This document shows, piece by piece, positions 1 through 64,000 of a stretch of DNA of 64,000 nt. Both the position numbers and the translations under genes were made by a program. This DNA comes from Paraspadella gotoi. Taxonomy: Eukaryota; Animalia; Chaetognatha. The notes below the pieces were generated by a model that made no database searches, was not told where the DNA came from, and saw only the letters and a list, made by a program, of their open reading frames with translations. Each line of letters starts with the position of its first letter. Within the stretch, counting starts at the first letter, position 1. The stretch covers positions 2,431,476 through 2,495,475 of the forward strand of contig JBJCIZ010000239.1 of NCBI GenBank assembly GCA_051294375.1. The letters are read 5' to 3'.

Positions 1-2
1 CT

Positions 3-83
3 TATTCGAAGAGCCATCCGCCGGATGACGCCGCGAAAATTCCAACCTTGTTCGTCGATTATTTGAATAACGCTGTGCGGTAA
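3..83 (+). CDS. Possible 3' end of an upstream gene (YSKSHPPDDAAKIPTLFVDYLNNAVR*)
   Basis: Open frame from the window edge with exon-like GC content, ending TAA at 81-83, followed by AT/T-rich sequence. No family recognised. Confidence 0.3.
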   Translation, partial: YSKSHPPDDAAKIPTLFVDYLNNAVR

Positions 84-589
84 AAGGGGGGGTAGTTAAG
101 TCTTTACTCATCGTTTACTTTAACTTATTCTCGTTACGAACTGATAAATTATGTTTCAGTGAAGGTTTTCTTTTTTAACTCTTTGCTTTCTTCCTCGAGA
201 AAAAGTGTTATTACTTATTTCGCTTTGGGAAGAATGTCTCCCGGTTTTATATTCAATGAAAAACATTAGGTAGTGATTAAAATCAAAGAATAAGAATTTA
301 ATTCCATATTTGTCAGTCAGGTTTTAGTTACTGCTTGCACAGGAAATACAAATGTTTGAAATGATCCGATCGGCCTTGATCCAGTGATTGAGTGTCATAT
401 CGCTCGTGTTTTGTTATGAGGGCCTTAAGGCGTTGTCGTTTTTTTGTCCAGGGAGTTCGACAATTTCTAGTAATTATTTTTGGAAGGGAATATTTTTTTT
501 CATGCCCACAAAACTAATATGTTATTATTTTTGCGTTTTAGACATAATGGAAGGAAATATAACTAATTGAATATAGTGCGGGGAAAAAA

Positions 590-1954
590 ATGACGCTTTC
601 ATGTGAACAGTCGTCGGAAGAAAGCGGTCTTTTGAGCGTTATCTCACTCTTACGCCAAGTTCGAAAGGAACTGAATTGTATTTTAACAAAGGCTTTGGAT
701 AACGAAGTCTTCGCGGAACATTTGTCAGCGGTTGAATCTTCGGTCTCTGTGCTTTTGGAAACTGTAACCACTTTGCTGCACACACAAGTAATATTTATTA
801 TATAAATATCTCTCAATTTCAATTTAATAAAGTACCTAATTCGGTAATATTTTCGTTTTTTATTCCAGATAAAGAAGGAAACTGATGAATCGTCGTTTGA
901 TTCTCAAATCGACATTACACTTTCAACCTGTCCTTGCCCGGAATCGCTCGATGCGACTTTGGTCGACGATTCCCAATATTCGGATACCGCGCGTCCGAAG
1001 TCCCAACGGAAAAAAGATGGTCTGATCCGTGATGTCGTGTCTGTCGGGCGCCAATCTAATCCGGATTCTGCATCCGGGGAAGGAAAAAAAATAATTCCTT
1101 GTTTGGAGCCAACGAAGAAATCCACGACTAAACTGAGTTCTCTAAATCCACCGAAAGAACGTGGGGAAAATTTGGTGCCCGTACATGACAAGTTTCACTG
1201 TCCGCTGTGCGGAAAATCTTTGAAAAACAAAGGCTGCTTTGAATCACACCTCAAGAGGATCCACGGAGAAAAGAAGTTCCAATGCTCCGTTTGCGGACAA
1301 AAGTACGGACTTCAGTCCCAACTCAACACTCACGTGGCCAGAGACCACGAAGGTCGCATTTATCCTTGTGACTCCTGCGGGAAAACCTACAAAACCAAAA
1401 GCGCCATGATCTCTCACTTCTCTTCCTTTCACGAAAGAATTAAACATCTCTGCAGCGCGTGCGGCAAAGAGTTTTCCCGAGAGGAGTCTCTTTTATCTCA
1501 TAAACTATACGTGCACGAAAATCGCGGGAGCGTGTGCAAGATTTGCGATCGCAAGTTCAAGAGACCCGAGTCTATGCACAAACACGTCAGCCGGGTGCAC
1601 AAAGGGAAGACTTTTCCCTGTTCCGTTTGCGGAAAGGAGTTGGCCACGCCGAAATCGCTGAAGGATCACGAGCAGAACTTTCACGCCGAGGAAAAGAACG
1701 TTTTCGCTTGCAAACTGTGCGGGAAAGTGAAGCACACGCAACGGGGTTTAAAACTGCACGTCGCTTCGGTTCACGAGGGGAAAAAGTTTTTGTGTCCTTC
1801 GTGTCCGATGGAGTTTAGTTGGCACAGTCTAAGGCGGAACCACATAAGGATTGTTCATGAAGGCGTCAAATTTCATTGTCAGCTATGCGGAAAAAACTTT
1901 TCTCAAGGCTCCGCTTTAAAAACGCATACCGATTCAGTGCATGGAAAAAACTAG
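590..1954 (+). CDS. C2H2 zinc-finger protein (about 9 tandem fingers), 2 exons
   Basis: Exon 590-787, GT-AG intron 788-868, exon 869-1954 in frame. Repeated CxxC-x12-H-x4-H motifs (e.g. CPLCGKSLKNKGCFESHLKRIH). Confidence 0.9.
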
Positions 1955-2211
1955 TTTTATATAGATATGAACTTTTACGACTGTTAAATTTATGACCAAA
2001 ATGTTAATTACTTAACTAGTCTTATTGGACTGGTCGTCACTTAGTGACTACGTAGTACGTGACAAATTGTTTCTATTGTTTTATTCCGTATAAGTATTTT
2101 TAAAAAGTTAGAATTTTTGTATCCTACATTAATTTATAAAATATGATATTTATTTTTGTTATCTTTAATCCAGTTGCAAAATCCTTCCTTCATTCTAAAC
2201 ATCCTTTCATC

Positions 2212-2939
2212 ATGGGTGTTGAGGTAAGGATATCATTTTATGTTTAGCTTTTAAAAGTCGTTTTTGGGTGTTTGAGGTGAGAGAGGACATTGTTTGCTCA
2301 AACTTGTTTTCTTATTGCCTATATCAGGTTGAAACGACCGCAGCCGGAGATGGCGTTACTTTTCCCAAGCAGGGCCAAACTGTGTCGGTTCACTACACCG
2401 GAACCTTGAAGGACGGGACCAAGTTCGATTCTTCGAGGGACCGTGGCAAACCCTTTGACTTTAAGATTGGAACCGGCCAAGTGATTAAAGGTGAGGTCAT
2501 GGCTGCTTAATCACGCTCTACAAGTAGTTTTCTTTAAGAATCAATTGATTTTTAGTTACGGTCGATTTCTTTGGCCCTTGGTTTATCTTACTATTATGTT
2601 TAAATACTTGCTTATTTTGATTAATGTTCTTTATATTTGTGTTATCACTTGATCATTTCGAGATACTATAAATTTGGAATGTGGCGCAACACCTTATAAC
2701 TTCTTTTTTTTTTCGATGGAAGTTATTATTAAATTTTTTTGTTGGTACTTGGAGGCTTAATTGACTCTATAACAATCATTGGATCAGGTTGGGATCAAGG
2801 CGTGGCTCAAATGTCCGTCGGTCAGAGGGCCAAGTTGACCTGCTCTCCGGATTTCGCCTACGGTGAACGCGGGTATCCGGGAGTGATTCCGCCCAGCGCC
2901 ACTCTCATCTTCGACGTCGAGCTGCTCAATATCAAATAA
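2212..2939 (+). CDS. FKBP1A: FK506-binding protein 12 (peptidyl-prolyl isomerase), 3 exons
   Basis: Exons 2212-2223 (MGVE), 2328-2490 ([38 protein letters not shown]) and 2788-2939 ([32 protein letters not shown]). Canonical FKBP12. Confidence 0.97.
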
Positions 2940-4017
2940 TTTCACACGAGTTCTCTCAAAATATCATTTTATATCCCGCAATGATTATATTAATCATTAC
3001 CAAAATGTTAGAGAAGAGCAAGCGCGCGTTTTACTCATGAAAAAAAGGAAAATAATTTTAAGTAACTAGTGATTTTTTTTCTTAAGGATGACGGGTTGCT
3101 CTGCAAGTTTTTAACCTACAATTATATCTTTTTTCTTTTTTTACTAACGCTATGAAGTGTTTTTTCTTTTGTTGAATTTTTTCCCTTGATCGTCATCCGT
3201 ATTAAAATGTACATCCATAATTTTTTTTTGGGGGGGGCTTTCTAATATATTTATAATTAGTACCAGATTTCAAATAAAGTGTATACCTTTTAAAAACTAT
3301 TTTTCTTAGCGACTTAATATCACAAGCACGTTAATGTATTTTCGGTTTCAGTTTTCTTTTTCCGCCCACACGATAAACAAATTTTCGAGCAATATTTGCT
3401 TTTTTTCCCCCTTTTCTCAGATATTTTTTTTTTTATACAAAAGTGACGGTTTTGTTTTTCATCAAGACTCGGAGATGCTCCGCGACATCAAAACTCGATA
3501 CAGTGACTCGGAAACTTTAATCATCTCCGTCGTCGGTTCTCTCTCTCCCTCGCTCCCAACTGACACATCCGATAAACTCATGAGGTTGAAAAGAGTCCCG
3601 GCGACATGGAGACACTTTTGTCGCGCCGGCGAATTCCCTACGCGCTGACTTACTCGTTCACAGTTGATTCTTCTCGCTCCCGAAGGCCCCGTTCCATCGA
3701 TCTCGCCCGGATCGGCCGCTTTCGGCAATTCGACACATTTAGATGCATGAATCTTTTTCGTTTTCCACCAAGAGGTGAGATGAGAAAAAGGCTTAATATT
3801 GCACTCATGGTCGAACTATTAAAATTAAACTATGTAATTTTTTTTCTTCAAATTTACCGATTTCCTTTTGAATGATTCATTTCACGGTTGCAGCGAAATT
3901 TCACGCCTTGACTACGACGGCTGCCCATAGCGACCGGTACTACCTGGGGCCGCTGCTGCACCGGTCGTGGCACAGGCTGCCACGACTGGAGCACTGGCGT
4001 CCGCCCGTCGCTTCCAG

Positions 4018-7000
4018 ATGACATTAACATCTGCAAACTCCTCACCGGTAGATGCAACGTCATCGACTAGTCCCCAGGGCGAGAGGGCGTTTAACGCAGG
4101 TAGTATATTATCGCGGATCGGGTTATCCGAACTTTGAGATCGCTGGTACCAATTTAGCGTTAATTGTTACTCAATTTTCCAGGTGGAAATGGGAACGCGT
4201 TCGTTTTCGACGATCGCGGCGGCGGCGGTGACGTCGGCGGTGCAGCTGCTGCCGCCGCTGGATTATCGCCCAACGGCGGCGAATCTCGATCTTGTTCGCC
4301 GCCCAATTCTCTCTCCATCTCCACTCGCGGCAACTCATATTTCGCCGGAATCTCTTGCTCTTCCTCATCTTCATCCTCCACTGGTGGGTTGACTATTTAA
4401 GTTTGGTTGGGAGATATATTTTTTTACGAGAGCACAATTAGTGCGATTGGGCAACGAGCTTTTTAGATCTTTTTAGATCACATTGGTGTTTGTTGGTGCT
4501 CTTATGTATTTGGATTAATATTTACTAGGCTTTGTCACTAATATCTTCTTTCTCAGGTCACAACGTGCCGCCGATGGGAGAAGGGCTCCTCTCGAGCTCT
4601 CACGATCCAGCGCCCCAAACGGCTCCCTCGCCCTCCCTCGCCGTCGCCGCCTCGGGCAATAAATACGAGAGCCTCCTCGACCAAGTCCGCACTCGACAGA
4701 CTCTGCACATCAAAGTGGCCGAGGCGAAGAACCTTCCTATCCAGACTCGTTCCCACTCCGTGTGGGGCAAGACCACGCACGAGAGCGAGGCCCGCGACAC
4801 CTTCTGCGTCGTCTCTCTCGATCACGAAGAGATCTTTCGGACGAACACGGTGGAAAAGACCAACAACCCATTCTACTCCGAGGAGTTCAAGTGCCAGGTC
4901 CCGCGGTCCTTTCGCTATCTCAACTACTACGTGTACGATCGCGGACTGAAGCAGAGCAAACCATTGGGCAAAGTCTCCCTCAAACGGGAAGAACTCACGC
5001 AGTTTCAAAACCGCGACACTTGGTTCCCGCTTCATCCCGTCGACGCGGATTCCGAGGTACAGGGTAAGGTGCACGTGGAGATTCGCACGGACGAATTGAC
5101 TGGACGGAGTTCGTCGAGTCACTATCTCTCGGCCGTCGAGGTCGGCGGCGGCGGCGGTCACGCGTACGGCAGTCCGACTCGCGGCAGCGTCGGCAGCAGC
5201 AGTAGCGGAAGCAGCGTCGCCGGTGAACGAACGTCCAGCGTGCTCGGCGGCCAGTCCACTTCGTCTCTCGGCGGCGGCGGGCGGGAAAACTCGGGCGGCG
5301 GTTACGGTAACAACAAGCTCGTCGTCCGGGTATTGGAATGCTCCGACCTCAATATCATTCACGGATGCTGCGACCCTTACATGGAAATATCCCTTTGGTG
5401 CTGCTGCCCAGGGGTCGCCAATGCCCTCAAGATCGACATGAAAAAGTCGAAGGTGAAGAGGAAAACTCAGAATCCGCGCTACAACGAGTCCTTCGTCTTC
5501 GACTATCTCGCCAAAATTCAGTCCAAAGACAACAATCATTTCCGGGAATTCTCGGGGATTTTGGAGGATGATTTGGACAAGCTCGAGTTGCGCCTCACCG
5601 TCTGGCACTACCACATCAGCGGGGATTCTTTTCTCGGCGAGGTCAAGATCGCATTGGAGTCGCTCAAAGGTGGAAGTCGTCGGGGATGTCATTGTTGTTT
5701 TTCGTTTTTTGTTTTTGTTTTTTTTTTTGTTTTGAGGTTTGCAGCTGATGTGACTGATAAGAAGTTACCACTTAGTATCGGCGAACCAAAGTACCTTCAT
5801 TAATCAATGGACAGACAGTAAATTTATAGTCAGGCACATTGTCATAAATGAGATGAGGAAACAACAATTATCAGGAACCACATCGTTTTGCCAATTGATT
5901 CCCAATCGTTTGACGATCGTCTTCGTTTTTTTTTTTTTTTTCAGGTCAACCTTCCGTCTACAATGCTTGGTACTTTCTGCAACCCCGGCGTCGCGCTTTG
6001 CCGTCGTCGTCGACCTCGACGTCGCTTGCTTCCGCCTCCGGTTCGAGTCTCGCGCCTCCATCATCGATGTCTCTCACTTCTTCCCCTTCCTCCCCAGCGC
6101 CTTCGTCCTTCTCTCACTCCTCATTCCTCAATCGTAACGCCGTCACCTCAGTGAGTTTTTTTTTCGGAATTCGGAAACTTTCCTTGCTGTAATTGCTGTG
6201 AAAATATTAAATGATTGGGTGTTGATTCGAAAAAGTCGTGCTTTCTGTTGCGTGTGTTGGAGGGGAATTCTTCCGAGCGGAAACCGGGAGATGCCTTATT
6301 TTTTTTTATTTCTTCCATTTAGTCACCAACTTTCACGTCGAATGCTCTCTTCGCTCCGTCAAACTTGGGGTCCTTGCGACTCCGAATCACATACATGGAG
6401 GATCATATTTTTCCGCGTGACTACTACGAGGCCTTGGGAAAGCTGCTTTATCATTCTCATCTGGTAAAATAGTAATTTTAGGACGATTTTTTTTCTCCGT
6501 ATATTTTTCTAACTTATTATCTACTTCAGGTCAAACCGATACCATGCAGTGCGGCTTTTTTGCTCGGCGAGTTGGTGGACGCCAACAATCGTTCCGAGGC
6601 CGCGCAATCCATCGTCCGACTTTTCATGAACAAAAGAAAGATTGTTCATTTGCTAAGGTGCTTGGGAGACATTTAATTGCTAATTGTTCAAGCATGTTTG
6701 TTGAAGTGATGTTTGTTGTAAAGACAAGCAGACATAGAATACGTGTTTTTTCTTAAATCTAATCAAAGGCTGGAATGTGCTTCTTTAATTTTTGTATTTA
6801 CTTTGCTGTTACACCAGGGCGCTGGCTGAAGACGAGATCTCCAACACTTGTGATCCAACGGTGCTTTTTCGAGGAAACACAGTGGCTACGAAATGTATCG
6901 ACGAATTCATGAAAATTGCTGGGAGTCATTATTTACATTATACTTTAAAGTAAGTTTGGATATGCAAATCGTTTGCTTTTTAAATTGAAATGATTTCGAG

Positions 7001-10000
7001 TCGCTATTTTTTTTCTCTTCCAGATCAATTATCGATGAGATATTCTCGGATCATCGATCGTGCGAGATCGATGCGACGCTTCTGAGGCGCGAAGACAACA
7101 TCACCGAGAATTATGAAAATTTGAAGAGGTTTACAACCCGTTTATTTTCTTCAAAGTATCAAGATATATCGAATTAACTTTTTTCAATATCTATTTTTAG
7201 CTACGTTGTCCGAATCGTATTATCCATCACCGATTCGGCTCTCGTTTGCCCCACGCTCTTCTGCGAAGTCTTTTACAGCCTTAAGGAAGCCGCCGTGAAA
7301 TATTTCCCCGAGCAGCAGGAAGCGGTGAGTAAAGATGATCGACCTTACCAAGCGTCTGGCGTGTTTCTCAATCCAACGTTTTATTACAGGTCAAATACGT
7401 TGTGGTGAGTGGCTTCATCTTTCTTCGGTTTTTCGCCCCGGCGATTTTGGGTCCTCGCCTTTTTCAACTGAGACAGGACACCCCGGACGCTCTCACTCAA
7501 AGAACCCTCACGCTTATTTCTAAAGCTATACAGGTGACGGAAAAGATTGACTCAATTTTGGATGACGTTAAAAGTTTTATATTACTATGAAGATGCTTAT
7601 TGTCAGTACATAATTCACAAAAAAATTACGAATGGCGAATAGTTTCAATCGAGTTCGTCCATGCTTTGAGAGAGAAACGTAGTCCAAGTCATCCTAGAAA
7701 AAAAAATGTTTAAAACCACATTGGTAAACCCTTGACCTTGACCTAAAAAATTTCCCATGTAAAACCTAAAATCTATATATTACAGGGTTTGGGAAACTTG
7801 GTGTGTTCCCCGAACAGCGTTCGCTCGGTTCGTAACCGCGACAAGTCCTACAAAGAAACCTACATGCAGCCATTGTACACCGATCTGATTGAAACCGTGT
7901 GTCTATTGGACGCCGTCCGCCGTTTTCTTGACATCATTTCTTGCGCGAAAAGGGCGCACGCTCAAATCATTGAGGAGCCTATAATCCTGAAGGAAGGATT
8001 CATGACTAAGAGAGCCCAGGTGATTGTTTTTCTAGAAAAAAAAAAGCCAGTCTATAAAACGTTGTAGAACGCAACAAAAAGTACCTGTACTCCCATGTGA
8101 AATTTTTTATCTAATTCATTATCACGGTACATGCGATGACTCTCAAAGAAGTTTTAGTATCCTTCGAATCGGAGATTGGTGATATTGAAGCCGTGATCTG
8201 ATATTCGATTTAACAATTTTATGATCAGCATTTAATGGCTGCCTGTATTCCCAGGGTCGTCGCCGATGGGGTCGAAAGAACTTCAAGCAGCGATTCTTCT
8301 GCCTCACGACCAACGGGTTTTATTACTCGAAAGAGAAGGGAAGCCCCGCTCTCTGTCAAATGCCTCTCGAGGACATCCTCGCCGTGGAAACGCTTGAAGA
8401 GGAAAGCTTCAAAATGAAGAACATGTTTCAGGTGCTCGAATTTGCTAGGATAGAATGACTGGATTATGTCCACAGGGTAATTTTAGGAACACGTTAGCCT
8501 GACATGCAGATTTAAATAATGATTGTCCATTTTGAGTTGATGAATGCGAAGGCGTCTTGTTGGCTTTTTTGGAATGTTAATGCTTATTATAAGGGAGTGG
8601 TCATTTGATACCATTTGAATACCATTTCATTGATGGGAAGCCAGGTGCTTTGGGCCTGGGAGGAAATAAACTTTTGCATGGTGATTAGGGCTCAATAATA
8701 CTTGTATACTGGTATATACTTGTAAAGTCGAAATATAAAAACCTAAAAAAACTCCAGTAAAATTTTACTCTCGCCGACTGGCTTCTTTTAAAAAACTATT
8801 TAAAACTAAATATTTTTTTTAAAAATGTAAAAAAATATATTACCCCTTATCCCTAATCACCCTAAACCCCCCCTAAACCCCAGTCGGCGAAAGTAAAATT
8901 ATTCCCATTAACCAACCATAGGCGGCAAGATAACTTTTTATTGAATGAATATAAAATTTATATCATATATTATGCAAATTTCATTTGAATACATTATTGA
9001 ATTTTCCCCTTTTCAAAGGTCATTCAACCTGCCCGCACTCTTTACATCCAAGCGCCCAACTGCGTGGAAGAGACCGAGTGGGTTGACGTCCTGACTAAGA
9101 TTTCCCTCAACAATCGAGGACGCTTGAAACAGTACCACCCGGCGGCTTATCTCAACGGCCAGTATCAGTGCTGCAAAGCGGCGGCGCAGAACGCCCCGGG
9201 ATGCGAGCCGGTCTCGGCCCTGGACGAGTCCCTCCTTCCCATCCGGTTGGAGATCGACGAGGAGGCGGAGATGCAGCGAATTCACTCCCTCTTCCTCTCC
9301 AAAATGTCCGAGATGGAGCGACTCAAGTTAGAGTGCGAAGCTCACATCCTCCACGAGAATCCCTCGGGCTCCTCGTTGCCTTCTTCTTTGCCGGCCTCCA
9401 ACTCCGGCGCTCTCCTCTCCCACGCAGGGAGGTCCACTCTGCGAGAATCCACGAGCGGCGTGGGCGTTCCCCGTCAATCTCCCTCGCCTTCGCCGTCTCC
9501 GTCGTCCTCGAAGGGAACGGCGGTGCCGTCGACGGCGACGTCGGCCACCATCTTCTTTCCTCCATCATTTTCGTCTTCGTCGTATCCTCCTCCGTCGGGA
9601 ACGGCGTCGTCCGCCTCGTCGACCCCCAACTCTCTCCACGGTCCCCCAACTCCGCCCTCGAATTCCTTAGTGCCTGCCAACCTATCTTCCTCCAGCGACG
9701 TAACACATTTCCCCGCGCCGCCGCCGCCGCGGACACCGAAGACTCCCAAAACTCTCTCGGCCCACTCGAGCAGCAGCAGCAGCGGATGCCTTAGCAGCAG
9801 CAACGTGAAAAGCCACCACGGTTTATCCAGCCCGCCACCACCGCCGCCGCCCGTTCCTCATCATTCTTCTCGCGTGCCTCCTCCTCCACTCACTCCACCT
9901 TGCTTGGGTGCCGTGGGTGGCCACCCCGCTCCAAGGACGCCGCCCGGTCCGACTATTTCCCCTCCCATGTCCGCTCCATCCACTTCCGCTTCGCCTTCTT

Positions 10001-10497
10001 TTCCCCAACGTCACCATAAACCCCCACCCCCACCCCCACCTCTTCAAGTGAATTTTACGCCGATCACCGATCCCAATATGTGCCTACGAACCGTGGAAGA
10101 CATTCTTGGCTGCGTGAAGAAGCTGCACCAAGATCATACACAATATTTGCGGGCCCTTTACAAAGCAACGCAATATGGATCGAAGCAGGTAAGGATTGAA
10201 ACCATGAACGAAAAGGAATAAACAAAATTGAACCTGAAACGAAGCAAATCAAACAAAGGAAACGACTTGACAATAAAATTAACGAAGCAAAAACATATGT
10301 ATGTATTACATAATCTATATATAATATATATATATAATTTTTAGGCACCAATTGGTGACGATAACTACCTTAAAATGGCGGCGGCGCTTAAGAACACTTC
10401 TTTGACGGGTCCCAGCGGAGTATCGGGTCTGGAACTGGCAGCATCGGGCGATTTGCAATCCACACCTAGCTCTGTTTCTTCGTTTGTCGATAACTGA
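4018..10497 (+). CDS. RASA3: GAP1-family Ras GTPase-activating protein (C2-C2-RasGAP-PH-BTK), about 14 exons
   Basis: C2A ([32 protein letters not shown]), [11 protein letters not shown] linker, RasGAP motifs ([17 protein letters not shown]; [16 protein letters not shown]), PH ([24 protein letters not shown]), BTK motif ([14 protein letters not shown]), C-terminal YGSKQAPIGDD. Start at 4018 inferred from in-phase splicing 4099/4183 and 4383/4557. Confidence 0.92.
8761..8900. mobile_element. MITE family A, copy 1 (140 bp, in a RASA3 intron)
   Basis: 21-bp terminal inverted repeats AATTTTACTCTCGCCGACTGG / CCAGTCGGCGAAAGTAAAATT (1 mismatch). A-rich interior followed by CCCTAA-like repeats. Confidence 0.8.
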
Positions 10498-11756
10498 TCC
10501 GATGTTTTGATAAAAAAAAAAAAAAATTTCCTACGCGGAACAAATTGTTTTTTTCCCCCTTCATCCTTCGAACCTAGACTTTTCCATCACACCCTAGCAT
10601 CATCCCACCTCCTCTTTCTCTCCGCCCTTTTTTTATGGAGCGTTATCCGTTTTTATTCATCTTAATTTCTTGACCACTTATCTTCCCAAAGCTATTTTGA
10701 CAAGTATTCTCGACAGGTAAGCTCCGTGTATAAGTAAGATCTGCTTATCGCAGATTCCGACTCTCTATAATCCACTTTGTCGTTCCGTCGGTAAATCAAT
10801 TTAGATCATCTCCGAACATCGAATTATGAAGAACAATGGGAAAAAAAATTATGTCCGTATGTCTGTCTATCCCCCGTTAGCATTAAGCGTGAATAGATGG
10901 ATTGATTGAGATTAAATTTTGTGTGTGGGGAGGAATTCTGTTGAAGTCGCCGCCCGGCCCCCCCCCCCACATAAGCCCTCGTAATCTCGAGGTGCCAATA
11001 TCGCGAAAAGTTATCAGAAAATAACGATAAAAAACAAAAGAAATGAAGTTAAATGTAATGAAAACGGAGAGAAAACAAAAGACAAAAGTTCGAGCTGAAT
11101 GTAAAGTTACGATGGAATGGAGTAGAAATAAATTTGAATGGAAAAAAAAAGTCTCTCTTGTCAGATCTGCGAACGATAATTTAGCGGTATAAAATGATTG
11201 ACTGGCAGATTGATTAGTTGATTGAATGATGGTTTTGTAAAAAAAAGACAAAAAGAAAGGAGAGAAACTAAAAAATAAAGAAAAATTCAAAGGAAATAAA
11301 GAAAATTAAAACATAAGCAAGTGAAAACAATAAAATGTTTGAACCATACAATAATTCTTTTCAAGAAAATTGATAATAAATAAAAGGATACTATTTCAAT
11401 ACAGATTCCAGAAGACAACCGATGTGTTAAAACAAATATATAATATTAAAAAAGAAAAAAGTGTTGAAAATTAATGTTAAAAACAAAACCATATCAAAAG
11501 TTGAATGTGAGTTGTAATTAATAAATTAGAAAATTTATTGTGACTTATCATCTGATTAACTGCTTGCCGTCAAATTAACGTAGGCAGATCCGACATTGTT
11601 TGCTCTATCTTGTTAAATACAAAATTGAACATTGAATTGGACATTTCAAAATCAAACATCTTTTGTAATATGAATAATTTAAAAAAAAAAGATTTAAAAT
11701 TGTAAGACTACTTCTTAGACATCGTGATTTTCCCTTCTTTTCGTTGTGGTTTGATA

Positions 11757-11836
11757 TTAGAAGACGTTTGAATTATTTTTTACAACAAATATAATACAAT
11801 AAAATCGTTGTAAAAAATAATTCGAACGTCTTCTAA
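11757..11836 (+). repeat. 30-bp inverted repeat (hairpin) with AATAAA in the loop
   Basis: TTAGAAGACGTTTGAATTATTTTTTACAAC (11757-11786) pairs with 11807-11836. The single mismatch is a G.U on the + strand. AATAAA at 11798-11803. Confidence 0.9.
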
Positions 11837-12951
11837 GAATACTTCTATTATATATTTCGGTTTTAAGTAAAATACGTCGGCTACCGAACAAAATGAGGAA
11901 AATTGAGAAAAAAATTTCAGGTGTTGCATTGTGCAGGAAAATATAATTCACAAAATAACACCTGAATAAGGTACACTATATAGAAATATTCGGAAAGTGT
12001 TAAGTACGTACTTAGTATATGTTTTAAATTTGTTGGTTTCTTTTTAATTTTTTTAACTAAAGCCAACGGACTTTAGTCAAATATAGTTAATTTAATAAAA
12101 TTATGGATTCGATTATAAAATTAATACGGTGAAATCAATTAAGATTTTAATGGGAATAATTTGAAGTTAAAATTGACGGGAAATACTTTTCAGAGCCAAT
12201 TTTAAACTGGTGGTTAATTTTTGTCAATTTTACACACCTGTGCTTTCGACAAATTTTTCTTTTCTTTTCGAGTTTCTAATCACATTTGATGACAATCTGT
12301 TGTTTTAGAATTTAATTTTTCTTTTTTTTTTGGTTGAGAAATTTTCCACGCTAGTCAATTTTTTTCTACAATTTTACAGTTTTCTTTCCAGAAGAATATT
12401 TGGATTATGATCCGATTACTTCTTTTAGGTATACTTAATTTTTTATAGACATAGATGTAACAGCAAAGTTTTTATCGACCGTATTTATGTTTTCCAAAAA
12501 TCATTAAAATTTTAGATTTTCTTGACTTGGTTCAAAAACCATTTTCTGCGTTCCCCCATTCTGTTTTTGAAATGTTTTTTTTGTTTTTTTGTTTCTAATG
12601 TTTTGTTATTAATACCGAGTCTGTCTGCTTTTTTCATTTATCACAAAGCACACTTTCTTTCGCAGAAAATTTCTTATTCTCACAAATAAATCTTTTTTGT
12701 AATCTTGTTTTTCTAAATTTATATTAAACTCGTTATTATACGCCCTTCGTATGACATTATTTAATAATTTTGAAAAAAAAAATCACGCTGTGACTTGGTC
12801 ACTGCTTTGATGTTGACCTTACGGAATTGTTAGATGAATCTTAATTCTTATGTATAATACTGTTGATTTTTAATACTGCAATGTAAAATGAAAGTTTTTA
12901 ATGTTTGTTTCTTCGTTCACAGAATTATTTAATGAAATAAAAAAAAGAAAC

Positions 12952-15016
12952 ATGGCTAAAATTAACTCTCTGATTAAACTTTTTGAAGGATGCCAAACCA
13001 GAAATTATGTCAGAGCTACAATTCTATCCCAGAACCAGTCTAGTTTTCTTCCGACTCGACCCTCGAATCAAAGATGCGCTTCTGTACATACATTACCTGA
13101 AACCCTTGGTAATAACTGGTTTAGTGGAGTCAAGATTCGATCGAGTCTTCACTGATTTTATTCATTCAGTAAATGGCGCTGTCCGTCAATTTTTTTTTTT
13201 TTTTTTTTTTTGCCGAGTCTGACTTAATAAATATTTCGATTTGAAGTCAGCTACATTTAGTTAGTCATTAGGCAAAATTTTACTTTCACCAATCGGGGTT
13301 TTGGCGTTTTTTGAAAAGAAAAAAAAAACACTTAAAAATACTTATTAAAAAAAATTAATACAAATTAATTACCCTAACCACCCTGAAGCCTAACACCGGT
13401 CGGCGAAATTAAAATTAACCCATCGACATTTTCTTGTTAATTGGTTTTTTATTAGCTGCTCGAGTTCCTGATCCGCAAAAACGTCTGAACCGTCCTTCTC
13501 TGGTTGGACCTAAGTTGCTCGATCGAATCGGAAACCCAATTTGGCGATTGAGACAAGGTGATTTGGTTGTTTTTTTTGTTTTTTTTTGGGGGGGGGAGAG
13601 GGGGGCTCTTGGATCAATTTGGCTTATCCCGCCATGGTTGCTGCGCGCGTTCACGATTGCCTGTACTTAATGTCTCAAGAAGGGGGAGACAGGTTGTTGG
13701 GTCCGGAGGCAGAGCTGGATCTTAATCTGGAGGTCTCTCTCCACAAGCTTTCTCTGTGGGGCGTGCCGGTTGCTCGTTAAGAAAGATAAAGAAGAGAGAG
13801 GAGCATGAGGAGAAATGAAAACACTTTATCTCCTCAAAGGTATTATTAAAGTTAGTCATTGTCTATTTTTTTTACCGTAACACAGACACGGCTGAGAATC
13901 GATGCGATCACGATTTATTGAAGCCATTGCCTCGATACGACGTTCGCAATCGTATAGTTTTCCCGCCTATCGAAGAGACTAAAAAGTTCTACGAAAGTCG
14001 GGGGGAGGCCTGTCCTAGGATTCAACCGGCATTTGTTTGCCACTCCAGGCGCCAAATCCAGGTAAAGTGCTATGGGCGAAATTCATATCAAGTTTTGCTT
14101 ATGAAATTGACATATTTAGATATTCTTTATCTATGATTGTTTTCTTTTTTTGGCCATTTTTGTTAAATACGTTATATTATCATTATAAACAAAACTTTTG
14201 GTTAAGATATAACAGCCGGGTTGCCTGTGATGCACATGTTGGCTTTTGGGGCTTCCGACCCTAAGTGACGCCTCCTGTCACAGTCGCGGTTACTCTAGGA
14301 CGGTCTCGCTTTGCCAACGCAGAGGGAAGTCGTTTGGACTGTTGTTAGAACGCACGGTGCGGTTTGAATATACCGCCACAAACATACATTTTGATAGATT
14401 GCTTTTTTTCCAGGATGATCCAAATCTGTCTAATCTAAACCTATAAACAATTCACGAATTAATTATAATAATTATAATAAGGTCTTCACACCGATCAGGT
14501 GAAGCCGTTTCATTTGCGTTACATAGCGCTTTTGGTTAGCGGGTTGAGCGTGGACGAAGCGCTCTCGCAACTGGAATTTCATCCGGTGAAAGCAGCGGAA
14601 GAAGTCAAAGAGACGATTGAGGAGGCCGTCGAAATGGCCACGCTCGAACACGGATTAGAATTCAGGTCTGGTCATAATTATTATAAATTGTGAGAAAGTC
14701 CTTTCTCTAGCACTTGAGTTCGGATATTTTGGTTCCCTCTAGGTCCAACATGTACGTCGCCCTCGCTCAAGTATACCCAGGAAAGAAGGCCTGGGCGATT
14801 AAGAAGAAAGCCAAGGGAAAAATGAAGAGACTTCATTTCGACTACTGCGATTTAGGCATCATGCTGGTCGAAGGGAAACCCCCACCCGATTTCCTACCTC
14901 ACGACCCCGCGGATACGCGAAAGAAATTTGAAAATCGACTCCAGGAATTGCGAAGTCGGAAGATCCATTGGGATCTCAAATGGAACCGTGTAGACTGTTC
15001 AATGAAACAATCATAA
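12952..15016 (+). CDS. MRPL22: Mitochondrial ribosomal protein uL22m, 5 exons
   Basis: Presequence-like exon 1 (12952-13108), further exons starting at 13456, 13886, 14499 and 14743. Motifs RNRIVFPP..PAFVCHSRRQIQ, GLSVDEALSQLEF, EFRSNMYV, LVEGKPPP. Confidence 0.9.
13276..13416. mobile_element. MITE family A, copy 2 (141 bp, in MRPL22 intron 1)
   Basis: Ends AATTTTACTTTCACCAATCGG / CCGGTCGGCGAAATTAAAATT. Same length and interior layout (A-rich, then CCCTAA-like) as 8761-8900. Confidence 0.75.
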
Positions 15017-15102
15017 TTGAAAAAAAAAACGTTGATTTTTTTTTTCATTGTTTCACCATCGTTTTTGTTTTGCCACGAAAGGGTTTCGCAATATAAATAA
15101 TA

Positions 15103-17911
15103 ATGGCATTGTCGCTGGGGAAACGCGTGATCGGACCTAAATGGAGCTCGGTCGGACCAAAAGCCGTTTCGGTGAGAAACTGTTACGTCGACGGCGGACT
15201 TTATCACTTGGACGAAGGCAACGCGAAACGCAAACGCGATCCCAACGACCCGCGCCGCGCTAAGATTCCCGAAGGGCCGAAACTCGGAGCGACGAGAAAT
15301 GACCGCATTCCTTGGACTTACGGAAACTACAATCCTCATTATCACATCTTTAGAAAGATGTGGAACGAACCTTCTTTATTAAGGCGTCGATTCGAGCCTT
15401 CCGAGAGCAAAGAAATTGAGAAAAAAACATCCGTGGATGTGATCAAAGGTATAAAAAAAAAAAAATTGTACCAATTTTATAATACTGCAATTACCTAGCT
15501 TATGTTTTACTCCTATTTTTTTTTTTTAAGTCCCCCTTCGAAAGAAACGAGGTCCGACGGCTGTGCTGGACGCCTTATCCTCCACCGTACGGTTGGATGC
15601 CGTGGCCTTGCCACCCAACCTCGTCGACGATCCTTTCCTCCTTCCCGCCAACCCGAAGGATTTTCATTTGTTCCGTCGGTCTCGCGCCATGGGTCCGTTG
15701 AGCGATTTGATTTCAAAATAGATTCGGTCGTTCGATCTCATTCATACGGGACCAATTTATATTCTCTTTATTTCAAAGATTCGATATGGTTCCTTTTACT
15801 GAATAATAACGTTTCTCATTGTCTCACAGGTCGTCGCCTGGCTCGTCGCATCGCCGAGGATTTCCCGTATTATTTCGACTACGACTTTTTTCGTCCGGAT
15901 CCCGCGATTCCCTCCTTGGAGCGAGGAAAGGATTGGACGTTCGAGGAAGGAGTTCACGGTTTCGACGAGACCATCGACGAGAGGATCCGAGCGGGAAGGT
16001 AGGCGGATCGAGACGCGCACTGTGATAGTTAGTTACCTTAGTTACCCCTTGCTAACTATTATAGCTAAAGGAATAAAACTCAACGCATCTCGTAAACTGC
16101 GAAAAACTGTATGTTAGACACCTCACATATATCAATTAGCTTTTTACAGTATAAAATTTTGATGCTCCGTTGTAAACAAAAGCGAAATTTCAAATCGTTT
16201 TTAATTTCTTCAGATTTGATCTCGCTTTTTCTCTGTACGAACGTTTTCCCGATAAACGTCAGGAGATATCGGACGAAGTCTTGAGTAAGCTCATGATAAT
16301 TGCCTCCTTCAAAAATTACTCTACGTCACAAGGTGTTGATTCTCTCCGACCTTCCGAAAATATGGAACCGGAAGAAGTAGCGAGCCTACGAGACCGGAAC
16401 CTTTATATGAGTAAGAAGAAATATTCTAAAATTACTACGTATTTAATAAATTAGACTATAAAAATCACTTTCGCTCGACAGGAGAGAGCGATTCACGGAA
16501 CAACGATTGGGCCGAGGATGGAATGGCCGAGGACATCTGGCGGCGAATTCCGAAGACGGACGAGTTGCATTGCGCTTACATCAAAGCCTTGTTGAAGCAC
16601 GGAAACGTTCAAAGAGCCTGGGCACATTTCAACGCGTTGATCGAAGAGAAGAAACCGATCGATTTAACGACCTTCAATGAACTTCTCAAGCATCACCACG
16701 AGATCGAGACGGACGGCGGCGCCGAGGAACCAATTTGCTTGAGGATCTTTCGCGCTATTCATAATCGAGGCATAAAGCCCAGCCTCGAAACATTCAACGC
16801 GGCTCTGCGAGGTTTGTGGCACCCCAAGTTTGATAACAGGTTCGATCTCATCGATAACATACTGGTGGAGATGATCGAACTCGGAATCCGTCCATCCCTC
16901 GGCACTCTCGGTCTTGTTCTGAAAGGGTGGCGCTTTTCCCCGAATGTAGTTTCCAAAGTGAAGTGGGCGGTCCGCTTGGTCGAAGGAGATCGTCTTCCAT
17001 TTCACGACGAGGACGACTTGTTCTTTTTTCCTCAAGCCATGTCGGCGATTCGTTATACCCGTTCCGAGGATCCAGATCGCCTCGACCTGGCTCATCGTCT
17101 CTTCGCTCTCGCCACGCGATCGGACAACCTGGAAAAGTTTTTCCATAACCAAGACGTTTGGAATTCCTTCTTCAACGGTTATTTGTTTTTCGTTCTCGAC
17201 CACGGAACGTTGGACGAAGTCTACGAAATTTACCGAATCTTCGTTCCTCATTACACCCTTTGGTCCCAGAATGTTTGGGGAGCTTTCCTCGAAAAGTTGA
17301 AATTCTTGGTTCCCATTCCGACTGGATTTTTGGCGCGAATAAGCAACGATCTCTCATCGTCTTTTTGCCACAGAGACGCGACAGTCAACGAAAAGTTTTC
17401 TCACTTTTTGCTCAACCCTTCGGCAGACGAGGCTGATAAGAAGGCTTTAGCCGTCATTGCTCTCGCCTTTTTCCGTGGCACAGTTAATTTGGCGGAGAGT
17501 CGATCCCGGAGATTAGCCAAAGAGATCATATTGCTTGGACCCGAGAATGCTCATTCTCAGTGGATCAAGCTCGTTAACGGACCCACCTACAACAACATCC
17601 TGCTCTCCCTTTGCGCCGGCGCCGATTTGAAAGGCGCCGTCCAAGTTTTCTATCACTACCTCTTTAATAGAAACAAAGTCTTGGGCGCACCGCCGGTGGA
17701 TGGCGCTTTCGCTCTGATGCGACACGTGGCGGAATCGCCGCAATCCTTGCGAAATCGGAAGGAAATCATGGTGGAAGCGATGAAAATGTTCGACGACATC
17801 GGCGCCAAGAAAGAGCTACTGGAAACGATGGAACTCTTGAAAGAACATTTATCTCTAGACACGGAGAGTGCCGTGCTCGTTGCTCAGTTGGAAGGGCAGT
17901 TGAGAAAATAG
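15103..17911 (+). CDS. PTCD3: Pentatricopeptide-repeat mitoribosomal protein mS39, 5 exons
   Basis: Exon 2 reads PLRKKRGPTAVLDALSSTVRLDAVALPPNLVDDPFLLP, matching the PTCD3 N-terminal signature. PPR repeats follow (HCAYIKALLKHG.., KPSLETFNAAL.., GIRPSLGT). Confidence 0.88.
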
Positions 17912-17962
17912 CTCTTTTGTTGTCGATTTGTTTTTTGTTTATGATTGCTACACTTAGTAGAT

Positions 17963-18325
17963 ATGGAAGAACCAACTATGACCGACGATATTCCTCTCAA
18001 GGCCGCTTTGCACTACGCCGTCGGGAAAACCTGCGAAAATTACGCCAGAGACACCGACGAAGTCGCTTTCGACAAAAAATTCGTGAGCGCTTTATCCGTG
18101 GCCGCCTCGCATCTGATTCGTTCTTACGCTCGCGACTTGGAGGCGTTTTCTCGTCACGCCAAACGACAAACGGCGAACGTGGACGACGCCAAACTTTTAA
18201 CTCGTCACAACGCCGACCTAGAATTATTTTTAGACGCCAAGGCTCGTCAGTTGACGTCCGCTAAAACTGTCAAGAGAAAAACTGTCGTTCAGGCCGGCGA
18301 CGCCGGAAAAAAGTTAAAACGTTGA
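17963..18325 (+). CDS. CENPS: Centromere protein S / MHF1 (histone fold), intronless
   Basis: LKAALHYAVGKTCE...ARDLEAFSRHAKRQTANVDDAKLLTR is the CENP-S histone-fold signature. Confidence 0.93.
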   Translation: MEEPTMTDDIPLKAALHYAVGKTCENYARDTDEVAFDKKFVSALSVAASHLIRSYARDLEAFSRHAKRQTANVDDAKLLTRHNADLELFLDAKARQLTSAKTVKRKTVVQAGDAGKKLKR

Positions 18326-18447
18326 AATGCCCCGTTTCCCCTCTCCGAGATATTTTAGTTTATTACAATTTTAGTTACAAATTGTGATATTTTCAGAACG
18401 CATAATAGTCTACAAATTTCTCTTGGCCAAAAAAAAAAAATAATAAA

Positions 18448-19876
18448 ATGTCGCGTAAATGTCCGAACTGCGACGCCGTGGACTCCATGGAGACGGACTC
18501 GATCGGCACGGAGGATCTCGCTCTGTGCACCAACTGCGGCTTCACGGAGAAGGCTCAGGGATCGCAGTTCGTCGCTCCGGACAAGAACGAGGAGAGGGGA
18601 GAGTTTCAACGCGACGGGCTCGTCGTCAAATTCGACAAGGATCGGAAACTGTACAGCGGAAGAACCAAGACCGATCACAAAAAAAGAAAATTTTTTATGG
18701 GTAAAGTAAATATTTCCTAGTTTTTACTCACCATTGTGATTAATTTATCTCTAAGTACCAGCAAATAGTTTAGCAACTAGATAATTTGTTACGTAACTCG
18801 TTGTGTCAATGGCAAAATAACCATTGGCTTATATCACGTCAGTTGGTGGTTAAAAGCGTTTAAACAAGCCCCAGAGATGGATGATTTAAAAATCAAACTT
18901 CGTAAAATAATAACAAACATTGGTATTTATTTCAGAATCCGCGGACCGACTCGGTCTTCCCGAAGCATCGAGAGCGCGCGTCGTAGAAGTCTACGACACG
19001 GCCTCCGTCCGCGTCTCGCGAAAGACTGCCTCCTTCACGCTCGCCTGCCTATTCGTCGCCTGCGAGAGAATCGGACTCCGCGTTTCGCTCAAAGAATTTT
19101 GCCGCAAACTCGAGTGCGACAAAAGAGCAATCACCAAAGCGAGGACGGCCGTCTGCGAGTGCCTCGACGACTCCCCTTCCCCCCTCAATTCCGCCGCCAC
19201 TCGCGATTCCGAGAGCCTCCAAAACGCCTCCGCCTCCGCCGAATCTCTCGTCGTCCAACGCCTCAACGAAAACCGCCTTCCTTTTCACTACGAGAAAAAA
19301 CTGACTCGGCTGATGTCTCTCGTTCGGAAGGCCTGGGTCTCCTCGGGCAAGAGCGAGGAGGGCTATCTTTGGCCTTGTCTCTTCGTACTGTTAGAGGCCA
19401 ACGCGCCGTGCGCCAAATCGCGACCCAAGTCGCGCGTCAAATCCGTTTTCATGGATCGATACGGCGTCCATCAGCGCATGCACCAACGGACCTTCTGTTT
19501 GCACGTTCAAGAGGTCGAAGAGTTTTTGAAGCGAATGACTTCTTACGTGCCGTGGCTGTCGGCGGATCTCAAGGGATCCATTCTGGGAATCAACAAGTCG
19601 TTGGATTGGATGCTGAACAACGCGGATTATCTGGAAGGGGTCATCGAGGACGCTAATCGTCGGAGCGACGACGCGGTTTCCGAATTTCGTCCGCCCGCGA
19701 TGGACGCGGAGAGAAAGAACGCGGTCGTCGCGGAAGACGTGCCCGACGTCAGGGTTCCGGAGGGAGAATTGGGAGAGGAGGACATCAAGGAGGACGATTT
19801 CCATCAGTACATCAAAAGTCCGAAAGAAGTGCGGAACCTTATTGAATTAAAGACGCGGTTTAAATCTTCGTCCTGA
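18448..19876 (+). CDS. BRF2: TFIIB-related factor 2 (Pol III TFIIIB subunit), 2 exons
   Basis: N-terminal Zn ribbon (CPNC..CTNCG), intron 18701-18935, cyclin fold (ACLFVACERIGLRVSLKEF), and BRF2-type C-terminus (PPAM..EEDIKEDDFHQYIKSPKEV). Confidence 0.8.
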
Positions 19877-19962
19877 CGGGGGCCTTTTTTGTTTTGATGA
19901 CTTGTGAACGCTGGTTAATTTTTTTTTTTTCCGTGAACGCCGTGACGTTTTACTGTTTTAAT

Positions 19963-20114
19963 ACAAAGTTTGAAGAGAGATTTAACGACGATTTTTATTT
20001 CATGGTGAAAGGGACGTGTTTCGACTCACGTACGAGTCTTCTTAGTCTGAGTCGAAAACATGTCCGTTTCACTATGAAATAAAAATCGTTGTTAAATATC
20101 TCTTCAAACTTTGT
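19963..20114 (+). repeat. Long foldback (about 66-bp arms, 19-nt loop) downstream of BRF2
   Basis: 19963-20028 pairs with 20048-20114, with 5 substitutions (3 are G.U on the + strand) and 1 bulge. AATAAA at 20078-20083 lies in the 3' arm. Confidence 0.92.
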
Positions 20115-20441
20115 TCTAAATCAAATCACAACGAAACAGAAAGGAAAAAACACAATACTTTTTAATTTAATTTATTTCTAAAAAAAAAAACAAAAAAATA
20201 CTCCTGGCGCCACATGAGTTTTCTAACGGGGGGCATCTTATATTATTATTTATTGTTGACCTTATGTTTAGTGGTAGAATGCTCGCATTGTTCTTTTGGC
20301 TGTTCTACTTGATAATGTTTATGAATTAATAAAGAGAAGCAATAGTGGTTAATAACATTATTTATTGTATTGCTAACCCATCATTATTAATATTACACAA
20401 GATACATGATGGTTATTATATTATAAGTGGCAAGCTAAGAA

Positions 20442-20486
20442 AAGGGCATAGTGGTTCAAACCGACCCTGAAATCCTAGCTGATTAA
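20442..20486 (+). repeat. Dispersed repeat family B, copy 1
   Basis: AAGGGCATAGTGGTTCAAACCGACCCTGAAATCCTAGCTGATTAA matches the reverse complement of 52881-52926. Confidence 0.8.
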
Positions 20487-21029
20487 TAGCTAGGCCTTTG
20501 ACAATAACAATCTTCTATCAAACATGAGCCAGTCTCCCAGAACAAGAAAAATACTTCCATTTATAAAGCGACAATACTACTATGAAATATTTGAATAATA
20601 ATTGGAAAACTAAAACATTATTAAAACCTATTAAAACTATTGCTAAAACCGTAAAATAAGACTATTATGAAAACTGTATCAAAAGATATGAGAAATGGTC
20701 TAAACTACTACAATATGTAAATGAGATTGAAGAACTCAATCTCATTTGAAATGAACCACAAATTATTCTGCTACAGTTTCACTAGTTCGAATATCAAAAT
20801 AAGAAAATTTGCGGTTTGTTTGAGCCATAAACTCAGCGGATAAATTTTATTTTTCAAGTTTTGTATTCGCTTTGATTAAAACAACCAGTTTTAAAATTAG
20901 TATCTGTCTTTCGAGCAAATAAAAAAAATATTTAATTTTTTAAATTTCTATAATTATCCCGATGTTGCCCCGATGTTACTAAATTTCTCGCCGCGTCATT
21001 TATATTTCCAAAACGCAGTTAATTCGATT

Positions 21030-22867
<1,838 letters not shown>

Positions 22868-23049
22868 ATTTTTCTCCCCCCCCCTCCCCCCCATATTGCG
22901 TTCCGTTCTATTCGTTGTCACCTTTGTGTTTTCTCTCCTTTTTTTTTCTTTTTTTTTTACGTTGTTGGGTGAACCGACCCTTTTGAAAGCCTTTACTTTT
23001 TTTTTTCATTTAGCGAATTTCAGCGAATGAAATTCTATATCAGTGAAAA

Positions 23050-26000
23050 ATGGAGGCAGAGATGAGCGTGGGCGACGTGATGGCGTTGGGCGGAAAGGAA
23101 GAAGAGATGGAGTGGCTTCGAGGGATCGACGAAGACACGGAAGAGATGGAGACGGGGGAAGAGGACGGAAAAGAGTTGAGGTTGGACGAAGTGAAAAACT
23201 TCGTTGAGAAACTTGGACTCGACAAAAAGGGAGAAAAGGGGAAGACTAAAAAGATTAAGAAGGATGGAAAGACGGTGATCAAAAAGGAGGGAGAAAAGAA
23301 GACGCAAAAAGAAGATTCTCGGATGAAAATATCGATGGATAAAAAGTCGCCGGAATCTCGGCTAGAAAAGACTCCTAATTCTAAACGAAAAAAGACCGCG
23401 CTCGATCGTTCCAACGAGACGATTCGGTCAAACGCATTGGGAGAACAGACACCCGCTTCGAAAAATAAAAATGACAAAAAGGCGAAGAAAAAAAACACGA
23501 CGCCGAAAAAAGACGGGACGAGCGAGTCTCCAAATACGTTTTCCGTTTCGACTGTAGCTCGTTGGATAAGTAGTCACAAAGTTCGTCGTCACCCCATGAT
23601 CCAACCCGGAGGTCGTTGGTTCGATCAAACTCCCGAGGATCCCCTCGTCTCCGCCGATGACGATCTTCCCTCGCGAGACTGCTTCGAAAAAATACAAGAA
23701 TTCGCTTCCACGTTGTTGAAGGGCGAATCCGCCAGTTATCAGCAGAGGAAAAACTCTTTCATGAAGGGGGACATGGCCTTCATAGGCAAGGTGATCAATA
23801 CGGGAGTCTTGAAGGACAAAACCGCGGCGCAAACGTTGTTGATCCAAGAGTCTCCCGTTCACACTCTCGATAATCTCGACGCTCTGGTTGGCATCGTGAA
23901 AAAGAAGGGACGACGAGAGGCTCTGATGGCGATGTCGACGCTCAAGGATCTCTTCGTCGCGGATTTGATTCCGCCCGACAGAAAATTGGTTCAGATGGAA
24001 CGACGACCCTTGACCAAACTAGACCGGATCGTGAGCGGCAACGTTGACGCGAGAGAAAAACGTCTCGTCCTTTGGAAATTCGAAGACGAATTAAAGAGGA
24101 GGTTTCTCGATTACGTCAAAGCGATCGATGTTTTGTTGAAGGACACTCTCGAGGAAAGCAGAAAACAGGCACTGAGCGTTAACTTTGATCTTCTCTGCAA
24201 CACTCCCGAGCAGGAGACCACGTTGCTGGAAATGCTGGTTAACAAATTGGGCGATCCCAGTTATAAAGTGGCCTCCAAAGTCGTTCACCTCTTGAACAAA
24301 CTCATTCAAGAGCATCCGGACATGGATTCGATCGTAGTGAAGAGGGTCGAAGTTCTCCTTTTCCGTCCCAACGTCAAGCAAAAAGCACAATATTATTCCC
24401 TTTGTTTTCTCAACGGCCTCGTTCTGAGCAAGCGGAAATCCGCACTGGCCCAGTCTTTGATCTCGATTTACTTTTGTTGTTTCAATCGCTACGTCAAAGC
24501 CGGGGAAGTCAACTCCAAGATGTTAACCGCCCTGCTGTTGGGCGTTAATCGCGCCTTTCCCTTTTGCGAAAACTTGGATGCCGAGATCGAGACTCACCTT
24601 CAAACCATCTTTCGCGTTGTTCACACCGCACATTTTAACGTTTCGGTTCAGGCTCTTATGTTGCTCTTTCAAATCGTCGGGACGCGGGAAGAAATTCAAG
24701 ATCGATTCTACCGCGCCCTCTACGTTAAGCTCTTTGACGCAGAGCTGGAGCGGAGCGCTTATCAAGCGATGTTCCTCAATCTCGTCTACAAGTCGTTGAT
24801 GAGGGACGAAGCGGAGAAGAGAGTCAAGGCTTTCGTCAAACGGTTGCTGCAGATCGCCAATCAACATTCGCCTCCCTTCATTTGCGGGTGTCTCCTGGTT
24901 CTGGGACGGGTATTGAAGAAGCACGGCTCGATTTTGTCCGCTGCAAAGTTCCGATCGGCCAAGGACGCGATGGCTGCCGAGGAATCGGAGAGCGACGAAG
25001 AACACTTTGTCGATATTGAAGACGAGACGGATGGAACGGCTCTGCCTAAAAAATCATCAAACGCGGAAAAGGCGTCTTGGCTTCATCGTAAAAATTACGC
25101 GGATTCAAAGATTGGATCCGTGGGAAAGTCCTACGACCCCATTAATCGCAATCCGCTCTACTGCGGCGCGGAGCACGCCCTCGTCTTTGAATTAAACCGA
25201 CTGGCGCATCATTTTCACCCTTCCGTCTCGTTGTTCGCTCGAGAAATATTGACTGAAAACGATTTGGAATACAAAGGCGATCCTCTGACGGACTTTTCGT
25301 TGTCTCGCTTCCTAGAGAGATTCGTCTACAAAAATCCCAAGACGATCGCGACTCTGGACAAAAACCGGTGGGCGGCCGTGCAGAGTCGACGGAAACGCGA
25401 GGAGCCCGAAGGTGTCAAGCGCCTCGCCGTCAACAGCGAGGAATATCTTCGACTCGCCGACGAGGAAATTCCCGTCGACGAGAGATTCTTTCGTCAGTTT
25501 TTCAGTCAAAAACAAAGTCTCGCCGAAATGAAGAAGAAAGTCAAAGACGAAGAGTTGGACGACGTCGACGACGACGAGTTCGACGAGTTCCTTTCCGAAC
25601 ATCACAAGAACATCGACGAACACGAAGCGGATTTCGCCTCTGAAGCGGTCAGGGTCGGCGCTGCTAAGGCCGGGGCGAAGAAGAGAAAACGAGGTGATGA
25701 TGATGACGAAGAGGACGACGGCGACGACGACGAAGTCATGGACGACGAAGACTTCGACGACGACGACGACGACGACGATCTGGAATTCAACGACGACGAA
25801 TTGAAGGAAATGGACGAGGCGGTGGAGAGCACTATGGACGCCGAGTTGGACGCAGTTTTGAAAGGAGAGCGCGTCGAATCCGAGGCTGGATCTGAGGATG
25901 GATCCGATAATGACGATGATTTGAACGAAGAGCAAATATCCTTTTCGGATTCTGGAGATGAATTGGAGACGAAGGACGATGATAACGAGATTGAAACATC

Positions 26001-26421
26001 CAAGCCGAAGAAAAAATCCAAGACATTAAAGTCTTACTCTTGGGACGACGACGATGGCGACGACGACGACGACAACTACCCATTCGGAAAATCGTCCTCT
26101 TCGGTCGGCAAAAAATTCCACAAATCTAAATCAAAGGACGATCTCGCCGACCTATTTGCCGACGCCGAAGAGTTCAGCTACCTCCTCGACGAAAACGTCG
26201 ACGACACGCGCAAAGGCGGCAAGGGCGGAAAAGCTTTTGACATGCTCGGCGCGGGCGCGCTTAGCAATAAGGACAAGGCCAGCGTTAAGCAGTTACAATG
26301 GGAAGTGAAGCGAGATCAGTGGGTCCGCGGGGAAGATTGGCGTGGAAGAAAAAAAGGAGCCCAGTCGGGAAAGATGGTGAAAAAGAGAAGAGAAGTTAAG
26401 AGGATTAAGAAGGGAGACTGA
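23050..26421 (+). CDS. CEBPZ: CCAAT/enhancer-binding protein zeta / Noc1-Mak21 ribosome biogenesis factor, intronless
   Basis: 1123-aa ORF with LVNKLGDP, YDPINRNPLYCGA, HFHPSVSLFA and YKGDPLTDFSLSRFLERFVYKNPK (CBF/Mak21 motifs), plus an acidic tail. Confidence 0.95.
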   Translation: MEAEMSVGDVMALGGKEEEMEWLRGIDEDTEEMETGEEDGKELRLDEVKNFVEKLGLDKKGEKGKTKKIKKDGKTVIKKEGEKKTQKEDSRMKISMDKKSPESRLEKTPNSKRKKTALDRSNETIRSNALGEQTPASKNKNDKKAKKKNTTPKKDGTSESPNTFSVSTVARWISSHKVRRHPMIQPGGRWFDQTPEDPLVSADDDLPSRDCFEKIQEFASTLLKGESASYQQRKNSFMKGDMAFIGKVINTGVLKDKTAAQTLLIQESPVHTLDNLDALVGIVKKKGRREALMAMSTLKDLFVADLIPPDRKLVQMERRPLTKLDRIVSGNVDAREKRLVLWKFEDELKRRFLDYVKAIDVLLKDTLEESRKQALSVNFDLLCNTPEQETTLLEMLVNKLGDPSYKVASKVVHLLNKLIQEHPDMDSIVVKRVEVLLFRPNVKQKAQYYSLCFLNGLVLSKRKSALAQSLISIYFCCFNRYVKAGEVNSKMLTALLLGVNRAFPFCENLDAEIETHLQTIFRVVHTAHFNVSVQALMLLFQIVGTREEIQDRFYRALYVKLFDAELERSAYQAMFLNLVYKSLMRDEAEKRVKAFVKRLLQIANQHSPPFICGCLLVLGRVLKKHGSILSAAKFRSAKDAMAAEESESDEEHFVDIEDETDGTALPKKSSNAEKASWLHRKNYADSKIGSVGKSYDPINRNPLYCGAEHALVFELNRLAHHFHPSVSLFAREILTENDLEYKGDPLTDFSLSRFLERFVYKNPKTIATLDKNRWAAVQSRRKREEPEGVKRLAVNSEEYLRLADEEIPVDERFFRQFFSQKQSLAEMKKKVKDEELDDVDDDEFDEFLSEHHKNIDEHEADFASEAVRVGAAKAGAKKRKRGDDDDEEDDGDDDEVMDDEDFDDDDDDDDLEFNDDELKEMDEAVESTMDAELDAVLKGERVESEAGSEDGSDNDDDLNEEQISFSDSGDELETKDDDNEIETSKPKKKSKTLKSYSWDDDDGDDDDDNYPFGKSSSSVGKKFHKSKSKDDLADLFADAEEFSYLLDENVDDTRKGGKGGKAFDMLGAGALSNKDKASVKQLQWEVKRDQWVRGEDWRGRKKGAQSGKMVKKRREVKRIKKGD

Positions 26422-26735
26422 AGACTAAAGCGTCGTTCTCCTCTTTCGATGCGTTGTTTGTGGTTTGAGATTCGTTAGTTCGTTTAGATAGTATGTTTGA
26501 TCGTTATCTTTTCAAACGTTGTTGAATTTTTACTTTTCAGATTCCATATTTGGGTCTGCTGACCATCTATGACGTGGGTCAGTAAGGAAAGAACTTTTTT
26601 TGAGCTACAAAGGAACTGTTATAACTTTTTTTGTGTTCAATGCATGTTGTGATGAGTTTTTGTTATTAACATACAGTTAACCCTGTCTAAGATTTACGGG
26701 AGGATTTGTTCGGCCGTGGACCCACTTAATTTCAT

Positions 26736-29700
26736 ATGGCATCGACTTTCGAAAACCCTGATCTGTCACCAAACAACGGCCAACAAACAGCTTACAAGAT
26801 GATAGCAGCTGGAGAATCCAGAGTTTTCGTCCCTAACGTAAGATTTATTTCGTTCTGGTTAATGTAGTGCTAGGAAACGTAACAAATGCTATTTAATAGG
26901 TTGTTATTTGTTGGACATAAACTTTTTTTAGGGTTGCTCTTACAAAAAAAAAAAAAAATTTATTCTCAAATTGTTATTATTTAGGGAAGGCACATTCTTT
27001 CTTCTGATATGCACCCTGGCCGTCTTTTTTCGAGATCACATTTACAAAAGTGCAAGGAAGACGGCGATTTCGATTATTTTGAAACCCACAGCAAGTTTTC
27101 CCTCAGAAAAAGCGGTAAGTTTTCACTTTAGATTTCGTCGTCAATCGATTCGTCCATTTTTGTTTTCTTCTCAGCCAATCTCAGTTCCTCCAAAGTCAAA
27201 AGGAAAGAGTTTTGGCGCCGACGAGTCGATGCCACCGGCGTCACCGACGAGCTCTACGTTTTCGGCGACACTGTCATTTGGAGCCGCGAGGGACTTCACG
27301 GAAAGGGAATCTCCTCTTTGCAGACCGGAACTATCGTTCGTTCGCTCACGGTCGACACTCCGGTGCAAGATGCTCTGTGGACGAAATTCAAGGAACAATC
27401 CGAAGCGATTGACGGCGGGACGACGGAACCCGTTTCCTACGAAGAATACCTCGTCGTTTTGGAATCAACCATTTTGAGCGCCTACGCGGCGAAAGGGAAG
27501 ACTCACACCACCTTTCTCCCATTCCCTGTTTCTCGCGTGTGGCCCTTGAAGGATGGCTTGTTGGTCGAGCGCGACGCCGGCAAAAGTGGCGCCGCGGCCA
27601 ACGTTCTTTCCACTATGTTCACTCTGTCTCATCCATTGGACGAATTCAAGCCGATTCTCTCTCGCTCAACCGTCGGCGGCGCTTCGACTCCCCGAATGAA
27701 TTACGTGACCGATACGAACATCGAAGTCGTCTTCACGAGCCGAGATCCCTCCATCGTCGTCTTCTACGACAAACGAACCTCTCTCCATTCCATCTGGCTC
27801 GTCGAAGACTTCACCAACGATCCCGAGTCCTTCAACTTTCAGGGAATGGTCGGCGTCGTTTCCGGAGTCTCCAGTCCCATGACGCAATCCTCGAAAAGCA
27901 AATCTAGCATCGACCCCGCGCGTTCTTCGAAGAACAGTTCGACGTCGACAAATTCTCAAGGGTTGTTTCATCAGTCACCGTTGAGTCGAACTCTGCATTC
28001 GAGCACCATGTCGCGACTAACCGGCCTCTCGTCGAACACGCACTCGCCTCAGGTCTCGGGCTCTTTGGGTTCGCCCTTTCGCACGATGAACAGCCGATTG
28101 AACTCGCCGACTCAGTCGCGCCCTCAATCGCCGAGCATTTCGCACATGGCGTCGCTGACTCGATGTCAAACTCCGTCGCCTTCGCGGACCCACGTTCGTC
28201 TCGGCAACGCCAGTTTCAACTCTTTCGACGCCAGCGTCAATTTCACGCCTTCCAAGATGCTCTTTCGTCCCTGGACGCCGCGTACGGCGCGCGGGGCCAA
28301 CGCTTCGACGGTTGGAGAAAGTTTCTACGAGCAAGTGGAACCCCTTCCTCCCGAGGTGTTCATCGATCTCATTTGGACGGAGAATTTTGTCAGGAAAAAG
28401 TCCACCTCGAACCGTCGCGCGACCAAGGTCGATATAACAGTCGATTTCGCCAGGCAAAAGTATATCTGCTTCTTGATATCCGCCTCCCAAAATTTGATGA
28501 TGGTCAAATTCGAGGATTGCAACGAAAGTAAGCAATTGATCTTTGGATCCGTGACCAATGTTCCAGCTATTGACTTTGGCGTGGTCCGGCCTAAGTTGTT
28601 GGTGATATTGGACCCTTCACAATCTCTCATTCTGTACTCGGGAACTACTAAGATTGGGAAGATTTACGTTGGCGGTGACTTTGGCCAAGTTCAGTGGTCT
28701 CCATCCTTTACTGGAAGCCTCGTTACGAATCAAATTTTAAGCGCCATTCCTTCCCGCCTTACGATGGCCCTTAGACTCGGCAATCAAGAAAGGCAAATCC
28801 CTTCAACACCGAAGTGCCCTCCTTCGTCCAGCAATCGTCCTTCAGTATCCCCCACTCAGTTTGTCGTCTCCAACGTCTCCCCAGTTCCGACCGAACTCTC
28901 CGGGATTTCGTTGAAAACTTTGACGCAAGATTCGCCGATTGTCGGCGTCTTCAACAAAGTTCCAAATAATTCGGCGACGAAAAGTGACTCTGCAGCTCCG
29001 TTGTTCACCGCTATTCGAGAGACGCACGGAAGTAACTTGGTGATTGATCTCACCAACGGTTCGTCCATTTGCGTAAATCTTCCCGACATCGCATCTCATG
29101 CCGCCGTTCGCCTTTGCCTCGACGCATTGCTGTCCGTGCTGCCCAAAGATGTGTCCTTGTCCGCCTTGTCAAAATGGTATCTTCATCGAAACTCTCCCGG
29201 TGGTTATGCCATTTGTGGCACCTCGGAATGGGTCCTATTTTGCAAGTGGCTCATGTCCAGTTTGGGCTACGACCTCAAAGAATTACGAGTCTTCGGATCA
29301 GAGAGGGACGAGGAAAATGTTTCCCAGGAGCATAGTTTTTCGAAAAAGCTCAAACCCGCCGATTCTGGCGAAGGCGCGGACTGGGAAGCCTTGTTATCCA
29401 GCTCCACCGCATTCAATAACGACTTTCGGAGTCGCGAGGCTAACTTGTTACGCATGCCGAAATTGGAAGAGACGGCGAAAGACCAAAACTCATTTTCTTC
29501 CGAGCGCTCGGTCAATTCTAACCAATTTCTTTTCCCTTTCATTCCATCGATATTTTACGGATTTTACCTCGTATATGAAGAATTGAAACTCGGCGCGAAG
29601 TCGCCCGACGATTTCAACTGCCTTCAATTGGCAACGCATTTGCTGCACATCCTGGCGGCCGACGTTGGCTTCGTCGAATACCTGGCCGAATTCGAAAGGG

Positions 29701-32700
29701 ACAAACCGGAACTTGTTTCAACCGGTCGCCCACTCGTCTCGAGGCCCATTGGTCCCGTCGATTTCCCCAAGCTCAACTTTCCCAGCTTCATTCCTCATCA
29801 GCCGATCGACGTTTATCAATGGCTGGATACGGCTTTGACTAATCCCCACAATTTGACGCCTCTTAATTTTATACCGAAAGTCACGGTTCTAACCCGACGA
29901 ATCGTCTCCACATATCTCCGTCTGGTAACTCAATTACATCCGGATTTAAAACTTGATTCGTTGCTGAGGCCGTTGAAGTCGACCCGAAAATTAGCTTCAC
30001 TGCCGACAAATCTTTCTGCCGATTCCGAACAAAGAGTTTTTGAATCGATCATCCTTCATTTTTCTCGCTTCGGGTTGAACCGGGAGGACGTGATGTCACT
30101 TCCCTTCGGAGTTTCCCTCTTGCCACTGGACGCCCTTTATCATTGCCGTCTAAAGCCGGCGGCGGATTGGCCGGAGCATGCCTTTCTTCTCATCGGCCGG
30201 GAAGACTTACTGGAATTGAAGCGACGGCAACGAAGCAACAACTGGAACTCGTCGACCAACTCGTTCAACTTGACTAAAATTAAGAACACGATCATGACCA
30301 AAGACGATGAGCAGGACGGCATGGAGATCGTGGACAGCCAACTGCTTCGAATGCTCTACAAGGAAGACCTTCGCGTACAGGAAGCCCGCAAACTCTTGCA
30401 ATCTTCCAAACCCGTCGTTATCAATATCGCTCAACGGGCGGAGGTGTCCGATCATGAATTCGTCGAGGAACAAGAGCGTTGTCTTTCTGCATTTTGCGTG
30501 AGAACGATGGCGTTGCCGATCGGACGGGGCATCTTTACATTGCACACGACCACGCCCATCATCACGGAGACGCTGCCGGTTCCCAATCTCAATCTGACCG
30601 GTCGCGCTTTGCCACGGAACACGACGGTCGAGCTCACGCACATAGAAGTCCCGGCCAATATGAGTGCCTGGCCCGCCTTTCACAACGGCGTCGCGGCGGG
30701 ACTTAAATTGGTGGCGCAACAATCTGCCTCCGCTATTGCGTCGGCTTGGATAACCTTCAACTGCCCGAAATCCAACAATCTCACCAACGAACACGCCGGT
30801 TTGTGCTTCATTTAGTTTAGGGTTGCGACTGTTCTTGATTGGTTTTTAAAATTTTGTTTTAAGTCGAAATATGAAATGAATTAATATTTTATAAGTTATA
30901 CTTAATGTATCAGTGATATCCATTTGAAATTTATTAATAATGATGTATACAAGGTGATACACTGATACACGACAGACCGCCGCTAAAAAAAAATTATTTG
31001 CAAACATGTAAAGAATTTTTTAATCTGAAATTTTTTCTGTTGTAAAAACCTAAATTATTTATATATCCAAATTTTATATTGATGGTTTTGATTTGATATG
31101 ACAATGAGTGGAGAAAAGTTGCCTTCAAAATTGTGTTTCATTTTAAAACTCCATTTTTTTTCTTCAATCTGTTTGTTTAACTTTTTAAACATTTTTTTGA
31201 AAAAAATTATATTAATATCTTCTGAAAGCTCTTAAAAATATGAAGAGAATGGTATAATTAAAACTACTGTAATATAAAAATTAACCTATCCAGCTTTAAA
31301 TAAGAAAAGATAATCAAAATTAAAAAAATTATTAAATTAAAAAAATCTTAAAGAGCAGTTTTTGATTAATTATTAAATTATTGTAAACCATTTTAAGCTT
31401 TTTTATGATACCTATATAGTAAATAAACAATAATTGATGAATACATTATAATGAAAATAGGTCAGATATTTGAAAAAATATATTTTAGGGTTTTATTATT
31501 TCAATTTGGATTATCTTGATTAAACTAAAGCTGGTTAGGCTTATTTTCATGTTACAATATTCTTAAATATGTGTGTCACCTCGTATCTGTGAATATACAG
31601 TAAAAGTATTGAAAATCTAAGAATAATCTAAAAAAAGCTCCTCGTTCATTCTCTCAACTTATTTTTTCTCCAATCCATAGGATTTCTTATGGCCCTGGGT
31701 TTAAACGGTCATCTTTCCCGCCTCACAACGCTCAACATCCACGATTATCTTTGTCGCGAACATGATTTCACGGGCGTGGGTCTCCTTCTGGGCATCGCCT
31801 CTGCTCATATGGGAACAATGGACGTGGCCACGACGCGAGTTCTCTCCATTCACGTCGGCGCTTTGTTGCCGCCCACGTCTACCGAGCTGGACGTCTCCCA
31901 TCCGGTTCAAGTCGCCGCTGTGATGAGCATTGGCCTCGTTTTCGCCCAAACGGCTCATCGCCACATGGCCGAGATCCTTCTCGGCGAAATCGGCCGCCCT
32001 CCGGGACCCGAAATGGAAAATTGCGTAGACCGGGAGTCTTACTCCCTCGCTGCGGGATTGGCTTTGGGCTTCGTCATGTTGGGCAAGGGAAATAACGAGC
32101 GACACGGATTGTCCGATCTCAGCCTCTCCGATCAACTTTACCATTTGATGGTCGGCGGGACCCGACGACCCCCGACGGGACCCACGCGCGAGAGATACCG
32201 TTCACCGAGCTACCAGATTCGGGAAGGAAACTCCGTCAATACTGACGTCACTTCGCCTGGCGCCACGCTGGCTCTCGGAATGATGTTCTTTAAAACTGGG
32301 AATCAGGCGGTGGCTCAATGGATGGAGGCGCCTGACACGCAGTTTCTCCTCGAATTCGTACGCCCGGACTTTTTGCTTTTGAGAACGGTCGCCAGAGGGC
32401 TTATTTTGTGGGAGGAGGTCGCGCCGACGCTGGCCTGGCTGGAGTCGAATATTCCGGAAATAGTGCTCAGCAACACTTGGTCAGGTATTTATCCGGTTAT
32501 AGAGTGAAATAAGAGATTGACATAAGTAGCTTCCAATTAAGGTCAAAAGAAAAAAACACAGAGAGGGTAAAAGAATGTTCATTGTTCAAGCCTTGAATCA
32601 AGGTTACAGCTAATATCTTTATTTCCATATATTATAATATTTGTATAATAATTAACAATTTTTACAATTGATTATTAGGTGAAGAAGATTCCTGCTTTTC

Positions 32701-34276
32701 AATCAATATTGATCCCGACGTCGACATAGAGACCATGACCCAAGCTCGTCTTAATTTCGAAGCCGGCGCCTGCATGATCATTGGGCTGCGATTTGCCGGA
32801 ACCGCCAACGAGGCCGCTTTCAAACTGCTACACGGCGTAGCCTGCAAGCTGATCCGTTTACAACACAATCCCTCACATCCGGCCTCGACTTATGCGGGAA
32901 AAAATACAGTTGAATCTTGTCTCGTGACCGTCGTGGTTTCGCTGGCCATGGTCATGGCCGGATCGGGAAATCTCGAGGTCATTCGCATCTGCCGACTTCT
33001 TCACGCTCGTGTCGGTTCCGCCTACGCCAGTTATGTCACCTATGGCTCTCACATGGCCGTTCACATGGCGCTGGGTCTTCTCTTCATGGGCGGCGGGCGA
33101 TACACTCTAGGAAATTCCGGCACCGCGGTCGCCGCCATGCTGTGCGCGTTCTTTCCAAAGTGGCCCGTCCACTCCAACGACAACCGATATCATCTACAAG
33201 CGTTTCGTCATCTTTATGTCTTGGCGGCGGAGCGACGAATCTTTCTGCCAGTCGACGTCGATTCCCGTGATGGATGTTATGTTCCTATAGAACTCGAGTT
33301 TAAGGAAGATCCCTCCTACCTCGGCCCGACCAAATTCCAATTCATGGCTCCTTGCATGTTACCCGACCTCAACCTATTGCGGAAGATCTCCGTGAAGGAG
33401 CCTCGTTATTGGCCCGTTGAGTTCGAACGAGGAAAGAATTGGGACGCGTTGACGGGCATCCTCTCCAGATCCGGTGAGGTCTTTGTCAAAAGAAGGGCCG
33501 GGCACTTGAGTTACGAACAAGACCCCAAGGGTTATCGCAGCCAATTGATGCAAAGCTTCTCCAACGACGGACGCAACGTGCAAAGACTCAATCTGGATTC
33601 GTTGAAGAATCTTCGACATCTCTCTTCCGATGCGTGCGTTCAAGCCTTCGGTCGATTCTTCTGCTGCGCCCGACTCGGCGGCGAGTTGAAAGGTGGAGGC
33701 GCCTCTCGGGACGCCGAGGGAACGGACGCTCATCACGTACAAACGATGAGCTCCTTGTTGCAAGAATGCGTAGCTGATGAAAAGCCCGAAACCATGGCCG
33801 CGCAATTGCAGATGATACGCGCTGGGAATCTCGTCCACCGACTAGACTCTCCTGGCTCGGATTTCGACGCGCCGTCGCTGCTGCTGACGCTGACGCTTTG
33901 TCAATTGAAACTCGTCAAGACTTATGCGGCGTTGCTGGACGCGCGGCGCGACACGCTGCTTTCCGACTCGGAAACGTTTGTCTCTTCGAAATTCATTCGA
34001 GGTTCGTTGAATCTGATCTGCAGAAAGATGGAGGATATAATGAAGAAGACGGAGGGATCGAAGGATCGCCCGATTAGCCGGGATTCGATCCTCGCTCAAG
34101 ATGAGGAGAAATCTATTTTTCTCCGGAAAGCCTCTGAGATTTTGATCGATCTTCGATCAATCAATGAGAATGATTGTTCGAACGGCGAGCGAGTCGAAGA
34201 AGACGACGACGAGTCTCCGCTGTTTTTAAAAGCCTACTGTGATAATAAAAACTCCTTAACAAAGTTTGTCAGCTAA
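26736..34276 (+). CDS. ANAPC1: Anaphase-promoting complex subunit 1, 5 coding exons
   Basis: MIAAGESRVFVP N-terminus, DELYVFGDTVIWS, WPAFHNGVAAGL, EIGRPPGPEMENCVDRESYSLAAGLALG, DNRYHLQAFRHLYVLA. Introns near 26838, 27115, 30799 and 32485. Confidence 0.96.
30950..31583. mobile_element. Putative non-autonomous Tc1/mariner-type element in an ANAPC1 intron
   Basis: TA|CAAGGTGATACAC ... GTGTGTCACCTCG|TA: 13-bp TIR with 2 mismatches, TA on both sides, AT-rich non-coding interior. Confidence 0.5.
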
Positions 34277-34592
34277 GGAACTGTTAAAAAAATAATTTGA
34301 ATACATCTGAATTTGAATACATTTGAATACATCTCGAATAAGTTTTTTTTCTATTTTGTGTTGGCTATGTTGAGTTGTAAGTTTTTATTTTTATTACATA
34401 TTTACCGTTATTTACCATTTAATTTTCCATTTATTTCAATTTTATTTCAATATTCTTTTTCCAGTAGTAAGCCAGATGTGGTTGTAAAAGTCTATCTATT
34501 TAGTTCCAAAATTTCATTCACACTTAAATTTTAAAGGCAAGAACATGAAAATTAACCGTACAAACGAAAGGACAAACAGTTCTAATTCGCTT

Positions 34593-34800
34593 CATTTTAC
34601 ATTCGCCGACTTGGGTTAGGAGTACAGTATAGGTTATTATAAGGGGGGGTTTGTTGCCTGTGATAAGATAGGCATATAACTAGGTACCAAAAGGTTCAGT
34701 GTTCATTAATATCTTACTTGATGATATGTTGACTTGACTTGGGGTAGTTTAGGGTAGGCTTAGGGACTAGGGAGTTTAGGGTAATTAGGTAATTCGGTAA
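34593..34800 (-). mobile_element. Degenerate, inverted copy related to MITE family A
   Basis: ATTTTACATTCGCCGACTTGGGTTAGG resembles the family A TIR, with TTAGGG-like repeats at about 34741-34790. Second TIR not found. Confidence 0.5.
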
Positions 34801-35299
34801 CAACTTTTACCTTTTTTTTAATTGGTTAATATTAAATTTTACCCTAGATCTTTTAAGAATTCTCAATCTTAGACTTAGTTTTGCCGCACTGATTGCAGTG
34901 ATCTTATTTGAATTTTGGCTGCTTTTGAATCGTCTGCTTCAAGATATTGGTTCCTTGCATGCCTAGTTCAAGCTCGACGCTGATTGGAGGTGGTGTTTCA
35001 AAAGATGTCGTCTAGGAGAATTGAATGAACCATTACAATAGTGTTCATCATAGCATTCATATATAATAATACTTTATTTATTACGCTTACTTGTTAATTC
35101 ATTCTCTTCATGAACTTTTGGAATGGTTTAAATGCGAGTAATTTCTTGATAGTTATAAAATATAATTTTACAGAATGACACGTTGTGTTTGTGGAACCTT
35201 CCAAAACGGCCTGTTTGTAAACAAGCGAGGAAATAATCGTGGATAGATATTAATTATTATAAAAAATATTAATTAACCGCAACTTAATCATTCATTGCG

Positions 35300-35998
35300 A
35301 TGATGGTGGTTATTGCAAGAACCTCACTAACTAGAATTCGACTCTCGGCATTTCTGATTTTCCAACGATCGATGGCCACAAACGTCAATCATTATGACAT
35401 CTTGGGCGTCGGAAAGAAAGCCACCAAGGAGGAAGTGCGTAAGGCTTACTACGCCAGGTCCAAGGTTCGTAAGATGATATTATCTCGAGGGCGATATTAT
35501 TATTCCCGAGTGTATCGTCACCTTCGTCAGGAATATCACCCTGACCACAATCCCAACGATCCTTCGCTCCACGACAAGTTCGTCAAGTTGCAAGAGTCAT
35601 ACGCCATTCTCCGTTCCCCTACCAAGAGAAGAGACTACGATTTGCGCGGGTTCAGAACTCACCGAGTCGAGGCTCCCGAGACATGGATCATTCCCAACGA
35701 CGATCCCCTTCACTGGGAGGAACCCGCAGGACCCGGCTTTAATGCTCCCACCGGCGGCCAAACTGATAAAACCCGAATGGCGAACTTGTTTGTTATGGCG
35801 GTCGCTCTTCTCACGGTGGGCGGGGGTAGTTTATTCGTCATGGGATACGTCAAGTACGTGTGGCAAGCGAGGCGGTTAGCGTTGGACGAGCGGGACTTAA
35901 TGGGGATTCGTCGCCGACGGGATGTAATGTCGTCTGACTATCGCATGGAAAATATTGATCGCCTTTCGAATCAGTTGGAGGAGAGTGAAGAAGATTAA
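35300..35998 (+). CDS. DnaJ-domain protein with C-terminal TM helix (DNAJC4-like), 2 exons
   Basis: NHYDILGV..SK|EYHPDHNP (HPD motif) after removing intron 35465-35530. Hydrophobic helix LFVMAVALLTVGGGSLFVMGYV. Presequence-like N-terminus. Confidence 0.85.
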   Translation: MMVVIARTSLTRIRLSAFLIFQRSMATNVNHYDILGVGKKATKEEVRKAYYARSKVRKMILSRGRYYYSRVYRHLRQEYHPDHNPNDPSLHDKFVKLQESYAILRSPTKRRDYDLRGFRTHRVEAPETWIIPNDDPLHWEEPAGPGFNAPTGGQTDKTRMANLFVMAVALLTVGGGSLFVMGYVKYVWQARRLALDERDLMGIRRRRDVMSSDYRMENIDRLSNQLEESEED

Positions 35999-36112
35999 AA
36001 TTTTTTAAAAAAGAATTGCTTTTAGGGATTATTATTTAAGATAATATTTTGATGCTCTGTTACTATTTTTCGTTTGTTTTTTTTTTTTTCTGTTTTCAAG
36101 TAAGCAATTATC

Positions 36113-36982
36113 ATGGCTTGGCGAGCGGTACGACCCGTCGGGCTGGCGCTCGGGCGCGGCATGGGACAGATTGAAATAAAAAGGATAGCGCCCTCATTAG
36201 CCAGAACTGTGTATACGAGTCCGAGTCTCTCCGTCAGCATCAAAAAAGCGAAAAAGAAACTGACGAACAAAGAGTGGGTCAAAATACTCGAACCGGAACA
36301 ATACTACGTTTGTCGGGAGGCGGGAACGGAGACCCCCTTCAGCGGCGTCTATTGCCTTCACGACGAAGAAGGCACCTACTCTTGCGTTTGCTGCAAGAAT
36401 CCCCTGTTCTCCTCCAAACACAAATATTCGTCGCGGAGCGGATGGCCCGCCTTCGCTGACGTTTTGAGCGGTGGGTCAATTTCGAAATTCTTTTCTTTTA
36501 TTAAATTTTTTTTAATATTATCTTAAGAAGTTGGTACAACCAATACAAAATAATGAAATAATTAAATTAGATTGAGTTTATAAATCTCATTTACATAGTG
36601 TAGTGTTAAATCTAAATGAGTTAAATTTCATTTTGTATTTCAATATTAGTTCTGTTTTTCGGTTTTTCAACAGTTAAATAGCAATGTTAATGATTAACAT
36701 GAATTATAGTTATATTCTAACTAATTAATGAATAATAATTTAACAAAATTGCCCTCTTATAATATATTTATTTATTTATTTACGTTTCTCTAAACAGAGG
36801 ATGGGAAACCAAGCGTAATGACTCGTTCGGACAGTTCGCACGGAATGATCAGGGTCGAGGTTCTTTGTCGTCAATGCGACTCGCATCTCGGTCACTTATT
36901 CGACGACGGACCGCAACCCCATGGTCTTCACTACTGCATCAACAGCGTGGCGCTTTCCTTCGAACCGACCGAGCCCGAGTAA
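36113..36982 (+). CDS. MSRB: Methionine-R-sulfoxide reductase B (Cys type, probably mitochondrial), 2 exons
   Basis: [45 protein letters not shown]. Intron 36471-36797. Confidence 0.93.
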
Positions 36983-37660
36983 AACGGTTTTTGCAACGGG
37001 CCAAACTGACGATGTCGATTTTACCAGATCGATAAACTCAAGTTTCTTCATACAGTTTCCTATGTTACTAATTTCGCAATTGATATATTGATGAAAATTA
37101 CTTTTTCATCAATGGCGAAAGGTGACATTGGTTACAATTAACTTTTTTTTTAGTAATTGAAAAATATTGCTCTTCGCCTTTGGGTCGATGCTCAATTTTT
37201 TTTATTATTACAAACTATCTTCTTTTCTTCACTTCAGTTAGGTTTTTTCTACGAGATAAATGTTTAGTGTACTTGGCTGTTTCTAAGGCTTGATATGTTC
37301 GAAGGCCTACGTATATTGAAGTTTTTTTTATTTTGTATTCAAATGTCATAATTATTGTCAACTTGCAACTTTACCAAAAATCAACAAGTTCACTAAAAAT
37401 AGAAGTTGGTAGATTGGCTATATATATTCTATATATATCTTTCGCGCCCGAGATTTTTGAACTGGTCTAACGTTACTGGCTTGGTTTCGTGCCGCTTAAT
37501 TTGATAAAATACCTTTTTGTAATTCTGGTTTTGTTATATATATTAAATCATGAGTTACATATTACTCCGGTAATTGCTGTGACCGAGAATATTTACAAGA
37601 CTTAGCATTGTTTTTTGGATTTTGTTTGACTTTTAGTTATTAGTCATATTTGGAGTGGCG

Positions 37661-38200
37661 ATGGCGTCACCAGCGCGGGCTCCGTCGACGCTCCCCGTTG
37701 ATCGCTTGCAACAACTCGATGATATTGAGCGGGAAATCGCGGAGGCCATGAAGAACGCGGGCGCTTCACTGCAAGAGCTCGCCAAGGACAACATCACCAA
37801 AAAGAACGCCGAACAGACTTCTACCGCTTACGTCAAAAGTTTGCAAAAAATCGAGAACGAGCTTTTGAAGCAAATTAATTATTTGGCTCAGGTACGTTGT
37901 AGTAATTCGGGAATTGAATCCCAAAAAAGTAACTTTAGATTATTTACATTTTTTACATTAAACGATTATGGTTTTATCATTAAAATTCTCTTGTCATTAC
38001 TGGGGGTTGTTATCCTTCAGGTCGCTACCGGAAATCCTCACGAAGGATCGTGTTACGCGGGACAAAAAGAGGCTATGATGGCCTATCATCGTTGCGCTCA
38101 TGTGACCACGAGGCTTCGCGACCTTGAAAACCGGAGGCCAAAATCCCAATTGCCTGGAACTCCGAATGGCGCTTGCAATGGAACGATTAACAGAAGTTGA
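37661..38200 (+). CDS. MED11: Mediator subunit 11, 2 exons
   Basis: DRLQQLDDIEREI..LQELAKD..QINYLAQ|VATGNPHEGSCY. Intron 37892-38020. Confidence 0.92.
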   Translation: MASPARAPSTLPVDRLQQLDDIEREIAEAMKNAGASLQELAKDNITKKNAEQTSTAYVKSLQKIENELLKQINYLAQVRCSNSGIESQKSNFRLFTFFTLNDYGFIIKILLSLLGVVILQVATGNPHEGSCYAGQKEAMMAYHRCAHVTTRLRDLENRRPKSQLPGTPNGACNGTINRS

Positions 38201-38471
38201 ACGCGCAATTTGCCTTTCCTTCCCTCCCCCCAGCCCTCCCCCATCCCGTACACTTTTCGATGTTCCCAAGTTTCTCTTCGTCATTTGTCGCTTTCTTCAA
38301 ATATGTTTGACTCGTTGAAAAAGTTTCGGTTTATTTCATTTTTTTCCCTCAATTCATCAGAGCTTTCCATAGAAATGTCACTTTATTCATGCTCATGTAT
38401 ATGTCATTGTCATTCATAAATTTAAATCTAATTTATCGTTCACGACTTTTTTAAGTTCCGCCAAAAGCAAG

Positions 38472-39849
38472 ATGGTGTCGGTAATAAACACTGTCGACAC
38501 CGGACACGAGGACATGGTTCACGACGCGCAAATGGACTTTTACGGAACACGCCTGGCCACCTGTTCCTCGGACCGAACGGTCAAGGTTTTCGACGTCCTC
38601 AATGGTCAACAAACTCTGGTCGCCACTCTGGTCAAACACGATGGTCCAGTTTGGCAAGTCGCCTGGGGCCATCCTTCCTTCGGGACTCTTCTCGCAAGCT
38701 GCGGGTTTGTAATAGAGATAGAGATTCAACTTTGTTTGATAAAGTCCTTCAAATTTTCACTTGTATGAAAAGGTACGATCGAAAGGTGATCATTTGGAAA
38801 GAAATGTCCGACGGGAGTTGGTCTAACTACGAGTACACCGGTCACGAATCTTCCGTTAACTCGGTCTGCTGGGCACCGAGCGACTTCGGACACATGCTGG
38901 CCTGTGGGAGCAGGTTGATACCTCCAAACCCTTTAATTATTAATTGATTACGTTTATTGTAAACTTATTCTGTTTTAGCGATGGCTCCATATCCGTTTTA
39001 ACGGGAAGTACCGACGGTTCCACTTGGGAGGCCAAGAAGATAGCCAACGCGCATACAATTGGTTGCAACGCCGTGTCGTGGGGACCCGCGGTCGCGCCCG
39101 GCGCTCTGATCGACGAGCCCGGGAGTCACGTCAATCCGCCCCCCAAGAGATTCGTGTCTGGTGGTTGTGATAATCTCGTTAAGGTTAGATCGGGATTGAA
39201 ATAGTACGAGGGTTTCGTTGTTACCTCCGAGACCACTTTTTTTTTCCCACCGACATGCGAATGGCTCCGACCGTTGCGTCTATGAAACCCTGGGCTTCCA
39301 ATTTTTGTTGGACCTCCCTGTACTAAATGTAGCATGACGAAAGAAAAGTTACATGTAAATTAAGCTAAATTCAATTTAGATATGGAAGGAAAAAACGGAT
39401 GGCTCCGGCGGCTTCGAAGAAGAGGAAAAACTGGAGGGTCATTCCGATTGGGTGCGCGACGTGGCGTGGGCGCCATCCATCGGCCTCCCGAAGACCGTTA
39501 TCGCTTCTTGCGGCCAGGACTGTCGCGTCATCATTTGGACTCACGACGGGTCGCCCGGGGCTCAATGGCGATCTAAGGTTGGTTTTATTATGGTATCGAA
39601 AGTACTATTAACACTTTTAATAATGTTAATCTATTTTTTTCTTATATCAAGATTCTCCACAAATTTTCCGACGTAATCTGGCACGTGAGTTGGTCCATCA
39701 CGGGAAACATCCTCGCCGTCTCCGGAGGCGCCAATAAAGTCTCATTGTGGAAGGAGACGTTGGAGGGACAATGGGTCTGCATCTCTGATATGAAAGACAA
39801 AAATCGAACCGGGAATGCGGACGACAACAGAGAACCTCGAGTCGCATGA
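38472..39849 (+). CDS. SEC13: WD40 protein SEC13, 5 exons
   Basis: [83 protein letters not shown]. Confidence 0.97.
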
Positions 39850-40651
39850 GAAATTGTTTTAAATATCATTGTTTTAATTCAATTTAACTCGTTAAAATTA
39901 GTAAAATTAAAATTTTGTCGAACTACCTTTTTAGTCTTGGTCATCCTGAAATAGATTTATAGAGACTTCTAGTTCTACGTTGAGGTTATAATTCAAAAGA
40001 AGCATTCCGGGGTTTCTTCTTCGTAAAAATTTTGCGCGTCGTATCAGGATGAGCATGTAGGATCAGAGCATTGCGGGCAGACGTGATCATTATTTAACTT
40101 ATACGGATTGATAATATTTTAGAAATAAATTCCATTGTAGTAGGATGGCAATATTTTTTTAAAAGAACAACATATAACGACCAGTAATATAAGCTTGATT
40201 TAGTTCCATGTTTCCTTAACATTTATTTTACCATCGTCGAAGCTTCTAAACTCTCGAACTACCACGAATGATTCTCAAGGGCAACAGAAAAGTCGCAGCC
40301 GTTGGAGAACAAAACAAAACGTGGGCTCTGCGAGATTAACAAACATTAAACTAGTCTTTCTCATGAAAATGTTTTTTTTACTTTTTCAATAAATAACCGG
40401 ACAGTCTAACCAATAAAAGGTTTTTAAAGCGTTCCCTAGTGTGACACGTTTGACCATTCTTTTAATATTTTATTATCATTATATGCATACTTTTTGTTTT
40501 TAGATAGTTTATCATCACGAATGAAGCAAATTCGGACGCAAATGAATAGAATAAATGATTATATAGATTGTTCTGAAAAACCTATCGACATGAAACTATG
40601 AATTCTAGTGATGATTGAACCGAACGATGACTTCTCGCTCATTTACCGACA

Positions 40652-43600
40652 ATGTCCGATGAAAACCGCAGGCGTAAAAAGAATGAACTGCAGTCTGAAG
40701 TCTCCTCTGACGAAAATGAGAAAGTCGACGAGAACCTTGGCCCTTCTTCCAAAAGTGTGGATAGAGCGGCCGTCAAATCTAAAGACAAACGAAGGGCAAA
40801 AACGTCATCGCGTTGCTCTTCGGACGGCGGGCGAAGCTCGACCACAACTTTTCGGTTCTCGGCTAAAAAAGAGAAAAAGCATCGGAGCGACTCGGGCGAA
40901 CCTCATTCTCATCCGATCGTCGTCAAGAAATCATTGGACTTTTCTCTGAGTGACTTGGAGAGCGACGTCGTCGACGACGATGTCGACGAAATCGGCGCGG
41001 AGGCGTTGGAGGATACGATTCAGGAACAAGACGATAACGCCCGGCTCATCGCCGACTCTCGTCTTTCCGATCACCGATTCCTGCCGGAGATCTGCGTCGC
41101 CGTGTCTTCCTCGCCTCCCGTCGGCGCGTCCGTCGAAACATCGTCTTCGCGCGCGTCCATGACGTCGCCCCTCAAGTCACCCGCGACCAGCAGCGTCAAG
41201 AGTTCCACGTTGAGCCACGAATCGCGCGTCACCATCATTCCTGGAAGTCCGAAGATTCCGACGAGCAACATCGACGACCTCATTGGGGCGTTGTCGGACG
41301 AAGACGCCGCCCAAGACGAAGATAATTATTCCGACGACTTTGATTCCGACGATGAAGAATGTTCAAACTTTCCTTCCAAGGCCGAGCAGACGCTCGTCAA
41401 AAGCTTTGAAAGAATAACTTTGGAAAATGATAGGGAGGAAGAGTCGAGGGAAGAGGTGCCGACGCGGTCTAAAAATAGACCGGAAGTAGTGATCTTCAGT
41501 TCCGACGACGAGCGGGATCTCGACGAAACGGGGATCGTTGAAATCGAAATGCCGCAATCTGAATCCGAGTCGAGCAGCAGAGAATCTAACCCAGTTGAGC
41601 CGGATACGATTCCTATTTTACAATTAGAAACGATTGCGGATCAGTCGTTGCCCAAAGAGATGGTTATCTCGGATGAAAGTTCGAGATTGAGTCTCTCTCC
41701 AGCGTCTCGCTCTGTTGCTGAACCGTCGGAAGGAGGTGGACGGGAAAAATCGAATCCCAGTCGCGTTCATAGTTTTAAATCACCCAGCGTTCGAAGTGAT
41801 TCGGAAGCCACTTTGGGGGATGAGGATGAAATAGGAGATTCGGTTGAGCATCCAATTTTCTCGGAACAGGGTGAAGTCGATAAACCCGCTACGGATCAAG
41901 TTGACGCGCGTGGTCGTAACGATCGGGTTTCACTGTGTGAGGTTGAGCCAACGACATTTTTCCCGACTAAGAATTTTGCTCAAGATTTTAGAGAGTTTAA
42001 GGGAATTGATTTCGCCCAAAATTTTAAAAATAGTGACAAGTTAGATAAACATAGTTCCGACCCTTTAGCTTCGATGCCTTTTGACCCGAATGACCAAGAG
42101 AGCTTAAACCAAACAAAACGGCTTAAAGGCAAAGAAAGTGGAACTTTTTGTTCTGTGGAATCTAGTCAGCTACCTTTTAATAAGGCATTCACGCACTTAA
42201 CTCGACCTATACTGTTAAAGGATAAGATTGAAGCTGATGCTGATAATACCGAAACCTTTTCGTTGTCTTCTTCAAAAAATTCCCAGATTCATGAAAAACC
42301 TTGTTTAAAATCAAAATATTTTCAAAACAAAGATAGAACTACTCAGAAAAAATCTCCAAAAAGACCAAATAATTTGCCGCTTAAAGAAATTACCGCGAAA
42401 GATAATTACGATGATGACACGGTCATTTCCGACTTGACTAGTTTTAAATCTGATGTTTCCAAACCGCCTTCAGATCGATTATTTCATGATAGTACATCCA
42501 AAAATAAAAGTTTGTGGGGAAGCACAGGAAATGACAATCGAGTTGAAAACGTGGTTGTTTCAAAAGATGATTATTTGAAACCGATTGAAACCTTTGAGAC
42601 CAAATCTCATGAAACACAGGAATTTAAATTTGGTGCTCCTCGAAATGATGTAAGAAATGATCTCCACCAAGGGACATTATATCGATACAGTAGCATAGGC
42701 AATCTTAAGTCCCCAAAAGAAACAGAAGATTTTGTAGAAACTCTTCAAGCGGAATATTCGGCACTTCTAATGGAGCACGCGAGAATTAGAAACGTCATCG
42801 ATAAATTAAAAATTGACTCCAAACTAAATTTCATAAACACGATTTCACCTTCGCGTGAAACAGAGACTAGATCTGAAAGTAAACGAGATTGTCTTTCTTC
42901 AACTATTTTAGAATCTTTCCCCCTCAATTCTAGACATCAAGAACAAAATGGAAATTACATTCCGTCGCCGACAACCCCAAGCTCTGAATTTTCAAAAGCC
43001 GACCGACGAAATGATCAAACAGATGGGGCCGTTTTAGATTACTCTTTTGATAATTCAAAAGTTGCTGCTGTATCTGATTGGGTGAAAAACATTCCAGCTT
43101 CTTTACCCGATCCTAACGTCGACACAAGCGCTGCCCCTTCCCTAAAATATTTTGAAGACAATGCCCCAGCCTTGCCTCCGAAATCTAATTCTATCTGTTA
43201 TTCGGATGGATTTGAAAATTTAATAACGAGCGCTAATTTTCAAGAACCTCGGCTCCCTGAACTTCCACCAAAACGATTTCGAAAAAAGTCTCTTTATTTG
43301 TGCCAGTTTATTAAACATTTTAAACAAAACATGTTTAATAAAACAAATTTTTTGGATGAAAAAATCGAATTGTTTTTAAAACGACAAGAAAATAAAAGTT
43401 TTGTTGAGCAGATGAAAATTTATAAATCTATGCAACAAGACTATGATGATTTATTCGAGGAATTCAAAAATAAGAAATTGGAATACAGTAAAGAGCTTAG
43501 AAAGTGTCGAACGAATGGCCTTGATTTAAGTCAGTTTGATGCTGAGCTGGACAAAGACAAAGCGTTTGAGGGCCTCTTTTATAAACTAGGAAAAAAACTC

Positions 43601-46505
43601 GATTTATTTCATGAAAATTTAGATCGTGCGAAATCACGTTCAGTTTGTAAAATTTCAAACAATAATAATCTTACATCCTTGTTAGATGATCATGACCTGG
43701 CAGTTATATCGTCAGATGACGAAGATATTGTGGATATCATTATGGATGGAGAATCCAAATTGACACATTCTATCTCAACGCCCTTATTAGAAACAAGTTT
43801 CGAACACCGCGTTAAAGGTAGTAAAGTGGATAAAGTTGTTAAATCAAGGCTATCCAAAAGATATTCACATTCGTCACCAAAAATATCTCCTAGAAGTAAG
43901 CTTTGGTATGATTCGGGTAAGGAAGATACGCATGTTGCCGAATCAAACAAATCACAAATAGAAGCGGCGATCAAAATGGCATTATCACCAATGACATTAT
44001 CCCCAGCGGGTGATTGTGACCGTCGAGTCTTGTCAGATTTACGAGAATCTTGGACGGAAAAATCCCTTCCTTCAAAAACAGAGAGCAATTCATCTTCGGA
44101 AACTCGGTCTTCTGTTGAATCAACAGTTTCTCAAACCAAGCCTTGTGAAGATGCATATATTGATCCGACATATTTAACTGAGCCATTTACTAAGAATTCC
44201 TCAAGTGGTAATTCTAAAAGTTATATGGAGGGCAATCAAGCGCATGATAAACGAATTACCTCTCAATCTCAATTTCCTTTTCATGAAAAATTAGACAGTT
44301 TTGTCGGTTATTCTCGGCAAAATCAAGATATCGACCGAGATTCTGGCTTCATAGGGAGCGAAGGTTCTCGACCATCTTTACAACATTTCGGTGCAAGCAA
44401 GCAAGGTTTAGTTTTTCAGAGGCTTCCTGAAGGTCATGTTTCGGAATGTCATGTGAAAAATAGAAATATTTCAGCTTCACCCACACTGTTTACCAATGAC
44501 ATTCGGCCCATTCCAAAAAAAATTTCGCCAACGATCGATCAAAGAGAAGAAAACCGTTGCGATAGCAGTTGTATCTCCAAAGGCGATTGTAGTAATAACG
44601 CCGAATTATTAAGATCTTTGCAGGAAGAAGTAAGACAATTAAAAGTAGCTGTCGAGCAACAGAGAGATATGATGTCTCAATCGAATATTGAGTTTGAGTC
44701 TAGGGAACGATCTCGAAGCATTAATGACTTTAGGTACGGCAGCCCTTTTCGCCGACGTTCCAGATCGCAAAATTCCAGAAAATCTATTGAGACTCAAGCT
44801 TCAACCGGGGCTCGACCGAGGTTTTTAACTCCTAGTGGGACATCACACGTTCGTTCAAAAGTGGGCTCAGGTTACTGCGAGAAAAGCAAAAAATCCAAAA
44901 AGAAAGAATTTTCGGTAAAAAGTAAGCTCAACATTAATAACATCTACACAAATAACCATCAAGAACCGAATTACCCGCAACAAATATATCCAAAGAAAAA
45001 CTATCGAGACTATTACTCACCGAGTGATACGCGTCTCAGTCAAATGTATCAACCTCTCAATACTTATTGTGGTAACGTTGCTAATGTTTCATCTCAGGAA
45101 GATTTTCGCTTCAATACTATTCCCAAATCCTTTGGTAGTTCTTTTCTTTCTCCAACGCCTTATATCTGCTCGTCTTGTTGTGCTCTGAGACGGGGTCATG
45201 ATGAATTCTTCACTGCGCCCTATGCTGCTTCGCACACAAATTCGGAACCGGGGTATCAGCATCCGCCGTCCCCCTTTATCCAAAATCCATCTACAAGCTA
45301 CGATGTTGCGAGCTATAGCCCCAGAAATTATAAAGACTTTCCTCAACCTCGGGGGGATATTGGTGTCAGAAAAAGCGCTGGTCTCCGAGTAGAAAGTCCT
45401 CAGGGTTCCCTTGCTGCTGCCCATTACCTTCACAAGCCGCCGGCCCAAACCAGCACTCCAATTTCCAGGTATATTAGAATCTATATTAAATCCTGCAAGT
45501 CGCTTTTTATTTACTAAATACTCAGATAAATAAAAAAGTTAAGAGAAATAAATTAAGGAGAATGAGAGTAAAACAAAACAACATGCAAGCAAAGGAAAAC
45601 AATGGTAACATAAAATAAGAATGTTTAAGTTTAAAAATAGTTTTTTTGTAATGGAGGTACATCAGCGATTTGTAAACTATACAAATTATTTTGATTTGGG
45701 TAAAAAATTTTTTTCCAGCCATCAGTTGTCTTCTGTAGAAGTAGAATCGGCTTATTTTTGAGGTTTGAAAAGTCGTATTGAGGTGTCTTGAAGTGATTTT
45801 ATTTCTGGAATGATATTGTGTTTTTTGCCACATTGCATGGGTGGCCAAAATATATGTTACTTTGACCGATGAGCTTATGAAAGAATTTAAATTTTTTTTT
45901 ATCATTATTTATTCATTTTTACTTCCGTTGTCGAATCGCACTCGTCCCGACTTTTTTTACTTTTTAAACGTAACTACTAACTAGTTATACAAACATTTTG
46001 AAATGATTCACGAGCAATAAGTATTATCTCAAGCAAATAAATTAAAATACCTGTCTTTTGTGCCCAGGAATTCTCGTCGACAACCTCGGCGATACCTTTC
46101 GTCCGTCGCAGATTCTACTCGACTTTCAATCGCTCCTTCCGATTCAAGTTCTTCGTCCACCGATGGACGTAAAAGTAAAACCTTTAAAAACAGCAACAAC
46201 AACAGCCGCTTAAGCAAAAACGGTTTGTTTCATCGAAAATTAAAATTAAAAATAGTGTAGTTTTCCTAATCAATTTTTTCTTTCTCATTAAAGCCCGACC
46301 CCTTGCCAAGGAAATTTCGTTCTCCTCCGACGGCGATGATGACAAGGATAACGAAGCCATTGGGACTCATTCCTTCATGTTGCAAAACGCCAGGGTCGAA
46401 CACGCCATCAATGCCGCAACTGATCTCCAGCAATCATCCAGTAGACTTCTTTGCGAGATGCAACGAAATTTAAGCCGTTCTCTGGTGCAACTCGATTTCG
46501 GTTAA
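40652..46505 (+). CDS. AKNA: AKNA-like centrosomal/microtubule-organising protein, 3 exons
   Basis: Large low-complexity protein with coiled coils, a DRDSGFIGSEGSR motif, LRSLQEEVRQLK, and a C-terminal helix (VEHAINAATDLQQSSSRLLCEMQRNL) resembling AKNA. Exons 40652-45467, 46068-46222 and 46294-46505. Confidence 0.65.
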
Positions 46506-47221
46506 AAAAAAAAACTCTTTTTATTTTCTATGATTTTTACTCAAGTTTTAGTTTTGCTTATTTTAGTATACGTAATACGTAATACGTACTACTAATGATT
46601 GATATCTTCTTTTTCTCAAAAGACGAGAACTGTTCTTTTTTTTTTTATTAATCGACAAAAATATTCCTTTGATTGGATTTAGTTATTTGTTTGTATGTGA
46701 ATATTTTTAATTTTTTATGCTTTTTTATTCAATTACTGTGAATAATTTGATTTATTTTTTTTTTAATTTTCTTTTTTAATCTCTATTGAATGATCAGACG
46801 CTGATTAGTATTTTTTTTTGTCAATCCGCTTCTGGAAAAACTTAAATCCATGTTAGTTGACATTCCGAAAAAATAAATATAGAAGCCATTTTTAAAATTT
46901 TTGTGATATAATTATTCCTATGGGTGTATTGAAGAAATGTATAGAAACTAAACTAATTACTGTACTAATGTATCGATAAATTAACATGGGAGTAAGTAAG
47001 TAAGGCTAGAATAGGTTATTTTTCTTATTTTATCCAAACCCCGAAGAAAAAAAAGAAAATTTGTGATTTTTTAAAAAAATCGTTCATGGATTCTCCAATA
47101 TCCTAGCTTCTTTTGGTTGAAATTGATTTATTGACCGTCACAAATGCCTTCTTATTGCCAAAAAAAAAAAATAAGGTAACCTCATAATGAATGGCAAACT
47201 ATTTACTTTTCCTCGACGATA

Positions 47222-50200
47222 ATGGAGAAAAAGATCGCTAAGGATTTCCAGTCGGCCGTCAATTCCATCGTTGAAGAAGATGAACGCGAATCTCTGTATT
47301 CTACGCTGCGCGCATATCATCAGGTTTGTGTGCCGCCTCATGATCGGAACGGTTCTCCCCCAACACCCCCCCCCAATTTCTCATTTCCCGATCTTTATTT
47401 TTTTTCGCACATGCAGTCTATGGACGTGGCTTGGCTGGTGGACCGGCTCATCTCTCTGGTGGATCGACCGAGTCGACGTCCGCTCTTCGATCACGTTCGT
47501 AAGCTGATTCCTCCCAAGCAGCAGATGCTGTACGACGGGCTGCTGCCCTGCGCTGCCGCCGAGATCGAGGCCCGATTGAGGGTAGTCCGACTGGCGACGG
47601 AGCCGGAGCGACCCGTGGGATTCGCCATTCGTGGAGGTTTCGAGCACGGTGTCGGCTTTTTCGTTTCTCAAGTCGAGAAGGATTCGATGGTGAGTCCTTT
47701 TTTTTTGGTTCTTAGCGATTTTTTATGAGAGAATCTGCGCGTGTTATTTGGAGTCATTTTGGGGTTAATAAATTAGATTGTGAGTCCTGTTTACATGCTT
47801 GTATGGTGTTGCTTCGTTATGGAGGCCTTCACTTTACCCTGTGCAAAGTCTTGAAGCAATCTTGTTTATTAAATAAATAGATTATTCATACATTTGTCTT
47901 ACCCATTCGATCCTCTAAATGTTCACTTTTGAATTACAATTCGGTTCTTCCGTAGGCCCACCATCGGGGACTCCGCCCTGGCGACCAAGTCGTTCGCATA
48001 AACGGGTTTTGCGTGGACGAGTCTGTTCTCTCCGAGGTCGTTCAACTGGTGAGGCTCGAGCCTCGATTGACTCTCAAGGTACGGACGGTCGGCATGGTGC
48101 CCGTCAAGGACTCTGTCGACGCCGACATCACCTGGAGTTACTCGGAACAGTCTCGAAACAGGGATGTTTACCGACGCGGTCGCGCAGGAATCCGCTTCAG
48201 GGACATCAGAATTTTCTTTCACAAACCCGAGAACGTGACGTTGGGTTGCAACATTTACTGCGGATCGGAAAACGAGTGAGTCGGGGATTTTTGGAGTGGG
48301 GGAAAGTGTCGATGAGGACACAAATTTAGAAAAAAATCCTAATTCGCTCGGTTGACTAATTTTTAAAATGTGTATTTTACTTTAGAGCATTCTCTGTCAA
48401 CTTGCTCAGCTCATTTTACTCTTATCCATGATGCTAAGCTTTTCTAATATTTTAAAATTCTAGATGTACTATCTAGGAAAAAAGTTAGAAACATTTTTAA
48501 TTGAGGGTATCTACTCGAAAACTTGCTCGATTTTTAAAAAATCAGGATGTTTCAAATTCTACACTAAATTTTCTTTCAGTTGCTTCCTTCCATTTTTTCG
48601 TAGATCCAACCGTATAGAAGTTACAGGCAAAATAAGATTGCTACCTCAAGTGAAAAATGGCGGAAAAAATCGCCTTTAGTTTTCCACAATTCTTGGTATT
48701 GAGTTATTTGTTTCTATTTCAAATTGAGTTAGTTATTTTTTTCATTTTTTTAAATTTGGTTATGCCGAATAGACAGCCCCTCTCTTTGGTTCATAAAGGT
48801 GTAATTGTAGCTCTGAGAAAAGAGGGAAAGACGCAACAATTCATCAGCAATAGATTTGGAATCCCTCGTTCCACCATTGCAATTTTTTTACGGCGATACA
48901 ACAAATCAAAAACATTTGGTGTGTCAGCTTTACGAGAGCATGCCCAGACGAATGCAGGCAGTGGTCGATGCCGAGGGAGGGCATACCAAATATTGAGAAT
49001 GTTTTACCCATGTTTTGTATATTTTTTATTGAATAAATGAACTTTTAAAAAAAAATGTTTCTAACTTTTTTCCTAGATAGTATATTATTATGATTTGAAT
49101 AAAATATAAATCTAATATTGTAACAGTAAATGTATAATTTTGTCGTTATTCAATCAGGCCGGGCATTTTCGTCCAGTCGATCCGCGTTGGCAGCATCGCT
49201 GAGGACATCGGCCTCGACGTCGACGACGAGATCCTCTCCGTCAATGGCGCCGACTTTCGTCAACTGCGTTACAGCGAAGCCGTCGTTAATCTCAAGGCGC
49301 CTTTGCAGCTCAACATGGTCGTCCGGAGGAAGCTCAAAGGTTGGGTATTTTGTTTGTTTAATGTCAGCAAGAATTTAGCAATTTTTTAAATCGAGGTTCT
49401 AAATAGTTTTGAAAGCACCGGTCAATGGTCATTGATCATTCCGTTACTTCTAAAATCTCTTTTTAGTAGACCCTATTACTATTTTAGTAGGACATAAGTG
49501 AGTGGTTCATGACTTATTATATCGCTTCGTTTTTTTAGATTCCTCCAAGACGAGCGAAGACGATTCCCTGATGGCCAACATTCGCCGACTGGAATTGGAA
49601 CGCGTGGCCCAATTAAGAACTCTGGCCGCGGATTTGGGACTGGAGAAGTCGGGCCGTTCGATTCCTCTCACCAATTTCGCCGAGGAAGATCGACTGAGGA
49701 AGCAGTTCGAAGAGCAGAGATGGTTGGAGGAAGAGGAGCAGAGGATGACGATGATGGACGCGGAGAGAGAAGCCGACGACAAACGTCTTCGACGACGAGA
49801 GGCCGAAGAGAAAAACATCCTGGACAGAATGGAGGCTTTGCTGGACGGAGCGATCGTCAAGCGGGTCGAGACCAACTCGGAGAGCGACGTCGAAGCTTTG
49901 GAGGCGGTCATGACTTTCGGCACGGAAAAGGACGAAACGGATTCGGAAACTATTGCCGTAGTGCCGGATTCTATGGCTCCTGCGGCGCCACCTGGAGTCC
50001 CACCCGTATTGCAGACTTTAGGGTCGATCCCGTTAGAAACGTCGTCTTCATCTCCGATTTCGCCGCCGTCTTCCGGGGAGGATTTCGATCGGGACTCACA
50101 AAGAGAAATTCTCTCCGACTCCACAACTTTACCCGAAACTCCCGTTGAGCCTCATTCCCAACTCCATCGCTTTTTAACGGATGTGGCGGAGAGAGCTTCC

Positions 50201-51331
50201 TCGGACAAGGATGCGGATTGGCTTTACAGCGAGAAGACATTCATTGATAAACGGACGGAAAATGACGATAAAAACAAAAAGCCAAAGGAGATGAGGGAAA
50301 AAATTGAAAGGAGCGCACTCGAGGATCGATCGATTAAGGATCCATTGTCTTCCAACGATAAGACTCTCAAGGCGCCACCGAGATTAAAAGCGGCGAAAAA
50401 ATTGCGCGGCTCACTCGAGTCGACGAACAGCGCCGACTCGACCACGATACCAAAGCTGTTAAATATGACGTCGTCGTCGGAAACGACGCCGATGACGCGC
50501 GGAACGCCCTCCATCGATTCGTTGACACCGACGCCGGGGACGCCCGAATCCAGTTTAATTCCACAAAATGAACAAAAACCTCTTCTCAGAGGAGACAATC
50601 TCAAGAGCCCGCCCGAGCCGTCGCCGAATATCGCTCCCTCTTTATCGCCTCAAATCAGAGCCTCGGCCACGCCCACCGTCGCTTCGTCGGCGAACGTGAA
50701 GCGTCAGCCGTCGATACCCGTCGCTCAGGGACCTTTGTTTTCGTCCACGCAACGACCGATTCTCGTCAAGCCTTCGACAGAGGCTCAGGCGCGCGGGACG
50801 GAGGCCGAGAGCGGACAGAAGTCGGAAACTACAACTCCTTTCTCGATAAAACGTCCGGCGCCGAATCCGCCCAACGCGAAGGGCGGAAACTCGACCTCCG
50901 TGCCGAAAACTGCGGAAACGAGTCGCCCGAATTGGGACGTGAAAAAATCAAGAGGAAACGTCGTCAAAAATGCGACGAAGCGTGACTCGGACGAGACGAC
51001 GCCGCCACAAACCAACGTTGACGGCCGCGTCATAAAAGTGGTCAACATCGTCAAGAACGATGACCCATTGGATATCACCATAGAGGGCGGCTCGGGTTCC
51101 GCCTGGGACGGCAAGGTCGTCGTCTCACACGTTTGGGAAGGAGGCGCCATTCACAAAAACGGAGGAATGAAGACCGGCGATCAACTCTTGATGGTTGAGG
51201 GAGTGAGTTTAAACGGCGTCTCGCTCTCGCAGGCGCAAACGGCCATCAAGAGGGCGATGCGATCTCCCAAGGAGATCATTTCTTTCGTCATCGCCGTCGC
51301 CGAGGAAAATCGCAGCGAAATTAAACTGTGA
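47222..51331 (+). CDS. USH1C: Harmonin (N-domain, PDZ1, PDZ2, coiled coil, PST region, PDZ3), 5 exons
   Basis: MEKKIAKDFQSAV..LRAYHQ|SMDVAWLV..PSRRPLFDHVRKLIPPKQQ (harmonin N-domain), PDZ1 GFAIRGGFEHGVGFFVS, PDZ3 LDITIEGG..DGKVVVSHVWEGGA. Confidence 0.9.
48762..48920 (+). mobile_element. Tc1/mariner transposase N-terminal HTH remnant in a harmonin intron
   Basis: MPNRQPLSLVHKGVIVALRKEGKTQQFISNRFGIPRSTIAIFLRRY has the pattern of the Tc1 paired-like HTH. No DDE domain follows. Lies within intron 48276-49157. Confidence 0.7.
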
Positions 51332-51692
51332 CATTTTTTCTTCACATTCACGATCTCTCCAACTCTTTTTTAGCTAAAGTGCACTTAGTTTTACACAATT
51401 TATTGTTTTATACGACTCTATTTGTCTGTGCCTTAATTTTTCTTACTCATTTTGAAATATTTATATTTACGCTTTCTTAATTTAACCAAAACAATTTTTT
51501 TTAGCTTTTTACTCTTCGCGTTGATTTCTGAAAACCCCCGAACTTCAACTAAGGTCATGGGTGCAAGGATCTCTTGTAGTAAAATTAAAAAGCCTGAAGA
51601 AAAGACCGGGCAGAATTGGAATCACTTTTACGATCGAAGTTTGAAACCAAATGATTGTTGATAAAATCCTCAAAGAGCATTTTAATTCAATC

Positions 51693-54309
51693 ATGGCGCG
51701 AAACTTGTATCCCGTGAAATCTCCGAGAGTGGCGATTAAAGCTCCAGACTCGCCTCGAATGAAAGCATTAAACGGTGGAGGCGCCGCCTCGGGCACGCTT
51801 TACACCTATCCGGATAACTTTCGGTGGGTTTTTTTTGGGGAGTCCTTTTCGTTTTTCCCACTTTTTTTTTACCCAATTGTCTCCATCGCCCACTTTTATT
51901 TTCCCCGTAGCGCCTACAAGGGCCTCATCGCCGCAGAATACAGCGGCGCCAAAGTCCGGGTGGTTTCCGACGCGCCGGACTTCGTTCTCGGAGAGACGAA
52001 CAAGACGGTCGCGTTCCTGGCCAAGTTCCCCATGGGCAAAGTCCCCGCTTTCGAGTCGGCCGACGGAAAAAATCTCTTCGAGAGCAACGCAATCGCCTTT
52101 TATTTGGCCGACGAGCAGCTCAGAGGAAAATCCATCGAGGATCAGGTTCTTTTTTTTTTTTTTTTTAATTTGGATCTCGTTTTTTTATTGCGTCACGACG
52201 ACAGACTAAGCAACTATATTAGTCACTGTCTGGTCGGTTGGTCAGTCTTTTGTTAAAATACATATAATTTATTTGATATAATATTACGTTACCAGTTAAA
52301 AGACATAGAGATGTTTTATGGTCTATTCGTTTCATAGTATGCGTTGTTAGCTTTTAAGAATTTGTTAATACGTCGTTTGTTTTTCTCTTTGGGTTTTCAG
52401 GCTTTTGTTCTTCAGTGGATCTCGTTCGCGGATCACGAGTTGTTGCCGCCCGCCTGCGCCTGGGTTTTTCCCTACATGGGCATCATGGACTTCAACCGAA
52501 GCGCGGTCTCCAGGGCGAAGAGCGAAGTCGGCAGGGTCTTGAACGTCATGAACGAGTATCTCAAGGTAATATTTAATAAATATAAAATAGTATTAATAAT
52601 AATGTAGCAGATTGATTTGTAAATTGTCTGAAATGAGATTGAGTTTCTCAATTTCATTTGCATATTGCCGTATTCTGATTAAGCTTGTTCTATTGCCTTA
52701 AAGGTTTAATATTAATATTTTACATTAGTAAATGATCATGTTTGTTTGTGGTTCAATTAATAGCTAAATAATTAATGATTTAATTATCATAATTGCTAGT
52801 TTACAACTTTAATTATTCTTGTGATTCCAGCTGACTTTTCTATGTTTAGTAAGAAAAATATATTCTCAGAGAATTATCCCTTAGTCAGCTAGGATTACAA
52901 GGGTCGGTTTGAACCACTATGCCCTTGCTAGCTTAACACTTAGGTTTAGCATTCATTAAGATAATACTTGAATAATAATAATTTCCAGAATTGTTTTTCC
53001 TCCAGCTCCGAACGTTTCTCGTCGGGGAGCGGATAACTCTGGGCGATATTTGCTGCATGTGTAATCTCCTGCATCCCTTCAGATGGGTCTTCGACCCCAA
53101 ATTTCGGGCGCAGTTCATTCACGTCAATCGATGGTTCATGACGATGGTTAGTAGTTTTGTATTGACATTAAAATGATAATGATATTGTACAAATCTTTAA
53201 GAACCTTTTCAAAATAAAAAAAAATTAAATCGGGTAAAAATGCACAACTTTTCGCGCCATTGGGAATATTTCCTATTTCATTTTGTCTCAGATTAACCAA
53301 CCGCAAGTGATAAAGGTGATCGGCGAAGTCTCCTTGTGTCCATCCGAGCCACGATACGACGACAAGAAACTGGCCCAGGTCGCCCTCTCCGTCGGTCTTT
53401 CTCCCAAGAAACGAAAACCCAAATTCCGAAGTCAAAAGTCCGTTGACGATCCAACCTTGGCCAGGTTTAGCGGATCTCCGAAAAAACGGGTAAATTTAAA
53501 GTTTATCGCAACCGCAACCTCGATAAATGCGGGTCTCGTCGGAGGCTCAATGTCCTTTATCCGTATTAACATTTCACACTCGGTCCTTTTAAAAGGTTCA
53601 GCGCGCCATGACGATCCCGGACGATAGCGACGACGACGTGGATGCGCCTCTCAACGATTCTTTCATTTCGCAACGGTCAGTGGCCTTTGCCGCCGCGCGC
53701 GTCGCCGCTCATCGCTCCCCCAAATTTCCCGCTCGATCCTCGCGTTATTCGGCGGTGGCGGCTTCCGCTACGCCACCCAGCGCTCGGCGCCGCCCTCCGC
53801 CGCCTCCGCCGCCGAAAAAGCCCAAGTTTTCCCTGGACCTCCTCAAGTCGGCCTACTCATCGCCGAGCGCCTCTTCAGCCCTCATTCCTTTCTTCCTCGA
53901 AAACTTTGATTCGACGAATTTCTCCATCTGGCTCTCCGAATACAGATACCCCAAGGAATTGGGCGCCATGTTTCAGTCCGAAGGTTTGATCGCCGGCATG
54001 TTCCAGCGATTGGAGACGATGAAGCGGCACGCCTTCGCCGTCGTCGGCCTCTTCGGTCGCGCTCGCGGCGCACAGATTCAAGGCCTTTGGATTTGGAAAG
54101 GCAAGACGCTCATTTTCGAAAATTCGGAAAACTGGAGGGCGGACTGCGAAAATTACGAGTGGTTTCCGCTTGATCTCGACGAGGATCGAACTAAAGAATA
54201 CGTCAAAGAATTCTTCACTCACAAACAGGACGTGATGAGGTACAAGCCTTTTCGAGCCGGCGCGCCCATGGCCGCTATGACCTTGTATTCTGTTGCTGTG
54301 CTTATGTGA
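51693..54309 (+). CDS. EEF1G: Elongation factor 1B-gamma family protein (divergent), 6 exons
   Basis: [58 protein letters not shown], and EF1G C-domain [24 protein letters not shown]. An in-frame upstream ATG at 51651 is an alternative start. Confidence 0.9.
52881..52926 (-). repeat. Dispersed repeat family B, copy 2 (in an EEF1G intron)
   Basis: Reverse complement matches 20442-20486 with about 3 differences. Confidence 0.8.
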
Positions 54310-56157
54310 GGCTTTTTGTCGCCATTGTCCCTTTTTAAATACTCATTTATAAATTTTCGAGAACAAAAGACGCGGAGGTTGAAATCAACGTCTCCCTGTG
54401 CTCAAGTTAGTTTGTTCGTCGAAAAACAAAAAAAAATTGTGATGTCTTGCATGTTTTCGGACGGCATGACTTCTCTGCGATTCCCAAACTGAAATGCGGT
54501 TTTGCAATTTTATACTTAATATTTATCATGCATTTCTATTTACTCTCTGTATGCTATTGACTTTCATCCTGTTTCAATGTTAAATATTATGAAATCTTAT
54601 GACTTGTGAGATATTACTATGGAGATACACACCCTGTTAATGCTTTTATATTACAACGCCTTTTCAGGTTTCTTTTTATTATTATAAATTTATAGATCGC
54701 CTAATAGAATTGCTACGAGTTCAAAGTTACATTTATCTGGTTAATATTGTATTTTTAGTCGCAGCTTGTAGACTTGTCTGTAAAAATGGACATAATTTTT
54801 AAAAGTCTTTAAAACTGATATAAGTTGTTAAGAGTTTAAGCCATTCAAAAAAGTAATTCTATTAGCTGCGTTATTTTGTAATATATAAAAATGATTGCCT
54901 TTGAACGTCGTGCGTTACTTTGACAATGTAGCAAAAGCTAATGCTTTAATACTCTTATTCTTTTAGTTATTGCATAAGATAATTTTCTAGTCATTTATGT
55001 CTTATGACGATTATGTAATCATTATTTAATTTGTTTTTATTATTTTAGCTGTTTTATATAAAGCGATTTTGCAGTTAAAGCTTCTTATTGTTTCATCGTT
55101 TTGTGTCCCAATGTTGAGTGAGAAATTAATTAGTAATGAGATTAGTAATAGTTTATTTAATTAGGTTTTTCTAATTGTTGTTAAGGAAGGTTAATCTTCC
55201 AAGTTGTTGTAGTTGTTTACTTAGGAGGTTCCTACTTTCTTGGAACCAAAACAAAAAAAATTTCGCGGCGCTTTTTGGTAGTTGGTCATTCCGGTACTTT
55301 TTACGGAATCTTTTATTCTATTTTTAAGAATAAATGGGCGCGCATATTTTGGACTTTTTTAGTTAGTCATTAATGAAATAAAAAGTATGGAAGAGTTTAC
55401 ACGAAAAAACCGGCTAAATGAAATGTTTTTTTTTTTTTTAGATTTTCAATTAGATTGCGCTAGGTTAATTAAACTTAATTATTATACTAAAACGTTTTCC
55501 AATGGGGGAAAAATTGCTATGTTTTTCATCCTAAAAAACGATGCGCTTAAAAATTTCCCCACTTAACAACGGTCGATGATATTTTGCCCGCATAATGTCA
55601 TCCTTATTCTGTTCGGGAATGTTTCTTTTTGTTTTTTTGTTCATCTCGATACAACTCTTCCGATATTGATTTTCCTTCGTGCTAAAGTACTATTCAAGTG
55701 ATATCTATTGTTGTGAAGTTAATCCAACAACATTCCATTAGCAAAAGCATTTATCTTTTTCATGTTATTATTTCTTCATGTTGTCTTTTACATGGAATTA
55801 CCTCTTATTGTGCTACTGTTTCCTACGCGATTCTTCGCATTCCATTTGTATTTCCTTTTTTTACCAGACGACTATTTTGATTATTAACTCTCGAACTGAA
55901 GTAAAAAGATCTTTCAATGAACTTTGTTTTTATTTTGGTTGTTGTTTGTTTCCAAATAAACTATAACTCAAACTTGACGATTACGTTAATTGGACCAACT
56001 GTCGTCAGCTAGTGGAATTCATCCAGAAACCGCTCAAGCGTGATTTTCAATTTGTTTGGAAGCAGGAGAAGATATTTTGATCAAGTTTATTTATGTATTT
56101 TGCCACTCAGAAGCAATAGGCGTTAACCGACCGTCCGCCATGAATCCCAACTAAGAT

Positions 56158-59100
56158 ATGGAAGTTTCGGCGCAAATGACGAAACCGGAGAAATGGCGAC
56201 GTCCCGCCGTCGGACTCAATCACTGGGGCGCGCCCAACATGACTCAACGCATCGAATCGATGGCGACAAACTTGGCCGGCGTTGCTATCATCGACGGCGC
56301 CCACGATCCCAACATCGTGATGCCGCCTCCGGCCGGGATGGCATTGGCGCCACGTGCGTCCGCCACGTCGCGCGAGGATGAAACGAGTTCTCATACCTCC
56401 ACGGATCGCGCCGGTCAAGAGAGAAGAGAGAAAGAGAGAGAGAGAGAGAGAGAATAATATTTTTTTTTTCTTTTCCATTTCAGACGTGGCCATTCTGTCT
56501 AAGCAAAGTGATTCGCTGACTTTGCATTCTTCTTCCTTGGATTGGTCCACGCCCATCGCTTTTCTTGAAAAACGACATACTCAAGTGAGACTCGTTGTCT
56601 ACCTAGAATATTTATTTTTCTCGCGGAACCTCTCTCATCTTACAAAATTTTTCGGTCAAACCTTAGGAAATTGAGGGGTCAAAAGCGATGATAGATTCTT
56701 TGCGCGTGCGCGACCGCATGGTCAAGATGAAAACGGTCAGCGTTGCACTCGTTCTCTGCCTCAACGTTGGCGTGGACCCGCCCGATGTGGCTAAACCCAA
56801 TCCTTGCGCGAGACTCGAGTGTTGGTACGATCCCCTCGCCAACACTTCCAAAGCTCTGGAGGAGATCGGGGCTAAACTCCAACGCCAGTACGAGACTTGG
56901 CAACCGAGAGCCAGATACAAACAGAGCCTCGATCCCACAGTGCTGGAAATCACTAAAGTATGTTTTTAATTGTGAGGCCTTTTTGGTTTAATTCACATTA
57001 CCCATGTTATGCCAACCGCTTGTAGCTTTGCTCTTCATTGCGGCGTAATGCAAAGGAGGAACGGGTTCTTTTCCACTACAACGGCCACGGTGTTCCCAAA
57101 CCTACCGTGAACGGAGAAATATGGGTTTTTAACAAAAATTACACGCAATATATCCCGCTGTCGGTTTATGACTTACAAAACTGGATGGGCAGCCCTTCCA
57201 TCTACGTTTACGATTGCAACAATGCGGGCATCATCCTCGAATCCTTCAAGGCGTTCGCCAATCAAAGAGAGCAGGTCTGCCTTGAGGTTCGTAGTCTCGT
57301 GGAAGACGATGGCGCAAGTAGTTCACCGTCCGTTGCACTTTAGTCGGCGGCGCTACTGTCAGATCTACTGTTGGGTTAGACGTTCCGTCCCGTATGTATA
57401 AATATCAGGGCGCGAACCCGAGTGCTTTGGGTTGGGAGGAGTGTCGGCTACATCCGGCGCCAACGGTGCCCCTGATTCTGGGATGCGTGGCTGGGTATAA
57501 GTAATTGTCGACTTAGACGTGTATTTAGCGAAAAAGTGATAAATTACTGTATTCAATGTATTCATTTTATTCATTGTTTGCGACAGGAAATGCAAAATTA
57601 CGCGGCTGCCAACGACGGGGCTCACCCTCCTGGATCGACGGCTTCACTGTCTCACAAAAATTGCATTCAACTGGGAGCATGCCAGGCCAATGAGATTTTG
57701 CCCATGAACCCGGAATTGCCGGCGGATCTGTTCACGTCGTGCTTGACGACGCCGATCCGCATCGCGCTTCGCTGGTTCGTGATGCAAAATGCGGGGAAAC
57801 TCCTACCCTCTATTAGCGTCGAACTTCTCGACAAAATACCTGGTGAGAATGGCTGTGAATTTTTTCAAGTACTCTTCATTGATAACCAGATAGTTTAAAA
57901 ATCTTTTTCCGCCCTTCGATCCTTTTCAGGACAAATGAGCGATCGTCGCACGATGCTGGGTGAACTAAATTGGGTCTTCACCGCTGTGACCGACACGATC
58001 GCTTGGAACACGCTTCCCCGCGATCTCTTTCACAAACTCTTCCGCCAAGACCTTCTGCTGGCATCCCTCTTTCGCCACTTCCTCCTCGCCGAACGCATCC
58101 TACGGTCTTACAATTGCACCCCAATTTCTTCGCCAAAGCTCCCGCCGACGCACCAGCACAGCATGTGGCAGGCGTGGGACCACACTTTGGATCTCTGCCT
58201 TTCTCAGTTGCCTGGAATTCTTAAAGAAGGAAATACGTACAAACAGTGTTCTTTTTTCGCGGAACAGTTGACGGCTTTTCAGGTGTGGGCCCCTCACTGT
58301 GGGGGTGAAATTTTTAGAACGATAGATGATGAAAATTAGTTACCTCTCATTACCCCTCGGGTCAGGTTTGGTTGGGCCACGCCAATGAAAGTCGTAACCC
58401 TCCAGAACAACTTCCCATCGTTTTGCAAGTTCTTCTCTCCCAAATACATCGGCTTCGAGCGCTCGACCTTCTCGGGCGATTCTTGGATCTCGGTCCTTGG
58501 GCCGTCGGTCTCGCCCTCTCAGTCGGCATATTCCCTTACATACTGAAGCTGTTGCAGAGCAACGCGAGGGATCTCAGATCTTTGTTGGTTTTTATTTGGG
58601 CCAAGATTCTCGCCGTGGATTTTAGTTACCAGGTTGGCATATAAAAAGTCTTAGAACACTTTGGTCTGCGTTCGGATAAAAACTGGTCATTCTTATTGAC
58701 CACTACGGGTCGTTGTATTCGTCGTCGTCGTCTTTATTCGAAATTGAGCTCCCAAACTCGTTAACTTTCTTTTTACGGTCCTCCCAACTTCCAGGCGGAT
58801 CTTGTAAAGGACAACGGGCATCGTTATTTTTTAGCCGTTCTCAGCGACCACTTCATGCCGGCTGATCGACGCACCATGGCCGCTTTCATCCTCGCCACCA
58901 TCGTCCGCGATTACGATCAGGGCAAAGAGGTCGCTCATCAGGAACTCATCGCCACCTGCATCTACCAGATGACGGACGAGCACGCTCATCTGCGCCAGTG
59001 GTTGGCCATTTGTCTGGGCCAAGTGTGGAACAAGTATCCGATGGCCAAGTGGGTCGGAGTCCGTAACAACGCCCACGAGCAGCTTTTCGAACTACTGGAG

Positions 59101-62021
59101 GATGACGTGCCGGAGGTTCGAACGGCAGCCGTTTTCGCTCTCGGCACTTTTGTCGGCAACGTGATCGAACGGACAGACCACGCCAATCACGTCGACCACT
59201 CCGTCGCCCACAAACTCGTATCCCTCGTTAGCGACGGGTCGCCGATGGTGCGACTCGAACTCACCGTTGCGCTGCAACACTTGGTCTTGCAGTTTGAACC
59301 GAGTTTTTGCCAGGTGGCGGCTCAATTTTTAGAAGAAGAAAGACTCCTACGGGAGAATACTTGGCACGGAGGATTGAGCGCTTCCACGAACAGCACCGCG
59401 GCCGAGACGCCCACCCCCTCTCGTGTCGCCAGCGGCGGCGCGCTGAGTCGCATGTGGGGTTCCATGAGTTCTTACTCCTCTACGGGTAACAATTTTGAAG
59501 CGGGCCCCGCTTCTCCACTCGGCGGGGCGGGCGGGGTCGAAGGTTCTTTCGACGCCTCTGTCGGGGAAGTTACTCCGACGTTTGGAAAAATTCCTCGAAA
59601 CAGTTCTTCCTCTTCGCTATCGACGATTTTCACCGGGTCCAACGTTTATCTCAATGTGTGGAAGGCCCTCATCAATCTCTCAACTGATCCTGACCCGAAA
59701 GTCAATGATTTCGCCGGCCGCGTCGTGAGTCACGTGAAAAACGCTCTCAGAGACGCCGACACCAATCGGCGCCGTCAATCGTCGATTCCCGCGGCGTCCA
59801 AAGTCGCCGACATCGCCAAGACCCCGTGCTTCTCCGCGCCCTCTTCGCCTTCGAACAAAGCCTCCCCCTCCGCGGGCGGGGAAATGGTGGTGGGCTCGTC
59901 CAAGGCCTCTTCCAACCTTCAACAACAGACCCTCACTCGTTCGCAATCTTCCTTGAATAACCCCTCTTCATCCCCTGCTACCAGTCACACTCTGCCCCGT
60001 AACTCTAGCTCCTCGACCATGTCGTACTCGACCAAGTTCACGGGTCGACGCGGCGTGTTCGAGGGAATGCCCGAAGAGTCGGTGCTCAGAGGCGGCGGGG
60101 GCGGAGGAGGAGGATTCGCCGGCGCCAAGAAAAACTTTGTTCCTCGAGACCCGTTTCTGCAGAGCGAGTTTTGCGCCTGGTCTTGCAAGTATTTCGCGCA
60201 ACCAGTCTTCAAGTTGGCTCAGGAGGAAGATCCGGAGGGAGCGATGAGGTTCGACAAGGAATGGAGATTCGGAAGGAACGCCAAAGTCAGAATGGCCGCG
60301 AAAGCCACGGTCATGCAAGGCGAGTCTATGGATTCACTAATTATCTTTGGTTTTTTTTGTTTTTTTTTTTCAATGCATTAGTAACTTCGTAATAATTATT
60401 TAAAAATCATTATCGTCTCGTTTTAAAGGCCATTATAAATTAGACGAAGAAGTTTTCATCAATCGCAACCTCTGCGTCCCGACCCTCCTCAAATTCCATC
60501 CTTTCGAACCTCAACTCGCCGTCGGTGATAAGGAATTCGTCTCCGTTTGGAATTGGGAGACGAATCAAAAAATCAATTCCTTTCCCAATCTCAATCCCAA
60601 GTACAGGTTGGACACTCATCTTGTTTAACAAGGGAGTTGGGAGTGTTTAGTGGCCAAATTAAATATATGAAATTGGTACAACCAATATAAAAATTATCCA
60701 TTCATTTAATAAATAAGCTATCTTGCCCCTGACTTTGGACATTTATGCGATGTATTAAGATGAAAGTTCGAATTAACGTTCGATATTTAAACTTTTTCGA
60801 TTCGATTTTGATTAGCCGGATGACGTCCATGGACTTTTTAAACTCGCACGACGTCACTCTGCTGTTGACCGGGAGTGACGATGGAACAGTTCGCATCTGG
60901 AGAGGATACGATTCTATTGAGGGATATTGCACAAACCTCGTTTCATCCTTCCAGGGTCTCTCGGACATGATCCCTGGTAGGACGGGTTATTCTTTGCTGA
61001 CAAATGTTATTCGTAATCTAATAGTTAAATAAATTTCTAATAAGACTAGTAATCCGGTCTTCTCCCCAACGTTGACATTTTGCCTATCTCCACCCTCAAT
61101 TTTATTGTCTCTTCAGGCACACGAAGCGCAGGTATGATATTAAACTGGAACCAAGACTCCTCTACTTTAATCGCTTCGGGTGACGTTCGTCACATTCGCC
61201 TCTGGGACGTAAAAAGCGAGAAAAGGCTTCACGACATTCCAACAGGTAGGTCCTCACGGAAATAAAAAAATAAATTGACATTTTATGCCATATATAACAT
61301 ACGGAATCAAAAATGACTACCTAGTAACTTCAGTTTCACTTGGCATTTTCACATTGTCTCGTTTTCTTTGTTTTTTTAAAAAAAACATATTATTTCTAAG
61401 GCGCGGACTCGTGCGTGACGTCGCTGGCCTGCGATCTTGGAACTCAGTCGCCTCTAATCATCGCGGGCTGCGGGGACGGCTCCGTCCGCGTCTTCGACAA
61501 AAGAAGTCCCCCGCAGGAGGCCAGGTGAGAGAATATTTTTGTTTCGTAGAGCCAGCTGCAGGATTTATAGATTACTGACTCTCCCCCCCCCCTTTTCCTC
61601 CCCCCTAATAAATCCTAAAAGGATAATGACTCTTCGCGAGCACGCGGGCTGGGTCGTCAACGTTCACTCTCAACGAGGAATCAACGGGAAGATCATCTCC
61701 GCCTCCGTCAACGGCGACGTTCGATTCTGGGATTCTCGAAATCCCGAATCCGTGATGCACATTCAGACGGACAGCAACATCCAGGCCTTCGAGGTCCACC
61801 CCATCGCCGCCATCTTCGCCTGCGGATCCATGCAGCAGATGATCAAGATTTACTCCATTTCCGGAGATCCCATTCACACCATGAAGTTTCACGAAGGGTG
61901 GATGGGACAACGTCTCGGACCCATTTCCTGTCTGGACTTTCATCCGTGGAAGGTCGCGCTCGCTTCGGGATCCACGGACTCTTTCATTTCGGTCTACAGC
62001 AGTAGTAGAACGAAGAGATGA
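56158..62021 (+). CDS. RPTOR: Regulatory-associated protein of mTOR (Raptor), about 13 exons
   Basis: [59 protein letters not shown] repeats, and WD40 tail ([12 protein letters not shown]; [11 protein letters not shown]). Exact start uncertain. Confidence 0.96.
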
Positions 62022-63021
62022 TGATCGGTTTATTAGAGGAATTTTAATTAGCTAATAAATGTTAAACGGTTGATTGAATACACGATGGTAGGCTGAAAGA
62101 TTTTGTTTTCTTTCCAATTTGGGACAATCTTTCGTGATCGAGATAGTGAAAATGGTATAAAGGCGCTGGGGGCTATTATTGAAGTTTGGTTTATTGTTTG
62201 TTGTCGAATAGTTTTGTTTTACTGAACGATTGCTTTTCGTCTTTCTCATGCTCATGTCGCTGTTTGAATGTTTGGGTTATTCAATATTTTAAATTAGAAT
62301 CAAATATGAAAATTACAAAATTACTTGTTTCATTCGTTTTTTTTTATTTAAAAACTTTTGATATATGGCAAGGGCTTAAAAAGGCTTTTAATTTGTATAC
62401 AATATTAATTGGTTATTCAATATATTTTATTTAAACGTCAAAATTCTTTATATAGACAGTTTTTCTGGAATTAGAGAGTATAATTTCTTGGAGGATTTTG
62501 AGTTTTTGAGGATTTGTATGGATTATATTAGTTATGTATATTATATATATATTATATAATATTATATTAGTGCTTAAAGTTCAACATTTTTTCATAGTCA
62601 TCTTTTCTTTGCACTCATTTCAAGCGCAATTAATAGAAAACTAGATTGGTTCTCCAGAGGCGTTCGAATTTTTGTGGCTTCGAGTTCGAATTCGAAATTC
62701 ATCCCCTACTTTCGTGTATTGAATTGTATTGCGTATTCTGTATCCGTCTTATTTCAATTCGGATACTCAATCAATTTTTAAGTTGCCTCGGATTGTCGTG
62801 ATCACTGCGTTTGCACTGTTTGTTACATCCGTATTTTATTTTAGAAATTATCGTTGGTACTATTTATGATTTTAAAAGATCATCGTTTTGGTCCATTTAC
62901 ATGTTAGGTTCCAGAAGAAATTTTCAAATTCTACTATAGTAGTTATTAACGATTGTTTTTTTTTTCAAACAGGATCATGAGTAAATCTTTAATCCCCGGG
63001 AACAGACGCTGCTCATAAAAA

Positions 63022-64000
63022 ATGGCCGAGTTCGATGTCTTCGTGGGAAACCACGCCATCATAAACTTGGAGATTTACGACCTTTGGCTCCGCGGTCTCA
63101 CACCCGAAGAAGCCGCCGATCGTTTTCTCTCCAACGAAGAATCTTTCCGAAGCGGTTCCGGAACTCGCGACGCCGGTTCTATTCAGGGTCCCCGCTCCAA
63201 GTCGTCCCAGGGCAGTTCCTTTCGCGGTTCCACCGCTCTCGGGTCTTCGATGGCCAGTTTCGTACTGGCCGACGTTTACGACCATTACCGAACTCTGGCC
63301 GTCCTCGAGCGCTTTCTCCAAAATCCCCCCAACCTCGTGGAACAGCTCAATTTTCAGCTGACGGCCCAAACCCAAGCGCTTCTCATTCGCAAATACTACG
63401 AGTACGACGAATCCGTCTTTCGCGAATTCGCCGGGAAAAAACTCTCCATGCGTTCGCGGAACAATTTGGACGACGCCAGCGACCGTCTCAACGTGAGAAC
63501 GAAGAGCTGTCGACGCCAGTTCGACAACGTTAAACGTATTCTCAAGCTGGTGGAAGACATGGACGGTTCCCTCGTGGATAACATCCGATCCAGCTTTCTT
63601 CTGCCCACCGATCTCGCCTCTCAGTACGCCTGCATGGTCTTCGTCATCAACAACCGGTTCGAACTGACGGGGAAGCGAAGACTCAACTACGTCACCTTCG
63701 CCGACATCGTCTTCTGCGCTCGGGAGATGATGACGCGGTGGACGGGCGCCGCCGACGACGGCGACGCCGATTTCGACCGCGAATTTCTCGTCGATCTTCG
63801 CGAATTGAAGACGATGGGGGATCGTGAGTCGCTCGAAGAGCACAAAGGCCTAGTCATGGCGGCGTTGCGGACGAAGACGGAGGAACGAGCCCTCGCCGAT
63901 TTGGAGGCCAACTTCAAGAACTACTCCCGGGCTTTGATCCACATCGCCTACGGACTCAATCACGGCAAAGAGGCCAGAGACCTTTTCGTTGATCTAGTCG
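63022..64000 (+). CDS. FIBP: Acidic FGF intracellular-binding protein (5' part, runs off the window)
   Basis: MAEFDVFVGNHAIINLEIYDLWLRG, REFAGKKLSMRSRNNLDD, KSCRRQFDNVKRI, NNRFELTGKRRL. Absent from the ORF track because there is no stop in the window. Confidence 0.93.
   Translation, partial: MAEFDVFVGNHAIINLEIYDLWLRGLTPEEAADRFLSNEESFRSGSGTRDAGSIQGPRSKSSQGSSFRGSTALGSSMASFVLADVYDHYRTLAVLERFLQNPPNLVEQLNFQLTAQTQALLIRKYYEYDESVFREFAGKKLSMRSRNNLDDASDRLNVRTKSCRRQFDNVKRILKLVEDMDGSLVDNIRSSFLLPTDLASQYACMVFVINNRFELTGKRRLNYVTFADIVFCAREMMTRWTGAADDGDADFDREFLVDLRELKTMGDRESLEEHKGLVMAALRTKTEERALADLEANFKNYSRALIHIAYGLNHGKEARDLFVDLV

Follow-up and report, generated by a model that had tools for sequence, protein, structure and literature searches.

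Nineteen or More Unrelated Co-Oriented Genes at an Animal Locus: A Probable Chain of Operons

Operons and directional gene clusters

The closest described systems are animal operons resolved by spliced-leader (SL) trans-splicing and the directional gene clusters of trypanosomatids; the figures for both are those given in excerpts of the sources cited. Ciona operons hold 2-6 genes, or 7 by SLOPPR (Ciona and Oikopleura sources PMC2760879, PMC1488885, and PMC7986045), and AATAAA is missing from most of them (PMC1488885). The longest reported animal operons have 6-9 genes, with maxima of 8 in C. elegans, 9 in Macrostomum, and 9 in Paraspadella (PMC8629364, PMC12460157), and the content of chaetognath operons is largely housekeeping (PMC12460157). 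C. elegans transcription units are reported to be randomly oriented, and the mean co-oriented run is ~2 genes in animals (525 metazoan genomes), ~6 in diplonemids, and ~30 in trypanosomatids (bioRxiv 10.64898/2026.07.29.740908). In titles and abstract openings of mostly open-access papers, no long directional clusters in an animal were found; Data S4 of the preprint could hold animal outliers.

The window considered here, the whole 64-kb stretch of DNA that was analysed, shares features with each of these systems. Like the SL-resolved operons of Ciona and Oikopleura, it has close-set unrelated genes on the same strand, a multi-gene RNA contig that may reflect unresolved transcripts, and no AATAAA before the junction. 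Unlike Ciona, it has a run of at least 19 genes and a protostome host, and the contig ends listed show no leader. Spacers of ~100 nt, widened by repeats up to ~1 kb, housekeeping content, and unpaired acceptors are common to it and to the operons of nematodes, Macrostomum, and chaetognaths, whereas the same-strand run of at least 19 genes exceeds their maxima and is about twice the longest single animal operon that we found reported; it is likely a chain of operons. The long co-oriented run of unrelated genes is also like a trypanosomatid directional cluster, its length lying between the diplonemid and trypanosomatid means. Unlike those clusters, its genes are intron-rich and undergo ordinary cis-splicing, with an acceptor not found at every start. 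Trypanosomatid clusters also come with base J, strand-switch regions, and trans-splicing of every mRNA; the comparison here is made from one window.

Gene content and strand of the window

The window holds 19 gene models (590-64000, open at both ends), all on the plus strand, and Pfam matches were obtained for 18 of them (175 plus-strand ORFs scanned), the remaining gene being an ORF of 1727 aa. The array opens with a C2H2 zinc-finger gene (590..1954; gene model of two exons, Pfam zf-C2H2) and, 257 nt 3' of its stop, an FKBP12-type prolyl isomerase (2212..2939; three exons, Pfam FKBP_C) with an acceptor of 8.2 bits whose AG ends at 2173. A RASA2/3-type RasGAP with C2, RasGAP, PH, and BTK domains in Pfam follows (4018..10497; 14 coding exons, RNA joint 8432-9018), and splice scores place a probable 5' UTR exon of this gene at 3421-3774. 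Next are a mitochondrial-type ribosomal protein L22 gene, MRPL22 (12952..15016; five exons with introns from RNA joints, Pfam Ribosomal_L22), which heads an RNA-bridged block, and PTCD3/mS39 (15103..17911; five exons, PPR, PDB mS39 at E 8e-12), reached across an 86-nt spacer with an acceptor at 15081 and a best upstream donor of 2.0 bits. The single-exon CENP-S gene (17963..18325; Pfam CENP-S) lies beyond a 51-nt spacer that has neither a donor nor AATAAA. A further spacer of 122 nt separates it from a TFIIB-family gene (18448..19876; two exons with an RNA joint, Pfam TFIIB and Zn ribbon, weak PDB TFIIB match at E 0.012), which we take to be BRF2-like.

KAT8/MOF (21030..22867; Pfam, homologues, three RNA joints) has four exons. 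The intronless CEBPZ/Mak21 gene (23050..26421; Pfam CBF) stands 182 nt from it, with a 10.5-bit acceptor at 23013 and no donor, and ANAPC1 (26799..34276; five exons, Pfam, RNA joints) follows after 377 nt, with an acceptor at 26540 (9.8 bits). A DnaJ-domain gene (35300..35998; Pfam) comes next, and the 300 nt 5' of its ATG contain no acceptor scoring more than 4 bits; the gene is possibly the promoter-started head of a unit, or its start codon is miscalled. MsrB (36113..36982; Pfam SelR) lies across a 114-nt spacer with an acceptor at 36100 (11.4 bits) and no donor. Then come MED11 (37661..38200; Pfam Med11) and, after 271 nt, a WD40 gene (38472..39849; Pfam WD40) that is presumably SEC13. The orphan, a low-complexity protein of 1727 aa (40652..46505), is AKNA-like at an Atlas score of 0.89, which serves as a lead only. 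For USH1C/harmonin (47222..51331; N-terminal domain and three PDZ by Pfam), no acceptor exceeds 4 bits over the 320 nt 5' of the ATG. The array ends with an EF1-gamma-like gene, EF1G (51693..54309; Pfam GST_N and EF1G, 361-nt gap), RPTOR (56158..62021; ~14 exons in an imperfect automatic model, Pfam Raptor_N, HEAT, and WD40, acceptor at 56110 of 7.2 bits), and FIBP, which is cut by the window end (63022..64000; Pfam FIBP, acceptor at 62972 of 11.1 bits).

The content is mostly housekeeping. The families are unrelated along the whole window, WD40 repeats (SEC13-like gene and RPTOR) being the only recurring element in Pfam; a tandem paralogue array is thus ruled out, as the first-pass annotation had held.

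That annotation also placed all 19 genes on one strand and found no credible gene on the other, and both statements are borne out. None of 225 minus-strand ORFs (142 of at least 70 aa and 83 of 38-69 aa outside coding sequence) scored above a Pfam cut-off; the longer set gave one sub-threshold match, antisense to FIBP, and the shorter set none. A frame discriminator concurs that was correct on 113 of 120 held-out blocks, favouring minus in just 5 of 144 high-scoring tiles, all five over plus-strand exons. Among the RNA joints listed for 8001-28000, 14 of 15 are GT..AG introns on the plus strand, and the other is a repeat jump. Searches of the window found no tRNA and nothing at Rfam gathering score. 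The minus-strand ORF at 3465-3815 was rejected as a gene: it has no Pfam match and a frame score of 1.0, and it overlies two plus-strand splice sites, a 13.9-bit acceptor and a 9.0-bit donor.

RNA contigs across genes and unpaired splice acceptors

Adjacent unrelated genes with short spacers, as in SL operons, are found along the run: 9 of 18 gaps are below 400 nt and five are below 200 nt. The stop-to-start spacers of 51, 86, 114, 122, and 182 nt leave scant space for a 3' UTR and a promoter. RNA contigs were aligned over 8001-28000, the sequencing run being guessed to be RNA. Contig 2 (12969..20077, plus strand) is 5180 nt long and corresponds to ten exon blocks of MRPL22-PTCD3-CENP-S-TFIIB-like, for which the computed spliced length is likewise 5180 nt; all introns are out, and the spacers of 86, 51, and 122 nt are retained. 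Upstream, the 2.4-kb region 3' of the RASA stop (10498..12915) belongs to the same spliced contig as RASA itself (run X1, record 1), which reaches 7 nt short of the MRPL22 acceptor at 12922; the 2454-nt gap that it spans to that point is the longest in the array.

A second line of evidence comes from splice signals, scored with a model trained on introns of the same window. Acceptors of at least 5 bits lie within 60 nt of the ATG in 11 of 19 genes against 4.7 in shuffles (P=0.0008); elsewhere they occur in 29% of 459 other gap windows on the plus strand (P=0.009), and on the minus strand in 14% of 567 windows. No donor that attains the 5th percentile of intron donors is present before PTCD3, CENP-S, TFIIB-like, CEBPZ, MsrB, and SEC13, that is, in six short gaps. 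Such unpaired acceptors before start codons would be a signature of SL trans-splicing. The CEBPZ contig begins at 23014, the first base past the unpaired acceptor, with nine unaligned letters ahead, which may stem from the contig having been broken where a repeat was masked. At 3.7 bits for CENP-S and 4.3 bits for TFIIB-like, these two acceptors score below three quarters of intron acceptors, and contig 2 passes through both unbroken. Because strong donors are present in the long gaps, acceptors there could instead serve 5' UTR introns.

From the orientation, the tight spacing, the four-gene spliced contig, and the acceptor excess, all observed, we propose that the run of at least 19 unrelated genes is several head-to-tail operons, each giving one precursor that is cut by predicted SL trans-splicing. 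This is our best explanation, and we rate its chances of being right as even. Each operon would likely be transcribed as one precursor, with a putative spliced leader joined at unpaired acceptors close 5' of the ATGs to give single-gene mRNAs. By analogy with Ciona and Oikopleura operons, 3' ends may be made without AATAAA near the next acceptor; AATAAA is not enriched after the stops here (4 of 18 against 2.6 expected). Internal promoters would lie at acceptor-less starts such as those of DnaJ and USH1C. The likely blocks are ZnF-FKBP, perhaps with RASA; MRPL22-PTCD3-CENP-S-TFIIB-like, to which RASA may belong instead; KAT8-CEBPZ-ANAPC1; DnaJ-MsrB; MED11-SEC13; and USH1C-EF1G.

The four-gene contig, fully cis-spliced yet continuous over all three spacers, also accords with an explanation that dispenses with trans-splicing. 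Tightly packed genes would then have UTRs that overlap and promoters located in upstream exons, or would give stable mRNAs, multi-ORF or read-through, whose translation relies on leaky scanning or re-initiation. Multi-ORF mRNAs translated in these two ways are described for green algae in the cited part of PMC7896298. No leader was seen among the 6 loose contig ends listed of 191, which favours this reading, although assemblers tend to trim short leader tips. We consider it improbable given the excess of unpaired acceptors and the start of the CEBPZ contig at one. Full-length relatives of KAT8 and FIBP also sit on contigs of ~1.3-2.0 kb, which may weakly favour single-gene mRNAs. As a caution on the operon reading, the four-gene contig need not mean a single molecule, and pre-mRNA or DNA in the run may bridge the spacers.

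Length of the run and extent of transcription

The probability of ~4e-6 first attached to the run is arithmetically right (3.8e-6), but it is too extreme because it treats genes as independent, which they are not. When gaps of up to 250, 400, or 1000 nt are merged, 14, 10, or 6 units remain, with P = 1.2e-4, 2e-3, or 0.03 with no correction for the choice of the window on the basis of its co-orientation. Ten one-strand blocks still give P=0.002, so that with ordinary operons and nothing more the run would be a tail event.

Under a chance or artefactual origin, the genes would be ordinary monocistronic ones of a compact genome, and the window would lie far out in the tail or owe its run to the assembly. 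The window was flagged for co-orientation among ~250,000 windows, and a 20,000-gene genome is expected to hold ~1-5 runs of at least 19 genes at a mean run of 2.5-3. At a mean of 2, however, the expectation falls to 0.04, and 51-nt spacers are atypical for independent genes. The sequence contains no N, and RNA contigs support the gene order across 8250-12915 and 12969-20077. We judge this origin very improbable.

At the other extreme, the window could form a single very long polycistronic unit of kinetoplastid type, or two, with all mRNAs trans-spliced and long directional clusters as the genome rule. The at least 19 co-oriented genes in this one window are on the kinetoplastid scale of tens per run. 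No strand switch occurs in 18 adjacent pairs and both ends are open, an outcome with probability 0.54, 0.15, or 7e-4 at mean runs of 30, 10, or 3; joining genes across gaps of 1200 nt or less yields 3 units, and the longest gap is RNA-carried to the next acceptor. Every bin is T-skewed in the next longest gaps that RNA does not bridge (9 of 9 in EF1G>RPTOR, 5 of 5 in RPTOR>FIBP). The reported T-skew of plus-strand non-coding DNA indeed holds for the most part, T exceeding A in 16 of 18 gaps, in 43 of 50 introns (13 RPTOR introns omitted as unreliable), and in the cores of 26 of 36 introns, but fails in the middles of three gaps, RASA>MRPL22, TFIIB-like>KAT8, and SEC13>orphan, where it is flat or negative. 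Also against such units, 5 of 19 starts lack an acceptor of at least 3.5 bits within 60 nt, some of these start codons being possibly miscalled, and TFIIB-like>KAT8 and KAT8>CEBPZ have no bridging contig among the pieces listed. The window was itself chosen for co-orientation, and animals average ~2 genes per run in the metazoan survey as excerpted. We regard such units as unlikely. Similarly doubtful, if a little less so, is the wider proposal of an animal lineage with an independently evolved trypanosome-style genome, comprising arms of directional clusters (tens of genes), very long precursors, and trans-splicing, with introns kept.

The initial suggestion of very long polycistronic transcription is thus partly supported: local polycistrony in sub-blocks has the four-gene contig, the spacers of 51-182 nt, and the unpaired acceptors in its favour, whereas for the whole 64 kb there are RNA contigs aligned over 8001-28000 and five starts without an acceptor. 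Even read conservatively, the chain of operons would bring a protostome lineage into the set of animals with operons and probable trans-splicing. A genome-wide pattern would resemble trypanosome gene arrays. If runs of at least 19 genes proved routine in a lineage, kinetoplastid arrays would have a counterpart among animals. Whether promoter loss turns operons into long polycistronic units could then be tested directly, as could the question of how a multicellular animal sets cell-type regulation of genes such as harmonin or a RasGAP.

The best named matches are at 75-76% for KAT8 (Lineus, Lottia, Lingula) and 47% for FIBP, and the top five for CEBPZ are annelid, brachiopod, and nemertean. A three-gene tree, with no nematode, flatworm, or gastrotrich row, puts the window on a long branch within protostomes (SH-aLRT 94.5), with weak placement next to pancrustaceans (85.8). 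Environmental sequences match KAT8 at 90-92%, and a quick KAT8 tree puts the window sequence in its own clade with them; a metagenome scan with CEBPZ gave three distant loci at 36-48%. Two hairpin motifs had no match in the text of the miRNA supplement of PMC6468455, a blank that carries no weight for or against. In PMC11660948, where the term operon does not appear, the GC content of the gastrotrich Lepidodermella is given as 43%; that of the window is 43.7%, a tentative gastrotrich lead.

Orientation and spacing of the genes

Open reading frames of at least 70 aa across the whole window, 175 on the plus strand and 142 on the minus strand, were searched against Pfam. Among the plus-strand ORFs, 18 gene families were named, in the following order: ZnF, FKBP, a RASA-type RasGAP, MRPL22, PTCD3, CENP-S, a TFIIB-family gene that we take to be BRF2, KAT8, CEBPZ, ANAPC1, DnaJ, MsrB, MED11, a SEC13-like WD40 gene (presumably SEC13), USH1C, EF1G, RPTOR, and FIBP. 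The 19th gene is an orphan ORF of 1727 aa with low-complexity sequence. The 142 minus-strand ORFs gave a single, sub-threshold Pfam match, antisense to FIBP, and 83 shorter minus-strand ORFs outside coding sequence gave none. A codon-frame discriminator, correct in 113 of 120 held-out blocks, preferred the minus strand in 5 of 144 high-scoring tiles, and all 5 overlie plus-strand exons. These searches bear out the first-pass annotation, which had placed all 19 genes on the plus strand, found no credible minus-strand gene, and excluded tandem duplication as the cause; the one-strand run is real.

The orphan protein (40652–46505) has no Pfam match, and its nearest ESM Atlas clusters are AKNA-like (0.89, low recognition), a lead only. 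The product of the EF1-gamma-like gene (51693–54309) is extended by 30 aa at its N terminus and has a long linker rich in Ser, Arg, and Pro; the gene may encode not the main elongation factor but a divergent paralogue.

Spliced gene models were made by dynamic programming, with MRPL22 corrected from RNA, the orphan corrected by eye, and RPTOR approximate. The models recover 12 of 14 RNA-seen introns, which is not an independent check, since the same introns seeded the splice model. Gene bodies make up 79% of the window. The stop-to-start gaps, in gene order, are 257, 1078, 2454, 86, 51, 122, 1153, 182, 377, 1023, 114, 678, 271, 802, 716, 361, 1848, and 1000 nt. Small repeats, present in introns and gaps as dispersed copies in opposite orientations (20442–20468 and 52900–52926; 20706–20784, 52594–52672, and 36564–36604; 8872–8916 and 13260–13304), widen some spacers; therefore, the repeat-adjusted gaps would be shorter than these lengths.

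With all 19 genes independent, the probability of the run is 3.8e-6. The earlier estimate of about 4e-6 thus stands as arithmetic but not in its assumption of gene independence, as merging genes no more than 250 nt, 400 nt, or 1 kb apart gives 1.2e-4, 2e-3, and 0.03, respectively, values to be read in light of the window having been chosen for its one-strand feature. In a Markov model, 18 switch-free pairs have probabilities of 4e-6, 7e-4, 0.04, 0.15, and 0.54 at mean runs of 2, 3, 6, 10, and 30. The merged-unit and Markov values together strongly disfavour random gene orientation. The same model predicts about 1–5 such runs per 20,000-gene genome at a mean run of 2.5–3, and the run may be a tail event in an operon-rich genome; chance or artefact as an account of the whole window is very unlikely.

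RNA contigs and splice signals

Contigs of one sequencing run, X1, presumed to be RNA, were aligned to 8001–28000, the interval to which the RNA evidence is confined; X1 carries 80% of sampled words from 14401–24400. Contig details rest on 15 of the 23 joints, 6 of the 191 loose ends, and 8 of the 777 pieces, and 14 of those 15 joints are GT..AG introns on the plus strand. One contig of 5180 nt covers 12969–20077, a length matched exactly by the sum of the ten exon blocks from four genes (MRPL22, PTCD3, CENP-S, and TFIIB-like) and three retained spacers; a contig, though, is an assembly product, and this one need not be a single transcript. That multi-ORF mRNAs are left unresolved, without trans-splicing, seems to us improbable for the window as a whole. 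A second contig has the RASA exons in spliced form and continues 2.4 kb past the stop codon to 12915, which leaves 7 nt to the acceptor preceding MRPL22. A third starts at 23014, the first base past a strong unpaired acceptor (one with no usable upstream donor), and has 9 non-aligning letters in front, which fit a leader remnant; a cut at a masked repeat is possible.

Two near-perfect hairpins lie at 11757–11836, inside the RASA 3′ extension (folding z −12.7), and at 19954–20123, where the four-gene contig ends (20077; z −16.3 for 19971–20106). Their Rfam miRNA matches are far under the gathering score, and contig depth there is high and uneven, which points to MITE-like repeats and not to miRNAs. 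MRPL22 intron 2 contains a GC-rich island (13600–13785; weak plus-strand frame score, 6.0) that is absent from the spliced contig.

With a weight matrix derived from 50 of the window's own introns, an acceptor of at least 5 bits is found within 60 nt of the ATG in 11 of 19 genes, versus 4.7 in shuffles (P = 0.0008), 29% of 459 other plus-strand gap windows (P = 0.009), and 14% of 567 minus-strand windows. Upstream of PTCD3, CENP-S, the TFIIB-like gene, CEBPZ, MsrB, and SEC13 (acceptor at 38360, plus strand), any donor present scores below the 5th percentile of intron donors, and these six acceptors are accordingly unpaired. An unpaired acceptor close to the 5′ end is what spliced-leader (SL) trans-splicing requires, according to PMC8629364. 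Five genes, ANAPC1, DnaJ, the orphan, USH1C, and EF1G, lack an acceptor in the 60 nt before the ATG, which counts against universal trans-splicing; candidates lie 100–320 nt upstream of ANAPC1, the orphan, and EF1G, whereas the roughly 300 nt before DnaJ and USH1C contain nothing above 4 bits. AATAAA follows 4 of 18 stops (2.6 expected); it is likewise absent in 16 of 18 Ciona operons examined (PMC1488885). Short upstream ORFs lie between acceptor and main ATG in ZnF (547), RPTOR (56140), and FIBP (62977), and the stretch before RASA (3421–4017) includes a GC-rich exon, probably 5′ UTR, that contains short ORFs.

A proposed chain of operons, and known systems

What is observed is the common orientation, the tight spacing, the four-gene contig, and the excess of acceptors. 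The most likely account, to which we give about even chances, is several operons chained head to tail, as follows. The precursor of each operon would first be cis-spliced; a leader would then be added at each unpaired acceptor, resolving the precursor; upstream 3′ ends would form close to that acceptor without AATAAA; and internal promoters would lie at starts that lack an acceptor, such as those of DnaJ and USH1C. The window behaves similarly to SL-operon systems, and its membership is putative. One or two long kinetoplastid-like units are in our view unlikely; run length is the one feature of such units observed in the window.

The maximum operon size is given as 6 genes for Ciona in PMC2760879 (7 by SLOPPR in PMC7986045), as 8 for C. 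elegans and 9 for Macrostomum in PMC8629364, and as 9 for a chaetognath in PMC12460157. The compact annelid Dimorphilus is described in PMC7854359 as having neither operons nor leaders, so genome compaction alone does not imply them. A 2026 preprint, 10.64898/2026.07.29.740908, whose survey includes 525 metazoan genomes, gives mean directons (same-strand gene runs) of ~2 in animals, ~4 in euglenids, ~6 in diplonemids, and ~30 in trypanosomatids, with C. elegans units oriented at random. An animal lineage with trypanosome-style directional clusters of tens of unrelated genes, trans-spliced and with introns kept, is a rather doubtful proposition; one-strand runs holding genome-wide would be very surprising.

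Strand skew, relatives, and a transposon remnant

The T-skew previously described for non-coding DNA, with T above A on the plus strand, holds in 16 of the 18 gaps and in 43 of the 50 introns; three long gaps lack it in their middle parts. Because one of these three is carried in an RNA contig, skew says little about transcription in this window.

The closest matches of KAT8 (21452–22297) are environmental proteins of 90–92% identity, forming a well-supported clade with it; that of FIBP is also environmental (63% over full length). The KAT8 clade is the mark of an animal lineage, widespread and still unannotated, that would allow a survey of gene orientation. The animal is a protostome, and the databases searched gave no close relative assigned to a species. 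Best species-assigned matches are mostly lophotrochozoan, and a three-gene tree, with a taxon set lacking nematodes, flatworms, and gastrotrichs, puts the window on a long, weakly placed branch among protostomes.

A Tc1/mariner-like remnant in a USH1C intron (48464–49085) has 35-nt terminal inverted repeats (97%) and encloses a short plus-strand ORF whose match to the Sleeping Beauty HTH is sub-threshold.
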